A stretch of 64,000 nt of DNA from IMG/VR virus record IMGVR_UViG_3300020185_000014, positions 1 to 64,000 of that record; one strand, written 5' to 3'. Origin of the DNA: a virus. Below are positions 1 to 64,000 of this stretch, one piece after another. The position numbers were made by a program, and so were the translations under genes. Position 1 is the first letter of the stretch, and the number at the start of each line of letters is the position of its first letter. The notes under the pieces were generated by a model. That model did not search any database. It was given only the letters and a program-made list of their open reading frames with translations, and was not told the origin of the DNA.

Positions 1-107
1 TCGTTTGCACCTAAGTCGGATAATCGTTCGATCTCGTTCCAGACATGGTCGAAACCAATAAAACGAGAATGTGGAAATGAAAACACTTTACTTCTTGTAG
101 TAACCAT
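1..107 (-). CDS. hsp20: Small heat-shock protein Hsp20/IbpA family, N-terminal part (runs off window edge)
   Basis: Hand translation from ATG at 107: MVTTRSKVFSFPHSRFIGFDHVWNEIERL, with an IbpA-type IGFD motif. AGGAGG RBS. Position downstream of regA matches marine T4-like phages. Confidence 0.8.
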   Translation of the reverse strand, partial: MVTTRSKVFSFPHSRFIGFDHVWNEIERLSDLGAN

Positions 108-112
108 TTTTG

Positions 113-134
113 CCTCCTAAGCATTTTAGCAAGG
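113..134 (-). promoter_or_regulatory. ROSE-like RNA thermometer hairpin sequestering the hsp20 Shine-Dalgarno sequence
   Basis: mRNA CCUUGCUAA-AAUGC-UUAGGAGG: the UUGCU motif pairs with the SD and leaves a bulged G. Confidence 0.7.
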
Positions 135-199
135 TTGTTGTCTATCGACCGGACAATTCCGCATCGACCCATTATATATACTATGTTTTTCTTTGAATG

Positions 200-230
200 T
201 AAAGAGATGCGCCCGTAATGGGCGCATTCT
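200..230 (-). terminator. Probable intrinsic terminator downstream of regA
   Basis: 8-bp inverted repeat ATGCGCCC/GGGCGCAT at 207-227, followed by CTCTTT on the minus strand (weak U-tract). Confidence 0.55.
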
Positions 231-241
231 TGTAAATTAGA

Positions 242-649
242 TTAAGATTTATTTCCGATGGAATACTTTGGACAAAGTTCCCATTCAGATTTTTCTTTAT
301 GTGAAATAATTTTAATTTGACGCATCGGTGCACATTCTGCAACGCGATGTGGTTCTACGATTTCGACTAATCCCCAATCGGAAAGTAGTGTGGCGATCGT
401 ATTTCTTCGAAGCGCGTCAGATTCTTCGAAGTTCGATTTTTTCCCGTCGAGCATAAACAGTTCTTTGAAGTGTACGATAAAGTACCTTCCCTGCTTATGC
501 AAAATATGACAAGACTGAAACAGTTTCTGATCCTTTCTAGATGCTACTCCGATTCGCGTTAATGTTTCGCGAACCTTCAGGAAATCGTCAGGTTCTTTAA
601 TTGTTATTTCCAGCATTTCTGCTGGAGACCATACTTGATTTTCTTCCAC
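242..649 (-). CDS. regA: Translational repressor RegA
   Basis: PDDFLKVRETLTRIGVAS...LFQSCHILHKQGRYFIVHFKELF matches T4 RegA. GTG start; follows gp62. Confidence 0.96.
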   Translation of the reverse strand: MEENQVWSPAEMLEITIKEPDDFLKVRETLTRIGVASRKDQKLFQSCHILHKQGRYFIVHFKELFMLDGKKSNFEESDALRRNTIATLLSDWGLVEIVEPHRVAECAPMRQIKIISHKEKSEWELCPKYSIGNKS

Positions 650-1019
650 CTTTAAATACCCTTTTCCTTAACTCGTCTAGTTGATCTGGTTGAAGGAGGG
701 ACAAAGATTGGCGCGCTTTTTCATTGCTATATCCATAATATTCTTTGACTACATCCATGTCACTAACCAGTTCTGGTTTCGTCCATTTAGAGAAGCGTTT
801 CCGCTTTCTCACAGTATTTAGTAGAAACTGATATTGCATAGAATTATCAAGTTGATGATGAAAGTTCATCTCGTTAGATAAAAGAACAGTGTCCTGAAAA
901 TAAGATAATTGTCTGTTTACAATAAATGCATTGTAACCTTTTTCTGCGATGTCATCCAACATAATGTTATTTTTTGTGTGGGTTATACTACCCACATATT
1001 CAAACGGATTAATTGCCAT
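597..1019 (-). CDS. gp62: Clamp loader small subunit gp62
   Basis: YNAFIVNRQLSYFQDTVLLSNEMN...RKRKRFSKW...VKEYYGYSNEKA; synteny with regA. Confidence 0.92.
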   Translation of the reverse strand: MAINPFEYVGSITHTKNNIMLDDIAEKGYNAFIVNRQLSYFQDTVLLSNEMNFHHQLDNSMQYQFLLNTVRKRKRFSKWTKPELVSDMDVVKEYYGYSNEKARQSLSLLQPDQLDELRKRVFKGGRKSSMVSSRNAGNNN

Positions 1020-1989
1020 TAAAATGTTTTACCTCTTGTTCTGTCATCTTTTGAGTTTTAAGTAATTCGCCTTTCGTGCTAATCCAACCTTTTGTCGTCG
1101 CAATGGCGTTCTTCGCCCAGCGCGGTTTTTTGATCTTGGTTTCGACATCAAGTTCGTCAACACTCTCGATTAATTCTTCTTCGCCTTCTTCTTGACCTTC
1201 CTCTCGATTACTCCTAGGAAGGGCACCAGTTTTCTTTACAACTTTAACCTTTTTTGGTTCCTCAGAAATTGCCTTCGTACTCGCTAATAATAATACAATT
1301 GCCAGCGGATCAAAAACAAATATTAGAGATAGTATAACTGATCTTACCGCGTCTGCATAGTGGTTTTTCGCATCATCGCCGTATAATAATTCGGTGATGT
1401 ATTTGACTGCCCCTATTTCTGCTTCCGCGCCTAAGACTTCTAATCTTAGGGTAGATTCAACTTCTTTTAATTTTTCAATTCTGATAGAAATATCATCGCG
1501 AGTAGATTCTAGTAGAGTACGCTGATCTGTTTGCTCTTGCCTCGCGGTCAACCCTCGAGTGATATACCCTCTTTCGATATATTCTTCGAGCGCGCCGTCA
1601 AGAGAAGATAGTTGCCTATTAATTGCGGCAACTTTATCGTCTTCATCAGTTATTTTTTCTCTGACACTTTCTAGTCTAATCTCAACACCCGACAAAATAG
1701 ATTCTTGTTGTAAGTGCGCTTTGGATAATAATCCAAATATTCCCATGCTGGTAATCAGCATTAGGATAACGACAGCACCAGTTAAGTAATACTTGAGAAA
1801 ACTTCCTATTTCATTCCACTTAATATGTAACCACGCTGAAGTGACCAGTTTGCCTACTTCTAACGCAGCGCCCATGATTACGATTGCCCAGAAGGCACCA
1901 GAAAAAATAGTGGATAACCCAAGTATCGAAAAAAATGCTGCGACGGACGCAATCATTAACGATGTTAAAAACGCGATTCTATTTGCCAT
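1009..1989 (-). CDS. Hypothetical membrane protein (3 N-terminal TM helices, coiled coil, 1 further TM, charged tail)
   Basis: Hydrophobic segments at about aa 5-90 and 216-237, with a heptad-rich middle. Confidence 0.75.
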   Translation of the reverse strand: MANRIAFLTSLMIASVAAFFSILGLSTIFSGAFWAIVIMGAALEVGKLVTSAWLHIKWNEIGSFLKYYLTGAVVILMLITSMGIFGLLSKAHLQQESILSGVEIRLESVREKITDEDDKVAAINRQLSSLDGALEEYIERGYITRGLTARQEQTDQRTLLESTRDDISIRIEKLKEVESTLRLEVLGAEAEIGAVKYITELLYGDDAKNHYADAVRSVILSLIFVFDPLAIVLLLASTKAISEEPKKVKVVKKTGALPRSNREEGQEEGEEELIESVDELDVETKIKKPRWAKNAIATTKGWISTKGELLKTQKMTEQEVKHFNGN

Positions 1990-1996
1990 GTGTTCC

Positions 1997-2935
1997 TCAC
2001 TTCATGTCTACCTGCCCCATTATTTCAGTCATACACGCGACTGTATTCAGTTCGTGATCTGCAACAAAGGCATGTTTATATTGATATTCTGCTAAGATAG
2101 TAACCAAAAGCGGAACACTGTGATCTTGAATTTTATCCAGCATTCGATCGTAGATTCCGCGAAAAATAGCAGTTGCATCTATATCTATATTATTTACAAT
2201 CCAGGAACGCATCTTTTTGAAGTTTTTATCTTTGAGCGCATCAAACAATCCATCAAAAGAGTCGCCGTCAGCAGACTGCGAACTAGAGTCGAGCAGCACG
2301 CCGCCGACACTTCTTCGTTGACATTCATTAATCACTCTTCTCCAATCCGGAGCATGCTTCATGATTAATTTAGCGACGGTTTCTTTTTTGTATTCGATGC
2401 CTTCTTCATCAAGAATAAACATCATACGTTCAAGGAATTGACCACATAAGTCAGCAAGGTCTTTCTTGGTGGTATTGAATTCATTTACACCACAACGAGA
2501 ATGTAGCGGTTCAATGATTCGGTTCTTAAAATTACAGGTCAAAATGAACCGACAATTAGAAGAAAATTCCTCAATGAACGCTCGGAGTGCCGGTTGCGTA
2601 GATTGAGGGTTGAGGTAATCTGCCTCGTCGAGGATGACGACCTTGAGGTCGCCACTCAACGAGATAGAAGATGCAAATCTTTTAATCTTACCACGAAGCG
2701 TATCAATGTTACCCTCTTCGGATCCATTGACCACGATGTAGTCATAATCAAGTTCTTTGCAAAGTGCTTTTGCGACAGTGGTCTTGCCGAGACCTGCTGT
2801 TCCAGTTAACAACATGTTCGGCAATTCACCTTTGTCGACATACTTCTGGAATATCTCTTTGAGAGTACCAGGTAAAATTGTATCGCTAATCTTTTGTGGG
2901 CGGTATTTCTCCACCCATAAAAAAGAGTTACTCAT
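1997..2935 (-). CDS. gp44: Clamp loader large subunit gp44 (AAA+, RFC-like)
   Basis: LWVEKYRP, Walker A GTAGLGKTT, Walker B ILDEADYL, SRC motif. Confidence 0.97.
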   Translation of the reverse strand: MSNSFLWVEKYRPQKISDTILPGTLKEIFQKYVDKGELPNMLLTGTAGLGKTTVAKALCKELDYDYIVVNGSEEGNIDTLRGKIKRFASSISLSGDLKVVILDEADYLNPQSTQPALRAFIEEFSSNCRFILTCNFKNRIIEPLHSRCGVNEFNTTKKDLADLCGQFLERMMFILDEEGIEYKKETVAKLIMKHAPDWRRVINECQRRSVGGVLLDSSSQSADGDSFDGLFDALKDKNFKKMRSWIVNNIDIDATAIFRGIYDRMLDKIQDHSVPLLVTILAEYQYKHAFVADHELNTVACMTEIMGQVDMK

Positions 2936-2995
2936 ATTAATCTCCGAATCAAAAACAACAATAATAATATAGAAAGGGGTGGAGATTAAATATTA

Positions 2996-3202
2996 TTAAC
3001 TCTCCTCAGATTGAGATTCAATTAGTTGAAGCAATGCAATGCTTTGGTCGCGTAACTGACCGATGGTTGCGAGTTCTTCGCCGCGGAAACCGCCACGACC
3101 TGCAACTGTATCAATTACAGCAACTGTACTTCGACAAACTCGGTTTGCCAGTTCAACTACTTCACTATTTGCTTCTTGCTTTGGTGCTTGTGTCTTAGCC
3201 AT
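2996..3202 (-). CDS. Small hypothetical protein between gp45 and gp44
   Basis: 68-aa ORF with GGAG RBS, co-oriented, IDTVAGRGGFRGEEL motif. Confidence 0.75.
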   Translation of the reverse strand: MAKTQAPKQEANSEVVELANRVCRSTVAVIDTVAGRGGFRGEELATIGQLRDQSIALLQLIESQSEES

Positions 3203-3204
3203 CG

Positions 3205-3882
3205 TTATTCTCCGTATCTACTAGACTTTTCAAGGGCGACCCAATAAGATAGGTCCATTTCTTTGTTAACAAATTGTGAGATAAGTTTTGAAGAAATATT
3301 AACATCATAATCACCGTCAATCATTTTAAGATTGCGGATGTCATAAATGAAATCAAATTGCTCATCTTCAAATTCACCATCTACATCGATTGAAAAAGCA
3401 TTCGACGTTCTGTCGTTGACGTCCAAGACAGAAATAGATAGTACATTATCTCTTGAGGAGACAGACATCTCCGTGTGTCCTAATACAGATGATGCTCGTT
3501 TTACACGCGAAAGAGTTTCACGGTCCAAAACAAAACTAACTTCTGCCTTCGGCATTTCTATGCCCTTCTTATTGGGTTTGGTTAGGTTTTCAATGTCCGA
3601 GTAAAAATACTTGGTTCTTGAACGACCCGTACCGTCACCAACAATGACATAGGATTCTTCGAACTTCAAACGAGGACTATCGACTAGAGATAGCACGCTT
3701 AGAAATTCATTGAGATCGTAGATCCCAAACGTTTGTGGGAATTCAACATCGAGTACCGATGTGCTCAACAGGTTCTTTGCTTCAGACACAGTCTGAACCA
3801 CGTTTCCCTCATTAATTACAACATTCTGATTAATAGAAGCAAAGTTCTTAAGAACCTGCAATGTGTTGTCGCTAATTTCCAT
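3205..3882 (-). CDS. gp45: DNA polymerase sliding clamp gp45
   Basis: TLQVLKNFASINQ...FGIYDLNEFLSVLSL...YWVALE; synteny. Confidence 0.96.
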   Translation of the reverse strand: MEISDNTLQVLKNFASINQNVVINEGNVVQTVSEAKNLLSTSVLDVEFPQTFGIYDLNEFLSVLSLVDSPRLKFEESYVIVGDGTGRSRTKYFYSDIENLTKPNKKGIEMPKAEVSFVLDRETLSRVKRASSVLGHTEMSVSSRDNVLSISVLDVNDRTSNAFSIDVDGEFEDEQFDFIYDIRNLKMIDGDYDVNISSKLISQFVNKEMDLSYWVALEKSSRYGE

Positions 3883-3908
3883 AATTTATTCCTTTATCGT
3901 AGATATAT

Positions 3909-3937
3909 ATCTTACTTTTATTTTCGCTCAATGTCAA
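3909..3937 (-). promoter_or_regulatory. Sigma70-type promoter for gp45
   Basis: TTGACA-N17-TAAGAT on the minus strand, just upstream of the gp45 RBS. Confidence 0.7.
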
Positions 3938-4344
3938 GAGAAAAACTGGTCTAACAAATTTTTGTTTTGCTTTGGATGCGGTTTCTTTTTGGTTGGAGTT
4001 TTGACTATTGATAGTTCTCCAAAATCTAAAAGGTTTGTTTGCTCTTCGACGGGACGGTTTCGTTTGAGATATGCTCGCTTTGCAGATGCAATACTTCCAT
4101 TATATTGTTTATAACATGTAGCGCATAACTCTCGAAGATCGTCAGCATGCGATGTATATCCCCGTTTTACTTTAGATTTTTTATAGAAGGCTGTTATGGA
4201 AAAACGTTTACCGCATCCCCAGAGGCACAATTTTGTGTGCATTGTGTTATACCCAAACAAGGTTCTCGCATACAAACCACCTTGAGTAGTCGTCCGTGTG
4301 TGGACTCCTGGCGTTTCTTCTAACGATGTCACTTTATTAGACAT
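3934..4344 (-). CDS. Small basic Cys-containing protein (possible Zn finger), last gene of the modification cassette
   Basis: CLWGC and CATC pairs; TAATG overlap with glf; C-terminus LLDQFFS. Confidence 0.65.
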   Translation of the reverse strand: MSNKVTSLEETPGVHTRTTTQGGLYARTLFGYNTMHTKLCLWGCGKRFSITAFYKKSKVKRGYTSHADDLRELCATCYKQYNGSIASAKRAYLKRNRPVEEQTNLLDFGELSIVKTPTKKKPHPKQNKNLLDQFFS

Positions 4345-5360
4345 TACAATATTTCCTTTAAATATTTTTTTGATCCCGCTAATGATTGGTTAATTACTTG
4401 GTGCATATCCAGATACTGATAAGTCCCGCAACGACCGATAAAGGTCATGCGCTTGTTATCAATTTCTGTATATTTGTTATAAATCGCAGAGCTTAATCCG
4501 TCAGTAGTTTTGACAGGATAGTACCGCTCTTTCTGATTTGTTTTGTAATCACAGGGCCACTCATAGGTCAACGTTGTGAATCCTGGATTGTTTCCGTGAT
4601 TAGGAAAATTCTTCCACTCGGTGACCCTGGTCGGACCCTCCCATGTGGTGAAATTGGTAGTCGCCGTTTTAAATACATTCTTCTGGGGCAGCGTTACCGT
4701 TTGAAACTTGATTGATCTATACGGTAACTCGCCAAATATAAAATGATAATACTCGTCGATAGGCATGCTGTTAAAAGTATGCGTATATTCTTTTTCCATA
4801 TCATAAGAAAACGGTGTTTTAAGGCGAACAGAGATGTTCTCGTGATCTAAGATATTATCAATCAAAACGGTATAACCATCCTTCGGCATCTTCTGTATAG
4901 TGTCGTCGGGAAAATAATATTCATTGTAATCATCACGAACAGGAACGCGCTCTAATATTTTCGGATTTAGTTCTTCCAGAGAAATCCCCCACATTTTCTT
5001 TGTATACGGTTTAAAGAATATGTCGGCAACGTTCTCTTCTCCCACGAGCATCGATGTTTCTTTGTTTACTGGCAGAGTATAATATTCCCCATCGGTATGC
5101 AACGCTAAGACTTTATGCTTGTAATCGACCCACTCGGTATACTGAGACAACCACTTAAACACTCTTTCGTTACTGGTGTGAAAAATATGCGGTCCATATT
5201 TATGAACCCTGATATTATCTTCATTAAGATAATCAAACGCATTACCGGCGGTATGGTCCCGCGAATCAATCACGTCAACTCTTGCCCCTGCTTCAGCAAG
5301 TTCTCGAGCATAGACTGCGCCAGCAAACCCAGCGCCGACAACCAGATACTTCCTATCCAT
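4344..5360 (-). CDS. glf: UDP-galactopyranose mutase
   Basis: FAD motif VVGAGFAG, HKYGPHIFHT, RYYPV, FIGRCGTYQYLDMHQVI. Confidence 0.93.
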   Translation of the reverse strand: MDRKYLVVGAGFAGAVYARELAEAGARVDVIDSRDHTAGNAFDYLNEDNIRVHKYGPHIFHTSNERVFKWLSQYTEWVDYKHKVLALHTDGEYYTLPVNKETSMLVGEENVADIFFKPYTKKMWGISLEELNPKILERVPVRDDYNEYYFPDDTIQKMPKDGYTVLIDNILDHENISVRLKTPFSYDMEKEYTHTFNSMPIDEYYHFIFGELPYRSIKFQTVTLPQKNVFKTATTNFTTWEGPTRVTEWKNFPNHGNNPGFTTLTYEWPCDYKTNQKERYYPVKTTDGLSSAIYNKYTEIDNKRMTFIGRCGTYQYLDMHQVINQSLAGSKKYLKEIL

Positions 5361-6381
5361 TCAAATAGTCCTCAACTTGTTTGATTGTTATTTGTTTATT
5401 CATAGGTTGAGATTCATAATACGCTATTTTTTGCTCGAAAGCAAGTTTTTCTAACTGACCTTCCGAAAGTTGTTCAATTTTCTTACAAGTCAAACCAATA
5501 TAAGGTTCGCCGAATATTGATGCTTCTTTATCATCGCAGATTAAAATTGACTCACAATCAGCAACTTGTTGCGGTCTCGCACGCCACCAACCAGAACCAG
5601 CATGCCAGTATCCTGCCATTAGAATACCCCATTGCTCATTGAAGGTCGTTACCATATCTTCTTCCGATAATCGAACTTGTTTTTTATTTTTAGATCCATA
5701 TTGTTTGATCTCCCACTTTGCTTCTGCGGTGATTCGGTTAAACCACTTCTCGGTCTCGGACTGAATCAATCCAGCAAAGTTAAAGATCTTTGCTTTATCG
5801 TCATCAAACAATGTTGTTCTAGGTTTGCGGTGTAGCGTGAACGGCGGCGGAAACCAAGAATGGATTTTATCGTTATCCCAATCAGAAAATAACATTTTAA
5901 AATCGCCACCCAAATGCGCAGGTAATGTGATAGGTCGATCCATGTTTGCTATCATGGTAAATGCTTTTTTGAAATCCGCTTTCCACTCTGGGCGAAGTTC
6001 TTTTTCAGCAACAACATTATTGACGTAATAATCGTTCGTGACCGAATCGACGACTTTGTCAATATTGTTTTTCCATGTATTAATGTTCTTGGGAGATTGC
6101 CAATCTTCAATAGCAAAAAGAACATCGTCGCGTTGAGCGATAGTCCAAAGCGCGCTGTAGATATGCGTGTTAAATGGAGATATGTGCATTAGAAACACAA
6201 CCACCTTATCATAAACAGATAAGTCCTCGCCGATCCTAACAGGTCTCTGTTCTACTTCATGCCCCATAGACTCAAGGCATTCGACTAGACTGAAATGGGC
6301 AGTACATAAACCGATCTGAGAAGACTTATGAAAATTCTTCGTACAAGCGGCGCGTGTGAACCCTGTGATTAATACTTTCAT
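5353..6381 (-). CDS. Probable glycosyltransferase (GT-B fold, candidate DNA glycosyltransferase)
   Basis: Rossmann-like start MKVLITG...LESMGHEV. A second beta/alpha domain (FNFAGL, IKQYG, WGILM...WWRAR) gives a size and layout like T4 beta-glucosyltransferase. Lies between sugar-nucleotide genes. Family is inferred. Confidence 0.62.
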   Translation of the reverse strand: MKVLITGFTRAACTKNFHKSSQIGLCTAHFSLVECLESMGHEVEQRPVRIGEDLSVYDKVVVFLMHISPFNTHIYSALWTIAQRDDVLFAIEDWQSPKNINTWKNNIDKVVDSVTNDYYVNNVVAEKELRPEWKADFKKAFTMIANMDRPITLPAHLGGDFKMLFSDWDNDKIHSWFPPPFTLHRKPRTTLFDDDKAKIFNFAGLIQSETEKWFNRITAEAKWEIKQYGSKNKKQVRLSEEDMVTTFNEQWGILMAGYWHAGSGWWRARPQQVADCESILICDDKEASIFGEPYIGLTCKKIEQLSEGQLEKLAFEQKIAYYESQPMNKQITIKQVEDYLNG

Positions 6382-6408
6382 CCGTTACCTCAATTTAATT
6401 GAAAGACT

Positions 6409-6437
6409 ATTATGACATATTATTACAAAAAAGTAAA
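6409..6437 (-). promoter_or_regulatory. Sigma70-type promoter with extended -10, upstream of the glycosyltransferase
   Basis: TTTACT-N17-CATAAT with TG just upstream of the -10; GAGG RBS downstream. Confidence 0.6.
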
Positions 6438-6457
6438 GCGGTAAGTCGTTGATTTTA

Positions 6458-7348
6458 TTATTGTTTTTGTTCTAGGATGTATTGATCCAAACACATGTCC
6501 TGGATTGTGCGCTTTAGAGTAATTCTCTCTGATAAATTAGTAACCTTACAAGAGATCGCGTCTCCTGCACGTCTAGGCGCAACCTCATAGGGCAATAGGA
6601 TGCCTGTTGCATCATAAAATGCGTTATAGACATCCCATACGGTGAAACCCTTATTAGACCCCAATTCTTCATATTCAGTATTCAAAGGTCCATTCGCGCA
6701 TGCAGACTCAATAGCATCAGCAAGATCCAAGACGTGTACATAATCTCTAACGCATGTTCCGTCTTCCGTCGGATAATCATCACCAAATATTTGTAACGTT
6801 TCCCTTCTCTTGCAAGCAACTTCTGCCATTACACGGATGAGGTGTGACGCTGGACCGAGTTGTTTGAGGTTCCCGTCTGATCCGGAAACGTTGAAGAATC
6901 TAAAGATCGTCCACTCTTTACCAAATTTATTTTTCCTAATTGCCCACTCAGCACAGGTTTTAGATAAAGCATAAGGCGAAGCGTTTTCTAAGGAAGAAGA
7001 ACTGCCCGCAAAAATAATATGTTTCGCATTAATGTGCTCGAGCACTTCCTGAGTGCCTCTGATATTGGCATCAAAATATTCAAACGGGACTTCAATCGAA
7101 GGGGCGACTAAGTTCCTTCCCGCAAGATGAACACAAACGTCAAACTCAGTTTCCATTAAATCGCGATTCGTTATTTTGCAGATATCTTCTTTATAGAAGA
7201 TGTTACAGTAATTCTCGATTTCGTTATACTCATCATAAACGCCATAAGAATCTAAACCAGTTACTTTATATCCACGAGTTCTTAATATTTTAACAACATG
7301 TGATCCGATGTAACCTGCCGCACCCGTGACTAAAACTTTTTTGCTCAT
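6458..7348 (-). CDS. galE: UDP-glucose 4-epimerase (extended SDR)
   Basis: VLVTGAAGYIG, catalytic YALSK, RFFNVSG, DGTCVRDYVHVLDLA. Start moved to ATG 7348 (TGATG overlap with the TET gene, GGAGG RBS). Confidence 0.92.
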   Translation of the reverse strand: MSKKVLVTGAAGYIGSHVVKILRTRGYKVTGLDSYGVYDEYNEIENYCNIFYKEDICKITNRDLMETEFDVCVHLAGRNLVAPSIEVPFEYFDANIRGTQEVLEHINAKHIIFAGSSSSLENASPYALSKTCAEWAIRKNKFGKEWTIFRFFNVSGSDGNLKQLGPASHLIRVMAEVACKRRETLQIFGDDYPTEDGTCVRDYVHVLDLADAIESACANGPLNTEYEELGSNKGFTVWDVYNAFYDATGILLPYEVAPRRAGDAISCKVTNLSERITLKRTIQDMCLDQYILEQKQ

Positions 7349-8661
7349 CAGAAAAATGCCTCCAAGGTTGATGTTTGCGGGTGATACTCTTCGAGTAAGT
7401 CTTCGCCGCCGTTGGTTCTCAAGTAGTCGTACCATTCTTCGCTCTGCCACATCTTCGCAGTGACGCCATTAAACTTAGGATCAGACGAAGCGAGTCTCCT
7501 CGAAGTTACAAAATTGTATCGTTGTTGCTCATATTCCCAAGACCCCAAGTCGATCATGTTTTCTCTAAAATAACACACCAAAGAGATACGCTCCATATCC
7601 TCAACGGTTTTTCCTGCTGGGGGAATGATTTCTGTGTTACCATGGATGCCTTCGTGATTATTGATTAATAACACATCTCCTGGTCGAACATTAATCGCGA
7701 TGCGGTATTCCGGAAGAACTAGATATCCCCCCTCCCATTCTTTTTCTTTAGACACGACTGTTAAGTTTGAGAAACCTTCGGTCAAATCACCAGCGTCTCG
7801 ATGCGCTGCAGTTCTGAAGTTCTTATTAACAGTTATTGTAGTGAATGGCGTATTCTTACCGGCAACTCTAAATCTAGGGTCAATCTTATCAGCATAGGTT
7901 TCTTGGGCGGCATGCCGTGTCGGCATTAATTGAGAAAATTGCTCTGCGAGAGTCATCATAAAAGGAAAACATTTTTTATACAAATCAGGATTCTTTTCAG
8001 TGTATGACGTTGCTCGACCATATGGTATTCTTGGATACCGATCAAAGAAACCGGCGATGCCGGAATTAACAGCATTGGCATATGTCGTGTCAGAAATATA
8101 TTTCGTTTTTACATGGAGCGCATCTGCAGATGCCTCATCCGAGGGCATGGACTTCCACATCTCTACTTTATGATTGAAGAAATCCTCATAAGTGAAACCT
8201 TCGTCTGCAATTTTACTTCGCAACCAAACCATGCCTCTGGTAGATTCTACTGGATTTCTTTTATGCCTAAGTTCTATTTCTGTAATGGGATCATCGCCGA
8301 ATATGTTAATCTGATCATTAATAACACAATCAAGAATATCCCATTGTACTGCAGTAACCCAATCGCGATTGCCGAGTTTTCCTTGTTTCGGACCTGCCGC
8401 CATGCCTCTATTTTGAGTAGGTTGGGCAGCACTGACCAGACCCTCGTATGCCCAGAGTTGTTCTCGCGCCGAGAATACGTTTTTCCTGAACTTAAAGATA
8501 CATTCGCTTTCTGATAACTCGGAGTTATCTCCATCGAGCGCACCCACTTTATAAAAATCTACGTCATCTTCAATAAGAGTATCATAATGACTTTCGTCGA
8601 GATACTTACCAAGTAAGTTTGTACAATCGTGTTTGTGCGTGGCTACAATAACCTGCGTCAT
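7348..8661 (-). CDS. TET/JBP-family 2-oxoglutarate/Fe(II) 5-methylpyrimidine dioxygenase
   Basis: FTTITVNKNFRTAAHRDAGD (HxD), LLINNHEGIHGNT (distal His), ERISLVCYFRE (2OG-binding Arg). Confidence 0.88.
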   Translation of the reverse strand: MTQVIVATHKHDCTNLLGKYLDESHYDTLIEDDVDFYKVGALDGDNSELSESECIFKFRKNVFSAREQLWAYEGLVSAAQPTQNRGMAAGPKQGKLGNRDWVTAVQWDILDCVINDQINIFGDDPITEIELRHKRNPVESTRGMVWLRSKIADEGFTYEDFFNHKVEMWKSMPSDEASADALHVKTKYISDTTYANAVNSGIAGFFDRYPRIPYGRATSYTEKNPDLYKKCFPFMMTLAEQFSQLMPTRHAAQETYADKIDPRFRVAGKNTPFTTITVNKNFRTAAHRDAGDLTEGFSNLTVVSKEKEWEGGYLVLPEYRIAINVRPGDVLLINNHEGIHGNTEIIPPAGKTVEDMERISLVCYFRENMIDLGSWEYEQQRYNFVTSRRLASSDPKFNGVTAKMWQSEEWYDYLRTNGGEDLLEEYHPQTSTLEAFF

Positions 8662-8673
8662 TATGTATGCTCC

Positions 8674-10380
8674 TCAAGCGATTTTGCTAAAATTCTTTTG
8701 CTTCGTGAATTGGATTGTGTTTTCAAAGTGTTCTCCCATCACGTCACCTTTGTGAGAGATGACATAGACATTTGTATCATTACCTAAAGTATCTAATATT
8801 TTTATCAAATTGTCAACCCCATCAGCGTCTAAAGATGAGTCAAAGGTTTCGTCTAAGATTAGGAGGTTTGTGGCAACGCTGTTTTTCATCTTAGCGATCA
8901 TGCGCCAAGTGAATAACAACGAAAGGTCGATTCGCTGCTTCTCGCCTTCTGAAAACGAATCATAACTAAACGCATCGCGGTGTCGAGAACGAATAGTTTC
9001 TTTGAATGCTTCGTCAAGGTCGAAGTGGACGTAGAAGTCCAGAACCTGTAGATATTGGTTGGTGAGTTTATTAATGACGGGAAGATACTGCTTAATGATT
9101 TTAGTTTTAATCCCAGTGTCTTTAAGTAACTCAGTTATGACATTATTGTATTCTCGTTGCTCTGCGAGCGCGAGGCGTTCTTCCGTGAGAGAGCATTTCG
9201 CACTTTCTTCACGTAGTAAAGTATCTCGTGCTTCTTGCACGCTATGTACACCTGTTTGGAGTTCGGATAACTCACTCTGTAAAGAATCAATTCTTCTTTG
9301 GCTCCAGACAATCTTTTCTTTGGTTGTTCTGATTTCATTAAGTTTTTCAGTTTCGATATCAATCGCATCTTGTAGGGTGTCCTTTGCGTTATCTAACTCA
9401 CAGATTTTATGTTGGGCGGCAAGTTTCGCTTCGCCGAGTTCGTCACACTTGTGCTTGGCGTTCTGTACCTTATCCAATCGGAAGGAGGTTTCGATGGTCT
9501 GTTGACAGGTTGGACAGTCGTCGTTATCTTCATAGAATACTATTTCTTTTTTAGTTGCTTTTTGTTTTGACTCGAATTGAAAAACGTATTTTCCTATCTC
9601 TTGCATTTTAACATCGAGGGCGCGTTGTTTAGTCTGCAGATCAAGTAGAATATCGTCTTCCCATTCGGTCAACTGGGCGTTAAGGCGGGCCAACTCTGAC
9701 TTATGCTCGTCAAGTTCAGTTTCCTTTTCTTTACGAGCGGTGTCAGAGATTTTAGTTAATTCGCGGATGTGTTTTTTCTGCGAATCAATTTTAGTTTCCG
9801 TCAACTCTACTTGATGTAAATTATCTCTAATCTTATCTTTTAGGTTGGCGGTCTTTTCTTTAAGTAACGAGTTCATCTTTGAGAACACATTGATATCTAG
9901 TAGATCTTCAATGACGTCTCGCCGGTGCTGGGCGGGTAGTTGCATGAAAGGAACAAAACTGCTACTGCCCAGCACTACGATCTGATGAAATGATTTGTGA
10001 TTCAGTTTTAAAATATTTTGTTCGAGGATCTTCTGATACTCTTTGGCATGAGAAGATTGATTGACCATATTCCCGTCAGTATAGATTTCAAAGAGGTTCG
10101 GTTTCAACCCCCTGACGATTCTGAAATGCTGATCGTATGCATCAAACTCAACCTCAACAACACAATCTTTATCGTTGATCGTGTTAATCAATTGCGGTTT
10201 ATTGATATTTCTATGCGCCTTACCGAACAATGCAAAAGAAAGCGCATCAAGTAAAGTAGATTTACCAGCGCCGTTTTGTCCAACAATCAAATTAGTTTTG
10301 AAGTCTGTTAGGTTTATCTTGGTGAAACAATCACCGGTGGATAGAAAATTCTTATATTTTAAAGTCTTAAATGTAATCAC
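8674..10380 (-). CDS. gp46: Recombination endonuclease subunit gp46 (Rad50/SbcC-like)
   Basis: GQNGAGKST, CPTC zinc hook, FSEGEKQRIDL signature, LILDETFDSSLD. Confidence 0.97.
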   Translation of the reverse strand: MITFKTLKYKNFLSTGDCFTKINLTDFKTNLIVGQNGAGKSTLLDALSFALFGKAHRNINKPQLINTINDKDCVVEVEFDAYDQHFRIVRGLKPNLFEIYTDGNMVNQSSHAKEYQKILEQNILKLNHKSFHQIVVLGSSSFVPFMQLPAQHRRDVIEDLLDINVFSKMNSLLKEKTANLKDKIRDNLHQVELTETKIDSQKKHIRELTKISDTARKEKETELDEHKSELARLNAQLTEWEDDILLDLQTKQRALDVKMQEIGKYVFQFESKQKATKKEIVFYEDNDDCPTCQQTIETSFRLDKVQNAKHKCDELGEAKLAAQHKICELDNAKDTLQDAIDIETEKLNEIRTTKEKIVWSQRRIDSLQSELSELQTGVHSVQEARDTLLREESAKCSLTEERLALAEQREYNNVITELLKDTGIKTKIIKQYLPVINKLTNQYLQVLDFYVHFDLDEAFKETIRSRHRDAFSYDSFSEGEKQRIDLSLLFTWRMIAKMKNSVATNLLILDETFDSSLDADGVDNLIKILDTLGNDTNVYVISHKGDVMGEHFENTIQFTKQKNFSKIA

Positions 10381-11447
10381 GCTATTTCCATTGTCTGTGC
10401 TTCGACCATCAGGTCACGAACTAACGATTTCAATTTGTTTTTATCTAGATCAGTTTCTACTGCATCTATGTAAGTATATAATAATTTGTCGGTGTTTTCA
10501 ACCGAAACTTTATCATCAGATACACTCGCCCCCAAGAACTCTGAAAAGTCTTCGGCGATCTGTAACCCATGAACTTTCCTTGCATTGATCCGATCAACAA
10601 ACTTTTCAAACTCAATGGGTTTTGATTTGTTCATAACGACGACCTTAACAAATTTCTTGTCAAGATAAGCAAGGTTCTGCGTCGCGAGTTTCTTGAAATT
10701 CTCAGAAGTATCGTCGTAATATATTTTTTCAAATACCGTTTGTGGATTATGTATCGGCGTCAACACCCGAGATTCTGTATCGAGAACGTGAAAATATTTT
10801 CTGTCGTCACAATCATTCCAGAAAAATTCCATCTGCGAACCGAGATAATGAATATTATCTTGTGATGATTTCGTATGGAAATGCCCAGAGAGTACCATCT
10901 CAAAACGATCGAACAAAGATTTATCCATCCCTTCCGCGCAAAGAACGCCGGACTGCATTTCAAACCCTTGCAGTTCTAGGTGCGCGCCGACAATATCCGC
11001 CTTGCATTTTTTAATAAAATCAACAGTTTTAGTTTCGTTTTCCGAGTTGATCCATGGGATGAGGGCAATTTTCATACCGTCATATTCAACCACAGAAGGT
11101 TTTTCGATAATGCGAACTTCAGACATGTAATGACCGAGAAGTTCTTTAAGGGCATTTAACTGATTGGTGTTCTTATAGTAAACGTCATGATTGCCTGGTA
11201 TAATATCCATATGAATATTACGATCCCTAAGAACGTCAAGGAATATCCGACGATTGTGATTAAGTGCTTTAAAATTGATCGATGTACGACTTTCATAATA
11301 ATCACCCAGATGTAAAACTTTTTTAATATTATGTTCTTCCAAATAAGGAAAGAAAACATCACGATAAAACTGCTCTTGGTAATCCATAAAGATTTCAGAA
11401 GAGTTTCTAACACCACAGTGAGTGTCGTTCAAGATTGCGATTTTCAT
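10377..11447 (-). CDS. gp47: Recombination endonuclease subunit gp47 (Mre11/SbcD-like)
   Basis: Metallophosphoesterase motifs DTH, LGD, GNHD, SGHFH. Confidence 0.96.
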   Translation of the reverse strand: MKIAILNDTHCGVRNSSEIFMDYQEQFYRDVFFPYLEEHNIKKVLHLGDYYESRTSINFKALNHNRRIFLDVLRDRNIHMDIIPGNHDVYYKNTNQLNALKELLGHYMSEVRIIEKPSVVEYDGMKIALIPWINSENETKTVDFIKKCKADIVGAHLELQGFEMQSGVLCAEGMDKSLFDRFEMVLSGHFHTKSSQDNIHYLGSQMEFFWNDCDDRKYFHVLDTESRVLTPIHNPQTVFEKIYYDDTSENFKKLATQNLAYLDKKFVKVVVMNKSKPIEFEKFVDRINARKVHGLQIAEDFSEFLGASVSDDKVSVENTDKLLYTYIDAVETDLDKNKLKSLVRDLMVEAQTMEIA

Positions 11448-11448
11448 A

Positions 11449-12051
11449 TTATTCCATAAATTTAGTTAAGTCTGAATCAACTGTAATAGTTCTCTTTTTC
11501 CTTTTAGTTTGTTTGCCGTATTCCGAAACTTTGCTGTCGTTATCTTTAACCAAGTCAATGCGCAATCTAAGTTCATCAACAAACGCTTGAGTCTTTTGAT
11601 GAGCATAAGAATTGTCGCCTTCTTCTTCGACAAGAAACTCTAGACCAGACTCAAACAAATATTTGAGTTTGATATCTTGTTGCTTCTTTTCCTTTTCGAT
11701 CCTGCGAAGAAAGGCATACCAAGATATTTGAGTGAAGTATGCGAATGCATTTGGTTTGCCTGTTCTGGTTGCAGTTTCTAGATTATAGTTTTCAATTGCT
11801 TTCAAACAATTCTCAACGGCATCCATAACCATTTCTTCTCGATAAGTGTACCGAACAAAATTAGACTTATGCGATAAACCTTCAGCAATCTTTAAGAAGC
11901 ATTGAGCGACATAGTTGGGAACCTTGGGCGCTACATTACCTGCGGCGACCTGTTCGCGCTTATGCGATACGTATGCAACAACTGCAGCAGAAAACTCTGC
12001 ATTGTTCACATAATGTGGTTTTTCTTTGGGTTTTAGTTTCTTCTCAGACAT
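11449..12051 (-). CDS. gp55: Late-transcription sigma factor gp55
   Basis: HYVNNAEF, FLKIAEGLSHKSNFVRYTYREEMVMDAVENCL, NAFAYFTQI. Confidence 0.96.
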   Translation of the reverse strand: MSEKKLKPKEKPHYVNNAEFSAAVVAYVSHKREQVAAGNVAPKVPNYVAQCFLKIAEGLSHKSNFVRYTYREEMVMDAVENCLKAIENYNLETATRTGKPNAFAYFTQISWYAFLRRIEKEKKQQDIKLKYLFESGLEFLVEEEGDNSYAHQKTQAFVDELRLRIDLVKDNDSKVSEYGKQTKRKKRTITVDSDLTKFME

Positions 12052-12088
12052 ATCTAAACGCTCATTAATTAATTTAAACTATAGAGAT

Positions 12089-12151
12089 ATATTATAGTAT
12101 TTTTAACAGGAAAGCAAGGGGGTTGCTTTTTTCTTAAAACTTTAGTAAAAT
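12089..12151. promoter_or_regulatory. Back-to-back promoter-like elements around the palindrome AAAGCAA-GGGGG-TTGCTTT
   Basis: Minus strand: TTGCTT-N17-TAATAT (or N15-TATAAT) toward gp55. Plus strand: TTGCTT-N17-TAAAAT at 12123-12151. Confidence 0.5.
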
Positions 12152-12190
12152 AAAGCTTATCTCATCAGAGGAGTGTAGAATACATTTATT

Positions 12191-12631
12191 TCAGTGAACA
12201 GGAAATTTAATAATATTATTACTATCAGAATCTAACCCTGCCTCATACTCTTCTTCTTCAAATATTTCTTTTAATGAATTTGCAATATCAGCAAACTTTC
12301 TTTGTTGAGAATTCATGTGTTCATTTCTTCTTTCTGTTGAAGTTAAATGCATTTCAACAATAGCGCGTTGATACTGTTCTAGTAATATCGGGTTCGGACT
12401 AACAATCGCAATAACGTGTCCGCTATTAATCATCACCAGTTCTTGCCTCGATTCTATATAATGCAACCAAGGTTTGAACACATAAACTTTTTCTTGTAAA
12501 GAAGTCATCGACGGGGCGATTGTCATAATATCCCGAACAATAATTTCTTGCTGACCTTCTTCGATCCATTCAATAACTTCACAAATAATTTCTTCGCCAC
12601 TAGTTAATTTAAACTGTTTGAAATCATACAT
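12191..12631 (-). CDS. Conserved hypothetical protein downstream of uvsW (Sm-like fold likely)
   Basis: FKLTSGEEIICEV...FKPW; C-terminal DSDSNNIIKFP. Confidence 0.75.
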   Translation of the reverse strand: MYDFKQFKLTSGEEIICEVIEWIEEGQQEIIVRDIMTIAPSMTSLQEKVYVFKPWLHYIESRQELVMINSGHVIAIVSPNPILLEQYQRAIVEMHLTSTERRNEHMNSQQRKFADIANSLKEIFEEEEYEAGLDSDSNNIIKFPVH

Positions 12632-12632
12632 A

Positions 12633-14111
12633 TTATATTTTCACTTTTGTAACGCGATAAGGAAACTTCTCATTATTATATATCTTTGTTCTTTCGAAGC
12701 AATGCAGCAAGGTAAAATTTTTATTCGAATTGAAATGTAAATCATCAGCGATATCAAATAACTTGGTATCCCTGTGGTCATCACTCATTCGTAATCCTCT
12801 ACCGATCGATTGGAGTACGCGGATCTGTGACTTACTAGGAGAAGCAAATATAATGTTATGAATGTTCCGAATATTAATGCCAGTGGAGAAAGTCCCCAAA
12901 CTAGCAAGGATAATAGAATTTGTTTGCTTCTCAATAATACCACGGACTGCTTCCCGCTCGGTAGTTTTAGTCTCACCGGAAACATAAAATAGTTTCCGAT
13001 CATCTTCGATACCGTCTTCAATTAAATCTCTTAAGACTTTACCATGTTTTTCTACTAAATTAAAAAGAACCAACGTATTACCATCTAATGATAACGCAAG
13101 GTTCCGAATAAACTTATTGCGAGGTTCATATGAAACTAAAAAGTCAATTTCCTCTTGATAGGTATTACCTACATGTTCTTCGCAGGTCTTAGTATCATAT
13201 TCTAGCAATACAATATCTATATCTAATTTAGCTAAGGTTTTTTCTTCCTGAAGTTTAGCAGTCGTGGTAACCTTATGAACTAGTCCAAACAACCCCTCGA
13301 GCACCAACTTATTAACCTGCGTCCCGTCCAGGGTTCCGGTTGTTCCGAATCGATATTCAGCGTTGACGCATTTGTTCATAATGGTTGACAAAGATTTCGC
13401 TTTAAACCCGTGGCACTCGTCGCCGAATACAATGCCGAATTGCTCAAACCATTTTGGACCAAGTCTGTGTATTGATTGCCAAGTGCTGATTATAATCTTT
13501 TTACTTGTTTCCTTATCTTTACCCGAGTAAATGATATGGCAGTTCGTTTCCGAATCAAAACCATAAGAGGCAAAATCAGAAAACATCTGTTGGACCAAAC
13601 TAGTTGTCGGCACAACGATCAACGCCGATTGATCATAATTATCTAGATACCACCTAAGAAGAAGATAGATGATAAAAGATTTACCGGACCCTGTCGGCGA
13701 AACAAGAACACATCTTTTGTTTTCAATGCCATGCGTCACCGCGTCATATTGATAGTCCCTTGGTAAGAAAGGTATATTCTCAATCTTAGAAATCCATTTA
13801 AGAGTTTCCATGTGATTGATGGTATTTCTTTGATTGGGCGCGCCGAATTCAGAGTTAATGATTTGTACACCATACCCCCTGTCCTGAGCAAACTTTCTGA
13901 TTCTAAAATATAACCCTGCATTGATTTCTCCAGTCATACGATTCAGCATATGTATCTGACCGTCCCAAACTTTTTTTCTATATGCCGGCATAAACTTATA
14001 ACCGTCCACGTAAAAAGAAAATGCATCATAGAGTTCTTGCGCAATATGAGGCGAACACTCGACCAATTGCATCATGCTATAATTGTTCAACTTGAGTTTG
14101 ATCGTTTCCAA
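12633..14111 (-). CDS. uvsW: SF2 DNA helicase UvsW
   Basis: SPTGSGKS, DECH, GTTGT, LQSIGRGLR; TTG start. Confidence 0.96.
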   Translation of the reverse strand: METIKLKLNNYSMMQLVECSPHIAQELYDAFSFYVDGYKFMPAYRKKVWDGQIHMLNRMTGEINAGLYFRIRKFAQDRGYGVQIINSEFGAPNQRNTINHMETLKWISKIENIPFLPRDYQYDAVTHGIENKRCVLVSPTGSGKSFIIYLLLRWYLDNYDQSALIVVPTTSLVQQMFSDFASYGFDSETNCHIIYSGKDKETSKKIIISTWQSIHRLGPKWFEQFGIVFGDECHGFKAKSLSTIMNKCVNAEYRFGTTGTLDGTQVNKLVLEGLFGLVHKVTTTAKLQEEKTLAKLDIDIVLLEYDTKTCEEHVGNTYQEEIDFLVSYEPRNKFIRNLALSLDGNTLVLFNLVEKHGKVLRDLIEDGIEDDRKLFYVSGETKTTEREAVRGIIEKQTNSIILASLGTFSTGINIRNIHNIIFASPSKSQIRVLQSIGRGLRMSDDHRDTKLFDIADDLHFNSNKNFTLLHCFERTKIYNNEKFPYRVTKVKI

Positions 14112-14112
14112 T

Positions 14113-14262
14113 CTAGGTTTCTCTCATTTTATAAAAATCATATAATTTTACATACCAAGTAAATACGATGGGGTTTTGCTCATAGTTCGGTAGATTGGGA
14201 AAAGTCTTAATCAACTCTTTATGAATTTCGCTACCGGATAATTTTTTCAAATCTTGTTTCAT
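14113..14262 (-). CDS. Small hypothetical protein (49 aa) between uvsY and uvsW
   Basis: Hand translation MKQDLKKLSGSEIHKELIKTFPNLPNYEQNPIVFTWYVKLYDFYKMRET. TAATG overlap with the uvsY stop; fills the gap exactly. Confidence 0.7.
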   Translation of the reverse strand: MKQDLKKLSGSEIHKELIKTFPNLPNYEQNPIVFTWYVKLYDFYKMRET

Positions 14263-14708
14263 TAAAATCCTGCTTCAAACTTCTTCCATTCGATCATATT
14301 CTTAATTGTCGAGTGGCGCCATTTGAGGTTATCTAATATTTCCTTAAGAGTATCTATCACTGATTTAAGATACTGGATCTTCGCTTCGGACGCTTGCAGT
14401 TCAGGGTCTGCCTCGACGTAATGTTCCATATCTCCCTTGAGAATTTTTAACCCGTCGAATGGATCAGGATCCCAACCGAGTTCTACTACTTCTTCTTGAG
14501 ACATTTTCCCGTTGTACCACAACCACTTCAACTTCATCAAATCTTTTTGCTTGAATTCATATTGCTTTAATTTCAGTTTAGTTTCTGACATCATCGTCAG
14601 ATATTTGGCGTGCAGTTCCGGCGTCTTTCTAGAAGACTCGTCGGGAAAGGATGGGTCAATAATACAGTCGACTTTCCAATCAGAAAGTATTTCTTGTAAA
14701 TCTATCAT
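14262..14708 (-). CDS. uvsY: Recombination mediator UvsY
   Basis: WKVDCIID...PELHAKYL...KWLWYNGK...IKNMIEWKKFEAG. Confidence 0.93.
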   Translation of the reverse strand: MIDLQEILSDWKVDCIIDPSFPDESSRKTPELHAKYLTMMSETKLKLKQYEFKQKDLMKLKWLWYNGKMSQEEVVELGWDPDPFDGLKILKGDMEHYVEADPELQASEAKIQYLKSVIDTLKEILDNLKWRHSTIKNMIEWKKFEAGF

Positions 14709-14733
14709 AATGTATACCTTTTGAAATAGAGGT

Positions 14734-14762
14734 ATTATACTAAATTATTTCAAAATAGTCAA
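14734..14762 (-). promoter_or_regulatory. Strong sigma70-type promoter for uvsY-uvsW
   Basis: TTGACT-N17-TATAAT on the minus strand. Confidence 0.75.
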
Positions 14763-15225
14763 ATCTAAACCCAACTGGAAAGGTGATATACTCACCGTCG
14801 CTGATTGCGCTAAATTCTATATCACCAAGAGATGTCGGGAGGGCGTTGTAATATTTTATCTTTCGATTAGGGTTGTTGTGGCTAGTGAAAATTTCCACTA
14901 CGATATCAGCGTATGATGACTCTTCTTCTTGATAAGGAGTTAACCTGTGTTGCAATTCGGTTATGTCGGTGAACCATTTAAAGATTTCTGCATAGGACTT
15001 CATATCTTCGTCCATCAATACATCTAGGATCAATTCTGAGTTGACCATCTTTCCGCCGATGAACGCAACGCTGGTTAATCTTTTATGCGGCACTTCGGTC
15101 GACGTTACTTCGACGGAAGGGTGCTGAACCCTCTGAACGAAGTATGTGAAATGCTCGAGTTTGCTTTTATTGATTACTACCTTAAACCCATTGGGCGAAA
15201 GGTTATTTAAATTGTCAATTGCCAT
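14740..15225 (-). CDS. gp3: Tail completion/tube terminator gp3
   Basis: NNLSPNGFK...YFVQRVQHP...YNALPTSLGDIEF. Lies after gp23. Start set at ATG 15225, downstream of the late promoter. Confidence 0.82.
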   Translation of the reverse strand: MAIDNLNNLSPNGFKVVINKSKLEHFTYFVQRVQHPSVEVTSTEVPHKRLTSVAFIGGKMVNSELILDVLMDEDMKSYAEIFKWFTDITELQHRLTPYQEEESSYADIVVEIFTSHNNPNRKIKYYNALPTSLGDIEFSAISDGEYITFPVGFRFDYFEII

Positions 15226-15248
15226 GGAAATGCCTTCATTTAAAGTAT

Positions 15249-15256
15249 TATTTATA
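15249..15256 (-). promoter_or_regulatory. T4-type late promoter (gp3)
   Basis: TATAAATA on the minus strand. Confidence 0.75.
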
Positions 15257-15272
15257 TGCAATAAATAAACGC

Positions 15273-15416
15273 ATGAACGAGAATGAACTAGAAATTTTTA
15301 TATCTGTACGAGTTGACCAGTTAATCAAAGATGGATATATCGACCCTACGCGGCGAGAAGAAATCGAGAAAAAGATGTTCGAGGCAAAAAAAAAGGAGAC
15401 CGAAGTCTCCTTTTAA
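15273..15416 (+). CDS. Small hypothetical protein (47 aa), the only plausible plus-strand gene
   Basis: MNENELEIFISVRVDQLIKDGYIDPTRREEIEKKMFE; fills the gp23-gp3 gap; ATAAATA just upstream. Confidence 0.45.
   Translation: MNENELEIFISVRVDQLIKDGYIDPTRREEIEKKMFEAKKKETEVSF
15386..15414 (-). terminator. Intrinsic terminator of gp23 (probably bidirectional)
   Basis: AAAAGGAGAC-TTCG-GTCTCC followed by T9; C(UUCG)G tetraloop. Confidence 0.9.
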
Positions 15417-15454
15417 AATGATCTCTAAGAGATTCTTTTTTATTATTACAGATA

Positions 15455-16807
15455 TTAGGCGAGGATATTGTCCACGCGGAAAATACGGTAATATTGATTG
15501 CTCTTAGCAGCAGCAAGACCATCAGCAGGTGTTTGACCAACGAATGGGTTAGATGCCATACCATAACGAGTCTTGAACCCGATACGTGGTTGGAAGTCAT
15601 CTTCGCCAACCGCACGTACCATCTGAAGAGGAACGTATGGGCAGTAGAAAACACCAGCGTCATATGGGTTTGTACCCTTATAACCAACAGTTACATAATC
15701 AGCAACTGCATATGGGTCGATATAGACGCGAGTACGACCATTCAGAACACCAGCAAAGGTGTTACCTGTATCGTCTACTGACAAGTTAGCAGAGATAGCA
15801 GGTGCATAGTCGAGCATACCAGAAGCAACAAGAGCAGTAGCAACATCTGAAGAACAGATGATTACGTTACCCTTACCGCGACGAGTTTCTTTAGCAATAA
15901 CGTTTGCTTCGCGCTCTAATTGAACTAACAGACCCTTGAACTTCTCAACAGACCAACGACCGTCAGCATCAGTTGAAAGGTCAAAAATACCTTTAGTTTG
16001 GATACCCTGTTGCAAACAACCTGTCTTAGCTTGACCGTTAATAGTACGGACAACTTCTCGGTTAATTTCAGCGAGGATTTCAGTTGACAAGATGTTTGCC
16101 AATTCTGTTTCAGCGTCAAGACCGTGGATCGCGCGCAAGTCTTGTGCGAGTTCCAAAGAGTATTCGGCTTTCAGGGCACGTGAACGAGCAGTAACAGTTG
16201 CCTTCTCGATTGTGAAACCCATTTCTGCGAAAGCAGAACCAACGCCCAAGTTTTCAGCGTCAGCAGTAGGCATGCCTTGAGTTGCAGGGGGCGTACCCAA
16301 ACCTGCAGGTGCAGCGCGGTCATCGTCAATAGATGAGTCAGTGTTTGCATCAGCAACACCAGACAGACCTGAAGGACCACCAGTTTGTGACAAAGAAGAG
16401 TCGCCAGAAAACGGTGACATAGGCTCTTGAAACAACGCTTCGTCGCCAGTAGTGGCACCGCCGCGAGTTGTCTTGTATCGTGACTTCATAGCGAAGATCA
16501 GACCAGTCGGTCCAGTCATCGGTTGAACGCCACACAAGTCATATGCCATCAGGTTCGGCATAGCGCGACGAACCAAAGCGATCAAGACTGGATCCCAGTT
16601 CGCGCCGCCAGGACCACCAGTCACTGCTGCGTTAGTGTTTGTTGGTGCTTCGACGAGCATTTCGTTCTGCTCGCGGAAAGCGATTTCTTGGTTTTCTAAA
16701 ACGGCAGCAGTAACTGCTCGTCGGTGATGATCGGTGATCTTGCCTGCTGATTCTTCATTCAGAACAGGAGACCATTTCTCAATCAGTTTATCGTAAGAAA
16801 TTTGCAT
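15455..16807 (-). CDS. gp23: Major capsid protein gp23
   Basis: LVRRAMPNLMAYDLCGVQPMTGPTGLIFAM, RALKAEYSLELAQDL, FQPRIGFKTRYG. Confidence 0.98.
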   Translation of the reverse strand: MQISYDKLIEKWSPVLNEESAGKITDHHRRAVTAAVLENQEIAFREQNEMLVEAPTNTNAAVTGGPGGANWDPVLIALVRRAMPNLMAYDLCGVQPMTGPTGLIFAMKSRYKTTRGGATTGDEALFQEPMSPFSGDSSLSQTGGPSGLSGVADANTDSSIDDDRAAPAGLGTPPATQGMPTADAENLGVGSAFAEMGFTIEKATVTARSRALKAEYSLELAQDLRAIHGLDAETELANILSTEILAEINREVVRTINGQAKTGCLQQGIQTKGIFDLSTDADGRWSVEKFKGLLVQLEREANVIAKETRRGKGNVIICSSDVATALVASGMLDYAPAISANLSVDDTGNTFAGVLNGRTRVYIDPYAVADYVTVGYKGTNPYDAGVFYCPYVPLQMVRAVGEDDFQPRIGFKTRYGMASNPFVGQTPADGLAAAKSNQYYRIFRVDNILA

Positions 16808-16810
16808 TTT

Positions 16811-17857
16811 TTACTCCTTAGTGGATTTCTTAATTGCTTGAAGATACCTGGCCATTGCAGTGTTATCTGCTACAACAGGCGCTTCCCAATCTTCTTCGAT
16901 TTCTTCTACATCAGATGAAGTTTTCTTAGAGAAGTATGCTTCTTTGACAGTTTTAACTTTCAAGGAAAACGATGCTTCGTCTTCGAACTCTAATGTGGAT
17001 ACGAGAGATTCTAATTTTTCGATTTCTGTATCTGCGAGATCACGTGAGGATTCGCGAATTACCGCTTCCCTCAGTGCACTTTCGAGTTTAACAGAAAGTT
17101 CGATTGCTGATTCAGTTTGAGCGTTGAGTTTTGATTCCAACTCTTCAACTTGCTCAGCGAGTTCGTCAACTAGGTCTACTTTGGATTCAGGAACCTCAAT
17201 ATAAGATTCTTCGAACAGGTTGCGCAGACTTGACATGAAATCTTCAGCGATTTCAGTTCGAAGTCCAGTTGTGATACCAACCTTGTTTTCTTCCATCCAT
17301 GTTTCAACAACATAGTTAAGATAGTTATCAACCTTTTCAACGAGATCATCACGAGTAACTTGGATTTCTTCGTCGAGTTTAGTTTGATATTCATTCTCTA
17401 AACGCTCTACTTCTGCAGAAACTTTAGAACGAATTGCGGTTTCAAAGATCACGGCAGTTTTTGCTTTGAATTCATCAGAAAGCGTCGCTTCTGATTCAAC
17501 AAGAGCACTGAGGTCATCAGAAAAATCGTATGACGTTTCTGGTAGTTCAACTACTTCTTCGTCTGCAATATCTCCGAGTTCTTCAGACATTTTAGCATAT
17601 GCGGCAGTCAGTTGGTCTTTCTTCATTCCAGACAACTTTGTGTACATAGCATTAATGAATGCTGCTTTGGTCTTTGGCATTGGATCGGCTGCTTTTAAGT
17701 TATCCCCTTTACGAGCGGGAGCACGTTTTGTGCCGTCTTCTGCCTTTTCAACAGATGCAATTGATTGTGCTTCTGCGTTTTTCATGTCGTGAGTTTGTTC
17801 TTCCTCGAGTTCGATGTCCTCATCAGGAAGATCAACACTCATGTTTTCTTCAGTCAT
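16811..17857 (-). CDS. gp22: Prohead core scaffold protein gp22
   Basis: Acidic coiled coil; LSDEFKAKTAVIFE, KVDNYLNYVVETWM. Confidence 0.93.
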   Translation of the reverse strand: MTEENMSVDLPDEDIELEEEQTHDMKNAEAQSIASVEKAEDGTKRAPARKGDNLKAADPMPKTKAAFINAMYTKLSGMKKDQLTAAYAKMSEELGDIADEEVVELPETSYDFSDDLSALVESEATLSDEFKAKTAVIFETAIRSKVSAEVERLENEYQTKLDEEIQVTRDDLVEKVDNYLNYVVETWMEENKVGITTGLRTEIAEDFMSSLRNLFEESYIEVPESKVDLVDELAEQVEELESKLNAQTESAIELSVKLESALREAVIRESSRDLADTEIEKLESLVSTLEFEDEASFSLKVKTVKEAYFSKKTSSDVEEIEEDWEAPVVADNTAMARYLQAIKKSTKE

Positions 17858-17860
17858 GTC

Positions 17861-18529
17861 TTACTCCTTTAAATTTGAAGATTTGAGCAACGAGAGGAAA
17901 TTTTTAAACTCACGAACCTGCGTCTCATATAGAGCAGCACGCGGAGCTTTTTTAATTTCTGTCTCCATTTCTTCAATCACTTGAGGTTCAATAATGCCAT
18001 TATTCCAAACCCATTCGACGCCTTCCATTATCCCATTAACGAATGCTGCTGGCGCTGACGGATCTTGTACAATATCAACTGTATTAAGAATAAAATCGTC
18101 TTTGACGACCATGTAACCATTACGACTCTCAAGACTACCCATACCACGAGTTGAAACACCTAGTTTGACTCCCCCATCAAGAAGACCTTTAACAATCTTG
18201 CCATTCGGAGTATCTAATATAGATGCTTTTCCAATAACATCATTACCTTCCCATTGGAGGGCAGTGATGAGATGTGAAACTTTGTCTAGATTTACTGACG
18301 GACCTTCGGGGTGATTTAATTCACCCACTGCCCTTTTTGTTTTAACTTGGGTTTGAACGTATTGTTCAACTGCTTTTTCCATGATGGGGCGCGGATAGAT
18401 TCGACCGTTGCGGTTCTTCTGTTCCGCTTGCGCGAAAACGCCTTCGATGGCATAGGATTTACCGCCACCTTCTTTTGCTTCTGTAATCACTTCAAGATCT
18501 TGATCCTGATATTCAGCAATTAATTTCAT
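17861..18529 (-). CDS. gp21: Prohead protease gp21
   Basis: NRNGRIYP, GELNHP, LGVSTRGMGSL, DIVQDPSAP. Confidence 0.97.
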   Translation of the reverse strand: MKLIAEYQDQDLEVITEAKEGGGKSYAIEGVFAQAEQKNRNGRIYPRPIMEKAVEQYVQTQVKTKRAVGELNHPEGPSVNLDKVSHLITALQWEGNDVIGKASILDTPNGKIVKGLLDGGVKLGVSTRGMGSLESRNGYMVVKDDFILNTVDIVQDPSAPAAFVNGIMEGVEWVWNNGIIEPQVIEEMETEIKKAPRAALYETQVREFKNFLSLLKSSNLKE

Positions 18530-18750
18530 CCACGCATTCCTCTTAATTCTTTAGCAAATTGCGTTCCGACCTTTTCCGCTTCTTTCTGCGAAGGATACGA
18601 ATCCAATTTTTCGCCATCAATAAAAACAGTAAATTTTGATCCTGTCTTATAAATCTTTAAATCGGCGCCAGCAATCTTCTTGTTGAAGATGTGCTTGTTC
18701 GCCGGAATCTTGTCTTTTCTTTTTTGTCTAATTTCAAATATTGACTTCAT
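18526..18750 (-). CDS. Small basic prohead-core-region protein (gp68 position)
   Basis: 74-aa ORF with ATGA overlap with gp21 and a late promoter directly upstream. Confidence 0.65.
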   Translation of the reverse strand: MKSIFEIRQKRKDKIPANKHIFNKKIAGADLKIYKTGSKFTVFIDGEKLDSYPSQKEAEKVGTQFAKELRGMRG

Positions 18751-18756
18751 GACAAT

Positions 18757-18764
18757 TATTTATA
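18757..18764 (-). promoter_or_regulatory. T4-type late promoter
   Basis: TATAAATA on the minus strand. Confidence 0.72.
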
Positions 18765-18785
18765 ACAGAAAAAATCTTAAGAAAT

Positions 18786-19055
18786 TTACTCTGTTTCCTC
18801 GCCTGAAACTTCGAGTTCATCAGCAAATTCTTCTTCGCCTTCTTCGGCATTATTGAAGATATTGTTTGCTAACCCAATTCTTGTTTGGTCCAGCGCAATT
18901 TGCACCCTATCGTCAAGCAGGTCTTTGAACTGATTTTCGGCGGCGGAATACTCTTTAGATGAGACAGAATTGAGAAAATCGTGAATTCCTTGATTCTCTA
19001 ATTCGGGGGAAGGTGTTTCTTGATTTTCGATATCACTTGTTTCAAATTCTGACAT
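18786..19055 (-). CDS. Small acidic prohead core protein (gp67-like position)
   Basis: 89 aa, very acidic; GAGG RBS; synteny between portal and protease. Confidence 0.7.
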   Translation of the reverse strand: MSEFETSDIENQETPSPELENQGIHDFLNSVSSKEYSAAENQFKDLLDDRVQIALDQTRIGLANNIFNNAEEGEEEFADELEVSGEETE

Positions 19056-19086
19056 ATTATAATCCTCATATTAAAAAAAATAATTT

Positions 19087-19119
19087 AAAACCATACGGGG
19101 GGAAAGGTCCCCCCGATGG
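19087..19119 (-). terminator. Intrinsic terminator after the 590-aa repeat gene
   Basis: GC-rich stem (G6/C6 core) followed by TTTT on the minus strand. Confidence 0.65.
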
Positions 19120-19172
19120 AAATTACCACTTCTCTAAGGTTATATATGCCTTAGATAATTACTGTATATTGC

Positions 19173-20945
19173 TTATACAGATACTTGATGACGAACAACC
19201 TTATAAGAAGGTTGTTCAGCACTTTCTGCGACAGCAGAAAGTTCTACAACAGATCCACTAATAGCAGCAGAGAATGTTGCGAGTACGCCATTAGACTTAA
19301 TCACACCAAACTCAGTAGTCATAGCAGTTGAGCTACCATCATGCAATACCAAGATCTCAGAAGTCTGGTACTTATTACCAGAAGAGACCTGAATTGTGAA
19401 TCGAGCAGAACGCCAGTCCGCGATCGCGAATGACGAAATCACCTGAGTTGCTCCTGCAGATCCAGCAGCAGGGGTAGCGCTAGTGTCAATCAAAGCGACG
19501 TCGTCAATCTTAACAGAACTGAATTGAACGTCGTCAGTTGTTGCTACTGCCTGGCCGATTGCAATTACACCAGTTGCTGGAGTATATGTTACGCCAGTAC
19601 CAGCAGAAATAGCATTTTTAGCATCAGAGTCTGCGCGCGATGCAGTATAGTACAACTTATCGCCTTCAGCGAGGTCAGTTGTTGACATAGTACCAAAGTC
19701 TGAATCAAAGCGTACTGTCTGATAGAACAACTTATCGCCTTCAGCGAGGTCAGTTGTTGACATAGTACCAAAGTCTGAGTCAAAGCGTACTGTTTGGTAG
19801 AACAACTTATCGCCTTCGGCGAGGTCGGTTGTTGACATAGTACCAAAATCGCTATCGAAGCGTACTGTTGTATAGTACAACTTATCGCCTTCGGCGAGGT
19901 CAGTCGTTGTCTTAAGGGCAAAATCGCTATTGAAGTAAGAAGTTTTGTAATACTTATTCGTCAGACCTTCGGACAAATCGTCTGATGTCTTAGTACCAAA
20001 GTCTGAATCAAAGCGTACTGTCTGATAGAACAACTTATCGCCTTCGGCGAGATCAGTTGTCGACTTATCACCAAAATCGCTATCAAAACGTACTGTTGTA
20101 TAGAACAACTTATCGCCTTCAGCAAGATCAGTCGTCGACATAGTACCAAAGTCTGAGTCGAAACGTACTGTTGTATAGAACAACTTATCGCCTTCAGCAA
20201 GATCAGTTGTCGAGTTATCACCAAAATCGCTATCAAAACGTGCTGTTGTATAGAACAACTTATCGCCTTCGGCGAGATCAGTTGTCGACATAGTACCAAA
20301 GTCTGAATCAAAACGTACTGTTGTGTAGTACAGATTAGTTGAACCTTCAGTAACATCATCAGTTGTATTGGTCAAAGAACCAAAAGTCAACGCGCCTGTT
20401 ACTTCCATAGCAGCAGACATAGTAACGTTCTGCGATGAGTCACCAGCAATAGAGATATTACCTTGACCATCTGCGACGATTAACTGATTGTCTTTTCCAA
20501 CAATCGTTGATCCGCTAGCACGACCAATAATCGTGTTTGAACTTTCGCTAGTGAGAGAAGAACCTGCTTCGTCACCGATAATTGTGTTACCAGAACCGGT
20601 GCTTAGGGAAGCAGCGCCAGACTCACCGACTACGACGTTATCTACGCCGGATGAGATTGAAGCCAATACCCCGTCACCGAGACCAGTATTAGATGAGTTT
20701 GTTAAACCGAGTAAGAATGTGTCGCTATCATTAGCGGGTGCGAAATTCTGCGAAGCAGAATCCCACTTGATGATCTGGCCATCAGTAATATTACTGATGT
20801 TAACATCAACCATATCGGCAATGCTACCAGTTCCTGCGACGGTTTCCAAACCAACATTTGAAATTTGAATCTGAGCGAGCGAATCGAATGCGAGTACGCT
20901 TCCAATTCTAAGACCGCCTAGAATTTCGAAATCTTGTTTAGCCAT
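19173..20945 (-). CDS. Virion fibre-like protein with ten 25-aa repeats
   Basis: NxxxG beta-roll repeats, ten copies of TTDLAEGDKLFYxTVRFDSDFG, and a C-terminal domain similar to that of the neighbouring collagen-like gene. Confidence 0.75.
   Translation of the reverse strand: MAKQDFEILGGLRIGSVLAFDSLAQIQISNVGLETVAGTGSIADMVDVNISNITDGQIIKWDSASQNFAPANDSDTFLLGLTNSSNTGLGDGVLASISSGVDNVVVGESGAASLSTGSGNTIIGDEAGSSLTSESSNTIIGRASGSTIVGKDNQLIVADGQGNISIAGDSSQNVTMSAAMEVTGALTFGSLTNTTDDVTEGSTNLYYTTVRFDSDFGTMSTTDLAEGDKLFYTTARFDSDFGDNSTTDLAEGDKLFYTTVRFDSDFGTMSTTDLAEGDKLFYTTVRFDSDFGDKSTTDLAEGDKLFYQTVRFDSDFGTKTSDDLSEGLTNKYYKTSYFNSDFALKTTTDLAEGDKLYYTTVRFDSDFGTMSTTDLAEGDKLFYQTVRFDSDFGTMSTTDLAEGDKLFYQTVRFDSDFGTMSTTDLAEGDKLYYTASRADSDAKNAISAGTGVTYTPATGVIAIGQAVATTDDVQFSSVKIDDVALIDTSATPAAGSAGATQVISSFAIADWRSARFTIQVSSGNKYQTSEILVLHDGSSTAMTTEFGVIKSNGVLATFSAAISGSVVELSAVAESAEQPSYKVVRHQVSV
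19618..20366 (-). repeat. Coding tandem repeat, 75-nt unit, about 10 copies
   Basis: CAACTTATCGCCTTC recurs every 75 nt; two units are diverged. Confidence 0.9.
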
Positions 20946-20990
20946 TAAAGGATTCCTTTTGTGTGTTTATGGATTATTACTATAGTATTT

Positions 20991-22661
20991 TCAGGACTTG
21001 ATGGAAGACCGCAATACTTTATATACCATATGGTCCGAGGAACTTGGCGTTGTCAATAGTCTAACATCGTTATTATTTATATCAGACGAGAAATTGGCAA
21101 GGTTTGTGTCGGCGGTAGATAATACGCCATAAACAGTTATGAAAGGATTTGCGCTGTCGTGTAACAATAACACTTCAGCAGATTCATGAGTATTGTTAAC
21201 AGTATCATGAATTTGAATAGTAAACTTTGCTGTTCTATAACTAATATTGAACGAATCAATGGGAACAGTATCCACCGAATTCGTTTCTGTGATTGTTAAT
21301 GACGATAGGTTGACTTCTGCATTAGCGCCAATGTATAATGAGTTTGCGCTATCCATATGGATTTTTGTATTACCTTCGCCGTCAGATACAACAACCTGAT
21401 TGCTTAAACCTTCGATCGCTGATCCGTCGCCAGCGCCGATTAGTACATTATAATTGCCGCTAATTAAAGCGTTACCCGCGCCAGCACCAATGACAGTATT
21501 GCCGACTGCGTCTTCAGATATTTTAAGTGCTTCGAACCCGATCGCAGTATTATGCGTTCCCGAAACATTTGTGTCTAGGGCGTCGAGTCCAACTGCAGTG
21601 TTAGTCGTGAACCCGCCTAGACCGTGGGAAAGGATTGTTTCGTTATTAATTAAGAACCCGCCGGTGGGTGTTGTAGCGTTGAACCCGTTGGTCGCGTTAA
21701 ACGTATCACCTTGAAAAGTTTCGGATGAAATAATCCCGCCGGTTGATATAACGCTGAGAATATAATTAGAGTCGATCAATCCAAAAAGTTGAGCAGAATC
21801 GATTGTACCTTCGCCGCCCAACAGGTTCGCCGGAGATAAAACGAATTTATTTTTTACCGAACTAAATGCTAAAACATCACCGTCGTTTGCTTTCGAAAGC
21901 GGAGCATATTCAACGTCAGCGTTATCTAATAATTTATATGACCCGCCGCCGCTAGTACCTGCTCCGCCAGATCGCGCTGATATTCTTGATAGTCTTTGAT
22001 CTATTCTTCGATTAATTTCGTCTTGGTGATTTTTAACTTCTGTTTGGAAATCTTTACGAAGTTCTTCAAACTTTGGCGTAACGTCAGGCGCTGATTCCCC
22101 AGCAACTCCAGGGTCGCCCTTTTCGCCTTTCTCACCCTGAGTCCCGCGCTCTCCCAAGTCTCCTTTGGGTCCGGTCGCTCCTGTATCACCTTTTTCTCCT
22201 TTCTCGCCGACTGCGCCTTGAAGTCCAGGAAACCCTTGCGGACCTTCTGGACCAATTCCGCCTTGCGGACCTTCAATACCTTGTATACCGATCGGACCGG
22301 TATCGCCCTTTGGACCGATCGGACCAATTCCACCGATCTCGCCTTTAAGACCGATTGGACCAGCCGGACCTGTTAACCCGATGTCTCCCGTTTCGCCTTT
22401 CTCGCCCTTCTCACCTTTAGGACCACGCCTCCCTTCTAAACCAGTTTCGCCGCGATCGCCCTTAGAACCTTTTTGCCCATCCGGACCTTGCTTGCCTTGA
22501 AAGTGATGCTTTGTTGCTGACCGAACTTCCTTTGCTATGAAGTCGAGTTCTTCGGCAAGAGACAAAGTGCGTTGATCGATTTTTCCTTCCAATCGATCCA
22601 ACTCGTTCTTGGTGAACGCAATGTTAAATGCCGCAACAGCTGAGGGTTTAATCTTAGACAT
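20991..22661 (-). CDS. Collagen-like fibre protein
   Basis: 45 uninterrupted Gly-X-Y triplets (about 22092-22496) flanked by coiled coils; NTAVG/NTAIG repeats; TAATG overlap with the portal gene. Confidence 0.85.
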   Translation of the reverse strand: MSKIKPSAVAAFNIAFTKNELDRLEGKIDQRTLSLAEELDFIAKEVRSATKHHFQGKQGPDGQKGSKGDRGETGLEGRRGPKGEKGEKGETGDIGLTGPAGPIGLKGEIGGIGPIGPKGDTGPIGIQGIEGPQGGIGPEGPQGFPGLQGAVGEKGEKGDTGATGPKGDLGERGTQGEKGEKGDPGVAGESAPDVTPKFEELRKDFQTEVKNHQDEINRRIDQRLSRISARSGGAGTSGGGSYKLLDNADVEYAPLSKANDGDVLAFSSVKNKFVLSPANLLGGEGTIDSAQLFGLIDSNYILSVISTGGIISSETFQGDTFNATNGFNATTPTGGFLINNETILSHGLGGFTTNTAVGLDALDTNVSGTHNTAIGFEALKISEDAVGNTVIGAGAGNALISGNYNVLIGAGDGSAIEGLSNQVVVSDGEGNTKIHMDSANSLYIGANAEVNLSSLTITETNSVDTVPIDSFNISYRTAKFTIQIHDTVNNTHESAEVLLLHDSANPFITVYGVLSTADTNLANFSSDINNNDVRLLTTPSSSDHMVYKVLRSSIKS

Positions 22662-24364
22662 TAATCAGAAACCGCGTTATTAAAATATTTGGTTGCTTCG
22701 GCGAACAAGTCTTCTGATTTAGATTCTTTGTCCGTATTGTCCGTTAAGTACCTGGACATTGATTCTATTAGTTCGTCTTCAGAGTGAATGGTTTCGTCTT
22801 CTTTACCTGATGTTGTGGGCATCGGAAGTCTTAATACTTCTGCCACATTTGGTTCCGGTTTCTTTTCGGGCGGTTCTGAATCTGTAGGTTCTTCGCCAGC
22901 AATTTCTTTATCTAGGGTCTTTACTTCTTCGTCGTTGAGTCGTAGAACGTTCTTCAAGATCCATTCTCGAGAGAAGAACTCGCCGACAAACGGTTGCGCT
23001 TCAGACAATAAATTAATTCTTTCGCGCATTAATTCCGCTTCTTTCAATTCAGTGAAGTGGTTGTCCTTAATGAAATCAACGCTGATATCATTCTTCCACT
23101 GGTCCCAATCTTGTGAAGTAATAATGCCTTTAAGAATTAATTGCTTCTTAAGAATACCGAGAAACATATTCGAAAACCTTTTTCTCAATCGGTCAACGAA
23201 CTTTTGGAATTTAAGTTCGTCTCGTGTGATCTCTGTAGAACGACCAATAGCAAACTGTGATTCTTGTTCTAAACGGTTGACCGGCACATTAAGCGCGCGA
23301 TATAGTCGTTTTTGGAAATAGATGATGTCGTCGATTTGTCCGAGGTTTTCCCCTCCAGGCAACGTTGAAATTTCGGTTCCTTTACCGCCTTCTCTACGCG
23401 GTAACCAAAAGTCTTCAAGCATTGACATAACCTTCCTGTCGTCCTTGAGTTTACCTGTATCGGCATCATAGACTAGTTTATTTCTGTACTTTGTCATGAT
23501 GTTGGTCATGTATTCTTCTGATTTACCTTTCGGCATATTACCAACATCGATGTAGAAAATTCTTCTTTCGGGTGCGCGCGCGAGGCGATAGATGACCAAC
23601 GAGTCTTCCATCATACGCAACTGGTTAATTGGTTTAAGCGCTTTGTGTAAGTGAGACACGACTTTCTTTTTAGTTTCGTCGAGCAAACCCGAACTGACAT
23701 AACTAATCGAGTCAGGAGAAAGTTTAACCCCTGAGTTGGTTGCCCCTGGTTTTTCTTCGAAGATGAAAAACTCTTCTGTCTTGTCGACAATTTTTACGCC
23801 AGTCTTTGGATCTTTTTTGTACTTGACGTTTTTGACTTTACGAATTCTTGACGAATCGATATTTCGTATTTCTTGAATGCCTGCTTTTAGGTTAGACTCG
23901 TTAACTAATAAGTGATGATAACACCTACCGTCAACATACCAAGAACGAAAAATGTCATGTCCGAGTTCGTTGAACTTTAACATAGCGACAATTCGTTCAA
24001 ATTCTTGAGACATTTGACTTTTAATTTTATCTGACGTTTCAACTTTTTCTAGACTGAGTGAAACATTTGATTCTAACTCTGATGCAGTGATACATTCATT
24101 GACGATTTCTTCAATTGCAGTGTCGACTTCAGGGTGCATTGAAACGCCACGGTATTTAATAATTAATTGATGATTGTCCTTCGACCCATCACCGTCCATA
24201 TTAATGTACTGCGCGTAGTGCCCTGCCGCTGAAGTTACATATCCAGCGCCGTCATCATCTGTCGGAGGAACGATCGCTTGTAATTTATTAGAAGCACTTT
24301 CTTCTTTAGATCGTCGTATTTCAAATCCGAACAGTTTTAAAATACCGTTGTCATTTTCTGCCAT
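22661..24364 (-). CDS. gp20: Portal vertex protein gp20
   Basis: LRMMEDSLVIYRLARAPERRIFYIDVGN, EDFWLPRREGGKGTEISTLPGG. ATG at 24364 preferred to TTG at 24376. Confidence 0.97.
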   Translation of the reverse strand: MAENDNGILKLFGFEIRRSKEESASNKLQAIVPPTDDDGAGYVTSAAGHYAQYINMDGDGSKDNHQLIIKYRGVSMHPEVDTAIEEIVNECITASELESNVSLSLEKVETSDKIKSQMSQEFERIVAMLKFNELGHDIFRSWYVDGRCYHHLLVNESNLKAGIQEIRNIDSSRIRKVKNVKYKKDPKTGVKIVDKTEEFFIFEEKPGATNSGVKLSPDSISYVSSGLLDETKKKVVSHLHKALKPINQLRMMEDSLVIYRLARAPERRIFYIDVGNMPKGKSEEYMTNIMTKYRNKLVYDADTGKLKDDRKVMSMLEDFWLPRREGGKGTEISTLPGGENLGQIDDIIYFQKRLYRALNVPVNRLEQESQFAIGRSTEITRDELKFQKFVDRLRKRFSNMFLGILKKQLILKGIITSQDWDQWKNDISVDFIKDNHFTELKEAELMRERINLLSEAQPFVGEFFSREWILKNVLRLNDEEVKTLDKEIAGEEPTDSEPPEKKPEPNVAEVLRLPMPTTSGKEDETIHSEDELIESMSRYLTDNTDKESKSEDLFAEATKYFNNAVSD

Positions 24365-24386
24365 GTTATTTTCCAAAATATAAAGG

Positions 24387-24422
24387 GATACTTGAGACCC
24401 GATTTAATGGGTCTCAAGTATC
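24387..24422 (-). terminator. 14-bp perfect hairpin between gp19 and gp20 (terminator or attenuator)
   Basis: GATACTTGAGACCC-N8-GGGTCTCAAGTATC. Confidence 0.6.
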
Positions 24423-24453
24423 TAGGCTCAAAATATCACACCAAGTATAACTA

Positions 24454-24981
24454 TTAACTTGTTGTGTCTGATTCCCAATATTGCATTTGAAATTCTACAG
24501 TGAACCGCTCAACTTCGTCAACCGCCCCATAACCAACAGCAATTTCAGAAACCGCTGTCGGGAAACAACCACGGAGGTTGTATCTTTTGATCACGCTTTC
24601 GTCGCGATCTAATTGATCGACCATCAGGTCAGTTTGATAGTCTGTGGGGTTGGTTAAACCTGTGTTGGATGCATGACCGTTGATACCGTTCATCCATCGC
24701 TCCATTGAATTGCGAACCTGAAAATCAGTATCGTTGATGATAGTTACTGTCCAAGGTTCAAACACGCGATCCCCTGCGATTTTTACTTGCCTTCCGCGAA
24801 ACGGGACGTTGATTAAACCAACGATCGATTGAGGAAGAACAGCGCTCTCGCACAGGAATGATGTTAGTTCAACATCACCCGCAGCGTATGCGGGAAAATT
24901 CAAAGTTGCTTTGAATAACGTGGGGCGAGCACCGCCGCCGCGCAACTTTGCTTTAAAGTCATCGACTCCTAAAATAGCCAT
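24454..24981 (-). CDS. gp19: Tail tube protein gp19
   Basis: GGARPTLF, VPFRGRQVKIAGDRVFEPWTVTIINDTDF. Confidence 0.96.
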   Translation of the reverse strand: MAILGVDDFKAKLRGGGARPTLFKATLNFPAYAAGDVELTSFLCESAVLPQSIVGLINVPFRGRQVKIAGDRVFEPWTVTIINDTDFQVRNSMERWMNGINGHASNTGLTNPTDYQTDLMVDQLDRDESVIKRYNLRGCFPTAVSEIAVGYGAVDEVERFTVEFQMQYWESDTTS

Positions 24982-24992
24982 TTAAATTCTCC

Positions 24993-26720
24993 TTATACCG
25001 TGCCGACGATTTCTTCAAACTCAACACCGGTTCGCGTAGCAACAAAATTAAGTGTTACGAAGTTGATTGACCGTGCTGGTTTAACGAAAATGCTTGCAAC
25101 AAAATTGTTGGTATCGATAACATTCGCTGTGTTGTTTGTTGCGTCACAAACAACTCTGAAATCAGTGATACCGCGACGCCCTTTGATTTCTCTCAGGAAT
25201 GGTTCAACAATATTGACAAATTCAGAACGAGTAAACTCATCATTGAATTCGAACATAACGCCGCTGCTGGCGCGTTTAATTGCTTTCTCAATAACCAAAA
25301 ACAAACGACGAACATTAATTCGATCGAATGCTGAAGGTCTTGATTCTTTCGTCTTGTCGCCGAAAAGGAGAATGCCCTGTCCAGGAAGGTTAACGATTGG
25401 ATTGATCCCTGCTTTATACAATTGATCCCTTTCAACTTTTGATGGGTTGTATGCTAAAGAAGTGACGCCAAAGTATTGACCCCTTCTTTGTCCTGCGGGA
25501 GAAAACCAAGGCGCGGCATTAATATCAGTTGCCGCCATAATACCTGCAGTTGAACTTGCCGCAGGCACCATGATGTATTGGTCGTTGTACTTGTCATAAA
25601 CTTTTAAATAGTTGTTATCAGCAACTAAGTAAGAACTAGACGTGAATAAATTTACACTTGTTAACGTACTCGCTACCACACTAGATGCGGCAACGTTTAC
25701 TACTGCAGAGCGACTAGGTGAGGCGACTGCGACGCAATCTTTTCTACCGTTACCGCCCGCGATCATTGAAACAATATGATTAACCACTGTTGCTTGATCT
25801 GTGTCAGTTGTCATTCCAGGTGCAATGATGAAGTCAACTTCATACGAATTTTCATCAGCATACATATCGTAACCAGTAATCATTTCCGCCGTACCGAGCG
25901 CTGCTGAGGCAACACCTCCTGATAAGGAAGAAGCGACGGCAGTATGGGTTGATCCGAATGCAGTAGAGGATACTGAACCGTGATTCGTATACCCTTCATC
26001 TAAATCAACGCAATAAACATATTCTGACTTAGAATTAATTACGTCTTCAATAAAATTTGAAGAACCGTCAGATGTTTTTGCATCAGATGCCTGAGAGACA
26101 AAGGGGAATGTTTCTAAAACAGTACCCTTGGTACCAGAAAATGTTCCGTCTTCATCGATGACTGCAACGTGAACTTCGTCATTGCTGCCGCCAAGGTTTA
26201 ACGCATGCGCAGACGATACTGGTTTAGCGTCAAACAAGTCAGCGTATGCCCAAAGTGCGAAATCAGAGTCATTGCAAGATCCGATGTATGCTACTTTCAA
26301 ACTGTTGCCAGCAGTTCCTGGGAACTTACCAATAAAGGTATTACCTGCAGATGCTAGACCAGTTTTTTGCGTATCAAATTCTGATAGATTTTTAATCAAC
26401 GGCGCGTCGCCGTCGCTATCCACTGCAGCAATACAAGAGTTTGTTGCTGAGTCGTCAACCATACGGGTGACATACATGTTTCCGGAATATCTAAGGAAGT
26501 TTGCTGCAGCGTGAAAATCGGCAGCAGAGGTTAATGAAGGTTGTCCAAACGTACTAACTAAAGATGATTGATTGCCAATCAATTTAGGTTCTTCAGTTGG
26601 ACCCCACTGAAAATCTCCAACAATCGCGCCAGTAGTTGTATTTACATTCGGTACAACACCGGACAGGTCAACTTCTTTGACCGTGATTGAAGGGGACAGA
26701 CCAGACGATAAAAGTGCCAT
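24993..26720 (-). CDS. gp18: Tail sheath protein gp18
   Basis: SPSITVKEVDLS, FQWGP, PWFSPAG, SAFDRINVRRLF, KPARSINFVTLNF. Confidence 0.97.
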   Translation of the reverse strand: MALLSSGLSPSITVKEVDLSGVVPNVNTTTGAIVGDFQWGPTEEPKLIGNQSSLVSTFGQPSLTSAADFHAAANFLRYSGNMYVTRMVDDSATNSCIAAVDSDGDAPLIKNLSEFDTQKTGLASAGNTFIGKFPGTAGNSLKVAYIGSCNDSDFALWAYADLFDAKPVSSAHALNLGGSNDEVHVAVIDEDGTFSGTKGTVLETFPFVSQASDAKTSDGSSNFIEDVINSKSEYVYCVDLDEGYTNHGSVSSTAFGSTHTAVASSLSGGVASAALGTAEMITGYDMYADENSYEVDFIIAPGMTTDTDQATVVNHIVSMIAGGNGRKDCVAVASPSRSAVVNVAASSVVASTLTSVNLFTSSSYLVADNNYLKVYDKYNDQYIMVPAASSTAGIMAATDINAAPWFSPAGQRRGQYFGVTSLAYNPSKVERDQLYKAGINPIVNLPGQGILLFGDKTKESRPSAFDRINVRRLFLVIEKAIKRASSGVMFEFNDEFTRSEFVNIVEPFLREIKGRRGITDFRVVCDATNNTANVIDTNNFVASIFVKPARSINFVTLNFVATRTGVEFEEIVGTV

Positions 26721-26783
26721 ATTCTTGTCCTTCTCGAAAAAAATTTATGATAAGTTACATTATGCGGTTATTTTCAATGAATT

Positions 26784-26791
26784 TATTTATA
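26784..26791 (-). promoter_or_regulatory. T4-type late promoter (gp18)
   Basis: TATAAATA on the minus strand, within the palindrome TTTATTTATAAATAAA. Confidence 0.72.
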
Positions 26792-26804
26792 AATAAAATT
26801 TCCT

Positions 26805-28409
26805 TCAAAAATCGTTGTGGTCGTATATCTGCCAATGCCCCCGTTCCATCATCTCTCGGGTTTCTATTTCTGCGATTGCTGACGACCCATCGTCGATAAA
26901 TCCGAACGGCACAACGTCTTCTTCGATTTCCCGCATCTTCTGTTCGAACATCATCTGTTTTAAATTGATATTTGTCATATCGGCAAAAAACTGAGTTGCA
27001 ACAAAATATCCGAACATAACTAAATTCATCATCAGGTCATCGTGGTTGCCTTCACTCGCTTCGTATGATTGACCCCTAGAGACAAATGTGCTGATTTCTA
27101 GTATTGTATTTTCGTCGACGATGTTTAATTTATTTTCTTCTAATAAATCTTTTATCCCCGAACATCCAAGACGTTTTGATTTTCGTGTTATCTCGATACC
27201 AATAGCATTTGATTTGATCGCGGAAGAAACGTGCACATTCTCATATTCTAAATCATGATATAACCCGTTGCATACTACCGACCCTTGGTCGTTCGATTCG
27301 ATAACAACATATGCCTGATTGTAAACGTTAGCATACTTATAGATAATATCAGGGAAAAGCAATGGAGAGATAGTGTTATTCCGGTACACAGCAACTTGCT
27401 GGAATGGACGGGTTGATATGTCAATAATTGTAAAAGTAGAGTAATCCTGACCTCTTCCTTTCGATACATCAACGGTCATGATGTATTCGTGACTCGGCCG
27501 AGTCTTATCGTAAACCGATAACAGACCACCTTCTAACGTCTGCTGGGCGTTCTTTGCGCGAAAGTTCAAGAGCGTCTCGGCAGAAATTAGAGTGTCCCCT
27601 GTTCCTATAAAAGAATTACCGAATTCTTGATCAAACTGTATTTGAGAAGTATTAGAAATTGTTTCTAATTTCCATTTCTCGTCTCTATCTGGAACGTCCC
27701 ACCAATCCACACGAAAGTGTTTAAACTCGTTCACGCCTTGTACAGAACCTTCCCATATCTTATGGAAAGTATTTCCGATACCGTTCGCTGTTGACGTGAT
27801 AATAACTTTGGTATCTTTACCAGAAGAAACAACTGGATATGTTGATGTATAGAATTCTGCTGCGCGTTCAACAAAAGCAAACTCATCTAAGAACAGGAGG
27901 TTGACCGACATACCACGAATCGACGACCCCGACGTTGCCGCAGCAATAATTCTAGAGTTGTTTGAAAATTCAATGGAACCTTTATTAAGCGTTCGGCATC
28001 CTGGTTGAATCCACATTGGAAGGTTTTCTAGCATAAGGGTCACGCGCGCGAGCATCTCTCGGGCAGTCGCACCTTTGTTCGCTAGAATTGCTACTGTTTT
28101 GTCAGACTGGAAAAGAGAAAACCAAAGAAGATAGGCAACAGAGGATATGGACTTACCAGATTGACGACAAGCAAGAACAATAGAAAATCGATTATCGTTA
28201 AACTGTTCGAACATTTTTTCTTGATATGGGTAGAGGTCAAACCCGACCAATCCTTTGTCAAGAGATATGATTTTAATATAAGTACGAGCAAAATAAGCAG
28301 GATCGCGCATACAACGAGTATATTCAACCAATTGCTCCTTAGTCCAAGATTGAACTACACCGTCTCTTTTTATATTTGGGTTGCCTAGATATGTTTCATT
28401 CTGCATCAT
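26805..28409 (-). CDS. gp17: Terminase large subunit gp17
   Basis: YLGNPN, CRQSGKS, LFLDEFAF, VDVSKGRGQDYS, HDDLMM. Confidence 0.97.
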   Translation of the reverse strand: MMQNETYLGNPNIKRDGVVQSWTKEQLVEYTRCMRDPAYFARTYIKIISLDKGLVGFDLYPYQEKMFEQFNDNRFSIVLACRQSGKSISSVAYLLWFSLFQSDKTVAILANKGATAREMLARVTLMLENLPMWIQPGCRTLNKGSIEFSNNSRIIAAATSGSSIRGMSVNLLFLDEFAFVERAAEFYTSTYPVVSSGKDTKVIITSTANGIGNTFHKIWEGSVQGVNEFKHFRVDWWDVPDRDEKWKLETISNTSQIQFDQEFGNSFIGTGDTLISAETLLNFRAKNAQQTLEGGLLSVYDKTRPSHEYIMTVDVSKGRGQDYSTFTIIDISTRPFQQVAVYRNNTISPLLFPDIIYKYANVYNQAYVVIESNDQGSVVCNGLYHDLEYENVHVSSAIKSNAIGIEITRKSKRLGCSGIKDLLEENKLNIVDENTILEISTFVSRGQSYEASEGNHDDLMMNLVMFGYFVATQFFADMTNINLKQMMFEQKMREIEEDVVPFGFIDDGSSAIAEIETREMMERGHWQIYDHNDF

Positions 28410-28746
28410 TATTCGGAGTCACGTCAATCGCTTCATCTTTTAACATACGTTGTAGATCTGCGGCGCTGCCGAGAAACACATTGTTATTAGTAGTTATATG
28501 TTTAGTTTCTTCTTCTTTATCAACTTTAAGGATCTCTTTGTTTTTCTTATTCAAATCCATCAGTCTATCATTAACATCGGATATGTTTTTAACCATGCCC
28601 GAAAGAACTTCAAATGCGCGCGGATGTTCTGACTCTCGCGCGACCTCTATCATAAGTTCTAAAGACTCTTTGCCCTTTTCGATTAACTCGTAATATGTTT
28701 TTCTAGAATAATCATAATCTGATTCAATTTTATCTTTCTCTGCCAT
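28396..28746 (-). CDS. gp16: Terminase small subunit gp16
   Basis: DYDYSR...ESEHPRAFEV...NNNVFLGSAADL. Confidence 0.92.
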   Translation of the reverse strand: MAEKDKIESDYDYSRKTYYELIEKGKESLELMIEVARESEHPRAFEVLSGMVKNISDVNDRLMDLNKKNKEILKVDKEEETKHITTNNNVFLGSAADLQRMLKDEAIDVTPNNDAE

Positions 28747-28765
28747 TATTTAATCCCCTAATAGA

Positions 28766-31579
28766 TCAATTTAAGTTTAAGTCACCGAGACCTGGCGTCG
28801 GATTAGGTGCGGGACTAGGACTAGGACTAGGACTAGGACTAGGACTAGGACTGGGCCCAGCGCTGTTGTCTGTAATCACAATTGTATCCGATACTGATCC
28901 AACCGATCCGCCATTACTATCTGTTGAATCTAAAGTTAATGTTAAAGTCTCATCGCCTTCTGTCGTAGAGTCTGCGACTGCAGTAAACGACAATGCTCCG
29001 ACGCCGCTAGTTATGGTGATCGAACCAGTTAAAGAAGATAGACTAATATCGCCAACGGAAACGCCGCTGATTGTGTATCCAACAGTTGTACCGTTACCGA
29101 CGCCGGTGGTAACCACTAAAAAGTTTGCTTGTCTTTGCGCTATAGAACCAGATTCCAGTATAGAAGTTTTGGCAAAGTACCCATGATAAAATTCGTTACC
29201 GGTAGCAGAATCAGGAGACCCTTGTAGTTGAACCGTTGGGGAATTGGAATTTACATTCGTTATTGTTATTGTTCCCACAGAAGAACTCGATCCGCTGAAA
29301 ACTTCAGCGGTATATGTGTTACTGCTGTACAAACTAATTATAAACTGTTCGTTGCTTGTTGAAGAAGAGTTTTGTGTTAACCGGATTTTAATAGTTCCTT
29401 GACCGCTACCATCGATAGTCACAAAACCTTTATCGAACCCTGTTGCAAAATTTGCTGTATCTGCTGCTGACCCATCGACATTATTACATCGCCAATATAA
29501 AACAGCGCCTGCAGCAACCCCAGAAGTTGTTACGGTGTAAGAATATTCATCAACCACGGTAACATCGCCGAATGCTGACGAAAGAACGTTGCTCGGAAGG
29601 TTGTTGATGAACGCGTTTTGAACCCAATAGGTGAAGTCTGCGGAATAATTTCCCGTGCTAACAGCAGAAGACATGTCGATCATAAAATATTGATTTGCAA
29701 TATCAGAATTATCGATGTAAGCGAAAAACCCCTCGGCCGGTAGTGTATATAAACCTTGAGAAGATGTCACCGCGACGTTAAGGTATAAATTTGTTACACT
29801 GTTACTTCGAATAGTTGTTATTATGTTTCCGGTAGAACTTATCTGAGGATCAAAATATATCTTTAAGAAATCTCTAGAGTTTACGTCTAGTTCAATAGAT
29901 TCGGGGATGTTAAAATCCAGCGGAGAGTTTTCTAAACTATAAATGGTTCCCGCAACTGGTTCTGTTAAGGTTGAATCCCCCGCTATATCATAAGTGATAC
30001 TTGCACCATCAACGCTACCGCCTGTAACGTCGCCGTTAAGTCCAACGCATTTAAGATGTAAAACTTGAAGACACGGGTCGTGAACTGCCGCAACGCTTCT
30101 GGATATCTGGAACGTTGTCTCGCCGGACGCGACATCGCAAATATACATATGCGTTGCAGAATACCCTTTTGTGCCGTAATTTTGGAGCGAAGACCTTGTC
30201 ATTATTTCTTGAAAAGAACCGCCTAAAGTTATTTCTGTTTGCGCGGTAGTGTTAGAATTAGACTCATCCATCGCGAAGGCGATTATAATATCGTTTCTGC
30301 TAACTCCAGTTACCGTTGCAGTCGGAACATTTTCGCCCGACCTATAATCTGTTACCTGATATCTCCCTGGAAGAATAAAAAACCCACGCTCATAATACCC
30401 AGAAAGACTGCCGAAATGTAGTTTTAAATCTAACGAATCAATTTGCCTGTATTTTGCATTGACATGTGTATATCCAACTCTAGAAAATTTAGCGATATCC
30501 TGCGTAGGAACATCAGTAGTCGACTGTTGAACTCCGTTAATTTTCAAGAACCCGAGATGCGTGGCGTCTGAAGATAAATCATCAGAAACGTAATATGTAG
30601 TCAATTGAGCGTTGTCGCCAGGAATACCATAGTTCCTATAGATCACGGTGCACCAATTAATAAAATCTGTCACATCTTTTTTAGGATCATTATGGTTGGA
30701 ATACCCGATGGTGTTTAGGTATCGATGCCCAGTGCCGGTTGTCGGTGTGCCGCCGTTAACAAAAAAATTAACCCTCGTATCATTTTCTAACTTATTGAAT
30801 GTGACGTGGCTAATGAAATCATTTCTCAAACTTGTCCCGCCAGTCCTCCACATGTTACCCAGCGCTTCACAAATAGGATAAGACCCATTTGTCAGCGTAA
30901 ATGTAAAAGTCGCGCTTCCTCTAATCGTTTGTGAGTTGGAGTCCCTAATAACAACAAGAAATGTGGAAACGTTGTTTATTCCCTCGCCCGATGAGTCTTC
31001 TATCTTAAATTTTAAGTTTGACTGTAGAGACTCCCAACCCTCCGCATACGAAACCCAACTAGATCCTGTGTATATCTTTATAGTGTGGTTTGCATTTACG
31101 TTAACATTTGCAATCTTAAGATCGTAGATATTTCCTGGTGTATCCGAACCAGAAGGCGTGTACCATGAAGTCAAATTACGAACCGCGCCGTTTTCGTCAA
31201 CTGTTACGCTGCCATCTAATTTAAATGTTGCTGTGGCGTAGGTGATGCTGCCAGTTCCTTCTGCAGTAATCGCTTCGTTTGCTATGGTGCTTGCTATGAC
31301 CGGTTCTAGTAGTTTAATTGTCCCAGATTCATGAACTAAATTTGTTCTACCAGAATCCGAATAAAGGTTAATCTTAAATGTTTTATTCTTTTCAATTCCG
31401 GCATTATACTCAACTCCAACATCAATGTCGCCCGTAGAAGCAGCGATCGTAACTGAACCGACGAGCGATGTGAAATCAGAAGCAATTGTCGGGTTTGCGC
31501 CCGTTCCGACAATCTTCCAATACAACGTACCAGCGGGCAGGTTTGTCGTGGACAATGTGTATGTATGAGTGGTCGCCAT
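28766..31579 (-). CDS. Large Ser/Thr/Gly-rich virion protein with Ig/Calx-beta-like modules and a (Ser-Pro)n tail
   Basis: Beta-rich modules (LYWKI, ADSTTEGDETLTLTL); C-terminal PSPSPS. Confidence 0.7.
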   Translation of the reverse strand: MATTHTYTLSTTNLPAGTLYWKIVGTGANPTIASDFTSLVGSVTIAASTGDIDVGVEYNAGIEKNKTFKINLYSDSGRTNLVHESGTIKLLEPVIASTIANEAITAEGTGSITYATATFKLDGSVTVDENGAVRNLTSWYTPSGSDTPGNIYDLKIANVNVNANHTIKIYTGSSWVSYAEGWESLQSNLKFKIEDSSGEGINNVSTFLVVIRDSNSQTIRGSATFTFTLTNGSYPICEALGNMWRTGGTSLRNDFISHVTFNKLENDTRVNFFVNGGTPTTGTGHRYLNTIGYSNHNDPKKDVTDFINWCTVIYRNYGIPGDNAQLTTYYVSDDLSSDATHLGFLKINGVQQSTTDVPTQDIAKFSRVGYTHVNAKYRQIDSLDLKLHFGSLSGYYERGFFILPGRYQVTDYRSGENVPTATVTGVSRNDIIIAFAMDESNSNTTAQTEITLGGSFQEIMTRSSLQNYGTKGYSATHMYICDVASGETTFQISRSVAAVHDPCLQVLHLKCVGLNGDVTGGSVDGASITYDIAGDSTLTEPVAGTIYSLENSPLDFNIPESIELDVNSRDFLKIYFDPQISSTGNIITTIRSNSVTNLYLNVAVTSSQGLYTLPAEGFFAYIDNSDIANQYFMIDMSSAVSTGNYSADFTYWVQNAFINNLPSNVLSSAFGDVTVVDEYSYTVTTSGVAAGAVLYWRCNNVDGSAADTANFATGFDKGFVTIDGSGQGTIKIRLTQNSSSTSNEQFIISLYSSNTYTAEVFSGSSSSVGTITITNVNSNSPTVQLQGSPDSATGNEFYHGYFAKTSILESGSIAQRQANFLVVTTGVGNGTTVGYTISGVSVGDISLSSLTGSITITSGVGALSFTAVADSTTEGDETLTLTLDSTDSNGGSVGSVSDTIVITDNSAGPSPSPSPSPSPSPSPAPNPTPGLGDLNLN
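28812..28852. repeat. Coding microsatellite (GGACTA), about 7 copies, encoding Ser-Pro
   Basis: Perfect 6-nt tandem repeat. Confidence 0.9.
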
Positions 31580-31581
31580 AA

Positions 31582-33342
31582 TTATGAACTCGGTTCTATT
31601 ATACTTGTTGGTCCGGAGATGGTGTATCCTATGTCAGACACATCAGTCATGGTGAAATTGATGCTCGCGGTTGCGCCGGATGTATCTCCGGTCACCGTAA
31701 TAGTTCCGTCCTGATCGCCTTGCGCCGTGACGTTAACTGTCGTTCCGACTCGAACTAATGAAGAAGTTGCATTGCCATCGTTTCCGTCCATCCCAGTAAT
31801 AGTTCCAGTCGGAGACGGGATTCTCGATAACACGTTATCACTAGCGTTATTAGATATCGAATAAGTGATGGTCGAATCGATACTGTTTTTACTGATGACT
31901 CTAAACCCGATATCATTACCCTCGACCACAATCGACCCTGGATCAAGTTCAATAACGAATTCTGTCGCAGCATCCAGCATTTGGAAACTACCCGTGCTTT
32001 GAGATCCGGAGTTTACGCCGGTGACGGTGATATAACCATTACTGACACCATTAATTTTATCGTCGATTGTTGACGCGGGGACTACAATTGCTCTGGGGGA
32101 TGAGATAGATGTTTCAGTTCCGGTTTTAATCGGCAATCTTGCTTCCACATCTTCTCCAAACAGAACCCACGAAATTGTTTCGCCGTTCGCATCTTCAGGC
32201 ACAATAGTAAACGTCAACGACTGGCCTTCGGTAACATCCCCAGCGACTATACTATATGTTGGAATGGCGATAGGAGTCAAAGAAGTGTCGTTAATTGCTA
32301 CAGCTGTTGATGCTAATATCGTTCCGAAAGGGTACGGTTGATCGTAGATGTATGCGTTGAATGTTTGCGTACCTTCTGTTGCTGAGTCAGTGGCGATTTC
32401 TAAAGTGTACGTTCCGGTCTGATTGGAAATCGGAATGGATTTTCTACTAGTCGCGGTCGGTATCGGATCGTTCGGATCTTCCACAAAATCATCAGGATCT
32501 GTTGATACATGCCCAATACTGAAATATACCGGAGTGTTTGGAATATATGCACCGCTGGTAGTAAATGTCACTTGTTTGTTAGTCGTTTCATCCACAACTT
32601 CAGGCGTTGCTGTTAAAGTATAAACAACGGGTGGAGTATATTCAATGTCAATTTCTCCCGTCGCTGTAACTTCTGTAGAAGCGACCGGCGTCATTTTGTC
32701 GCTCCCCCAAACAAGATCCGAGATTCCTGGATTTGGTTGCCTCGTCAAAAAGTTTAATCCTACCACGTCAACCAAAAGTAATTTAGCGGCAAGATACATC
32801 CCTGCGGGATGTACCATAACTTTGTACAAATCTCTCCATTCAGAAATCGGAACGCCGACTTTGACTAGGATAGCGTACACTTGATAGAGTTTGTCGTCTG
32901 TTAAAAATTTAAGAGATTCTGAACCAATTCCCGAAAGAGGGTCGTTAAGTTTAAACACATCAACTTTGGGAAAAATAATCTCTGCGTCTAAATTAAAAAA
33001 GGCACGAAAGAACCATTGTACCGAATACTGAGTCCCCTTCGCTCTGAGCAACTCGCTCGAGAATAGAGCAGTAGACCTTCTATCTAAAAACCGATTACCC
33101 ATGAGAAGTTCATGTTCGATGTAATGCAGTAGGTCTAAGTCGACTTGCGTTATATCGCGAGTTTCCAGCAGATGATGCATAAGTTCTGTCGAATCATTCT
33201 CGTCGAGAAACTCATAATACTTGTTGAGCAGAGTGATAAATTTTGGGAACGAAGCAATGAAATATTCGGGTAGTATTCCCTTCACCGCCGGAGATTGAAA
33301 ATTTAACTCCCTTCGTCCTTTATCGTCAGTTTTAATATGCAT
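31582..33342 (-). CDS. Baseplate wedge-like N-terminal domain (gp7-type) fused to Ig/Calx-beta-like modules
   Basis: FITLLNKYYEFL...RAKGTQYSVQWFFRAFF...VHPAGM, then DSATEGTQTF-type repeats. Confidence 0.65.
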   Translation of the reverse strand: MHIKTDDKGRRELNFQSPAVKGILPEYFIASFPKFITLLNKYYEFLDENDSTELMHHLLETRDITQVDLDLLHYIEHELLMGNRFLDRRSTALFSSELLRAKGTQYSVQWFFRAFFNLDAEIIFPKVDVFKLNDPLSGIGSESLKFLTDDKLYQVYAILVKVGVPISEWRDLYKVMVHPAGMYLAAKLLLVDVVGLNFLTRQPNPGISDLVWGSDKMTPVASTEVTATGEIDIEYTPPVVYTLTATPEVVDETTNKQVTFTTSGAYIPNTPVYFSIGHVSTDPDDFVEDPNDPIPTATSRKSIPISNQTGTYTLEIATDSATEGTQTFNAYIYDQPYPFGTILASTAVAINDTSLTPIAIPTYSIVAGDVTEGQSLTFTIVPEDANGETISWVLFGEDVEARLPIKTGTETSISSPRAIVVPASTIDDKINGVSNGYITVTGVNSGSQSTGSFQMLDAATEFVIELDPGSIVVEGNDIGFRVISKNSIDSTITYSISNNASDNVLSRIPSPTGTITGMDGNDGNATSSLVRVGTTVNVTAQGDQDGTITVTGDTSGATASINFTMTDVSDIGYTISGPTSIIEPSS

Positions 33343-33357
33343 AATGTTATTTATCTT

Positions 33358-34062
33358 TTATAAAATAGAGCTGTCGTAACTATATAGTTCCTGTAGATTA
33401 CTCTCCATATCAAAAGCACTTGCTTCGACTTGGGTGATGACGCTACCTGCCGCGCCAATTCGTTTGTATAGATTTATTTTCATTTCAAAATCAAGCGTGT
33501 AGACTATCGTTCTTCGCGCTTCTATCGCACCTTCGTAGTCGTCAGAAAACACAATACCGTCTAGGCGAATTGGATTATCTTCTTTAATATGCGGGAATTC
33601 TGAAAGAGGAACAACTGTTATATTATATTGTGGATCGAAGTACGGTATAATCTGCTCGACGATTTGCAATGCATCGTCTTGACTTTTAGCGTATGCGTTT
33701 AATTGAAACTGCAGATTGAACGGCACTCGTGTATATATTTTAAATGCGTCTGACTCGCCGGTGGTACTTCTTGCATAGTTGGATTTTGGAATTTGTCTAA
33801 CCGCATCATAATTTATCGCCAGAAGTTCAAAAGAAAGTCTTGGCAACTTAATAGCAACTTTTCTTTCTGACGCTTCACCCAAACCCATTTGCTCTATTCT
33901 TTCGATAAAATTTCTTCGGGGAGCATAACTCAGCGGAACCTTTACTGTGTTGATGACATTACCATTCGAACCCTTACGAACAACCGTGATATCGTTAAAC
34001 AGAGAACCGAACGCAGCAACAGACATTCGAATTCGTTGATGGTAAAAATGCTCAGCAAACAT
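33358..34062 (-). CDS. gp15: Tail sheath stabiliser/completion protein gp15
   Basis: FYHQRIR..VAAFGSLFNDI, VPLSYAP, LPRLSFE, LQIVEQIIPYF. Confidence 0.95.
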   Translation of the reverse strand: MFAEHFYHQRIRMSVAAFGSLFNDITVVRKGSNGNVINTVKVPLSYAPRRNFIERIEQMGLGEASERKVAIKLPRLSFELLAINYDAVRQIPKSNYARSTTGESDAFKIYTRVPFNLQFQLNAYAKSQDDALQIVEQIIPYFDPQYNITVVPLSEFPHIKEDNPIRLDGIVFSDDYEGAIEARRTIVYTLDFEMKINLYKRIGAAGSVITQVEASAFDMESNLQELYSYDSSIL

Positions 34063-34946
34063 TAGTTAGGATCTCCGAAAGGATTTGATTCGCTAAAATC
34101 GATGAAAGAGTTACCAATGGTTTCTATGTCTAGATTTTGTTCTAGACTATTGATATCTTGAAGTTCTTGTATCAAAGTCGGCGTTGCTGAATTACCGCTT
34201 TCCGACCCGACGACTGCCGCCGAAGTTGTAAATTTAGAAAACTTACTCGAGTTGGAACCGATATGCGCAACATATAACTTTCCGGTTGCGCCGTCCCAAC
34301 GAACAACTTTACCCGTCATGGTTTTATCAGATAATGATTGTGACACAGGTTCTCCGATAACCCACGGTGTGGTAATGTCGGAAGTGTCAAACGTCATTAC
34401 GTTTTGGAAAGCAAACTTATCTTCGATATCGTCGATCTCGGGAACATCGGTGTCAAATTTCTCTTCATTGTACTCAAACAACTCGCAGGTCATTCTAAAC
34501 ACGGGAAGGTTTTTTAACTGGTAAAACGGTTGTTCATCTTCCACTTTCATAACTTGAAAAATAGAATTAGATAACGGAAGTTGGATTAAGTCGCCTTCTC
34601 GCGGTCTATAGAAATCCTTGTTCGCACTTTCGTACGGCACAACTTCAGAATTCCATCTTCTTCTTGCAACAATAAAAGTCGCAGCATCTCTAATTTCTAC
34701 GCCGAACTTTGCAAATATGTCTCCTTCGCCGTCAAACCCTTCAGTGTTTTCAATATACATTTCTATTTTATATGCGCGTTGAAACGAAGAAGAAGGATCG
34801 TCTTTAAATAGTTTATCGAGATTAACCGTTTCTCTCGGAATATAATAAACATCCTGCCCGTACATCTTTAAAGATTCTACAATCAAATCTTCGTAAAGGC
34901 GCTGCTCGTTCCTCGAACCCTGTGCAAAATAATGATTAATGGCCAT
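34062..34946 (-). CDS. gp14: Neck protein gp14
   Basis: YGQDVYYIPR, KFGVEIRD, RPREGDLI, IDFSESNPFG. Confidence 0.95.
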   Translation of the reverse strand: MAINHYFAQGSRNEQRLYEDLIVESLKMYGQDVYYIPRETVNLDKLFKDDPSSSFQRAYKIEMYIENTEGFDGEGDIFAKFGVEIRDAATFIVARRRWNSEVVPYESANKDFYRPREGDLIQLPLSNSIFQVMKVEDEQPFYQLKNLPVFRMTCELFEYNEEKFDTDVPEIDDIEDKFAFQNVMTFDTSDITTPWVIGEPVSQSLSDKTMTGKVVRWDGATGKLYVAHIGSNSSKFSKFTTSAAVVGSESGNSATPTLIQELQDINSLEQNLDIETIGNSFIDFSESNPFGDPN

Positions 34947-34947
34947 G

Positions 34948-35703
34948 CTAACCCACGAAAAAATCTGGTGGAAGTTCGTGCTCGGATCTCATTTTCTCTT
35001 CGAGCGCCTGTAGTTCTTGTGATGCGTCGTCGTAATATTGCCGACCGTTAATTGTCACGCCGCCAGGAAGTTGAACGCCTTCGAATTTTAACATGTTCAT
35101 ACCCCATTGTTGTTTAATCAACGAGGTTACATAGTTCTTAATGAACATGTCGTTATATACGCTTGTGTGTTGTGTTTCGTCGACGATCGAATAAACTTCA
35201 GCGACTAGGTATGACCCCTCTCTAATATCTCCGTCGTTAAAATCGCCTTCAATATACAAACGGTTTTGTCTGCGAGAGAAATGAACTTGAGGTCGACCGT
35301 GTAGTTGTTGATCGATCAAACTAAGATACTGCCGCATCTGATAAAAATAATTCAAATCACCGGCGAAACTCATAAAGTCGCCCATGTTGTTTAGAAACAT
35401 TTGATAGCGAATGTCAAACATCCCTTGACCAGTACCGAATGATGAGGCCACCGGAAATAACGCAGAAAGGTAGACCACATCAGATGATATCGGAATGTAC
35501 TGATTAGCAACATCTTCAGCAGTCACTAAATGAGACATATAAGTTTTGATTGTTGCGTCGCTGTGAAACTCTCGGTATAACTGTAGAGCATCGTCGACTT
35601 TGTCTTCTACTTGATCGACATCGACATTTACTTCTAAGACGGGTTCACCCAACCTGCGAAGGCAATATTCAATCAATCCGTCTCGGGATGTAATAACTGC
35701 CAT
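34948..35703 (-). CDS. gp13: Neck protein gp13
   Basis: YCLRRLGEPVLEVNV, KQQWGMNMLKFEGVQLPGGVTING. Confidence 0.95.
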   Translation of the reverse strand: MAVITSRDGLIEYCLRRLGEPVLEVNVDVDQVEDKVDDALQLYREFHSDATIKTYMSHLVTAEDVANQYIPISSDVVYLSALFPVASSFGTGQGMFDIRYQMFLNNMGDFMSFAGDLNYFYQMRQYLSLIDQQLHGRPQVHFSRRQNRLYIEGDFNDGDIREGSYLVAEVYSIVDETQHTSVYNDMFIKNYVTSLIKQQWGMNMLKFEGVQLPGGVTINGRQYYDDASQELQALEEKMRSEHELPPDFFVG

Positions 35704-35736
35704 AATTAATTCTCTTTAATTAAATTTCCATGTTTT

Positions 35737-35744
35737 TATTTATA
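35737..35744 (-). promoter_or_regulatory. T4-type late promoter (gp13)
   Basis: TATAAATA on the minus strand. Confidence 0.72.
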
Positions 35745-35745
35745 G

Positions 35746-37041
35746 TTATCTGAACCTGTTCGCGCCGTGAATCCAAATAACTAAAGACCACCTTTCGCCG
35801 GATTCGATTTTCTTAACGCGGTGCAATGAATAACTCGGGAACATATTGATAGAACCCACCTCTCTATTACCTTCTCGTAGAACGCCGTTGTCCCAAATTT
35901 CAAGTTCTCCTCCGGTGTACCCCTCACTAAGAGGAACCGAAATAGATATTTTTCTTGTAGAACTATTTTCCGCTCCCATATCAATGTGCCAATCATAGTG
36001 CGCTTCATCTTCTGCTTGGTATTGCAACAATTGTAGAGAGTGTGTTATTCCCATCAAGTCGTATCGGTAATACTCAGCATTCGCTGTCGCGACCGCAGAT
36101 AATATTTTATCGAATATCCATTCCGTGCTATCGTTCAATATTAATTCGAATAGGTTTACCTCTCGTATGTCAGACTTGTATTCTTTGGTTGAATCTGAAC
36201 CGACTGGAGGTTTTATAGAGTAAAGGTCTTCGGCGGATTTAATTATTGCGTCGCATTCTTCTTTCGAGAATGCAAACTCTGGTCTGAATTTCGAGTTGTA
36301 AGAAAACAGTCCAGGGCATAACGAGTCGTGCGTTGTTATCATTAAACCGTTTTTAATTATTTTTGATTGCGGTAACGAATATTCTTTAACTGGATCTGCT
36401 GCAGCGGGTTCTTGCGTTTTGGTCGGAGTGTAATCAAGGACAGGTGTTTTTTTCTCTTCGATGCCCGACATCATTTCCCTTCCGTCAAATTTAAGATGTT
36501 GGTTTTCGCCGTCCGCCCTAACAAAATGAAAGAATACCTGAACCTGCCACTCGCCCTTATATTCTTCTCTCCAGTGAGGAACCTCACAACCTTTGTACAA
36601 AACTAAATCACCTTGGTTGATTGTGATTGGAGACGATTCGGATTTTCCGAAATAATTCTGCACTGACCCGAAATAGATCGGCCATACTGTGTTATCGGGA
36701 GCAAACCCTAGCGTCAGAGTTCCTGAGACTTCGCAGGAGGGGCGATCGACGTGTGGGGTAAGGGTTTCTCCGTGCCGATAAATTCTAACGTAGGTGTACG
36801 TTGGAGAGAGTATAAACCCGAGTTGCCTTGAAAGTGGGTCTGATATTTTAACAGCAATTTCATCAAATATATCACAACCATAGATTGAATCAGAAAGAGG
36901 GCACTGATCATCTTTTTGCGTTTGCCCCTGTTCGTGAAGTTCGAACACGTATTTCACTAATTCGTTACAATCGTGTTTTCCGATTACATCCGATAAGTAA
37001 ACAAAACCCTTTTCGTCGAAATGAGATCTAACCGCCACCAT
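35746..37041 (-). CDS. Tandem two-domain 2OG-Fe(II) oxygenase (prolyl-hydroxylase-like)
   Basis: Domain 1: HVDRPSCE...HWRE. Domain 2: WHID...FPSYSLHRV...RWSLV. Confidence 0.85.
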   Translation of the reverse strand: MVAVRSHFDEKGFVYLSDVIGKHDCNELVKYVFELHEQGQTQKDDQCPLSDSIYGCDIFDEIAVKISDPLSRQLGFILSPTYTYVRIYRHGETLTPHVDRPSCEVSGTLTLGFAPDNTVWPIYFGSVQNYFGKSESSPITINQGDLVLYKGCEVPHWREEYKGEWQVQVFFHFVRADGENQHLKFDGREMMSGIEEKKTPVLDYTPTKTQEPAAADPVKEYSLPQSKIIKNGLMITTHDSLCPGLFSYNSKFRPEFAFSKEECDAIIKSAEDLYSIKPPVGSDSTKEYKSDIREVNLFELILNDSTEWIFDKILSAVATANAEYYRYDLMGITHSLQLLQYQAEDEAHYDWHIDMGAENSSTRKISISVPLSEGYTGGELEIWDNGVLREGNREVGSINMFPSYSLHRVKKIESGERWSLVIWIHGANRFR

Positions 37042-37079
37042 AATATAACTCTATCAAATAATAGTTATTTAGGTTGGTG

Positions 37080-37334
37080 TTAGGCGATGCCCTGTCCGCC
37101 TTGCCGCGTCCAAACCCCGCCCATATTTTTATAAAGACTGTTATCGCCTTTATTAAAAGCAAGCAACGACGTTGAAGGGAAATCATCGACGGAGTCGTAC
37201 GCGAGAACAAAGTTATTCGAGACTAGGGATGCTTTGATTGCCCGAATAACATCAATCGCTTCTTCCTCGGTCATCCCCGCAATCTTTTTCTGCAGTTCGG
37301 ATAGTGTGTGCGTTATGTCTATCGGCGTCGTCAT
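37080..37334 (-). CDS. Small paralog of the array N-terminal module
   Basis: YDS..FP...LYKNMGGVW motif; coupled to the upstream gene. Confidence 0.65.
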   Translation of the reverse strand: MTTPIDITHTLSELQKKIAGMTEEEAIDVIRAIKASLVSNNFVLAYDSVDDFPSTSLLAFNKGDNSLYKNMGGVWTRQGGQGIA

Positions 37335-38518
37335 TAAACTTGATGCCCAGCGTGAGTCGACTTTGATTGTGATAAATCGCCGACATCAAGAGAAGAAACG
37401 AACGGGTTTGCAAACGGAAACTTATCGACCAGATTAGATACTACCGGTTCTGAACCGCCCATCGTGTATCCAAATGTGAAAGAAGAAACCCCTGCCGCGT
37501 TCATTCTTGCCGTTCCGAGTGTTCCGATATTCGCAGATGAAATCGCATCACTCGCGAACGGAAACTTATATATTTCGTTTCTGATTGATACCGGAGAATT
37601 GATTTGTCCACCAGAAGTGAACCCCGCAACTTCAGAAGAAATTCCTGCTGCATAATTTCTGCTAACGGAGAGGTTTCCGACATGTACAGCGTCGTTGTCT
37701 GTTTGGAACGAAAACCTCTCTACTCGGTTTTGATATCCGTATGAGGGAGTATAACCGCCGGAAGAGTAACCGTGAGTCAAAGAAGAATGCCCTGCTCGCC
37801 CGTATTGGTTCGTGTATGTTGTGAGGTCCGCCGAATGAATACCAGAAGTTTCGGAAGAAAATCTAAATTTCTGAATTTCTCCTGTACCAACGCCAACCGG
37901 AAGATTACTTCTACTTGTTAGATAACCATAATGTTCAGAAGAACTCGCCGCTTGTTGAGTAATTGTTTTCGACAGATCGCCAACGATCGCGCCATCGGCA
38001 AAGGCAGCGAATGAGAACTTCTCGATAGATAATCTTCCTGGAGAACCGCCAGCAACGAAACCGTCAGACTGACTAGAATTTCCAGCAACAAAATTTCTCG
38101 CAACAGCAAGGTTGCCGATCGCCGTGGCAGTTCCTTCAGATGCAAATGGATATCGATCAATAGTCGTTAATCGATATCCTGATGCCCCGCCCGAAGTAAA
38201 TGCAAAATCATCACCTGGAAATGCTTTTCGATCTGAGTCTAAATTTATTAACAATTCCCAATCTGAACCGGTGTTGAGATATAATCCATTATTCATACCG
38301 AACGATTGGATAATTGCGGTCATACCCTCAAGGTTTGAGTCTAGGGGTAGTGCCGCGATGCTGTCATAATAATTTACAAACTCTCTTTCTTTCCACGGAG
38401 AAATTGAATTGACTGCATCGATCAACTGCAGGAGTTCTAGTGCTTCCGCAGAATCGTTTACAAAAAGATCAAACGCCGAATCTAGTTGAGTTAATATTAT
38501 ATTTTTATTAATTGCCAT
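37334..38518 (-). CDS. Six-repeat Kelch-like beta-propeller protein, paralog 1
   Basis: Six units of about 47 aa, G(F/Y)xxGG..I(E/D)KFPF..VGDL; ends GHQV. Confidence 0.75.
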   Translation of the reverse strand: MAINKNIILTQLDSAFDLFVNDSAEALELLQLIDAVNSISPWKEREFVNYYDSIAALPLDSNLEGMTAIIQSFGMNNGLYLNTGSDWELLINLDSDRKAFPGDDFAFTSGGASGYRLTTIDRYPFASEGTATAIGNLAVARNFVAGNSSQSDGFVAGGSPGRLSIEKFSFAAFADGAIVGDLSKTITQQAASSSEHYGYLTSRSNLPVGVGTGEIQKFRFSSETSGIHSADLTTYTNQYGRAGHSSLTHGYSSGGYTPSYGYQNRVERFSFQTDNDAVHVGNLSVSRNYAAGISSEVAGFTSGGQINSPVSIRNEIYKFPFASDAISSANIGTLGTARMNAAGVSSFTFGYTMGGSEPVVSNLVDKFPFANPFVSSLDVGDLSQSKSTHAGHQV

Positions 38519-38528
38519 GAAGCATCCT

Positions 38529-38819
38529 TTATGGGATTTCAGGTTCGGGTTCGGGTTCGGGTGCTATAAAATCAGTTAACGTAACTGGTTTCCAATTTTT
38601 ACCATTCGAAACGAAGATAGTTTGTGTATCTGTATCATAGTACATATGACTGAAATTTTGTAACGATGCTACCGGTAAAGTAGCGCCCGTTCCGACAACA
38701 GTATATCCATCGTTTTTGAGCAAAAGTGCTTGCAGTTTGGACAACGCGGTCGTTTCTGTTGCGGTCGATCCTACTATGGTATTTGCATTATTAACGAGAT
38801 TTGATATATTGATAAACAT
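38529..38819 (-). CDS. Small paralog of the array N-terminal module with a (PE)n tail
   Basis: LP...YYDT...IFVSNGKNW; ends PEPEPEP. Confidence 0.65.
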   Translation of the reverse strand: MFINISNLVNNANTIVGSTATETTALSKLQALLLKNDGYTVVGTGATLPVASLQNFSHMYYDTDTQTIFVSNGKNWKPVTLTDFIAPEPEPEPEIP

Positions 38820-40009
38820 TATACTTGATGCCCTACTGTGTTATGCCGCGACCCGACTAAATCTCCTGCAGCGGTTATTGTTACCGGCGAAGCGCTGAAT
38901 GGAAATGATTCTATTGTACTTATAGAAGGCGAGAATCCTCCAGAAATATATCCGTCGGTCCTAGAGGATTGACCAGAAACTAGTCGTTTCGCAGTCGACA
39001 AATCTCCGACATCGATAGAAGAATATGGTGAGTTGAACGAAAACCTTTCGATGTTCTGCAAAGAAAAGGCGTCAAACCCACCAGAAACATAACCATGAGT
39101 CTCGGAGGAATTTCCTGCCGCTTTTGAGTTCGCCACTGTTAAATTAGTAATATAGGCAGAAGATGTGAATGCGACGAAACTGAACCTGTCCACTGAGGTT
39201 AAGTTGATGCTGGTCGTTTCGTTAATACCGCCAGCGACATATCCGAAATCAAAATCCGAAATTCCGATTGCCTCTGACTTTCCTATCAGCGACCCCGAAA
39301 CATATAAATTTCCGTGAAGACTGGATTGTGTTTCGTTAGCAAAGGGGAATTTATATATTCTCCTCATTGCTTGTGTTAATTGCGGTTGCGAAGTAACATC
39401 GCCCCCTGCCGCGAATCCTATCGCATGTGCATTGGTTGAAAGACCTGCCGATTTCGAACGTTCGAATTCTAGATCACCGACCAACAGAGAATTGGTAGTG
39501 TTAACAAATTCGAATTTCTCAATTTCGCTAATTACTGCGCCGGTGCTAACCTTACCGCCGGTGGAATATCCTCTTAATTCTGACGACTGTCCCGCTAATT
39601 CTATTTTTCCTGCAGTCAAATCACCCAAAGTTAAAGCGTTGGTAAAACTAGAAAACGGAAACCGCTCAATCGAAGAACTGAATCCTGGGTTCAAACCGCC
39701 CGATACAAATCCGTAATCGTCTCCTTGAAAACGTCTACTCTCATCTAGTAATGCACCGAGCACGATGGGTTTCCACTTGTTTCTATGAGAAACATAGAAC
39801 GCATCCGAATCGCGATTGAATGCAATGATGCCTTCGTTCGATACTGTTGCGCTGTCGAAATCGTGTATATGTCTATATTGGACTGCGTGTGAATATGCTT
39901 TTGAAAATTTGTCGAGACTGTTTAATCTCACCTGCTCTGTCGAGTTCGCCGTTCCGCTAGCGACTCTGGCGTTTATCGTATCAAGTAAATCTTTAATATT
40001 AATTGTCAT
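38819..40009 (-). CDS. Kelch-like beta-propeller protein, paralog 2
   Basis: FQG followed by six GG repeats; ends GHQV. Confidence 0.75.
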   Translation of the reverse strand: MTINIKDLLDTINARVASGTANSTEQVRLNSLDKFSKAYSHAVQYRHIHDFDSATVSNEGIIAFNRDSDAFYVSHRNKWKPIVLGALLDESRRFQGDDYGFVSGGLNPGFSSSIERFPFSSFTNALTLGDLTAGKIELAGQSSELRGYSTGGKVSTGAVISEIEKFEFVNTTNSLLVGDLEFERSKSAGLSTNAHAIGFAAGGDVTSQPQLTQAMRRIYKFPFANETQSSLHGNLYVSGSLIGKSEAIGISDFDFGYVAGGINETTSINLTSVDRFSFVAFTSSAYITNLTVANSKAAGNSSETHGYVSGGFDAFSLQNIERFSFNSPYSSIDVGDLSTAKRLVSGQSSRTDGYISGGFSPSISTIESFPFSASPVTITAAGDLVGSRHNTVGHQV

Positions 40010-40016
40010 AACACGC

Positions 40017-41171
40017 TCAGTACTGCTGGGAAGAACCCTTGTTCTTTTCTATTGATAAATCACCTACATCGATCGAAGTTCCGTCAGTGTAGAAAGAGAA
40101 TTTCTGTATGACTTTCGAACGACTCGCCTCGCCGCCGCCGGCAATAAACCCTCTTTCTGTTGACGACGTTCCCCCAGAGAAATTTTCTGTTTGTATTGTT
40201 AAATCACCAACATCAGAAGCATTAACGTCCGAAGAGAACGGAAACTTATCAACAATATTGTTATTTATTAGGTCAGTATAAACGTTGTATCCATAACCTT
40301 GCATTGAAGATAACCCAGCGCCGTTATTTGAAGCACTAGAAAGGTTTGCTGAGTTAACGGCATTTGCTACAGATGCGGTGAATGTTACTTTATCGATTAC
40401 GTTATTACTCGCCCCGTCACCGCCGGTGAAATATGCAGAGGTGTTAGAAGAACTTCCCGCAGAACCTGTTTTCATGGCAGTTAAATCGCCAACATCGAGC
40501 GCATCAACCTCGCTGATAAAAGAAAACCTATCAAGAACGTCACTATTAGCAGGAGTGGAACCACCTGCAGTGTAACCAAACCCATACGACGCAGAGGAGG
40601 CACCGCCCGCAGAAGAACGCGCGGTTGTTAAATTAGCAACTGATTCAAGCACCGCAGGAGAAGCAAATGAAAACTTTTCAATGGTCGATAATAATCCAGC
40701 ATCCAAACCGCCAGAACTATATCCATCTGTCTTTGACGATTGTCCTGCTGAACTCATTCGTCCGGCGAATAATTGCGCGCCATGACTGATCGAATTACCG
40801 TCAGTGACAAAGGAAAATCGATCAATGTTATTGGTTAACGACCCGACATTACCGCCGGAATAGAACCCCGCGATTTCTCCTTGGAATATATCTTGTTGGT
40901 TCCCGAGTCTACGATAACCATCCGAATCTCTCATGTAGAGCGTTTTACTATGAACGTCAAAAAATATTCTCGCTCTTCCAGATTCTATATCGGGGTCATC
41001 TCCGGCGCTTAATGGGAATGTTGATGAATGGTTATAACTTGATAGTGATGATATGCTAGCATCTGAAACAAGTTCGGACAAATAACGTAACGACTGTGTT
41101 GATGTATCGGAATCACTTTCGATGCACTGCTGTTGTAAATTAACAATAAACCCTGTAATGTTAGTAATCAT
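40017..41171 (-). CDS. Kelch-like beta-propeller protein, paralog 3
   Basis: FQG followed by six repeats. Confidence 0.75.
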   Translation of the reverse strand: MITNITGFIVNLQQQCIESDSDTSTQSLRYLSELVSDASISSLSSYNHSSTFPLSAGDDPDIESGRARIFFDVHSKTLYMRDSDGYRRLGNQQDIFQGEIAGFYSGGNVGSLTNNIDRFSFVTDGNSISHGAQLFAGRMSSAGQSSKTDGYSSGGLDAGLLSTIEKFSFASPAVLESVANLTTARSSAGGASSASYGFGYTAGGSTPANSDVLDRFSFISEVDALDVGDLTAMKTGSAGSSSNTSAYFTGGDGASNNVIDKVTFTASVANAVNSANLSSASNNGAGLSSMQGYGYNVYTDLINNNIVDKFPFSSDVNASDVGDLTIQTENFSGGTSSTERGFIAGGGEASRSKVIQKFSFYTDGTSIDVGDLSIEKNKGSSQQY

Positions 41172-41172
41172 G

Positions 41173-41535
41173 TCAACTCTCTAGTATTGTCAATTCGACC
41201 CACTTAAACCCTTTCGACACATAAAACATCAGATCTGCCTCAGAATAAACGATGCATCCGATGTTCTCGAAAGTTGGTGTTGGGAACGTTGATTGAGATT
41301 GATGAGTGACTGCAGTTTCAAGTGCGGATAGTCTTCGCTGCCTGAGTTTGTGAAGTTGCATAATATCATCCGCTGGACCCGATCCAACATTTTGGTATGT
41401 TTCGAGAATTGCAGTCAGTATTAATAACGTTTCTCGGTGATGTTCAAACACAGCATTGTCGCTCGCCGCTTGCAACGATAGACGCTGGTACGCGGCGAGA
41501 GCAACTATTTGTAGTTTTTCGAGATTCAGGATCAT
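41173..41535 (-). CDS. Small paralog of the array N-terminal module
   Basis: FPTP...GCIVY...FYVSKGFKW. Confidence 0.65.
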   Translation of the reverse strand: MILNLEKLQIVALAAYQRLSLQAASDNAVFEHHRETLLILTAILETYQNVGSGPADDIMQLHKLRQRRLSALETAVTHQSQSTFPTPTFENIGCIVYSEADLMFYVSKGFKWVELTILES

Positions 41536-42698
41536 TAATTTTGATGCCCTGTTGAAGCATATTTTGCGGCAGTTAGTGATCCCACGTCGCTCGCGTCACC
41601 ATCCGACGCGAAGGGAAAACTCTCAATATTGTCCGTTGATGTTGTTGTAAAACCGCCAGCAACCCATCCACTCACGTTAGAAGATTGTCCCGCAGATTCT
41701 CTCTTCGCGGACGCGAGATTTCCAACGGTAGTAAATGTTGAAGAACCGGAAAATGGAAACTTTTCGATGCTCGATATATTGGATCCAGATAACCCGCCGC
41801 TAACGTATCCGTGGGTTGTAGAAGATTGTCCAGTAGTGAAGGATCTTGATGCGTTCAGGTCACCCACGCCGGTCGTAGCAAAAGAGAACCAGAACGGAAA
41901 TTTATCAACGGCAGTTGTGTTGCTCGCGCCGATTCTTCCTCCGCTTCGATACCCATCATATTCTGAAGTTTGTCCTGCGGTCGCCGCAACGTTTTCGGTT
42001 AACGCGCCGACTTCTGTAGCATCAGTTCCTGCAGAAAAAGAAAATTTGTCAATGGCATCAGTAAACCCTGCCCCTATATTTCCGCCCGCAACATACCCAT
42101 GCCCCTTACCCATGTCCGTCTGACCGGAAACTTCAGATCTACTCGAAACGAGGTTAGAAACATCGGTAGCAACGAACGGCGAGTTGTAAGAAAACTTTTC
42201 TATTTTATCCGTCGGTCCTGGTTGCCCGCCGGCAACAAACCCGAACCCATTAACTCGATCAGACATTCCAGCACTTTTTGAACGCGTGGAAGATAAATTA
42301 ACAACGGATGCCGAATTTGATCCTGAGGGAAAATCGAATGATACAACCAACCTCGATTGAGACGCATCTCCGGATGAATATCCTTTCAGCGTGCCTTGAA
42401 ACGGCGTGATTGCTGGAAATTGATTGACGAAATTAGATTCATCTAGGGGAATACTGTTCCAATCGAAATTATGAGAAACTTTCCATGTATCCAGCGTTTC
42501 GTCATATATCATATTGCCGAAAGTTTTTTCTTCTGGGAGTGGTATACTATAGTTATGGTATGAAAAGAAATTCTGTAGATTCCTAATCAATTCAGTTCCT
42601 CGGGTTAAACGTCCGAGTTCTACGTTTGTATCCGCGCTGTCGGCGAGATCGATCTTTTCTTGTAGTTTAAAGATTATGTTTTCAATATTAATTGCCAT
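41535..42698 (-). CDS. Kelch-like beta-propeller protein, paralog 4
   Basis: Start at MAINIE (42698); FQG followed by six repeats; ends GHQN. Confidence 0.75.
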   Translation of the reverse strand: MAINIENIIFKLQEKIDLADSADTNVELGRLTRGTELIRNLQNFFSYHNYSIPLPEEKTFGNMIYDETLDTWKVSHNFDWNSIPLDESNFVNQFPAITPFQGTLKGYSSGDASQSRLVVSFDFPSGSNSASVVNLSSTRSKSAGMSDRVNGFGFVAGGQPGPTDKIEKFSYNSPFVATDVSNLVSSRSEVSGQTDMGKGHGYVAGGNIGAGFTDAIDKFSFSAGTDATEVGALTENVAATAGQTSEYDGYRSGGRIGASNTTAVDKFPFWFSFATTGVGDLNASRSFTTGQSSTTHGYVSGGLSGSNISSIEKFPFSGSSTFTTVGNLASAKRESAGQSSNVSGWVAGGFTTTSTDNIESFPFASDGDASDVGSLTAAKYASTGHQN

Positions 42699-42700
42699 GG

Positions 42701-43273
42701 TTATACAACCTTCCAATTGTTTAATTCTCTATTTCTTAACATCAACTTGCTGGCATGTGTATCGAAAAGAATATTAACACTACTGTCTAACGCGGTCAAT
42801 ACCTCTGCAGAATCTACAAGTCTCGTGTGAATCAATCCCGAAGACTGCCGCTCGCACATATTGAATATATCGGTTAAGTCAAACGGATGTGAATTGCTAT
42901 CTAGTGCGTATATGTTATTATTAGTGGTCTGTAGTGCCGTGGTTAAATCGTATAGATCATCGCTTGGATATGTCCAAGCAGAATCATCATTTAAATTCAT
43001 CAACAGATTCCACGAAGATCCGTTGCTGAGATATATCTCATTATCCAAACCTGTATTCGTACCGCGAAAACTGATCGCTGATCCTTTGTTTGAGGAATCT
43101 GCAGGAAACGGAAATCCAGATCCGGTTCGCGTATATTCTGAACTTAAATAATAATTCTTGGTTCCATAAAAGTTCGCCGCACGTTCCAATACTAGAATAT
43201 CAGTGGTCGGCGTCAACTCATCAATATCAGATATTGCTATCGTTAAAACGCTTTTAAGATTATCGATATTCAT
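42701..43273 (-). CDS. Array protein with two copies of the N-terminal module
   Basis: IYLSNGSSW and LMLRNRELNNW end two similar halves. Confidence 0.62.
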   Translation of the reverse strand: MNIDNLKSVLTIAISDIDELTPTTDILVLERAANFYGTKNYYLSSEYTRTGSGFPFPADSSNKGSAISFRGTNTGLDNEIYLSNGSSWNLLMNLNDDSAWTYPSDDLYDLTTALQTTNNNIYALDSNSHPFDLTDIFNMCERQSSGLIHTRLVDSAEVLTALDSSVNILFDTHASKLMLRNRELNNWKVV

Positions 43274-44418
43274 CAGTGTTGCGCTCCGGCAGATCCATGT
43301 TTCGATGCAGTTAGATTAGCAACTGAAATACCAGTTAGTCCGGACTGGAATGAATACTTCTCAGTAGATGCAGTTAACCCGCCAGATGGCGATGTATTAC
43401 CTCCGGCAACATAACCATGTTGTTTCGAAGACGCTCCAGTACCAGAAGATAGTAACCTATTAATAGACAAGTTTCCAATATCTGATATCTCTACCGGTGA
43501 ATTTGAAAACGCATACTTGTAAACGTTGTCAGATCCTAACGGAGAAAGTCCGCCAGAAACATATCCATGAGTTAATGATGAGTTGCCTGCTGCTTGAGTG
43601 ACTGGCGATGGCAACCCTCCAACAGTAGTCGCGTTCGCGTTTGACGCAAATGAAAATTGTTCTAAACGTGTTCCGTAGTTGACATATCCTTTGCTGCCCG
43701 TAGTGTCTGAAGAACCTGCGCCGAATTCGCAACCAGAGGTCAATCCACCCCACGCAGCGCCTGAAGTAGAAGAGGCGAAATTAAATTTCTCTACCCTAGT
43801 TACAGCGTTCTGCCCGCCCATTGTATACCCTGCGGCATTGATTACATCAGATGCCCCTGCGACTCTGCCCTTGGGTTCGGTTAGACTCCCTGCGGTGGTT
43901 GCGCTATTCGATGACGTGAATGAGAATTTTTGAATAGCATCGGTGCCGGCACCGCCGCTGACATATCCGTCTTCGTTTGTAGTGTCTGAATGTCCAGCAA
44001 GATGATTCGCTGCCGTGGATAAACTTCCTACATTGACGCCGTTGTTATCGCTAGAGAATGAATATTTCTCAACAACATCATTGGCGATTGGACCGCCGCC
44101 CATGGCGAAACCATATTTCGTACCCTGGAACGCAGGTGCGGCCACGTGTTTTAGGAGCGGTTTCCAATACCTTTTGTCAGAAAAAAATAAATTCTTTTCA
44201 TCTTTAACGTATGCAATCTGTTCTGGGTCAGTTACGTCGTCGAGTAAATTCGGCAACGCTCCTGCCGAATCATACATATGAATCGGATTGCCGTCGCCGC
44301 GAATAGCAATTTTAAGGAGATAAATCAAATCTTGCGAATGCGAACTGGCAGTCGATTCGTTAATTTGCTTTTGCGATATCTTTAATATATTTTTAATATT
44401 AAATGGAGTATTCGGCAT
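43273..44418 (-). CDS. Kelch-like beta-propeller protein, paralog 5
   Basis: FQG followed by six repeats; ends GAQH. Confidence 0.75.
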   Translation of the reverse strand: MPNTPFNIKNILKISQKQINESTASSHSQDLIYLLKIAIRGDGNPIHMYDSAGALPNLLDDVTDPEQIAYVKDEKNLFFSDKRYWKPLLKHVAAPAFQGTKYGFAMGGGPIANDVVEKYSFSSDNNGVNVGSLSTAANHLAGHSDTTNEDGYVSGGAGTDAIQKFSFTSSNSATTAGSLTEPKGRVAGASDVINAAGYTMGGQNAVTRVEKFNFASSTSGAAWGGLTSGCEFGAGSSDTTGSKGYVNYGTRLEQFSFASNANATTVGGLPSPVTQAAGNSSLTHGYVSGGLSPLGSDNVYKYAFSNSPVEISDIGNLSINRLLSSGTGASSKQHGYVAGGNTSPSGGLTASTEKYSFQSGLTGISVANLTASKHGSAGAQH

Positions 44419-44426
44419 TTTAGTTC

Positions 44427-44726
44427 CTATTCGTTAAGGTCGAATGCGATATTCCAAAAATCGCCACTGCATACATAAAGAAAATTTCCGGAACTAACGT
44501 CATCTGTTTTCGTAACAGCGAGCATACCTTTTAGATTGTCATGGGGGACGGGCAACGCTTCAAAGTTCTCATAGACCCTTCCGATATCAATTTTATTATA
44601 TTCGCTATCTCTTAAATCTTGAATCGCTTCCCATGAAACCAAAAGATCTAACGGGGATTGCGCTATCCCGATATTACCTGCGCGAGCAGACATTACTGCT
44701 GATAAATTTTGTGTGTTAATTTTCAT
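44427..44726 (-). CDS. Small paralog of the array N-terminal module
   Basis: LP...GMLAV...LYVCSGDFW. Confidence 0.65.
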   Translation of the reverse strand: MKINTQNLSAVMSARAGNIGIAQSPLDLLVSWEAIQDLRDSEYNKIDIGRVYENFEALPVPHDNLKGMLAVTKTDDVSSGNFLYVCSGDFWNIAFDLNE

Positions 44727-45106
44727 AACAACGCCGGCACGAATAATTGGACATACCTAGAATTTAGAGGGAATGGTGTTGGTTCTTCTCTCGTTCCGAT
44801 ATCCTCAAAAATTTTAACCCAAGCAGATCCAGTACACAACCATAATTCCATGGTGGAATTGTATCGATATAATACTGAACTGGCGTTTAATAATGATTCG
44901 AAATACACGGTGGCGACCATGCCTTGCAACGGAAGTTCAGCAGTCGGTAAATCTGCAGAACTATCGTAATATATCCGCGCAACCTTTTTCTTAGTGGATT
45001 CGTTTACAATCTGAAGAAAATGCTGTACCGGATCAGTTTCCGAAATAGCATTCGCTTGCGTTTGTATTAAATCTCTAGTGGCGAGTGCCGCTCTACTTAA
45101 TGTCAT
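44723..45106 (-). CDS. Small paralog of the array N-terminal module
   Basis: YYDSSADLP...GMVATV...LWLCTGSAW. Confidence 0.65.
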   Translation of the reverse strand: MTLSRAALATRDLIQTQANAISETDPVQHFLQIVNESTKKKVARIYYDSSADLPTAELPLQGMVATVYFESLLNASSVLYRYNSTMELWLCTGSAWVKIFEDIGTREEPTPFPLNSRYVQLFVPALL

Positions 45107-46019
45107 TTTCCTTTACCGTCTTGGCAACTGTTCCAGAATACGAGATAAACTCTTTCGCTTCTGATTTAAACCCCATCAGACCCATACGGATTTGATCTAC
45201 GTGCAATACATCTATCAATTCAGCGACGACAGATTCAACGAATCCGTGAAGACCGACCGTCGTCCAATCTGAACTTGCTTCTTCTTCAGTGACATAATGT
45301 CTAATCCTTGCTTGCATTTTAGTTGGATTAACTCCAATCTGCTCAAGGTATTCTTGTTCGCCTTTTGTTATATGTCCCTGTTGCCTAACATCTCGAATAC
45401 ATTGTACTACACTTCTTTTTAAGTGGGACTTCGATTCTTCTTTTTCGAAATCTTGCTCAGTAAACCCATCAAACTTCTGTTTCATTTCTTCATAGAGTTC
45501 GTTTAGAGCAAGAACATCTTTCATCGCGCCTTCAATATATGTCATTCCAGAAGCGTTCTTTTCTTTTCTTTCTGCGATATTAAGTTTCAAATCTATTTCT
45601 TTCCAATAGTCTAATGAACCTGATTCTATTTTTTCTTGCATCTTTTTTATCGCAACTTCATTTTTAACTTGACGCCATTTCGCTTCATCTAGAGCCATTT
45701 TCTTTCGACTCATTTCTGCAGCAATCTGCCGCACATTTTTATAATCGCTATGGTAAGAAAGATTAATATGTCGCCAATCCCACTGCGAGTGGGATCGGTT
45801 CCATAAATTCTGCAACTCGTTGGTATTCTCTAATGCCGCATCGACCATTTGAGCATTTTCGGCGAGCGTCTTTCCTCCGAAACTTTTAGTTGCTGCGAGT
45901 TGCCCCTTTCCAAATACCATAGAAACGGGCACGTGCATTTCATTTTTGTCTTCGACGATTGTTACGTCTTTAACAATTTCTTCATATGTCCCAGGAAGTT
46001 TCACCTTACTCATTAACAA
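45093..46019 (-). CDS. Helical/coiled-coil hypothetical protein heading the propeller array
   Basis: 308 aa, charged and helical; WNRSHSQW and EQEYLEQIGVNP motifs; late promoter upstream. Confidence 0.75.
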   Translation of the reverse strand: MLMSKVKLPGTYEEIVKDVTIVEDKNEMHVPVSMVFGKGQLAATKSFGGKTLAENAQMVDAALENTNELQNLWNRSHSQWDWRHINLSYHSDYKNVRQIAAEMSRKKMALDEAKWRQVKNEVAIKKMQEKIESGSLDYWKEIDLKLNIAERKEKNASGMTYIEGAMKDVLALNELYEEMKQKFDGFTEQDFEKEESKSHLKRSVVQCIRDVRQQGHITKGEQEYLEQIGVNPTKMQARIRHYVTEEEASSDWTTVGLHGFVESVVAELIDVLHVDQIRMGLMGFKSEAKEFISYSGTVAKTVKENDIK

Positions 46020-46046
46020 TCTCCATTAAATAATATCATCATTCAA

Positions 46047-46054
46047 TATTTATA
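46047..46054 (-). promoter_or_regulatory. T4-type late promoter
   Basis: TATAAATA on the minus strand. Confidence 0.72.
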
Positions 46055-46065
46055 CTCCCAAATCA

Positions 46066-47697
46066 CTATACTGCTTTGGTAGATATGTTCAATACCGTAT
46101 CAGAATTGATTGGACTGTATAGATATTTTCCTGCACCCCCGAGCAAAGAGCGATAGTTCGCTGGATCGTGCGACGGTTCTGATATCTCGCCGTTAATAGC
46201 ATTATTCATAATCCACGCTTTCGCTTGCTCCGGAGTTGCTTGTGGATTGATTTGTAACATCATAGCAAGGACGCCCGCGACTTGCGGAGCCGCTTGACTG
46301 GTACCGGAGTAGACCCCAGACTTGAATGTCGTATTTGGCGGATATGGCCAAGCATTGATATTATTGCTCGCAAACCCTGCGGCAATTTTAGTGCCAGGAG
46401 CATATATGTCCACACCTGGACCAGTTTCGGAACTTTCGTTTTTCTGTTCTTTATTATTGCTTTTATCGACATCACGGTCAATATTACCAACGACAATAAC
46501 TTTGCTAAGAGTTTCTTTTTGCGATGTTGTAGTGCCGAGTGCTGCACCGCCTGGACCCTTTCCGCGGTTGTAAAAATAAGTTACACCGCTGACGACTACA
46601 GAGTTATCGTGATCCTGTCCGCCATCGAGATCGACTTTAAACGACCTGTTACCAGCGCTGGTGATATAGTGGATACCGTCATCAATAGCGTCTTCAATCT
46701 CCGCTTGAACGGCACTCGAAAAACTGTTAAACCTACGGTTCGTCGTTGCCCCTTGTGCAAAAGGATCTACAAACCCAAGCGCCGCGCGTTTTGCTTGTGT
46801 GTTGATCGCTGTGCCGGTGTATGTTGATCCTCGGTATGTGATTGAAGTGACATCTGAAAAATTGTATGATCTTGAATAAGACCAACTTGCATTAACAACG
46901 GTCGGGCGTTTTACACCGAGATTCGCGTCAACAGATTTATTATTATGCCATGCCCGAAGTAGTTGGAAAGAAACCAACGGGTCAATTTTCCATGAGGAAG
47001 TGATGTTAGTTAGATCGTAAATTGCTGCATTCTTCGCCCATCCATACTGTTTTCCGGCGACAATACTAGCGCAATGCGTACCGTGATTGTCTAATCTGGT
47101 GGCGCTGTAGTAATTACTAGGGAGCGATCCTGAGACTCCTGGAGTAGAATACCAGTCGTATTCTACAACTCGACTATTACCGTCGGCGTCGTTGAATTCG
47201 GGGTGGGTTAAGTGTACTCCAGTATCTTGAATCACTACGTCAACACCAGTTCCATCTAAGACATAACGATGATTGTCGTCGCTGGGTAAAATTCCATTAG
47301 CGCCATTGGGTCCCAAATCATCCCCATGCCAATTCGGCCATAATGCATTGTCTTTCTCAACAACGCGACGAAGACCCCAGTTGGTGTAATCCGCAAACCC
47401 TGGAACAACAAATTTGTCGAACCTGCCTGTTTGGATAATATCGGGTTCGATCATTAAAGTTTCGTCATCGTCAAAGGGTAACTCGATCGCAACAACGCGA
47501 GAGTCTAACCTTAATAACGCTGCTTCTTCATCCGATAACATATAGACTGTATTTCTTCTAGATAAAGGCATCGCGTCAGCAACATCTATGGGTCTAGCGG
47601 GTATGGTTTCAGAACCAAATGCACTGACCATTTCTTGATTAAATTGCCCAACATCAATACCCTTTACGAGAGTTACAATATATTGTTTTTCCGACAT
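46066..47697 (-). CDS. Subtilisin-like serine protease (S8) with N-terminal prodomain
   Basis: Catalytic triad motifs VVIQDTG, HGTHCAS, SGTSQAAPQVAG; oxyanion-hole SAGN. Confidence 0.92.
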   Translation of the reverse strand: MSEKQYIVTLVKGIDVGQFNQEMVSAFGSETIPARPIDVADAMPLSRRNTVYMLSDEEAALLRLDSRVVAIELPFDDDETLMIEPDIIQTGRFDKFVVPGFADYTNWGLRRVVEKDNALWPNWHGDDLGPNGANGILPSDDNHRYVLDGTGVDVVIQDTGVHLTHPEFNDADGNSRVVEYDWYSTPGVSGSLPSNYYSATRLDNHGTHCASIVAGKQYGWAKNAAIYDLTNITSSWKIDPLVSFQLLRAWHNNKSVDANLGVKRPTVVNASWSYSRSYNFSDVTSITYRGSTYTGTAINTQAKRAALGFVDPFAQGATTNRRFNSFSSAVQAEIEDAIDDGIHYITSAGNRSFKVDLDGGQDHDNSVVVSGVTYFYNRGKGPGGAALGTTTSQKETLSKVIVVGNIDRDVDKSNNKEQKNESSETGPGVDIYAPGTKIAAGFASNNINAWPYPPNTTFKSGVYSGTSQAAPQVAGVLAMMLQINPQATPEQAKAWIMNNAINGEISEPSHDPANYRSLLGGAGKYLYSPINSDTVLNISTKAV

Positions 47698-47723
47698 TGT
47701 AATTTCCTTATTATTTTATTAGA

Positions 47724-50700
47724 TTAAAATTGATAAATTAAAACTGAAACCGCGCCAGAGTCGAACGATGTAAATATGTCAAAGTGTGTAGCAAAATTTC
47801 TCACACTTGCACCGGTTGCGCCAGTTGCGTTGTTTCCTTGATATGTGGTTATTACCGAATAATCGGTTATTGCGTTGTATGGAGTTGTGAATGTTATGCT
47901 ATACTGACCGGCAGCAATTTTACTAGCAGAATCAATACCAATCGATCCGGACCAAGCGGGAGTCTCTCCGAGAGTCAGACTTCCACCAATCTTCGGAACA
48001 ATTCCCGTTTCCCATGTCGCAGACCCATTTCCCGCGCTCTTTAGTAATTGCCCTGCAGACCCATTGTCCCCAACAACATCACCTATATCTAGCGCATTTA
48101 TTTCTGCTAGAACAATATCCAACACCGTTGATGAATCTGTACCTGTCTCTATTCTAGAATTGATATAATCTGAATCTATTAACCCGATAACACCTAAAGA
48201 ATCAACTGCTGGCACGACTCTCGCGTTAATATAATCCGAATCGATTAATTGTATTGCTTCAGAAGAATCTAAAAATAAACTGCGGTCGATCGTTGCGTTA
48301 ATGTAATTTGAGTTAATTATTCCAGTGACATATGACGAGTTAATTATTCCAGTGACATATGACGAGTTAATTATTCCAGTGACATATGACGAGTTAATTA
48401 TTCCAGTGACATATGACGAGTTAATTATTCCAGTGACGTCGGCGCTATCAAATGTGTTGCCGTCGATTAAAGCGAGAACTTGATTTTGAGTGAGTCCTCC
48501 TCCCCCTCCTCCGCCGCCGGCAACAACTTCAGTCCATTCAGCATGACCATTACCCAAAGATTTTAGATAATAACCGGCAACGCCGTTGTCGCCGATAATG
48601 TCGCCTATATCTAGCGCATTTATTTCTGCTAGAACAATATCCAACACCGTTGATGAATCTGTACCTGTCTCTATTCTAGAATTGATATAATCCGAATCTA
48701 TTAACGCAAGAACACCCAACGAGTCGACTGCCGGATCAACTCTCGCGTTAATATAATCTGAATCTATTAACCCGATAACCGCCAACGAATCAACTGCAGG
48801 CACGACTCTCGCGTTAATATAATCTGAATCGATTAATTGTATTGCTTCAGAAGAATCTAAAAATAAACTGCGATCGATTCTATCATTAATAAACCCAGGA
48901 GTGATCGCCGTTTGTAAAAATGCTGAATCGAGGACGTCTAGAACAGTTGGAACGACGACAGAAGAATCTACTTGAATAACTGACCAATCAAAATTAGAAC
49001 CGCCAGCGCTCCTCAAATAAGTGCCCTGAGCGCCATATCCTATGCCGAAGACCTCATTAAAGTCGATGACCTGAATATTCGCTTGAATCAAATCTCGAAC
49101 GAACTGTGTTATTTCCGCAGAATCTAACCCAATTTCTTGTATAAGGTTAACTGCTTCTAAAGAATCAATCGAATTCTTATGAATCAAATCAATAGTAGCG
49201 ACCGAATCGACACCAGAAACATTTCCTAATTCAAATGTGATTCTACTTAAAATATAATCCGAATCAATTAGTTGGATCGTTTCGTTAGAATCAAAAGATA
49301 CGCGATTATTGATATAATCAGAGTCGATCAAATTGTATATGCTGTTTGAGTCTAGACCGAAACTTCCGAAGGTTGCCCAGTTTGCTTGCCCGTTTCCGCG
49401 ACTGACTAAGAATTGTCCAGTAGATCCGTTTCCGCCGACCAAATCACCGACATCGAGCGTTTGAATGGTTGCTTGAACTAAGTCGGTCGCTGTTGTATTG
49501 ATAGTTGAAATTACCAAAGGAGTTAGGAAACTCGTATCGACTGTTTCGATTATCAAATCAATAACTGCTGGCGAGTCTACAGTTCCTACACCGCCGCCGC
49601 CAACAACAGCGTCAACCCGAAAGTTAATATAGTCCGAATCAATGATCGTTGTGATTGTACTTGGGTCTACCAAAGAATTAATATATGACGAATTAATAAG
49701 GTTAAGCACTTCGAGAGAGTCGACTGAAGTATTTTTGATCTGGTCTTCGATCTCTACGGACAAATTAACCCAAGTCGTATCGCCATTACCGAGAGATTTT
49801 AAATACTGTCCTGCATTTCCATTTCCTCCGACAATATCACCCAAGTCGATAGATTGAATCTTTGCATCAACAAGAGCAGAAGAAACATCAACAACGGTCT
49901 GATAGAAAAATGCCGAGTCGACAGTTTCGTAGATTATGTCGACAACTTCACCCGAATCAATTTCAAACGTCGCGCGAGCATTGATATAATCGGCATCGAT
50001 GAACGCAATTATTTGAGCAGAGTCTAAAACATTAGGAAGTTCCACTCCAGGAATTTCCACGTTACCTTTAACGATATTGGTTATCTGAATAATCGTATCG
50101 GAATCTTTGTCTAATCTCGACCAATAATATGTTCCGTCGCCCTTTGCATGTAGAACATCTGCAGGCGCGCCGACAGAATCAATAAATGAAGAAAGGTTGA
50201 AGTCTATTCGATCATTAACATAATCAGAGTCAACGATCAACGGAATGGCGTTTGTTGTTTGTAGCAGTTGAGCGCTGTTGAGCGACGTAGTATTAAAAAT
50301 ACCAGTTATCAGTTCTGAATCAAATTCTATTAGAGTTTTCCACGTGAAACTTGAATGACCGTCATACTTTAAATATTGTCCGGTCAGTCCAGGTTCATTT
50401 GTCAAATTATCCGTTAAATTAAAAACCTGCAACTTTGCATCAACAATATCATTTAAATATGCAGAGTCGACATACTGCGGTCTCGCGTTTTGGATAAAAG
50501 CGGAGTCGACAATAGTTAATATGTAAGCAGAATCAATTAAACTGAGTGTTGCTAGGCTGTCTATCCCGCCGCCCGCGCCAAAGTCTTCGGGCAATGTGTT
50601 AACTAAAAAACTCTGAGTGATCTGCGATTCAATATACGCTTGGTCTATAATGGTTTGGATAGTCGCCGAGTTGATTTCCGTCCTAGCGTTTACATAGTCC

Positions 50701-51710
50701 GAATCAATTAGAGTGATGATGTGCTCAGAATCTAATCCAAGCGATGTGATCGTTTTCCAAACTGCCCCGCCGGTTCCGCTTGAAATAAAGTATTGCCCTG
50801 CATGTTCTGCCTGATCGACTAGGTCTTCAAGGTCGATAGTTTGTATCTTAGCATCAACAACATCATTCAAATATGCAGAGTCGACATACTGCGGTCTCGC
50901 CCGCTGAATGAAAGCAGAATCAACGATCGATAGGATAAAATAAGAATCACAAAATTCACTTATCAAATCAATAACTGCGGGCGAGTCGACAGTTCCCACA
51001 CCGCCACCGCCGCCGGTGTTAGTAACTCTAGCATCAATATAGGCGGTATTGACTGTTTGTGTTATTAGATTAATTGCAGCGACTGAATCAATATTGGTAT
51101 CGACCCGAGCGTTGATATAGTCAGAATCGATTAAAGTTATTATTCTATCTGAGTCGAGACCTAGCGAACCGAACGTTTGCCATCTAAATGAGTTGTCGCC
51201 GTTGCTGATAAGAAACTGATCATTCAACCCAGGACTTCCAATAAAGTCCATTATGTCGATAACTTGAATCGATGCATCAATGGCATCATAAATCGGATCA
51301 AAGTTGACTCGAGTATTTACATAGTCCGAGTCAACTAACTGAATTATCTCAGAAGAATCTAACCCAATTCCAAGTCGAATCAACGACCAATTATCTTTAG
51401 CGTTTAATAGATTACCTGTATTAGAATCGCGATATTCGCCCGCCAGCATACTGTACTTGTAGTATTGTTGCCCATCTATGGTAGACAAAGAATCGTGGGC
51501 AGAATCGATATTTGTTTTTTGAACATAAACGATCATGCCGTCTTGCAATCGCTGCCCGCTGATGTTAGATAAACGATCCGCGGAGTCGCCTGTTATTGTA
51601 CGAATCCCGCCGCGAATTTCTGCATCGAGAACAATTGGGTGTTTAGCAGAAGGACTCCACGTTCCTGGCCATTGGTTGATCGTCAACCCATATGTATCTT
51701 TAACCGCCAT
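47724..51710 (-). CDS. Large acidic fibre-like protein with many IDSDYINAR repeats
   Basis: Recurrent LIDSDYINARV and GxxGQ(Y/F)LxSxGxG..W modules with poly-Gly hinges. Confidence 0.75.
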   Translation of the reverse strand: MAVKDTYGLTINQWPGTWSPSAKHPIVLDAEIRGGIRTITGDSADRLSNISGQRLQDGMIVYVQKTNIDSAHDSLSTIDGQQYYKYSMLAGEYRDSNTGNLLNAKDNWSLIRLGIGLDSSEIIQLVDSDYVNTRVNFDPIYDAIDASIQVIDIMDFIGSPGLNDQFLISNGDNSFRWQTFGSLGLDSDRIITLIDSDYINARVDTNIDSVAAINLITQTVNTAYIDARVTNTGGGGGVGTVDSPAVIDLISEFCDSYFILSIVDSAFIQRARPQYVDSAYLNDVVDAKIQTIDLEDLVDQAEHAGQYFISSGTGGAVWKTITSLGLDSEHIITLIDSDYVNARTEINSATIQTIIDQAYIESQITQSFLVNTLPEDFGAGGGIDSLATLSLIDSAYILTIVDSAFIQNARPQYVDSAYLNDIVDAKLQVFNLTDNLTNEPGLTGQYLKYDGHSSFTWKTLIEFDSELITGIFNTTSLNSAQLLQTTNAIPLIVDSDYVNDRIDFNLSSFIDSVGAPADVLHAKGDGTYYWSRLDKDSDTIIQITNIVKGNVEIPGVELPNVLDSAQIIAFIDADYINARATFEIDSGEVVDIIYETVDSAFFYQTVVDVSSALVDAKIQSIDLGDIVGGNGNAGQYLKSLGNGDTTWVNLSVEIEDQIKNTSVDSLEVLNLINSSYINSLVDPSTITTIIDSDYINFRVDAVVGGGGVGTVDSPAVIDLIIETVDTSFLTPLVISTINTTATDLVQATIQTLDVGDLVGGNGSTGQFLVSRGNGQANWATFGSFGLDSNSIYNLIDSDYINNRVSFDSNETIQLIDSDYILSRITFELGNVSGVDSVATIDLIHKNSIDSLEAVNLIQEIGLDSAEITQFVRDLIQANIQVIDFNEVFGIGYGAQGTYLRSAGGSNFDWSVIQVDSSVVVPTVLDVLDSAFLQTAITPGFINDRIDRSLFLDSSEAIQLIDSDYINARVVPAVDSLAVIGLIDSDYINARVDPAVDSLGVLALIDSDYINSRIETGTDSSTVLDIVLAEINALDIGDIIGDNGVAGYYLKSLGNGHAEWTEVVAGGGGGGGGLTQNQVLALIDGNTFDSADVTGIINSSYVTGIINSSYVTGIINSSYVTGIINSSYVTGIINSNYINATIDRSLFLDSSEAIQLIDSDYINARVVPAVDSLGVIGLIDSDYINSRIETGTDSSTVLDIVLAEINALDIGDVVGDNGSAGQLLKSAGNGSATWETGIVPKIGGSLTLGETPAWSGSIGIDSASKIAAGQYSITFTTPYNAITDYSVITTYQGNNATGATGASVRNFATHFDIFTSFDSGAVSVLIYQF
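48310..48437. repeat. Perfect 27-nt coding tandem repeat, 4.7 copies (VTGIINSSY)
   Basis: GAGTTAATTATTCCAGTGACATATGAC repeated without spacers. Confidence 0.92.
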
Positions 51711-53359
51711 CAGTTAATGCTCACATATGTTGATCCAGGTTGTAGGGTGATCCCGTATAAATTATATGCTTCTGATACATAACCAGCAGGAGCATCGTCG
51801 GGTTCCATCAGTATAGTTTGCCCCGTTGTCACCGCGACAGTCGAGAGCAGTGCTGCGCTCGCCCCTGTTTGGAAATTTGTCGGTTGCGTTGCAGAAGAAC
51901 GAACGGCAAAATAAAATGCTTTGGGAGTCGCGGCGGCGTTCTCGATGAATCCGCTGATAGTGTGAGACTGATTTCCCAGAACAGTGGTGTCTGATGTAAA
52001 CGTCGACCCTACAACTACATCCGCCCTTGTTGGAGGATTAGATGTTGAATTCGCGAATATATGAAAACTCGGATATGTAAATGACGCTGACAAACTCGTA
52101 TCGCTCGCTGTTCTCGTTGTGGTATATTCCGTTCCGGACACGCTCGCCGGTCGTGTAAAGGCAGTCGATAATTGTACAGACCGCCCACCGTTATTATCTT
52201 TATGAATCGGATTGGTGAAAGTAAATGTACCAGAATTCAACACATTACTGACCGACCCGCCCGTTGCTGTAACCGTATTTACCCTGTTGCTATTGTTCGA
52301 TATTCCGGAAGTCGATACGTTATATGCGGTTGACGTATACGTTTCTAGAAATGTTTTGCCGCTCAAATTAGACATCGAAATTGAATTAGAAACACTTGAC
52401 CAATTAAAACTAATCGTCGCCGTTTGGGATATAATGCCGCCCAAGTCGTTATTAAATTCGACAGTGGCGCTTGCGCTCCCGCCAGTGTGATTGCTGCTGT
52501 TTGAATATATTTGAGAGATAGCATTAGTCGTAAATGATTGCGTCCAATCGACGGTTCCGGCAGGTGGCAGAGATGGACCAGATGACGTATAATCGCCAAC
52601 GTCAGGGTCAATAATGCCGTTGATGCTTTTCAGCAAGGGTGCGACAGAAGCAACATACTGCGAAGGAAAGTCGTCGGGGTTTGAAACACTAACCGCCCAA
52701 GTGGATGCCGGCGTATCCCACGTCAAACTTTGACCATTCGCCGAGACTGTTGGACTGAACGATGCAAGTTCAAGTTGTAATAATCCGCTTGCATTGAATT
52801 GAGATCGCCTAACAACATAAGAAGTGTCGTTCTCAATCCAACCAGTGTTAATTCTCAGGTCGCCCTCTGTTTCCCAAACCAAATTTGGAACAAAAGTTTC
52901 GACTCTTGCGTTAATGTAATCTGAATCGATTAAAGCAAAAACGCCGTATGAATCAACTGCTGGGTCGACTCTTGTGTTAATATATGCAGAGTCGATTGCT
53001 GTCGTGATTAATGATATAGTCGAGACCGAATCAATACCAACATCGCCGACCCTGGTTGTGACATAGTCAGAGTCAACCAGGGAGAATATATCACCAGAAT
53101 CCAAACCATATTTTATGAGAGTGTTTATTTTCGGCGGTGGACTGCCGATGATGATTCTGTCGATCAGAGTTTGATTTGAGATAACTTTAGTCGCGGAAGA
53201 AGCGCCGACCGCAATGATGTTTGCTTGAGGTACTGCATCGGGTAGACTAATCTGGGAAGCAGAAGAACCGACAATAACTTTTTGCACTATTGTCTGTTTT
53301 GATAGAACCTTCTTAACAGTAGGATTATCAACAACAATGTTAAATACGTGTGATGTCAT
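51710..53359 (-). CDS. Virion structural protein with IDSDY motifs and a Ser/Thr-rich beta domain
   Basis: Shares IDSDYINARV with the downstream gene; TGATG coupling. Confidence 0.7.
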   Translation of the reverse strand: MTSHVFNIVVDNPTVKKVLSKQTIVQKVIVGSSASQISLPDAVPQANIIAVGASSATKVISNQTLIDRIIIGSPPPKINTLIKYGLDSGDIFSLVDSDYVTTRVGDVGIDSVSTISLITTAIDSAYINTRVDPAVDSYGVFALIDSDYINARVETFVPNLVWETEGDLRINTGWIENDTSYVVRRSQFNASGLLQLELASFSPTVSANGQSLTWDTPASTWAVSVSNPDDFPSQYVASVAPLLKSINGIIDPDVGDYTSSGPSLPPAGTVDWTQSFTTNAISQIYSNSSNHTGGSASATVEFNNDLGGIISQTATISFNWSSVSNSISMSNLSGKTFLETYTSTAYNVSTSGISNNSNRVNTVTATGGSVSNVLNSGTFTFTNPIHKDNNGGRSVQLSTAFTRPASVSGTEYTTTRTASDTSLSASFTYPSFHIFANSTSNPPTRADVVVGSTFTSDTTVLGNQSHTISGFIENAAATPKAFYFAVRSSATQPTNFQTGASAALLSTVAVTTGQTILMEPDDAPAGYVSEAYNLYGITLQPGSTYVSIN

Positions 53360-53395
53360 TACGCCGAGCGCCCAAAAATAAAAAATTCTAAGAAC

Positions 53396-53403
53396 TATTT
53401 ATA
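53396..53403 (-). promoter_or_regulatory. T4-type late promoter
   Basis: TATAAATA on the minus strand. Confidence 0.7.
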
Positions 53404-53418
53404 AGTTCCAAGGATCCT

Positions 53419-53775
53419 TTATTTTGTGACAGATGGTGTCACAAATATTTGTCCTTCCATAATACGCTCAGTGATCGTATTGGTGTCGCTGTCTACATGA
53501 GAAATTTCTACATCATAAACATACTTCCTCTTCGCTTTGAGCGAATCGGTTTGGGCGTTAGTTAACGAAAGGTTGACGATGCCGTTAGCTTCCGGAGTAA
53601 CAATTTCAATAGCGAACGCAGTTTTATCTGAATCGGTTGCGCTATAACTAGGACTCAATTTTGCCGCCACAGTGAAATCGCTCAAATCTTTTGGCGTATT
53701 ATCCGAATTGACTAAGTGCAATTGGACCGCTAAATCGCTTCCTTGGTCGATTGTTAAATCTTTATAATGTGCCAT
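53419..53775 (-). CDS. Small Ig-like virion/baseplate adaptor protein
   Basis: DLTIDQGSD...LSLTNAQT...YVYDVEI...RIMEG..VTPSVT. Confidence 0.7.
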   Translation of the reverse strand: MAHYKDLTIDQGSDLAVQLHLVNSDNTPKDLSDFTVAAKLSPSYSATDSDKTAFAIEIVTPEANGIVNLSLTNAQTDSLKAKRKYVYDVEISHVDSDTNTITERIMEGQIFVTPSVTK

Positions 53776-53810
53776 ATTGTTCTCTTTAAATTATTTTTTG
53801 ATACCAATAT

Positions 53811-55733
53811 TTATTGTAATCCGCCACCGCCAAAACCACCACCTTCGATATCAGATAATGCTGTTGCCTGCAACGACCATTGCGTATCCACTACTCTATC
53901 CGTTTCGCCGCTTTTGCTAAAAGTTAATCTTACACTTCCATCGTTTTGTTGGTTTATTTCTCCTTCGCTAGTTCCAGAAAGGGCAGTGAGTCCGAACCAT
54001 AACGCTCTCTTTCCCTTACTTCCGGATGTAACTCCTTGAGCAGAAGTAGTGATACCATCAAAATTATCATCAACGGTAGAGTGGTTTGCGACAAATGTTA
54101 TTGCCCTTGCAGTCGGTGATGTCTCCCAATTGACTTGCTCGCTCAACGAATACTTAACGGTCCATCCGGCAGAAGCAATATCGTTCAACCTAAAACATTC
54201 TCGTCTATTACTATAATCTGTTCCGGTTTCTGGTATCGCAGTCATCGTACTCGTGTTGGTGGTTCCTTCGGATTTATATAAAATAGACACGGTGCTGCTA
54301 TTTCCAGCACCGGTCAGAACAGTACCTGCCCCAGCGGCATATACTATAATGTCCGACCCAGATTCTTCAACCATTAAATATCCTTCGCATCTAGATGCGG
54401 CAGTAGTACCACCAGTAGATACAATACTGCTCATGGAAACTGTATATGGGTTTGTTGAATGGAGCGGATAAACATCCATAGTAGAAGTCACCGGATCCGA
54501 CGCCGTCGAACTGGTATCGTTAATGACAACAGTATCGGATACGCTTCCAGTTGCTGTAGAATTACTATCTGTCGATGCTAATGTTAGGGTTACAGTTTCT
54601 GCACCTTCGGTCGTAGCATCAGCGTTTGCTGTAAACGAAACAGAACCAGTGTTGTTATTGATTGTAATTGTACCAGTTAGTGAAGACAAACTAATATCGT
54701 TTACAGAAACCCCAGTGATTGTATATCCGACCGTCACCCCATTTGAGATATTCGCAGTCGTCACCGTAAAGGTCGCGGCAGAAGAACCATCTTCATTGAT
54801 CGAAGCAACGTCAAAGATTCCGCTAACATAAGTTGGTACGGCAGGTGTCGTGCTAGTATCGTTAATGACAACAGTATCGGATACGCTTCCAACGTCCAAT
54901 GCTAAGGTCAACGTCTCCGCGCCTTCGGTCGTAGCATCAGCGTTTGCTGTAAATGAAACAGAACCAGTGTTGCTATTAATTGTAATTGTTCCGGTTAAAG
55001 ATGGTAGACTAATATCGTTTGCTGTAATTCCTGTGCCGGAAATAGTGTAACCGAGATTCGTACCATTCGGAACATTCGCAGTCGTCACCGTAAAGGTTGC
55101 TGCAGAAGAACCATCTTCATTGATCGAAGCAACGTCGAAGGAACCTGCATATGTTGCTGATGCGGGTGTTAAACTCGTATCAGTAACTTCTATGGTAGCT
55201 GTGTCGAGAACATTGGAATAACCTGTATCTGTTGATAATGCAACTTCCAGAGTAAATGATTCGGTTCCCTCGGTTGTATTATCTTCAACAACTTCGACTG
55301 TAAAACTTTGTGAAGAAATATTGAATGGCGCGCCGCTAAAGACGGTACTGAACGATCCCGAACTTGCAGTAAAATCAGATCCTCCGGACACGATTCTCCA
55401 GATAAAAGTTTTCGCTCCGCCAGAGTTATTTTCTATGAATGAGAAGGTTTGCTGGCGATCATTAGTTTCGTTCTTTATTACAGATTCCGGCGTTAATGCA
55501 TATGAAGAATAGACGACACCATACTCCGCGTTTCTAAATTCGTGTATACTAATCGTCGACGCATCTGTTGCATCGATACCCGTCCCGTGCAAGTCAGAAT
55601 AGGTTGCGTTCAAAGTGAGACCGGTCGCATTGCGAATATCGGTATCGTTTAACGAAACTTCTGTCTGGTGGGTTCCTCCGACAGCAACGTGGATATCGTT
55701 AAGCGATATATCATTTATTGGTATATTAGCCAT
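53811..55733 (-). CDS. Fibre-associated adhesin-like protein with duplicated Calx-beta-like modules
   Basis: N-terminal ISLNDIH..GG...SLND; two near-identical FDVASINEDGSSAATFTVTT...ADATTEGAET modules. Confidence 0.65.
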   Translation of the reverse strand: MANIPINDISLNDIHVAVGGTHQTEVSLNDTDIRNATGLTLNATYSDLHGTGIDATDASTISIHEFRNAEYGVVYSSYALTPESVIKNETNDRQQTFSFIENNSGGAKTFIWRIVSGGSDFTASSGSFSTVFSGAPFNISSQSFTVEVVEDNTTEGTESFTLEVALSTDTGYSNVLDTATIEVTDTSLTPASATYAGSFDVASINEDGSSAATFTVTTANVPNGTNLGYTISGTGITANDISLPSLTGTITINSNTGSVSFTANADATTEGAETLTLALDVGSVSDTVVINDTSTTPAVPTYVSGIFDVASINEDGSSAATFTVTTANISNGVTVGYTITGVSVNDISLSSLTGTITINNNTGSVSFTANADATTEGAETVTLTLASTDSNSTATGSVSDTVVINDTSSTASDPVTSTMDVYPLHSTNPYTVSMSSIVSTGGTTAASRCEGYLMVEESGSDIIVYAAGAGTVLTGAGNSSTVSILYKSEGTTNTSTMTAIPETGTDYSNRRECFRLNDIASAGWTVKYSLSEQVNWETSPTARAITFVANHSTVDDNFDGITTSAQGVTSGSKGKRALWFGLTALSGTSEGEINQQNDGSVRLTFSKSGETDRVVDTQWSLQATALSDIEGGGFGGGGLQ

Positions 55734-55744
55734 TGTATATTATA

Positions 55745-57688
55745 TCAAAGTTTCTTGTTGATTTCGTGTATTGCTGATTGATTTCTAATACCGATGTTTT
55801 TAGCATTAGTGACCAGAGATTTTAACTCTTTGATTTCTTGTCTCAGTTTAGCGATCTCGTCAAGGTCGACCGCGGATGGCGTTTCTTGTACAGTATTAGT
55901 TACACTCGTCAATTTAGTTCCGCCCTGTTCTAGAACATCAATCCGACTTGAGAGTTTCTTCGCCTCTTCTGCGCTCGCAGATAGAACGGTCAGTTCTTTG
56001 ATCGCTTCGACTAAGACCGGAATCACCCCTTCGTATTTGACGGCAAGTTTTCCGTCGGTCGGACGTTTAACCACAATGTCCGGAATGACTTTAATAACTT
56101 GTTGAGCGAGTAACCCGATGTCGTGCCGTCTAACATAATATCCATCAATCCCGCCGCGCTGGTGTATAACTTCCTCGGTCCAGTCGAAAGAAATGCCGTC
56201 GAGTTGCCTAATGACTTCGAGGGGGTTCGGTATTCTTCTAATGTTTTCTTTCATCGTTATATCAGAAGATGAATATGCAACCACGTTCGAGGCAGACCTA
56301 ATCTCTCCAGATGCAACTATAGTTCCACCCGTACCCTGCGTTGTAATTGAACCAGTGATTTGAATATTACCATCACCGGTGATGTCGTTAGAATTTACAT
56401 CCAATCCACCGCCTAACTGTGGTGTTGTATCCTCAACAACACTAGCGATACCGGAGCTCGTATTGCCGACCAGATCAGCGCTATTCAACCATTCGCCGTT
56501 CGAATATTTCAAAACTTGACCGTCGGACGGATTCGTGATAGTAACGTCACCGATATTTTCTAGATTGTCAATAACTGCATCGGGCACAGATGTTAAGTAA
56601 TTCTGATTGGCGACCCATGTTGTTGTAGCATAAGATGCAAGATCGGTTGCTATTAGGTAATTCTGCTCGCCAACCCATGTTTCGGTCGCGTATCCGCTAG
56701 GAATACTGGTTAAGTAATTTTGCTCGCCGACCCATGTTTCGGTCGCGTATCCGCTAGGAATACTGGTTAAGTAATTTTGCTCGCCGACCCATGTTTCGGT
56801 TGCATAATCCTGATCAATTACCCAATTTTGCAAAGAATCTAATCCATCGGATAATGAGGTGAGTGCCGCGCTCGGGTCAAAATTACCAGCGTGGTAAATT
56901 ACGTTTTCAGTTATGCCATCAATCGTATGTACGAATCCATTGGCGTCCGGCGTCCAAATCGCAACCTTATCCGCAACATCATTCTCTGCCTTGATATACA
57001 ACCTCAGATCTTCGCTTCCTGGATTTAAAACATCAGCATAAATCCATAAACGATCTCCGCCGCCGGTATCAAAATCATTTAATCCGAACTGCACTCCATT
57101 ATCAGAACCATGAGGAACCTGTATTCTACGATCCGCCCTAAGTTTAGGAATAGCATCTTCGGTGACCAGCGACAACCCAAGACTAGCGGAATCAATATAA
57201 TTTTTATCCAGGACCCATGTTTCGGTTGCTACGCTTGAATAGAAACTAGGATCATCCCCAATCGCCGCAGCAATTTCGTTTAACGTGTCTAGAGTTTCAG
57301 GTGCACCGTCAATCAGATTAGATATTTGAGTCGCTACATAAGTTTCTGTGGCAAAGGTGCTCGAGAAAACAATCTGAGATTCGGCGATGGAAAGATCACT
57401 TTGAAACTGGGTTATATCCGCCGCTAAGAGCCCCGTAGTGTTCCACAGGGCGGTGTTGATATCATACCTAATGAATTGCCCGTCCAGTGGAGTTTCTGCT
57501 TGGACGTCCTGCAGTTCCATCAGGAGAGGCAAATTACCGCCGAGATTAATTTCATTAATCGCCGAAACCAGATCGCTATTCGCAGAGGTTGTTAAACTAA
57601 CCAAGTCACCTTGGTATGCAGCGACTTGGTTAAACTTGATTCGCCAAGAGTTGATTGTGTCTGTTAATTGTGCTGCAACTATTGCCAT
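55745..57688 (-). CDS. Tail fibre/whisker-like protein with a C-terminal S74 intramolecular chaperone domain
   Basis: SSDITMKENI...DIGLLAQQV..VIPDIV; APETLDTLNEIAAA; YATETWV repeats. Confidence 0.8.
   Translation of the reverse strand: MAIVAAQLTDTINSWRIKFNQVAAYQGDLVSLTTSANSDLVSAINEINLGGNLPLLMELQDVQAETPLDGQFIRYDINTALWNTTGLLAADITQFQSDLSIAESQIVFSSTFATETYVATQISNLIDGAPETLDTLNEIAAAIGDDPSFYSSVATETWVLDKNYIDSASLGLSLVTEDAIPKLRADRRIQVPHGSDNGVQFGLNDFDTGGGDRLWIYADVLNPGSEDLRLYIKAENDVADKVAIWTPDANGFVHTIDGITENVIYHAGNFDPSAALTSLSDGLDSLQNWVIDQDYATETWVGEQNYLTSIPSGYATETWVGEQNYLTSIPSGYATETWVGEQNYLIATDLASYATTTWVANQNYLTSVPDAVIDNLENIGDVTITNPSDGQVLKYSNGEWLNSADLVGNTSSGIASVVEDTTPQLGGGLDVNSNDITGDGNIQITGSITTQGTGGTIVASGEIRSASNVVAYSSSDITMKENIRRIPNPLEVIRQLDGISFDWTEEVIHQRGGIDGYYVRRHDIGLLAQQVIKVIPDIVVKRPTDGKLAVKYEGVIPVLVEAIKELTVLSASAEEAKKLSSRIDVLEQGGTKLTSVTNTVQETPSAVDLDEIAKLRQEIKELKSLVTNAKNIGIRNQSAIHEINKKL
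56596..56806. repeat. 57-nt coding tandem repeat (YATETWVGEQNYLTSIPSG), about 3-4 copies
   Basis: GTAATTTTGCTCGCCGACCCATGTTTCGGT recurs at 57-nt spacing. Confidence 0.85.
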
Positions 57689-57915
57689 TACTTATTCTCG
57701 ATTAATTGTAATAGAAGGGTTTTAATCTCGCTGATTTCTTCTTTTAACTCTAAGACAGTTTGATTAATTTCTTCTTGTTCTTGGAGTTTTTTGCGTTTAA
57801 TCAACTTCCTCGCTCGTGCCATTTCTATTTCATGACTGTCAACATTAACATATAATCCGGTTTTATTATTCTTAACAAGTCCAGGAAACCCATCAACTTT
57901 TAAATATTCACTCAT
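57688..57915 (-). CDS. Small coiled-coil hypothetical protein
   Basis: LKVDGFPGLVK...ELKEEISEIKTLL; coupled to the fibre gene. Confidence 0.75.
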   Translation of the reverse strand: MSEYLKVDGFPGLVKNNKTGLYVNVDSHEIEMARARKLIKRKKLQEQEEINQTVLELKEEISEIKTLLLQLIENK

Positions 57916-57918
57916 ATT

Positions 57919-60900
57919 TTATGTCGCCAGGAATTTGATTCTCAGGTCTTTGATCATCGGAACAGCAGATGAATTGGTAGACTTCATGACGATCTTGAAC
58001 TGCGCTCTGTTAAACGAAGGCAACGTACCGCCGATTCCTCCAGGCAATGCTTCTGCCTCGGAGAACGCAGAAGCAGAAGCACTATGTACTAGTCTAGATT
58101 CTGTCGCTATACTTACCCAATTCAAATCTCGAATATTCTGCCCGTCCGTTCCTGTTCTATAATAGACTTCAATATCTGCTTCTGGCGGGAGGTTGTACTT
58201 AAACAACACCTGCGCGCCGACCGCATCATTCACCAAGTCATAGACGTTGGTGATGTGCTTCGCGGCAGCAGTTCCATCCCTCGGGTCTGTCTCTGAAACT
58301 GTATCTAGGTTTGAATTATTATCGATGCAGTTTCCAACCAACGTTAATGAACAACGCTGGAGATCTACCACAGGAGACACATAATCGTTACCGCTCTTCA
58401 AGTCAACCTTAATAGTCGCCGAAGAATTACCAGACATGTATGCAGTTTCGTTTGTTCCGTTTGCTATAATTCTCGGATTGGCGTATGTGTTATTCTCGTT
58501 AGACGAAATCCTGCTGAAGAACGTGTCTTGTACATATTTGGTTTCTGACCCAGATATAGATTTACCTGTGGATAATTTACTCGAAACGACAACAGATGTT
58601 GAGTTCGGAATAATATTATCAGATTTGACATTCAGAACATCAAACTGGATATTTCTTCCTGCGACAACTTTCGTGCCGCCCACATAAGAACTAAGGGTAG
58701 CGCTGGTCCCGACATTAAACGAATATCCATCAATACCTGCCGCTGTAATAGTATGGTTACCATTTAACGCTGAACCTATGATACCGGCATAAGTTGTTGT
58801 GGGCGTTAACCCTGAAATAATCGCCTGTTCGCCGACATCCAAACCGTGACACATGTGTTTCACAGTCACCACATCACTGCCGTTCGTTGTTTTAATTGGG
58901 TTTTCTTTAAGGAGTTTTCCTGGAACACTAGCGTTATTCAGCAATAAACTTCCGTTGGTTTTGAAACTTGCTCTTGACGTCGAGAACATTAAGTTCATCG
59001 CGCCCGAAGGATTCCAAGTAGTGCCAACCTGCGGCATAAAAAATTGACCAGTCGTTTCTTGTGAAGCAACTTTCTTTGACGTCGAACCGAGAACATAGTC
59101 TTTAACGTCACCAACATATATCTTATAATCTGATGAAGGCGAACTGACAACTAATGCATATTCCGTCCAAGGACTCAGGTATATCGGTTCTTCGAATACA
59201 AAGGAAGTTGGACTCGAGGCGACAGTCGCGAGCAAAGTTGAAGACGTTTCAACAACAACATTAACGTCAGCGCTGTTAACCACAACTGATGATCCTGGTA
59301 CAGCAATTTCTGTTGAAGGCGCGCCGTTAATAATTGGTCGAAGTTTCAACATTACGGGAAGATAATCATCCTTCGCGCTGAAGAATAAATCGATCTTCGT
59401 TAAGACCACACCGAACTGATTGTCCACATAAAAACTTTGTGCCATTGGGTTTTCAGATACCGATACCGCGTCAGTCGACGTTAATGACAATTGATTCGTA
59501 TCAGTGTTAACATAGTCGGAAAGAATCGCTGACATGTTTGCTGCATACGTGCTCGGGTTAACACCCGCGACTGCCTGTTGGTTTTCGCCAATTAAATGTG
59601 GTTGTTCCAACATAATATCAGCAGGGTCAATTCCGTCAAGATAGTTTCTTATATCTCTACCTCTGTATGAAATCGGCATTGATGTATTGCTATACACTGC
59701 GGACACTGGTTCAACATCGCGAGTTGAAGTTACATTTTGTTGATTATTATCAAACACACCTGCCGTAGTGTAATGCGCAACCGCTTTACTTCCCGCAGCA
59801 TTATAATCGTTTGTCGTGATATCTAATAGTTTGAATTCTTTTCTACCCGCGCGGAAACGATTAGTCGTCGTAGATGGAATAAAGAAGGAACCAATTATCT
59901 CGCCCTTTTGATCAGAGACCAAAGGAGTAGAACCATCAGGATGACTCACAATACCGAGATCAGCATAAGTTCCGCCAAGGTCATCGTTTGTTTCTGATAC
60001 TCGTACAAAGGTAGATTCTTCACGGCACCAATCGTCAAAACGTTTGCCGTCAAAGAAAGGAATAAATCTAGTGTTGGGTTTCAACCCAGAAACTTTAAAG
60101 AAGACTTTCTTTGAACGAATCCAAGGGACTAAAGCGACATCAACATAATTGTTGCCGTATCGCGTGCGAATAGTTTCTGAAAAGAATACGCGATTAACAT
60201 GCCCTGCAGAAGAATGCCTGTCGCTGGGTTTTGCCGCAGATGACGTGTAAGTATCTTTCGCAGGTAAACCTGCTCGCGCGCCAACGCCGTTTTGATTCCT
60301 AGGGTAAACTGATTCTGCGGGTTGGTGTAAATCTTCTCCACTTCTTCCCGACCAGTTCCATTCCCACTCGTTCCAGAGCAATGCTTCATTTGTATCGAAA
60401 CGTGTTGCTCCATCAATAGCATGATTGGACCCGACTCCCGTCTGCTTCCAATCATCTGAGGCAGGAGAAAGAGTCAACTCGCCCACATATGCATGACTGT
60501 TGAATGGGTTGACCGCAATTGATTTTGATGCGAGTGTGTTAAATTTCCATGACGCAGAGTCATACGACAAATACACATTATCGCCCCGTACCACAACACC
60601 GCTCGACGAACCATTATCGATAACTAACCTGATGTTGTCTTCGTCGAATCCAGGACGTAGAGTTTTGCTTTCGGGATCGATCGCTCCGGAGTATTCTTTC
60701 GAACCAGTATCAGAACCAATTTGATCGCTAAAATCATCAACCACAAATCCAGACTCTAATCTTAACTCTCCGTCTGAATCAAACAATTGAGATAGTTTAC
60801 TTTCCATTTCTAGAAAACTTAACGAGGTAGATTGTTCTAGTTTATCGACTTTGTTTTCTAGATCTCGAATATCCGCCATCGTATATCGTCGATGATCAAC

Positions 60901-63186
60901 TTGAGTGACGCTGATGTCTTTAGCGTCGAACGTATTTGCATTAAGAACAACTTTGTACAATGTCAAAGCATTCTCGGGAGTTGCTTTGAATTTAGGATGT
61001 TCATCTTGCTCACCCATCAGTAACGAGAGTTCACCGTTCTGATCAATCAGCACTTTATCCGCTCTTGGTAAATAGTATTCAACATCCGCAGTTAAGTTAT
61101 TGGTGTTAGGCGGCAACTCTTTAGTGTTAACAAACGTTCCGTCAGCATTTTTGTCTGGGCGAAAATCAATTACATTCCGCAGAGAAACTTTCGTGCCGTC
61201 TGTTTGTGTGTAAGTTGGAATATCTTTATAATCAATACCGCTGAAAGATTGCGAAGAATAAAAATTACCGGAAGACGTTCTTGTAAAATATTTAAACTTA
61301 ACAAAAATCGAAGTCGTCGGAGCGTCAGTCTCTTTTAGGATTAACCGCCCTTGCTCGTAGTAGTTATCTCGCTGTCCGTCGTCTAACGCAAACATAGGAG
61401 ATAGATCTTCGCCGCTAATATCGACAGCTGTAATTTGACTAACCGAGTAAATGTCGAAGAGACCGAGGTCGACATACCGCGTACCGTCCGAACCAGTCGT
61501 TAATGAATACGTTTGCTGATGTTCGACTAAATTCTTCATCGCAACCGCGCCGCTTGAATTGTTCACTACGGCATAGATTGTATAATTGATGTTTAAACTT
61601 AATCCTGATATTTGAGCAGTTCGATTGTTGTTCGAAAGCGTAACCGTCAATGCTTGTCGCGTTGTCGAATCACGGGCAGCGATCCAAGAAGATGTGTCTG
61701 TAAAAGATTCTGTTCCACTAACAGAAATCGTTGCAGTGCCCGATGAATTTGTTAGAGATACGAACGCGCGTTGGGTGTTAATACTGATTGAAGTAATCGA
61801 TCCTGGTCTTGGTCTTGGCAATGAGAACAATAAATTGTCGTTCGCAGCATCTTGCATTTTCAGACCCTGTGCGGATGAAGCAACCACAGTAAAATATTTA
61901 CCTGTGTCTCCGACGCTGCGGATATCTCGTAATTGACCTGTGGTCATAACAACATCAAGAAGATATACTTTTAAATTCGCCCCATGCGTCTCGACCGATT
62001 TGATCTTTGCTGTGCCGGCGGCACCGGTAGCATTTGATGATGTGTATAAATTAACAGAACTGAATAACGATGGTAAACCTTGATTGCCGTCGGCGATTAG
62101 ATAATTTCCATAATCAACATTAATTGAATTGTTTTGTACTGTTTGAGTTTTGGTTGGTTTCGGAAACACTAACCGAGTCGACGATGGCGTGTGCGCTCTA
62201 TGACCTTTAACATATGCAGTACCAGCAGATACCACTAAATCTAATTTAGATGCATCTGTGTTATCTTCCATATGCATAAAGAACGGTTCTGAAATATAAT
62301 TACCAGATTCTTCAAACGTTCTTTGTGCGAGAAGATTTTTGATTTGATTATAACCTTCGAAAGAAGATACAGTATCGACAATGATATTATTCTCAACTGA
62401 CGCAACCTTGATGAAGGTTTCATCTGATTGCACGTCTGATTCTTCAACCAAGACTAAGTTGATTCTGTATCGATCTGCGCCAGGAGATGAAGTGTTCGGG
62501 TTATCGCCAGCATTATCGTACAAAGTAGAATCGTCGTCGACAGTTACAATATCCTGTACTACTTTATATCCAACTGAAGCATTGATACCGCTGCTTGTAT
62601 ATTTGCTCAAGAAAATACTTTGTTTACTAGCATGGACAAAATGACCGACCGCAAAAAAGTCACCCTCGTCGATGGTAAATTCTGTTCCGCTTCCGACTTC
62701 AGAGACGGTCATTGACCAACCGCCGCCGACTAAGATCTCTCCAGGAATAAATTCTGTGGTGGTTGCGCCCGTATTTTCAGTACCCTGTGAAATGTATTGG
62801 ACATAAACTGTATTTGGATCAGAGTTCGCTGCAGAAACAGCAAGGATTATCTTCGCCTCAATTCCCGCAGCACTGCCCGTGACTGTTAATCCAGCGGGTA
62901 TTGCCGAAAAAGAAGTTTGACCAGATGGCGCCGAGAAAGCAGAAATTTTAGCAAACCGTTTCTTCGAGTTAATGTGGGTCGAACCGGCATTAACCGCAGC
63001 GCCGCCTTTAAAGACGTTCTCGCCGAGTCTTTGCATTTCTTTTTGAAGGATAGTTTGAAGTTGCGTTAATTCTCTTGCTTGCAGCGCTTTGCCGCTCCTG
63101 AAAAGAATTTTATGAAATCCTTTTTCTTCGTCCCAATCATCCTTATAGGTTGTTGAGAGAGTATTCTTATTGTACGTCGTTGGCAT
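57919..63186 (-). CDS. Large virion structural protein (DUF4815/VrlC-like)
   Basis: KILFRSGKALQARELTQLQTILQ, PGADRY, RTFEESGNY, PMAQSFYV; follows gp8. Confidence 0.85.
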   Translation of the reverse strand: MPTTYNKNTLSTTYKDDWDEEKGFHKILFRSGKALQARELTQLQTILQKEMQRLGENVFKGGAAVNAGSTHINSKKRFAKISAFSAPSGQTSFSAIPAGLTVTGSAAGIEAKIILAVSAANSDPNTVYVQYISQGTENTGATTTEFIPGEILVGGGWSMTVSEVGSGTEFTIDEGDFFAVGHFVHASKQSIFLSKYTSSGINASVGYKVVQDIVTVDDDSTLYDNAGDNPNTSSPGADRYRINLVLVEESDVQSDETFIKVASVENNIIVDTVSSFEGYNQIKNLLAQRTFEESGNYISEPFFMHMEDNTDASKLDLVVSAGTAYVKGHRAHTPSSTRLVFPKPTKTQTVQNNSINVDYGNYLIADGNQGLPSLFSSVNLYTSSNATGAAGTAKIKSVETHGANLKVYLLDVVMTTGQLRDIRSVGDTGKYFTVVASSAQGLKMQDAANDNLLFSLPRPRPGSITSISINTQRAFVSLTNSSGTATISVSGTESFTDTSSWIAARDSTTRQALTVTLSNNNRTAQISGLSLNINYTIYAVVNNSSGAVAMKNLVEHQQTYSLTTGSDGTRYVDLGLFDIYSVSQITAVDISGEDLSPMFALDDGQRDNYYEQGRLILKETDAPTTSIFVKFKYFTRTSSGNFYSSQSFSGIDYKDIPTYTQTDGTKVSLRNVIDFRPDKNADGTFVNTKELPPNTNNLTADVEYYLPRADKVLIDQNGELSLLMGEQDEHPKFKATPENALTLYKVVLNANTFDAKDISVTQVDHRRYTMADIRDLENKVDKLEQSTSLSFLEMESKLSQLFDSDGELRLESGFVVDDFSDQIGSDTGSKEYSGAIDPESKTLRPGFDEDNIRLVIDNGSSSGVVVRGDNVYLSYDSASWKFNTLASKSIAVNPFNSHAYVGELTLSPASDDWKQTGVGSNHAIDGATRFDTNEALLWNEWEWNWSGRSGEDLHQPAESVYPRNQNGVGARAGLPAKDTYTSSAAKPSDRHSSAGHVNRVFFSETIRTRYGNNYVDVALVPWIRSKKVFFKVSGLKPNTRFIPFFDGKRFDDWCREESTFVRVSETNDDLGGTYADLGIVSHPDGSTPLVSDQKGEIIGSFFIPSTTTNRFRAGRKEFKLLDITTNDYNAAGSKAVAHYTTAGVFDNNQQNVTSTRDVEPVSAVYSNTSMPISYRGRDIRNYLDGIDPADIMLEQPHLIGENQQAVAGVNPSTYAANMSAILSDYVNTDTNQLSLTSTDAVSVSENPMAQSFYVDNQFGVVLTKIDLFFSAKDDYLPVMLKLRPIINGAPSTEIAVPGSSVVVNSADVNVVVETSSTLLATVASSPTSFVFEEPIYLSPWTEYALVVSSPSSDYKIYVGDVKDYVLGSTSKKVASQETTGQFFMPQVGTTWNPSGAMNLMFSTSRASFKTNGSLLLNNASVPGKLLKENPIKTTNGSDVVTVKHMCHGLDVGEQAIISGLTPTTTYAGIIGSALNGNHTITAAGIDGYSFNVGTSATLSSYVGGTKVVAGRNIQFDVLNVKSDNIIPNSTSVVVSSKLSTGKSISGSETKYVQDTFFSRISSNENNTYANPRIIANGTNETAYMSGNSSATIKVDLKSGNDYVSPVVDLQRCSLTLVGNCIDNNSNLDTVSETDPRDGTAAAKHITNVYDLVNDAVGAQVLFKYNLPPEADIEVYYRTGTDGQNIRDLNWVSIATESRLVHSASASAFSEAEALPGGIGGTLPSFNRAQFKIVMKSTNSSAVPMIKDLRIKFLAT

Positions 63187-63194
63187 ATGTCACC

Positions 63195-64000
63195 TTACAG
63201 TTTAATTACAACTTTAACATCTTCAGTTTGATTTGGATCTCTAGTCACTGCCGCGATGTTGTTAATATAAATCATGTCACCAGAATATATATCAATATCT
63301 GGAGCAATGATTCCACCGGCCGGAAGCAATGTTCCTGACCCAGATCCCGCCCCCTCTTCTGCAGATATTGTTTCCCCTGCGTTAAAAGGCGTGAAACCTG
63401 TTGTTTGATTTTGATAGATCCACGCCATAGTATCATAATGAACCAAGTATGCTTTAGCGCCGGAAGTTTGCCCGACGATTACGCGGTCGCTCAAGAAATC
63501 ATTGGTTACACTAGCAAATTGTAATTTCTGCATGGCATTACCAGATTGATCGGTAAAATTCGCACCAAGAACTGAATTGTATTCTTTGGGGTTTTTAATT
63601 AATGCGACTTGTCTAAAATCATTTTCGGAAAGTATCGTACCGTTTTCTGTGTTTTCAAAATCCGAGTGAAACATCAACGCGTCGCATCGTAATGATTTAG
63701 TCGGGTCTGCTGAAACTCCAGCAGACGGTCCAAGAACAGCACGAACAGAAGCGCCGGATCCATTTCCAATGACCGTAACTTTAGAATTTTTATAACCCGA
63801 ACCATTTAAAACATTACCCGCACCGTCTAAATCTAATTTAACATGCGTAATTACACCGCCAGATAAATTTGCAGTAGCGCTCGCGCCGATGCCGCCCTCG
63901 GTAAAAACCAAATTAACGGTTCCGCTGTAACCCGATCCACCATCCAACACTTCAACACCGAGAATCGCGCCGGAGACTGCATCATCTTGTAATCTTTTTT
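63195..64000 (-). CDS. gp8: Baseplate wedge subunit gp8, C-terminal part (start outside window)
   Basis: NDFRQVALIKNP...YSGDMIYINN...RDPNQTEDVKVVI; the frame stays open to the window edge. Confidence 0.85.
   Translation of the reverse strand, partial: KRLQDDAVSGAILGVEVLDGGSGYSGTVNLVFTEGGIGASATANLSGGVITHVKLDLDGAGNVLNGSGYKNSKVTVIGNGSGASVRAVLGPSAGVSADPTKSLRCDALMFHSDFENTENGTILSENDFRQVALIKNPKEYNSVLGANFTDQSGNAMQKLQFASVTNDFLSDRVIVGQTSGAKAYLVHYDTMAWIYQNQTTGFTPFNAGETISAEEGAGSGSGTLLPAGGIIAPDIDIYSGDMIYINNIAAVTRDPNQTEDVKVVIKL

What the first reader, a model, noticed from the sequence alone, without database searches (positions are those of the whole stretch)
1..64000. Strong depletion of RGCY (AGCT, AGCC, GGCT, GGCC): possible footprint of the modification target
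Approximate hand tally: only 3 of about 85 GpC dinucleotides in 15421-16800 and 0 of about 40 in 41581-42300 are in RGCY context, against roughly a quarter expected. RGCR, YGCY and YGCR are all common. Several surviving sites sit at Met-Ala starts (about 3197, 20940, 24977, 34941, 55729). Phage TET/C5-methyltransferase pairs have been reported to act on GpC contexts, and RGCY is the CviJI-type site. Inference: RGCY is either the methylated and glycosylated motif, lost through 5mC deamination or the cost of a bulky sugar, or it is avoided because of a host restriction system.
Basis: partly seen in the sequence, partly recalled or inferred. Interest (0 to 1): 0.75.

Follow-up and report, generated by a model that had tools for sequence, protein, structure and literature searches.

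The report
RGCY sites purged from marine phage
This marine T4-like phage has removed about 90% of the four-letter DNA word RGCY by silent codon choices, most likely to escape a DNA-cutting enzyme, and related phages show that the purge does not depend on its TET DNA-modification gene cluster.

Summary
The window has 49 RGCY sites, against about 350 expected (Markov) or 690 (base composition). The whole 116-kb record has 88 among 5063 GpC. Shuffling synonymous codons within genes predicts 866±22 sites in coding DNA; 84 are seen. Total GpC is normal, and the missing sites reappear as YGCY and RGCR.

Survivors are enriched for sites that are unavoidable or favoured. Twelve are Trp-Pro (TGG CCN), the only context no synonymous change can remove. 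Six are Met-Ala gene starts.

The link to the TET/sugar cassette is not supported:
- Relatives with gp46 directly next to gp45 (no cassette) are purged as much or more.
- 65 of 80 TET-carrying relatives are not purged, including one with the same TET + partner + UDP-galactopyranose mutase cassette at the same junction.
- No C5-methyltransferase is found in the 116 kb or in a complete TET-carrying relative.

Relatives show GGCC-only, AGCT-only, AGCT+GGCC or full RGCY avoidance, and the trait changed at least four times on the gp44 tree. CCSGG is also nearly absent.

Best reading: restriction-type site avoidance against an RGCY-cutting nuclease. The host and the enzyme are unknown. This scan noted RGCY purges before in other T4-like phages and in a giant virus.

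The parts
1..64000 (.). Window-wide depletion of RGCY (AGCT, AGCC, GGCT, GGCC). It continues evenly over the whole 116,069-bp record.
   Evidence: 49 sites vs about 350 (Markov); codon-shuffle O/E 0.10; no regional relaxation.
3934..8661 (-). TET/JBP + epimerase + 342-aa partner + UDP-galactopyranose mutase + 136-aa ORF cassette between gp46 and gp45. Context only: it is purged like the rest of the genome and is not the cause.
   Evidence: PF12851 90.5 bits; PF01370; PF03275. 4 RGCY among 203 GpC. Cassette presence is independent of depletion in relatives.
4555..4558 (-). Residual GGCC forced by Trp-Pro (TGG CCC) in the mutase gene
   Evidence: Trp-Pro is the only dipeptide that cannot be encoded without RGCY.
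36680..36683 (-). Residual GGCC forced by Trp-Pro
46346..46349 (-). Residual GGCC forced by Trp-Pro
47336..47339 (-). Residual GGCC forced by Trp-Pro
51667..51670 (-). Residual GGCC forced by Trp-Pro
3197..3200 (-). Residual site at a gene start, ATG GCT (Met-Ala), ORF 2996-3202
20940..20943 (-). Residual site at a gene start, ATG GCT, ORF 19173-20945
24976..24979 (-). Residual site at a gene start, ATG GCT, ORF 24454-24981
34941..34944 (-). Residual site at a gene start, ATG GCC, ORF 34062-34946
55728..55731 (-). Residual site at a gene start, ATG GCT, ORF 53811-55733

Best explanation
RGCY is under purifying selection as a DNA word: this is restriction-type site avoidance. The phage is a marine T4-like myovirus with no DNA methyltransferase in the 116 kb held. 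It meets a nuclease that recognises the degenerate palindrome RGCY, the specificity known from chlorovirus CviJI. That nuclease is most probably part of a restriction system in its hosts.

Each lost site raises the chance that an infecting genome escapes cleavage. Selection has therefore removed every site it could by choosing synonymous codons according to their neighbours. It left sites that are unavoidable (Trp-Pro) or favoured for another reason (Met-Ala starts).

Shown here: the depletion, its codon-context nature, its independence from the TET cassette, its lability among relatives, and the linkage of the three word classes.

Inferred: that the selecting agent is a nuclease and that it belongs to the host.
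For: 1. Size and nature of the depletion. O/E is 0.10 against a codon-shuffle null, with normal total GpC (O/E 1.01). The missing ~780 sites reappear as YGCY (+361) and RGCR (+469). GCC, GCT, AGC and GGC codons are used freely, so this is codon context, not codon usage.

2. Survivors. 12 of 84 coding sites are Trp-Pro, the only unavoidable context. WP dipeptides are not depleted (12 vs 14 expected). 6 are ATG-GCY gene starts.

3. Orthologous positions. RGCY sites of non-purged relatives are kept in 2% of cases, against 15-25% for the control classes. Of 22 RGCY sites conserved among those relatives, 2 are kept. Losses are by Y>R at position 4 (8), G>A (4), C>T (2), G>C (1), R>Y (1) and multiple changes (4).

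4. One agent. Across 132 related loci the three word classes are purged together 11 times, against 0.8 expected if independent. Whenever the non-palindromic pair AGCC/GGCT falls below O/E 0.15, AGCT and GGCC are low too.

5. Mosaic typical of restriction avoidance. Relatives with GGCC only (28), AGCT only, AGCT+GGCC, or all. At least 4 state changes on the gp44 tree, including sister pairs that differ: L202 purged vs L213 not, support 95.

6. A second palindrome, CCSGG, is almost absent: 1 vs about 70-80 expected.

7. No methyltransferase of PF00145, PF01555, PF02086 or PF05869 in the record. Methyltransferases are rare in the clade.

8. Literature. RGCY is the most frequent methylated motif in marine viral MAGs, mostly myovirus-like (bioRxiv 10.1101/2021.05.08.442635). 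The motif is therefore contested in this habitat.
Against: - The host is unknown and no cognate nuclease was found.
- The only RGCY cutters named in the literature I read are chlorovirus enzymes (PMC3681635). A bacterial one is a prediction.
- 88 sites remain in 116 kb. A classical type II enzyme could still cut them, so the benefit must be per-site and probabilistic, or the enzyme must need site pairs.
- The record is only about 71% complete. A methylase or nuclease could lie in the missing part.
- Relatives are not independent samples.
Confidence: 0.6

Rival explanations
1. Several agents rather than one. Separate AluI-like (AGCT) and HaeIII-like (GGCC) restriction systems act together with a third pressure on AGCC/GGCT, and their effects add up to look like RGCY.
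For: Relatives exist with only GGCC (28 loci), only AGCT, or AGCT+GGCC purged. 4 loci have only AGCC/GGCT low.
Against: The three classes are purged together 11 times, against 0.8 expected if independent. Strong AGCC/GGCT loss (O/E below 0.15) never occurs alone. In this genome the three classes are purged to similar depth: 0.06, 0.10 and 0.19, the last about 0.12 without forced Trp-Pro.
Confidence: 0.12
2. Self-avoidance. The phage itself carries an RGCY-cutting nuclease that it uses to destroy host DNA, as chloroviruses use R.CviJI. It protects its own genome by lacking the sites instead of methylating them.
For: The trait is labile among relatives, as a mobile gene would be. 29% of the genome and many ORFs are unexamined.
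Against: 88 residual sites with no methylase would be self-lethal for an efficient nuclease. No gene of the record tracks depletion among relatives. The PD-(D/E)XK nuclease at genome 84926-85612 occurs mainly in unpurged relatives. Purged and unpurged relatives are syntenic over the 20 kb compared. No RE_HaeIII-like gene was found.
Confidence: 0.1
3. Mutational decay. RGCY is methylated to 5mC by a host or phage enzyme, and the sites are lost passively by deamination, without selection against the word.
For: G>A and C>T at the core account for 6 of 16 single-step losses. RGTY and RACY are modestly over-represented, at 1.20 and 1.09.
Against: 9 of 16 single-step losses are transversions at the outer R/Y positions, which deamination cannot make. 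The GpC total is unchanged and the sites reappear as YGCY/RGCR. Retention of exactly the unavoidable Trp-Pro sites and of start-codon contexts points to selection. No methyltransferase was found.
Confidence: 0.06
4. RGCY is the motif methylated, oxidised by the TET enzyme and glycosylated, and it is depleted because of that modification.
For: TET-associated phage C5-methyltransferases mostly target GpC[C/T] (PMC8256090), and RGCY is where both strands carry GCY. Two other cassette-bearing lineages are also purged: L099/L100 and L126.
Against: - Cassette-less relatives are purged equally.
- 65 of 80 TET+ loci are not purged, including L243 with the same cassette subtype and L083 with 78% gp23 identity.
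- No C5-methyltransferase is in the record or in a complete TET+ relative.
- Phage 5mYOX enzymes without a neighbouring C5-MT are predicted thymine dioxygenases (PMC13229309).
- YGCY, which a GCY methylase would also hit, is in excess.
Confidence: 0.04

Closest known systems
Restriction-site avoidance in phage genomes (palindrome avoidance against type II restriction-modification systems; classic examples recalled from memory: GGCC-poor Bacillus phages, GATC-poor phages)
   Same: A short, self-complementary word is removed far beyond what composition and codon usage predict, by synonymous changes and genome-wide. The pattern is lineage-specific, and a second avoided palindrome (CCSGG) sits in the same genome.
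   Different: The word is degenerate (RGCY, effectively 3 bp), so about 870 sites had to be avoided in 116 kb. No bacterial enzyme of this specificity is named in the literature I could read. About 10% of sites remain.
CviJI restriction-modification system of Chlorella virus IL-3A (R.CviJI cuts RG^CY; PMC3681635)
   Same: The recognition word is identical.
   Different: That system is encoded by a virus of eukaryotic algae and comes with a 5mC methylase. Here no methylase is found and the nuclease is hypothetical.
Phage C5-MT / TET (5mYOX) / glycosyltransferase hypermodification clusters (Burke et al. 2021, PMC8256090; O'Toole et al. 2026, PMC13229309)
   Same: A TET/JBP dioxygenase with sugar-nucleotide enzymes lies in the window. 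Published partner methylases prefer GpC[C/T].
   Different: There is no partner C5-methyltransferase. Cassette presence and RGCY depletion are independent among relatives. The enzyme more likely belongs to the methylase-independent (thymine) class.
RGCY methylation in marine myovirus-like viral MAGs (Hiraoka et al., bioRxiv 10.1101/2021.05.08.442635)
   Same: Same motif, same habitat and same broad virus type. This suggests RGCY is a contested word in marine virus-host conflict.
   Different: Those viruses keep and methylate the sites and carry several methylases. This phage clade rarely has methylases and deletes the sites instead.

Membership tests
Restriction-site avoidance | The word is a (degenerate) palindrome matching a known restriction specificity | tested here: met
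   RGCY is its own reverse complement. All four members are depleted while RGCR, YGCY and YGCR are not. RGCY is the CviJI site (PMC3681635).
Restriction-site avoidance | Depletion exceeds what base, dinucleotide and codon usage predict | tested here: met
   Markov O/E 0.08-0.24. Codon-shuffle O/E 0.10, z about -36.
Restriction-site avoidance | Removal by synonymous or context changes, with the protein sequence spared | tested here: met
   Trp-Pro dipeptides are not depleted (12 vs 14) and supply 12 of the residual sites. Codons containing GC are used freely.
Restriction-site avoidance | The host encodes a cognate nuclease | not testable with these tools
   The host is unknown. The phage is found only in marine metagenomes.
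Restriction-site avoidance | The phage lacks its own protecting methylase for the word | tested here: inconclusive
   No PF00145, PF01555, PF02086 or PF05869 in the 116 kb, but the record is about 71% complete.
Phage C5-MT/TET/GT GpC hypermodification cluster | TET/JBP dioxygenase | tested here: met
   PF12851, 90.5 bits, ORF 7348-8661.
Phage C5-MT/TET/GT GpC hypermodification cluster | Co-located C5-cytosine methyltransferase that sets the motif | tested here: not met
   None in the record. None in 39 of 40 relatives' contigs, including a complete 168-kb TET+ genome.
Phage C5-MT/TET/GT GpC hypermodification cluster | The motif footprint tracks the cassette | tested here: not met
   All four combinations of cassette and depletion occur.
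CviJI-type virus-encoded R-M | Virus-encoded RGCY 5mC methylase next to a nuclease | tested here: not met
   No C5-methyltransferase. The nuclease is not testable because no R.CviJI model was available to me.

The most novel reading that the evidence does not exclude
The purge is self-protection. The phage carries, in the unsequenced 29% or among its unannotated ORFs, an RGCY-cutting host-takeover nuclease like that of chloroviruses. It survives that nuclease without any methylase, by having deleted the sites, perhaps with the TET-derived sugar shielding the residual ones.
Probability: 0.07. Interest if true: 0.7.

Novelty: new member of a known kind. Interest (0 to 1): 0.35.

Why it matters
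The footprint predicts an RGCY-specific cutting activity in marine bacteria. This specificity is so far named only for chlorovirus enzymes. The prediction matches the report that RGCY is the most often methylated word in marine viral genomes.

About one in ten relatives of this phage carry the same purge, and sister lineages differ. The pattern could therefore serve as a host-range or defence marker for uncultured marine T4-like phages.

The result also removes a tempting but wrong inference: that the TET/sugar cassette targets RGCY.

Tried and rejected
- A single-sequence scan for the TET protein in viral contigs found nothing. An alignment query was needed.
- Megablast of 8 kb against cultured phages gave no match.
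- PF09491 was queried from memory as an AluI family but is RE_AlwI. It and RE_HaeIII gave nothing, and their controls also rang nowhere. These are no evidence of absence.
- Pfam scans of 20 ORFs beyond the window found one PD-(D/E)XK nuclease. Its homologues sit mostly in unpurged relatives.
- A gene-by-gene screen for window genes enriched in purged loci gave only counts of 2 vs 0. One of these (the 342-aa partner) is contradicted by L243.
- Population variants from four marine runs: 0 of 40 listed differences create an RGCY, against 1.6 expected. This has no power, and 160 further differences were not shown.
- The idea that unpurged relatives protect RGCY with their own methylases found no support. 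PF01555 is in 1 of 30 contigs and PF00145 in 1 of 40.
- An assembly or library artefact is rejected. The depletion is uniform, recurs in independent contigs of relatives, and near-identical DNA is held by runs of at least 12 studies.
Full report
**What the DNA is**

The window is the first 64 kb of a 116,069-bp IMG/VR virus record that CheckV rates about 71% complete. It is a T4-like myovirus:
- Pfam finds gp23 major capsid (484 bits), scaffold, prohead protease, UvsY, UvsW, gp46/gp47, the gp45 clamp and the gp44/gp62 clamp loader.
- By capsid protein the nearest records are Phage C48C1 (67%), Pelagibacter phage HTVC008M (60%) and Methylophilales phage Melnitz (60%).
- Near-identical DNA is held by marine and seawater metagenomes of at least 12 studies.

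**The observation**

| Scope | Observed | Expected |
|---|---|---|
| Window, Markov-2 | 49 | about 350 |
| Window, base composition | 49 | about 690 |
| Whole record, share of 5063 GpC | 88 (1.7%) | about a quarter |
| Coding DNA, synonymous codon shuffle | 84 | 866±22 |

- The other twelve NGCN words are at or above expectation.
- AGCT, AGCC/GGCT and GGCC are the most under-represented tetranucleotides under both null models.
- The 88 sites of the whole record are spread evenly along it.
It gives O/E 0.10, z about -36.
- Codons holding GC are used freely (GCT 567, GCC 285, AGC 348, GGC 605). The effect is therefore codon context, not codon usage.
- Total GpC is normal (O/E 1.01). The roughly 780 missing sites reappear as YGCY (+361) and RGCR (+469).

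**What survives**

- Trp-Pro (TGG CCN) is the only dipeptide that cannot be written without RGCY.
- It supplies 12 of the 84 coding sites. Trp-Pro itself is not depleted: 12 seen, 14 expected.
- Six more sites are ATG-GCY at gene starts.
- Selection has therefore acted as far as silent change allows and no further.

**Orthologous positions**

- Where unpurged relatives have RGCY, this phage keeps it in 2% of cases. The three control classes are kept in 15-25%.
- Among 22 RGCY positions conserved in at least 60% of unpurged relatives, 2 are kept, against 80%, 57% and 30% for the controls.
- The losses are Y>R at position 4 (8), G>A (4), C>T (2), G>C (1), R>Y (1) and multiple changes (4).
- More than half of the single-step losses are outer-position transversions. 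5mC deamination cannot make those.

**Is the TET cassette responsible?**

The cassette lies between gp46 and gp45. It comprises TET/JBP (7348-8661), an NAD-epimerase (6458-7450), a 342-aa protein without a Pfam family (5353-6381), UDP-galactopyranose mutase (4344-5360) and a 136-aa ORF. Three lines of evidence argue against a link.

1. *No methyltransferase.*
   - PF00145 gives no hit in the 116 kb.
   - It also gives none in 39 of 40 relatives' contigs, among them a complete 168-kb TET-carrying genome.
   - PF01555, PF02086 and PF05869 are absent from the record too.
   - Published work finds that phage 5mYOX enzymes without a neighbouring C5-MT group with thymine dioxygenases (PMC13229309).
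   - The methylases that partner the 5mC-oxidising phage TETs prefer GpC[C/T] (PMC8256090). Here YGCY is in excess.

2. *Cassette-less relatives are purged.*
   - I fetched 240 related loci through gp23, gp44 and a TET alignment.
   - In L203, L165, L202 and L168, gp46 is followed by gp45 within 55-82 bp.
   - Their RGCY counts are 2/94, 1/46, 6/75 and 5/48.
   - No TET domain is found in their contigs.

3. *TET-carrying relatives are mostly not purged.*
   - 65 of 80 TET-carrying loci are not purged.
   - These include nine with the cassette at the same junction.
   - L083 (gp23 78% identical, O/E 0.80) is among them.
   - So is L243, which has the same TET + 342-aa partner + mutase subtype between gp46 and gp45. 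Its counts are AGCT 69/76, AGCC+GGCT 90/110 and GGCC 7/39.

The cassette genes in this phage are themselves purged (4 of 203 GpC).

Caveat: some phages carry the TET gene elsewhere (L085, L086). Absence at the junction is therefore strong but not absolute evidence that a short contig lacks the cassette.

**Pattern among relatives**

Across 132 loci of at least 8 kb:

| Pattern (O/E below 0.3) | Loci |
|---|---|
| No depletion | 80 |
| GGCC only | 28 |
| All three word classes | 11 |
| AGCC/GGCT only | 4 |
| AGCT + GGCC | 3 |
| AGCC/GGCT + GGCC | 3 |
| AGCT only | 2 |
| AGCT + AGCC/GGCT | 1 |

- If the three classes were independent, 0.8 loci would lose all three.
- Strong loss of the non-palindromic pair AGCC/GGCT never occurs without loss of AGCT and GGCC.
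- Both points speak for one agent that reads RGCY.
- On a gp44 tree this phage sits in a well-supported 14-member clade (support 97) with 4 purged, 3 partly purged and 7 unpurged members.
- Its nearest neighbours there include the cassette-less purged L165 and L168, and L171/L180, which avoid only AGCT and GGCC.
- At least four changes of state are needed. L202 (purged) and L213 (not) are sisters with support 95.
- The trait is labile, as expected for pressure that changes with the host.

**A second avoided word**

CCSGG occurs once in 116 kb against 70-80 expected. It is also missing in C48C1, L202, L085 and L243.

**Explanation**

The best-supported reading is restriction-type avoidance of RGCY imposed by a nuclease the phage meets, most probably in its hosts.

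- The recognition word equals that of chlorovirus R.CviJI. The paper I read names only that enzyme for RGCY and calls such frequent cutters extremely rare (PMC3681635). A prokaryotic RGCY cutter is therefore a prediction, not a known fact.
- RGCY is the most frequent methylated motif in marine viral MAGs, mainly myovirus-like ones with several methylases (bioRxiv 10.1101/2021.05.08.442635). The same word is therefore under pressure in this habitat.
- This clade rarely carries methylases and seems to delete sites instead.

Weak points:
- The host and the enzyme are unknown.
- 88 sites remain.
- 29% of the genome is unseen.

**Rivals**

- Several enzymes rather than one.
- The phage's own host-takeover nuclease.
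- Passive deamination.
- The cassette-target idea.

Each is set out with its evidence in the Rival explanations section. None is favoured by the data.

**Earlier notes of this scan**

- RGCY purges were noted before in other T4-like phages. One follow-up (e1-5738406) reached the same conclusion on another genome.
- A purge was also noted in a giant virus with its own methylase-nuclease pair (e1-5502752).
- I tested the corresponding claims here independently.

**Verdict**

- The cassette interpretation is not supported.
- The restriction alternative is supported.
- This is a strong, clean example of a known kind of genome footprint with an unusual, degenerate target word.

Noticed in passing
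whole record; window 1-64000: CCSGG (CCCGG/CCGGG, the BcnI/NciI-type word) is absent from the window. It occurs once in 116 kb against 70-80 expected, while CCWGG is normal. It is also missing in relatives that keep RGCY (C48C1 0/12, L243 0/7).
   Followed up: partly
window 3934-8661: The TET/JBP gene has a conserved ~200-aa N-terminal extension and belongs to a family of more than 2700 full-length homologues. No C5-methyltransferase is found in this record or in a complete 168-kb relative. It is probably a methylase-independent (thymine?) dioxygenase feeding a galactofuranose-type sugar pathway. The 342-aa partner has no Pfam family but travels with TET and the mutase in L099 and L243.
   Followed up: partly
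gp44 tree, loci L132-L153 vs the window's clade: TET-carrying relatives with the cassette at the gp46-gp45 junction form a separate clade (support 99). The window's own clade otherwise lacks the cassette there. The cassette was probably acquired horizontally into the same junction.
   Followed up: no
L245:3029-5081 (genome 87029-89081): Three tandem family-25 glycosyltransferase genes (LPS-type). A DAHP/KDO8P-synthase-family gene lies at genome 110328-111110. This is a second sugar-related gene set outside the TET cassette.
   Followed up: no
L245:926-1612 (genome 84926-85612): A PD-(D/E)XK nuclease-superfamily protein. Its homologues are mostly in relatives that are not RGCY-purged.
   Followed up: yes
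whole record: GCTTA/TAAGC is under-represented (36 vs 130 under the codon shuffle), and CTTA/TAAG more mildly. Neither contains RGCY. Unexplained.
   Followed up: no
relatives L064, L039, L062, L030: A few AT-rich relatives show low AGCC/GGCT with normal AGCT and GGCC (for example L064: 12/37 vs 35/31 and 10/11). This could be a codon effect or a different, non-palindromic target.
   Followed up: no
relatives L140, L148, L131, L133 and others: Complete or near-complete absence of GGCC (0/30, 0/35, 0/30, 0/16) is common in the TET-carrying clade. L021 has no AGCT (0/34).
   Followed up: partly

Follow-up and report, generated by a model that had tools for sequence, protein, structure and literature searches.

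What do a TET/JBP-type dioxygenase, two sugar-nucleotide enzymes and a glycosyltransferase (GT) do when they lie together among the replication genes of a phage? The locus that raises this question lies in a window of 64,000 nucleotides, the first part of IMG/VR virus record IMGVR_UViG_3300020185_000014 (116 kb, approx. 71% complete). The source is a T4-like (Kyanoviridae-related) environmental phage. We propose that the genes form a post-replicative DNA hypermodification cassette that would place galactofuranose (Galf) on 5-hydroxymethyluracil (hmU), giving 5-(galactofuranosyl-oxymethyl)uracil. Judged from sequence and structural models, we give this reading a probability of roughly 0.6.

Organization of the cassette

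Five co-oriented, translationally coupled ORFs on the minus strand fill a slot in the replication block, with gp46 and gp47 upstream and gp45 and gp44 downstream. In the order of transcription, the slot and its boundaries comprise:

8674–10380, minus strand: gp46, subunit of an SbcC/Rad50-like recombination nuclease, bounding the slot upstream (AAA_23 and SMC_N matches; 54% identity to C48C1 gp46)
7348–8661, minus strand: TET/JBP-family (5mYOX) Fe(II)/2-oxoglutarate DNA dioxygenase, 437 aa (PF12851, 8.7e-26)
6458–7348, minus strand: compact GalE-like UDP-hexose 4-epimerase, 296 aa (PF01370, 7.3e-33)
5353–6381, minus strand: GT-B glycosyltransferase of a phage-only family without a Pfam model (assigned by fold; phrog_14998)
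4344–5360, minus strand: compact UDP-galactopyranose mutase (Glf), 338 aa (PF03275, 3.2e-50)
3934–4344, minus strand: small basic ORF with CxxC...CxxC, 136 aa (weak Lar-like phrog, 0.0068)
3205–3882, minus strand: gp45 sliding clamp, bounding the slot downstream (PF09116, 9.4e-11)

The TET and epimerase genes have 1 nt in common, as do Glf and the small ORF. The Glf start overlies the GT stop in an 8-nt overlap, and a 76-nt spacer separates the epimerase gene from the GT gene. The Pfam epimerase domain (7.3e-33) was detected in the 6458–7450 frame, which opens at an upstream GTG; the start was corrected to the ATG at 7348 because GGAGG precedes this ATG and TGATG overlaps the TET stop.

A preliminary description of this DNA had reported five co-oriented genes between gp46 and gp45, with intact TET/JBP, GalE and Glf motifs. 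Strand, coordinates and Pfam matches agree with that arrangement, and the motifs align to known catalytic and binding residues. The idea of a five-gene cassette held for four of the genes. The fifth (3934–4344) is not a conserved part: among 80 related loci this small four-Cys ORF occurs only in the same phage (L010). It gave no Pfam or NCBIfam match, only the weak phrog hit listed above, and is probably an accessory gene outside the pathway.

Conserved residues of the oxidase, epimerase and mutase

The TET protein scored 90.5 bits against PF12851 (cut-off 34.9) and 93.3 bits in a six-frame search. Residues H287-x-D289, H340 and R358 are invariant across 30 homologues and align to the iron- and 2-oxoglutarate-binding residues of human TET2. 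Foldseek matched the AF2 model (pLDDT 81) best to NgTet1 (6.5e-9) and human TET2 (1e-8), with CcTet also matching; the HxD...H triad and the 2-oxoglutarate Arg lie on a double-stranded beta-helix. The C-terminus carries a conserved ...SSLExFF tail.

TIGR01179 (galE) is the top NCBIfam match of the epimerase (2.1e-54), at 184.6 bits against an equivalog cut-off of 262.3. Its TGAAGYIGSH, SSS and SPYxxSK motifs provide the NAD Rossmann motif and the Ser-Tyr-Lys set, aligning to E. coli S124/Y149/K153; the protein is shortened by a deletion after the Ser motif. Its best PDB matches are all GalE, the best single match being a Y299C mutant. The phage enzyme itself has a Cys at this gatekeeper position, aligned with E. 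coli Y299 and human C307. In GalE enzymes a gatekeeper Cys is associated with acceptance of UDP-GlcNAc/GalNAc, and by this alignment the residue would also allow use of UDP-GalNAc.

Glf matched PF03275 (171 bits) and the FAD/NAD-binding PF13450 (66 bits), as well as the UDP-galactopyranose mutase (UGM) structures of D. radiodurans and K. pneumoniae (E 1e-64). The TIGR00031 match (2.5e-80) reached 270.3 bits against an equivalog cut-off of 303.75 and is split in two stretches because approximately 35–40 helical-domain residues are missing. A GxGxxG motif (VGAGFAG) and YGPHIFHT are present, and HMMER alignments to 3gf4 and 1wam indicate that equivalents of KpUGM F151, F152, Y155, T156, W160, R174, R280, Y314 and Y349 are kept.

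A glycosyltransferase family resembling T4 BGT in predicted fold

ORF 5353–6381 gave no Pfam match at E ≤ 0.01, TAGT (PF20691) included, and no NCBIfam match. Its earlier designation as a GT was borne out by structure prediction. The AF2 model (pLDDT 89) has a GT-B fold, and its top match among 998 chains is T4 beta-glucosyltransferase (BGT; Z 17.4, rmsd 3.8, 295/342 residues aligned; Foldseek 1.2e-5), the match extending along the full length. T4 alpha-GT and the DNA GT of phage HY126 were also matched. Identity to BGT in the structural alignment is 12%, and a profile of 30 GT homologues found no PDB sequence. As regards GT63, the protein therefore has the BGT-like GT-B fold, size and topology, and lacks detectable sequence homology to BGT.

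The family comprises at least 456 proteins and 460 viral loci; weak homologues occur in Gordonia phages. In a rapidly built tree, rooted at the midpoint only, the TET-linked GTs formed one clade (SH-aLRT 99, stem length 1.25), sister to GTs linked to a hydroxymethylase; two subclades lack Glf. We predict that the GT is a hydroxymethyl-pyrimidine DNA furanosyltransferase.

Target, acceptor base and sugar donor

The gene directly upstream of the GT points to DNA as the target. Among the 54 IMG/VR loci in which 3 kb or more of sequence precede the GT, this gene is a TET in 14 and a ThyA-family, dCMP-hydroxymethylase-like gene in 36 (50/54 together, neither in four), and the two never occur together. 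In all 54 loci the genes share one strand and are arranged as gp47-gp46-..-[TET|ThyA-like]-(Epi)-GT-(Glf)-..-gp45-gp44. Where ThyA has N177, the ThyA-like proteins have Asp, which marks them as cytosine-type, like T4 gp42. PF12851 was not found in 5/5 long ThyA-type records, while the control search recovered it in the record studied here. Since the GT follows whichever enzyme makes the hydroxymethyl-pyrimidine, DNA is its likely target, and we regard glycosylation of hydroxymethyl-pyrimidines in DNA by the cassette as very probable. The swap between TET and dCMP hydroxymethylase at this one position amounts to a clean natural experiment, indicating that an acceptor of the same kind can be reached interchangeably before or after replication. 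Alternatively, the targets of GalE, Glf and the GT might be virion proteins or glycans of the host envelope, with TET alone acting on DNA. Glf usually functions in the making of cell-wall and LPS glycans, GT-B enzymes act on many types of acceptor, and the weak Gordonia phage homologues showed no obvious DNA-modification context in this analysis. Such a target is nevertheless very unlikely given the 50/54 pairing, a best structural match that is a DNA glucosyltransferase, and a cassette located in the replication block and not in the structural block.

For the acceptor base, the preliminary description had preferred galactofuranosyl-hmC derived from 5mC and had kept thymine, which would give a base-J analogue, as a fallback; the fallback turned out to be the better reading. 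The C5 methyltransferase that it had noted as lacking from the window is absent more widely: PF00145 was not found in the whole 116-kb record, in the complete circular genome of C48C1 (which has TET-GT-Glf), in DLP_6 or in 14 TET-cassette records. None adjoins the TET, unlike the adjacent cognate methyltransferase of clade A/B 5mC dioxygenases. No ThyA homologue was found in our record or in C48C1, leaving no ThyA-family source of 5-methyl-dCMP. Just downstream of TETs of the same family (50 loci), we found a PF18751 P-loop kinase homologue in 25, GATase_6 in approximately 11 and TAGT in four (L113, for example), and one TET homologue (P0197) is a fusion of PF18751 and PF12851. Such partners are assigned to thymine-hypermodification machinery in PMC13229309, which reports a C5 methyltransferase alongside no more than 6% of phage 5mYOX pathways. 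The family thus has the context of thymine dioxygenases, with thymine-hypermodification genes in its neighbourhoods and no C5 methyltransferase beside it; PF02195 (ParB) was not found in the incomplete 116-kb record, which would set the enzyme apart from the ParB-dependent type. A methyltransferase could still be encoded in the missing part of the record, or a little 5mC could come from methylation by the host, and the TET would then make 5hmC and the GT galactofuranosyl-5hmC. Phage TETs of clades A/B are indeed 5mC dioxygenases (PMC8256090), the record is just approx. 71% complete, and the GTs of the sister clade invariably have a cytosine-type ThyA homologue as partner. This makes hmC a proven acceptor context in the GT family, and the ancestral acceptor may be hmC rather than hmU. 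Against the missing methyltransferase and ThyA-family genes and the usual kinase and GATase partners, we find this hmC route quite unlikely. The TET is predicted to be a thymine oxidase that makes the hydroxymethyl acceptor, 5mC being a less likely substrate, and the acceptor is probably hmU rather than hmC.

Turning to the sugar, the survey of TET-galE-GT-glf co-occurrence proposed earlier found Epi and Glf with the GT in 14/14 TET-type loci for which both flanks were available, and the SDRs of variant cassettes are all GalE-like. GT homologues of Morganella and Providencia phages adjoin arabinose-5-phosphate isomerase and an NDP-sugar pyrophosphorylase-like gene; on gene content, these are putative arabinofuranose-type clusters (compare PMC13326640). 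The linkage of GalE and Glf to the GT, together with these distant relatives, therefore favours the furanose donor UDP-Galf, which we hold with moderate confidence. The cassette might also modify DNA with another sugar, using UDP-Galp or UDP-Glc directly, or making GalfNAc or Araf from N-acetylhexosamine or pentose substrates. The two GT subclades without any Glf, the gatekeeper Cys with its Y299C best match, the scores of both Glf and GalE below equivalog cut-offs and the distant GT homologues in arabinose-type clusters would all fit such a sugar. It is unlikely, however, since no TET-type cassette lacks Glf, which is translationally coupled to the GT, keeps the UDP-Galp-binding residues of solved UGMs and has a GalE-like gene beside it in most loci; were a pyranose the donor, there would be no obvious reason to carry Glf.

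Proposed pathway

In the proposed pathway, the TET/JBP dioxygenase would oxidise a pyrimidine of the phage DNA at its 5-methyl group, most likely converting thymine to 5-hydroxymethyluracil. On family membership, the GalE-like epimerase would turn UDP-glucose from the host into UDP-galactopyranose, whose ring the compact Glf would contract to yield UDP-galactofuranose. As fold and linkage suggest, the BGT-like GT-B enzyme would then flip out the hydroxymethyl base and transfer the furanose to its hydroxyl. The product, 5-(galactofuranosyl-oxymethyl)uracil, would be a base-J analogue with Galf replacing glucose, presumably protecting against restriction and other DNA-targeting defences. Of the route first put forward for this locus, the oxidase, sugar-nucleotide enzymes and BGT-like transferase are retained and hmC as the first-choice base is not.

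Relation to known systems

The scheme is less new than had been claimed. Phage pathways of TET, epimerase and GT are published (PMC8256090; bioRxiv 10.1101/2023.12.21.572611; PMC13229309), and the Glf of Rhizobium phage RL38J1 was already proposed to make UDP-Galf for DNA glycosylation (PMC13326640). A close parallel in layout is that of the subclass II 5mYOX clusters, in which a post-replicative TET oxidase precedes an epimerase and a GT, the GT decorating the new hydroxyl. GT activity there depended on the partner epimerase, and the survey describes contexts adjoining gp45/clamp genes and only rare co-occurrence of ThyS with 5mYOX (bioRxiv 10.1101/2023.12.21.572611; PMC8256090). The characterised clusters differ in having an adjacent C5 methyltransferase and acting on 5mC/5hmC, and their GTs are of a different family from the window GT, whose own family has no Pfam model; neither 'mutase' nor 'furanose' occurs in the text of the subclass II paper. 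The ParB-independent phage thymine dioxygenases, which make 5hmU post-replicatively (O'Toole et al. 2026, PMC13229309), are likewise TET/JBP enzymes without a neighbouring C5 methyltransferase, often beside GTs. The TET of the window is approx. 440 aa long and carries the conserved C-terminal SSLExFF tail.

T4 BGT is also a compact GT-B of similar size (351 aa, 342 here) encoded in a phage replication block. Its acceptor is a hydroxymethyl pyrimidine in duplex DNA, of the kind predicted for the window GT, and the sister cassettes, like T4, rely on a gp42-like hydroxymethylase. The two enzymes differ in sequence, with no profile-level match, and in donor, UDP-Glc in T4 and a predicted UDP-Galf here; T4 makes 5hmC before replication, whereas the acceptor here is predicted to be made after it by TET. 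Furanose on phage DNA has a precedent in the arabinofuranosyl-5hoC of RB69, DLP3 and HY126, shown by NMR, and a phage Glf has been proposed to supply UDP-Galf in the galactosyl-5-hydroxycytosine pathway of RL38J1/Pootjesviridae (PMC13326640). In those systems the acceptor is 5-hydroxycytosine, made pre-replicatively by a D169N ThyA variant, while the ThyA-like proteins of the sister cassettes keep the Asp; no RL38J1 or RB69 GT was found among the sequence matches of the window GT. In kinetoplastids, JBP1/2 oxidise thymine to 5hmU and JGT adds a hexose to form base J, the order of steps proposed here. JGT is a GT-A enzyme, the sugar is beta-glucopyranose, and base J is eukaryotic and regulatory, not a phage counter-defence.

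Implications

The sugars described on phage DNA so far are glucose, other hexoses, N-acetylhexosamines, hexuronic acid, arabinofuranose and a galactose of unsettled ring form. If our reading is correct, a furanose hexose joins this list, and phages have a counterpart to base J with a different sugar. The GT family would be a candidate source of DNA furanosyltransferases for labelling 5hmU/5hmC. Cultured carriers of the cassette are Phage C48C1 (TET type) and Aeromonas phage 25 and Erwinia phage FBB1 (hydroxymethylase type).

As a tentative generalization, aquatic T4-like phages may carry galactofuranosyl-5-hydroxymethyluracil, a chemically undescribed base and furanose form of base J produced post-replicatively, and employ one furanosyltransferase family, at a single genomic slot, with either TET or a dCMP hydroxymethylase of the gp42 type. 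On this view, galactofuranosyl-5hmC would be expected in the cultured Aeromonas phage 25 and Erwinia phage FBB1. A Galf-decorated base should escape glucosyl-hmC-specific defences and many restriction enzymes, and so bears on the arms races between phages and their hosts.

A TET-linked gene cassette between gp46 and gp45

The source phage is T4-like: its gp46 is 54% identical to gp46 of Phage C48C1 (Kyanoviridae), a relative with a complete circular genome, and ~47% identical to Synechococcus myovirus gp46. The window makes up the first 64 kb of a 116-kb record, which is estimated to be ~71% complete. On the minus strand, gp47 and gp46 are followed by five close-packed genes and then by gp45 and gp44, confirming the five co-oriented genes reported in the preliminary description, with the epimerase start corrected to ATG 7348. 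This start is preceded by GGAGG and overlaps the TET stop codon as TGATG.

Genes of the cassette, in order of transcription
7348-8661, minus strand: TET/JBP dioxygenase (PF12851, 8.7e-26)
start ATG 7348, minus strand: SDR epimerase, GalE-like (PF01370, 7.3e-33)
5353-6381, minus strand: glycosyltransferase (GT), 342 aa, no match in Pfam or NCBIfam
4344-5360, minus strand: UDP-galactopyranose mutase, Glf (PF03275, 3.2e-50)
3934-4344, minus strand: small ORF, 136 aa, basic, with a CxxC...CxxC pattern

The reading frames of GT and Glf overlap by 8 nt, and a single base is common to Glf and the small ORF. The sole intergenic gap within the cassette is a 76-nt AT-rich spacer between epimerase and GT (6382-6457), which holds a weak sigma-70-like match (TTTACT-17-CATAAT); the promoter and terminator scan of the region as a whole stayed at shuffle level. 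Comparing the region at nucleotide level with 50,697 phage records gave no match; relatives were found at the protein level only. Among related loci the small ORF occurred only in the same phage, and we therefore left it out of the pathway.

Oxidase, epimerase and mutase

The TET, GalE and Glf motifs described earlier as intact were all borne out. In the TET protein, H287-x-D289, H340 and R358, the iron/2OG residues, are invariant in 30 homologues and align with the motifs of human TET2 in a profile alignment, the TET2 alignments of the profile search against the PDB being below threshold. A single-sequence search of the PDB found no relative of TET; an AF2 model (pLDDT 81) matched best to NgTet1, human TET2 and CcTet (6.5e-9 to 5e-8). 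The family is large, with 2745 proteins (E <= 0.001) and viral loci numbering at least 599, and one homologue is a kinase-TET fusion.

For the epimerase, TIGR01179 was by far the top NCBIfam match (2.1e-54, under the equivalog cut-off), all strong PDB matches were GalE, and the Ser/Tyr/Lys set is kept. The residue at the 'gatekeeper' position (E. coli Y299, human C307) is Cys, which in the GalE classes leaves UDP-GalNAc possible as a substrate. Glf matched UGM structures from D. radiodurans and K. pneumoniae at 1e-64, and the residues that bind FAD and UDP-Galp in them are retained. Its helical domain is ~35-40 residues shorter, a compact form common to related loci.

The glycosyltransferase has a predicted BGT-like fold and follows the proposed acceptor-making enzyme

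Searches of Pfam, NCBIfam and PDB sequences with the single GT sequence and with a 30-member profile assigned no family; only structure comparison gave matches. Modelled with 30 homologues (pLDDT 89, pTM 0.88), the GT is predicted to adopt a GT-B fold; the preliminary description had proposed a comparison with T4 beta-glucosyltransferase. That enzyme was the best solved match, over the full length (Z 17.4, rmsd 3.8, 295 residues; Foldseek 1.2e-5), and T4 alpha-GT and the phage HY126 DNA glycosyltransferase stood lower in the list.

An alignment scan of IMG/VR confirmed 460 GT loci, of which 80 were searched for homologues of the window proteins and of ThyA-family genes recovered from relatives. 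The locus order was constant and on one strand: gp47-gp46-..-[TET or ThyA-like]-(epimerase)-GT-(Glf)-(epimerase)-..-gp45-gp44. In 54 loci the sequence reached at least 3 kb upstream of the GT. TET was present in 14 of them and, at the same position, a short ThyA-family gene in 36; no locus had both, and four had neither. In five long records of the ThyA type, PF12851 was not found by a search that does find it in the window's own record, and a weak PF00303 match adjoined the GT in all five. In the ThyA-like proteins the catalytic Cys is present and Asp replaces Asn at the N177 position, which is the cytosine-type signature of T4 gp42. An RB69-type 5-hydroxycytosine route was rejected for these sister cassettes because they keep Asp at the D169 position, the D169N signature being tied to 5-hydroxy-dCMP synthases (PMC13326640).

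This exclusivity at one slot indicates that the GT follows the hydroxymethyl-pyrimidine maker. A GT that trails whichever of these enzymes is present shows the pattern expected if its target is DNA, and a protein or LPS enzyme would not be expected to show it. We put the probability that it acts on a hydroxymethyl-pyrimidine in DNA at about 0.8. In a quick maximum-likelihood tree, on which the GT phylogeny rests, the TET-linked GTs form one clade on a long stem (SH-aLRT 99), sister to the hydroxymethylase-linked GTs (96), and the GTs without Glf form two nested clades. The sister clade evidently serves 5hmC.

Four loci of an epimerase-GT-Glf clade (L071:5366-7059, L034, L055 and L080) lack both TET and a ThyA-like gene on the upstream side. 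A thymidylate synthase gene, thyX, lies directly before their epimerase, preceded by a conserved 342-aa ORF (57-61% identical among the four, no Pfam match). Neither was retained as an oxidase source: profile comparison linked the ORF to neither TET nor GT, and the ThyX is canonical.

The acceptor base

TET requires a 5-methyl group. The reported absence of a cytosine C5 methyltransferase from the window held across the 116-kb record, where PF00145 was not found; DLP_6, 14 TET-cassette records and the complete genome of C48C1, itself a carrier of TET-GT-Glf, gave no match either. A ThyA-family gene for 5-methyl-dCMP was found neither in the window's own record nor in C48C1. The thymidylate synthase of the own record is canonical ThyX only, and ParB was not found in these 116 kb (~71% complete). 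Across 50 loci of the window TET family with enough downstream sequence, a P-loop kinase homologue (PF18751) came right after TET in 25, a GATase_6 protein occurred in ~11, a TET-associated GT-A (PF20691) in four, and window-type GT and Glf in one. P-loop kinases and amidotransferases have been described as thymine-hypermodification machinery, phage TET (5mYOX) enzymes without a neighbouring C5 methyltransferase were shown to be thymine dioxygenases, and such methyltransferases are part of only 6% of phage 5mYOX pathways (PMC13229309).

With no methyl source of either type found in these records and with thymine-type partners in the family, T to 5hmU is better supported as the first step than a 5hmC route, and we regard it as likely. 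The reading is weakened by the sister GT clade, given the base it evidently serves. Of the galactofuranosyl-hmC (or hmU) proposed earlier, it is thus the hmU form that gains and the hmC form that loses ground.

Elsewhere among T4-like phages, members of this TET family occupy the gp46-gp45 slot and the gene after them encodes P-loop kinase 3 (PF18751), a glutamine amidotransferase or a TAGT GT-A (for example L109:9335-9883, L101:10536-11288 and L113:10105-10911). Such varied tailoring genes after one TET suggest, from gene order, that the slot is host to interchangeable tailoring modules acting on a single oxidase.

The sugar donor

By the textbook route, GalE and Glf together lead from UDP-Glc through UDP-Galp to UDP-Galf. 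All TET-type loci with both flanks covered had a GalE-like gene, GT and Glf; the cassette SDRs vary in length and are 31-59% identical to that of the window, all GalE-like. A Glf-GT pair and a gp42-like gene also occur in cultured Straboviridae, namely Aeromonas phage 25 and relatives such as Aes508 and phiAS4, and Erwinia phage FBB1, the pair lying between motA and asiA (L005:3896-6077 in Aeromonas phage 25, L004:4937-7062 in FBB1). We predict that the DNA of these two phages bears galactofuranosyl-5hmC, of which a literature search found no report in either.

In Morganella phage Rgz1 and Providencia phages, more remote GT homologues (E 5e-18) are flanked by an arabinose-5-phosphate isomerase gene on one side and an NDP-sugar pyrophosphorylase-like gene on the other. 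In vB_MmoM_Rgz1 (L099:4372-7776) the latter encodes 549 aa and a deoxycytidylate-modifying gene is near. The gene content here resembles that of an RB69-type arabinofuranosylation cluster using the window's GT family, the isomerase and pyrophosphorylase-like set being that of UDP-arabinofuranose synthesis in RB69 and DLP3 (PMC13326640). Two independent links to furanose nucleotides thus make UDP-Galf the most likely donor, a furanose that we favour with some reserve.

In some relatives (L014:5866-8010) a cytidylyltransferase-like gene (PF01467) and a GT4 (PF00534) stand between TET and GT; these additions hint at longer glycans, di- or oligosaccharides, or more complex decoration.

A possible clamp-binding tail

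The TET C-terminal tail (...SSLExFF) is conserved in the family, with L433 and F436 invariant. The window TET ends in ...TSTLEAFF (7348-7380) and the small ORF in NLLDQFFS (3934-3960), both resembling T4-type clamp-binding tails, as do another ORF ending in KGLQNFF and a gp55-like protein ending in SDLTKFME (record positions 77630-77656 and 11449-11475). A predicted complex of three gp45 chains and TET residues 390-437 scored 0.33 against 0.02 for the best control, in a range (<= 0.60) that held only 7 of 80 solved complexes in calibration and both passing mismatches; the mark was reached by 58/80 solved complexes and 2/110 mismatches. Partner pLDDT was at least 36, and runs shared at least 47% of contacts. 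Because RB69 clamp-peptide structures exist, the score may owe part to likeness. Tethering of TET to the clamp through its tail is a lead only.

Relation to published pathways

The phage scheme of TET, epimerase and GT has been published (PMC8256090; bioRxiv 10.1101/2023.12.21.572611), and gp45/clamp-gene neighbourhoods and the scarcity of loci with both ThyS and 5mYOX have been noted (bioRxiv 10.1101/2023.12.21.572611). Arabinose is an established furanose on phage DNA, and for RL38J1 a phage-encoded Glf was proposed to supply UDP-Galf (PMC13326640). Neither 'mutase' nor 'furanos' was found in the TET-pathway texts searched. A TET-coupled Glf, this BGT-fold GT family and the one-slot TET/hydroxymethylase exchange are absent from the texts cited here. 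The general scheme was thus already known.
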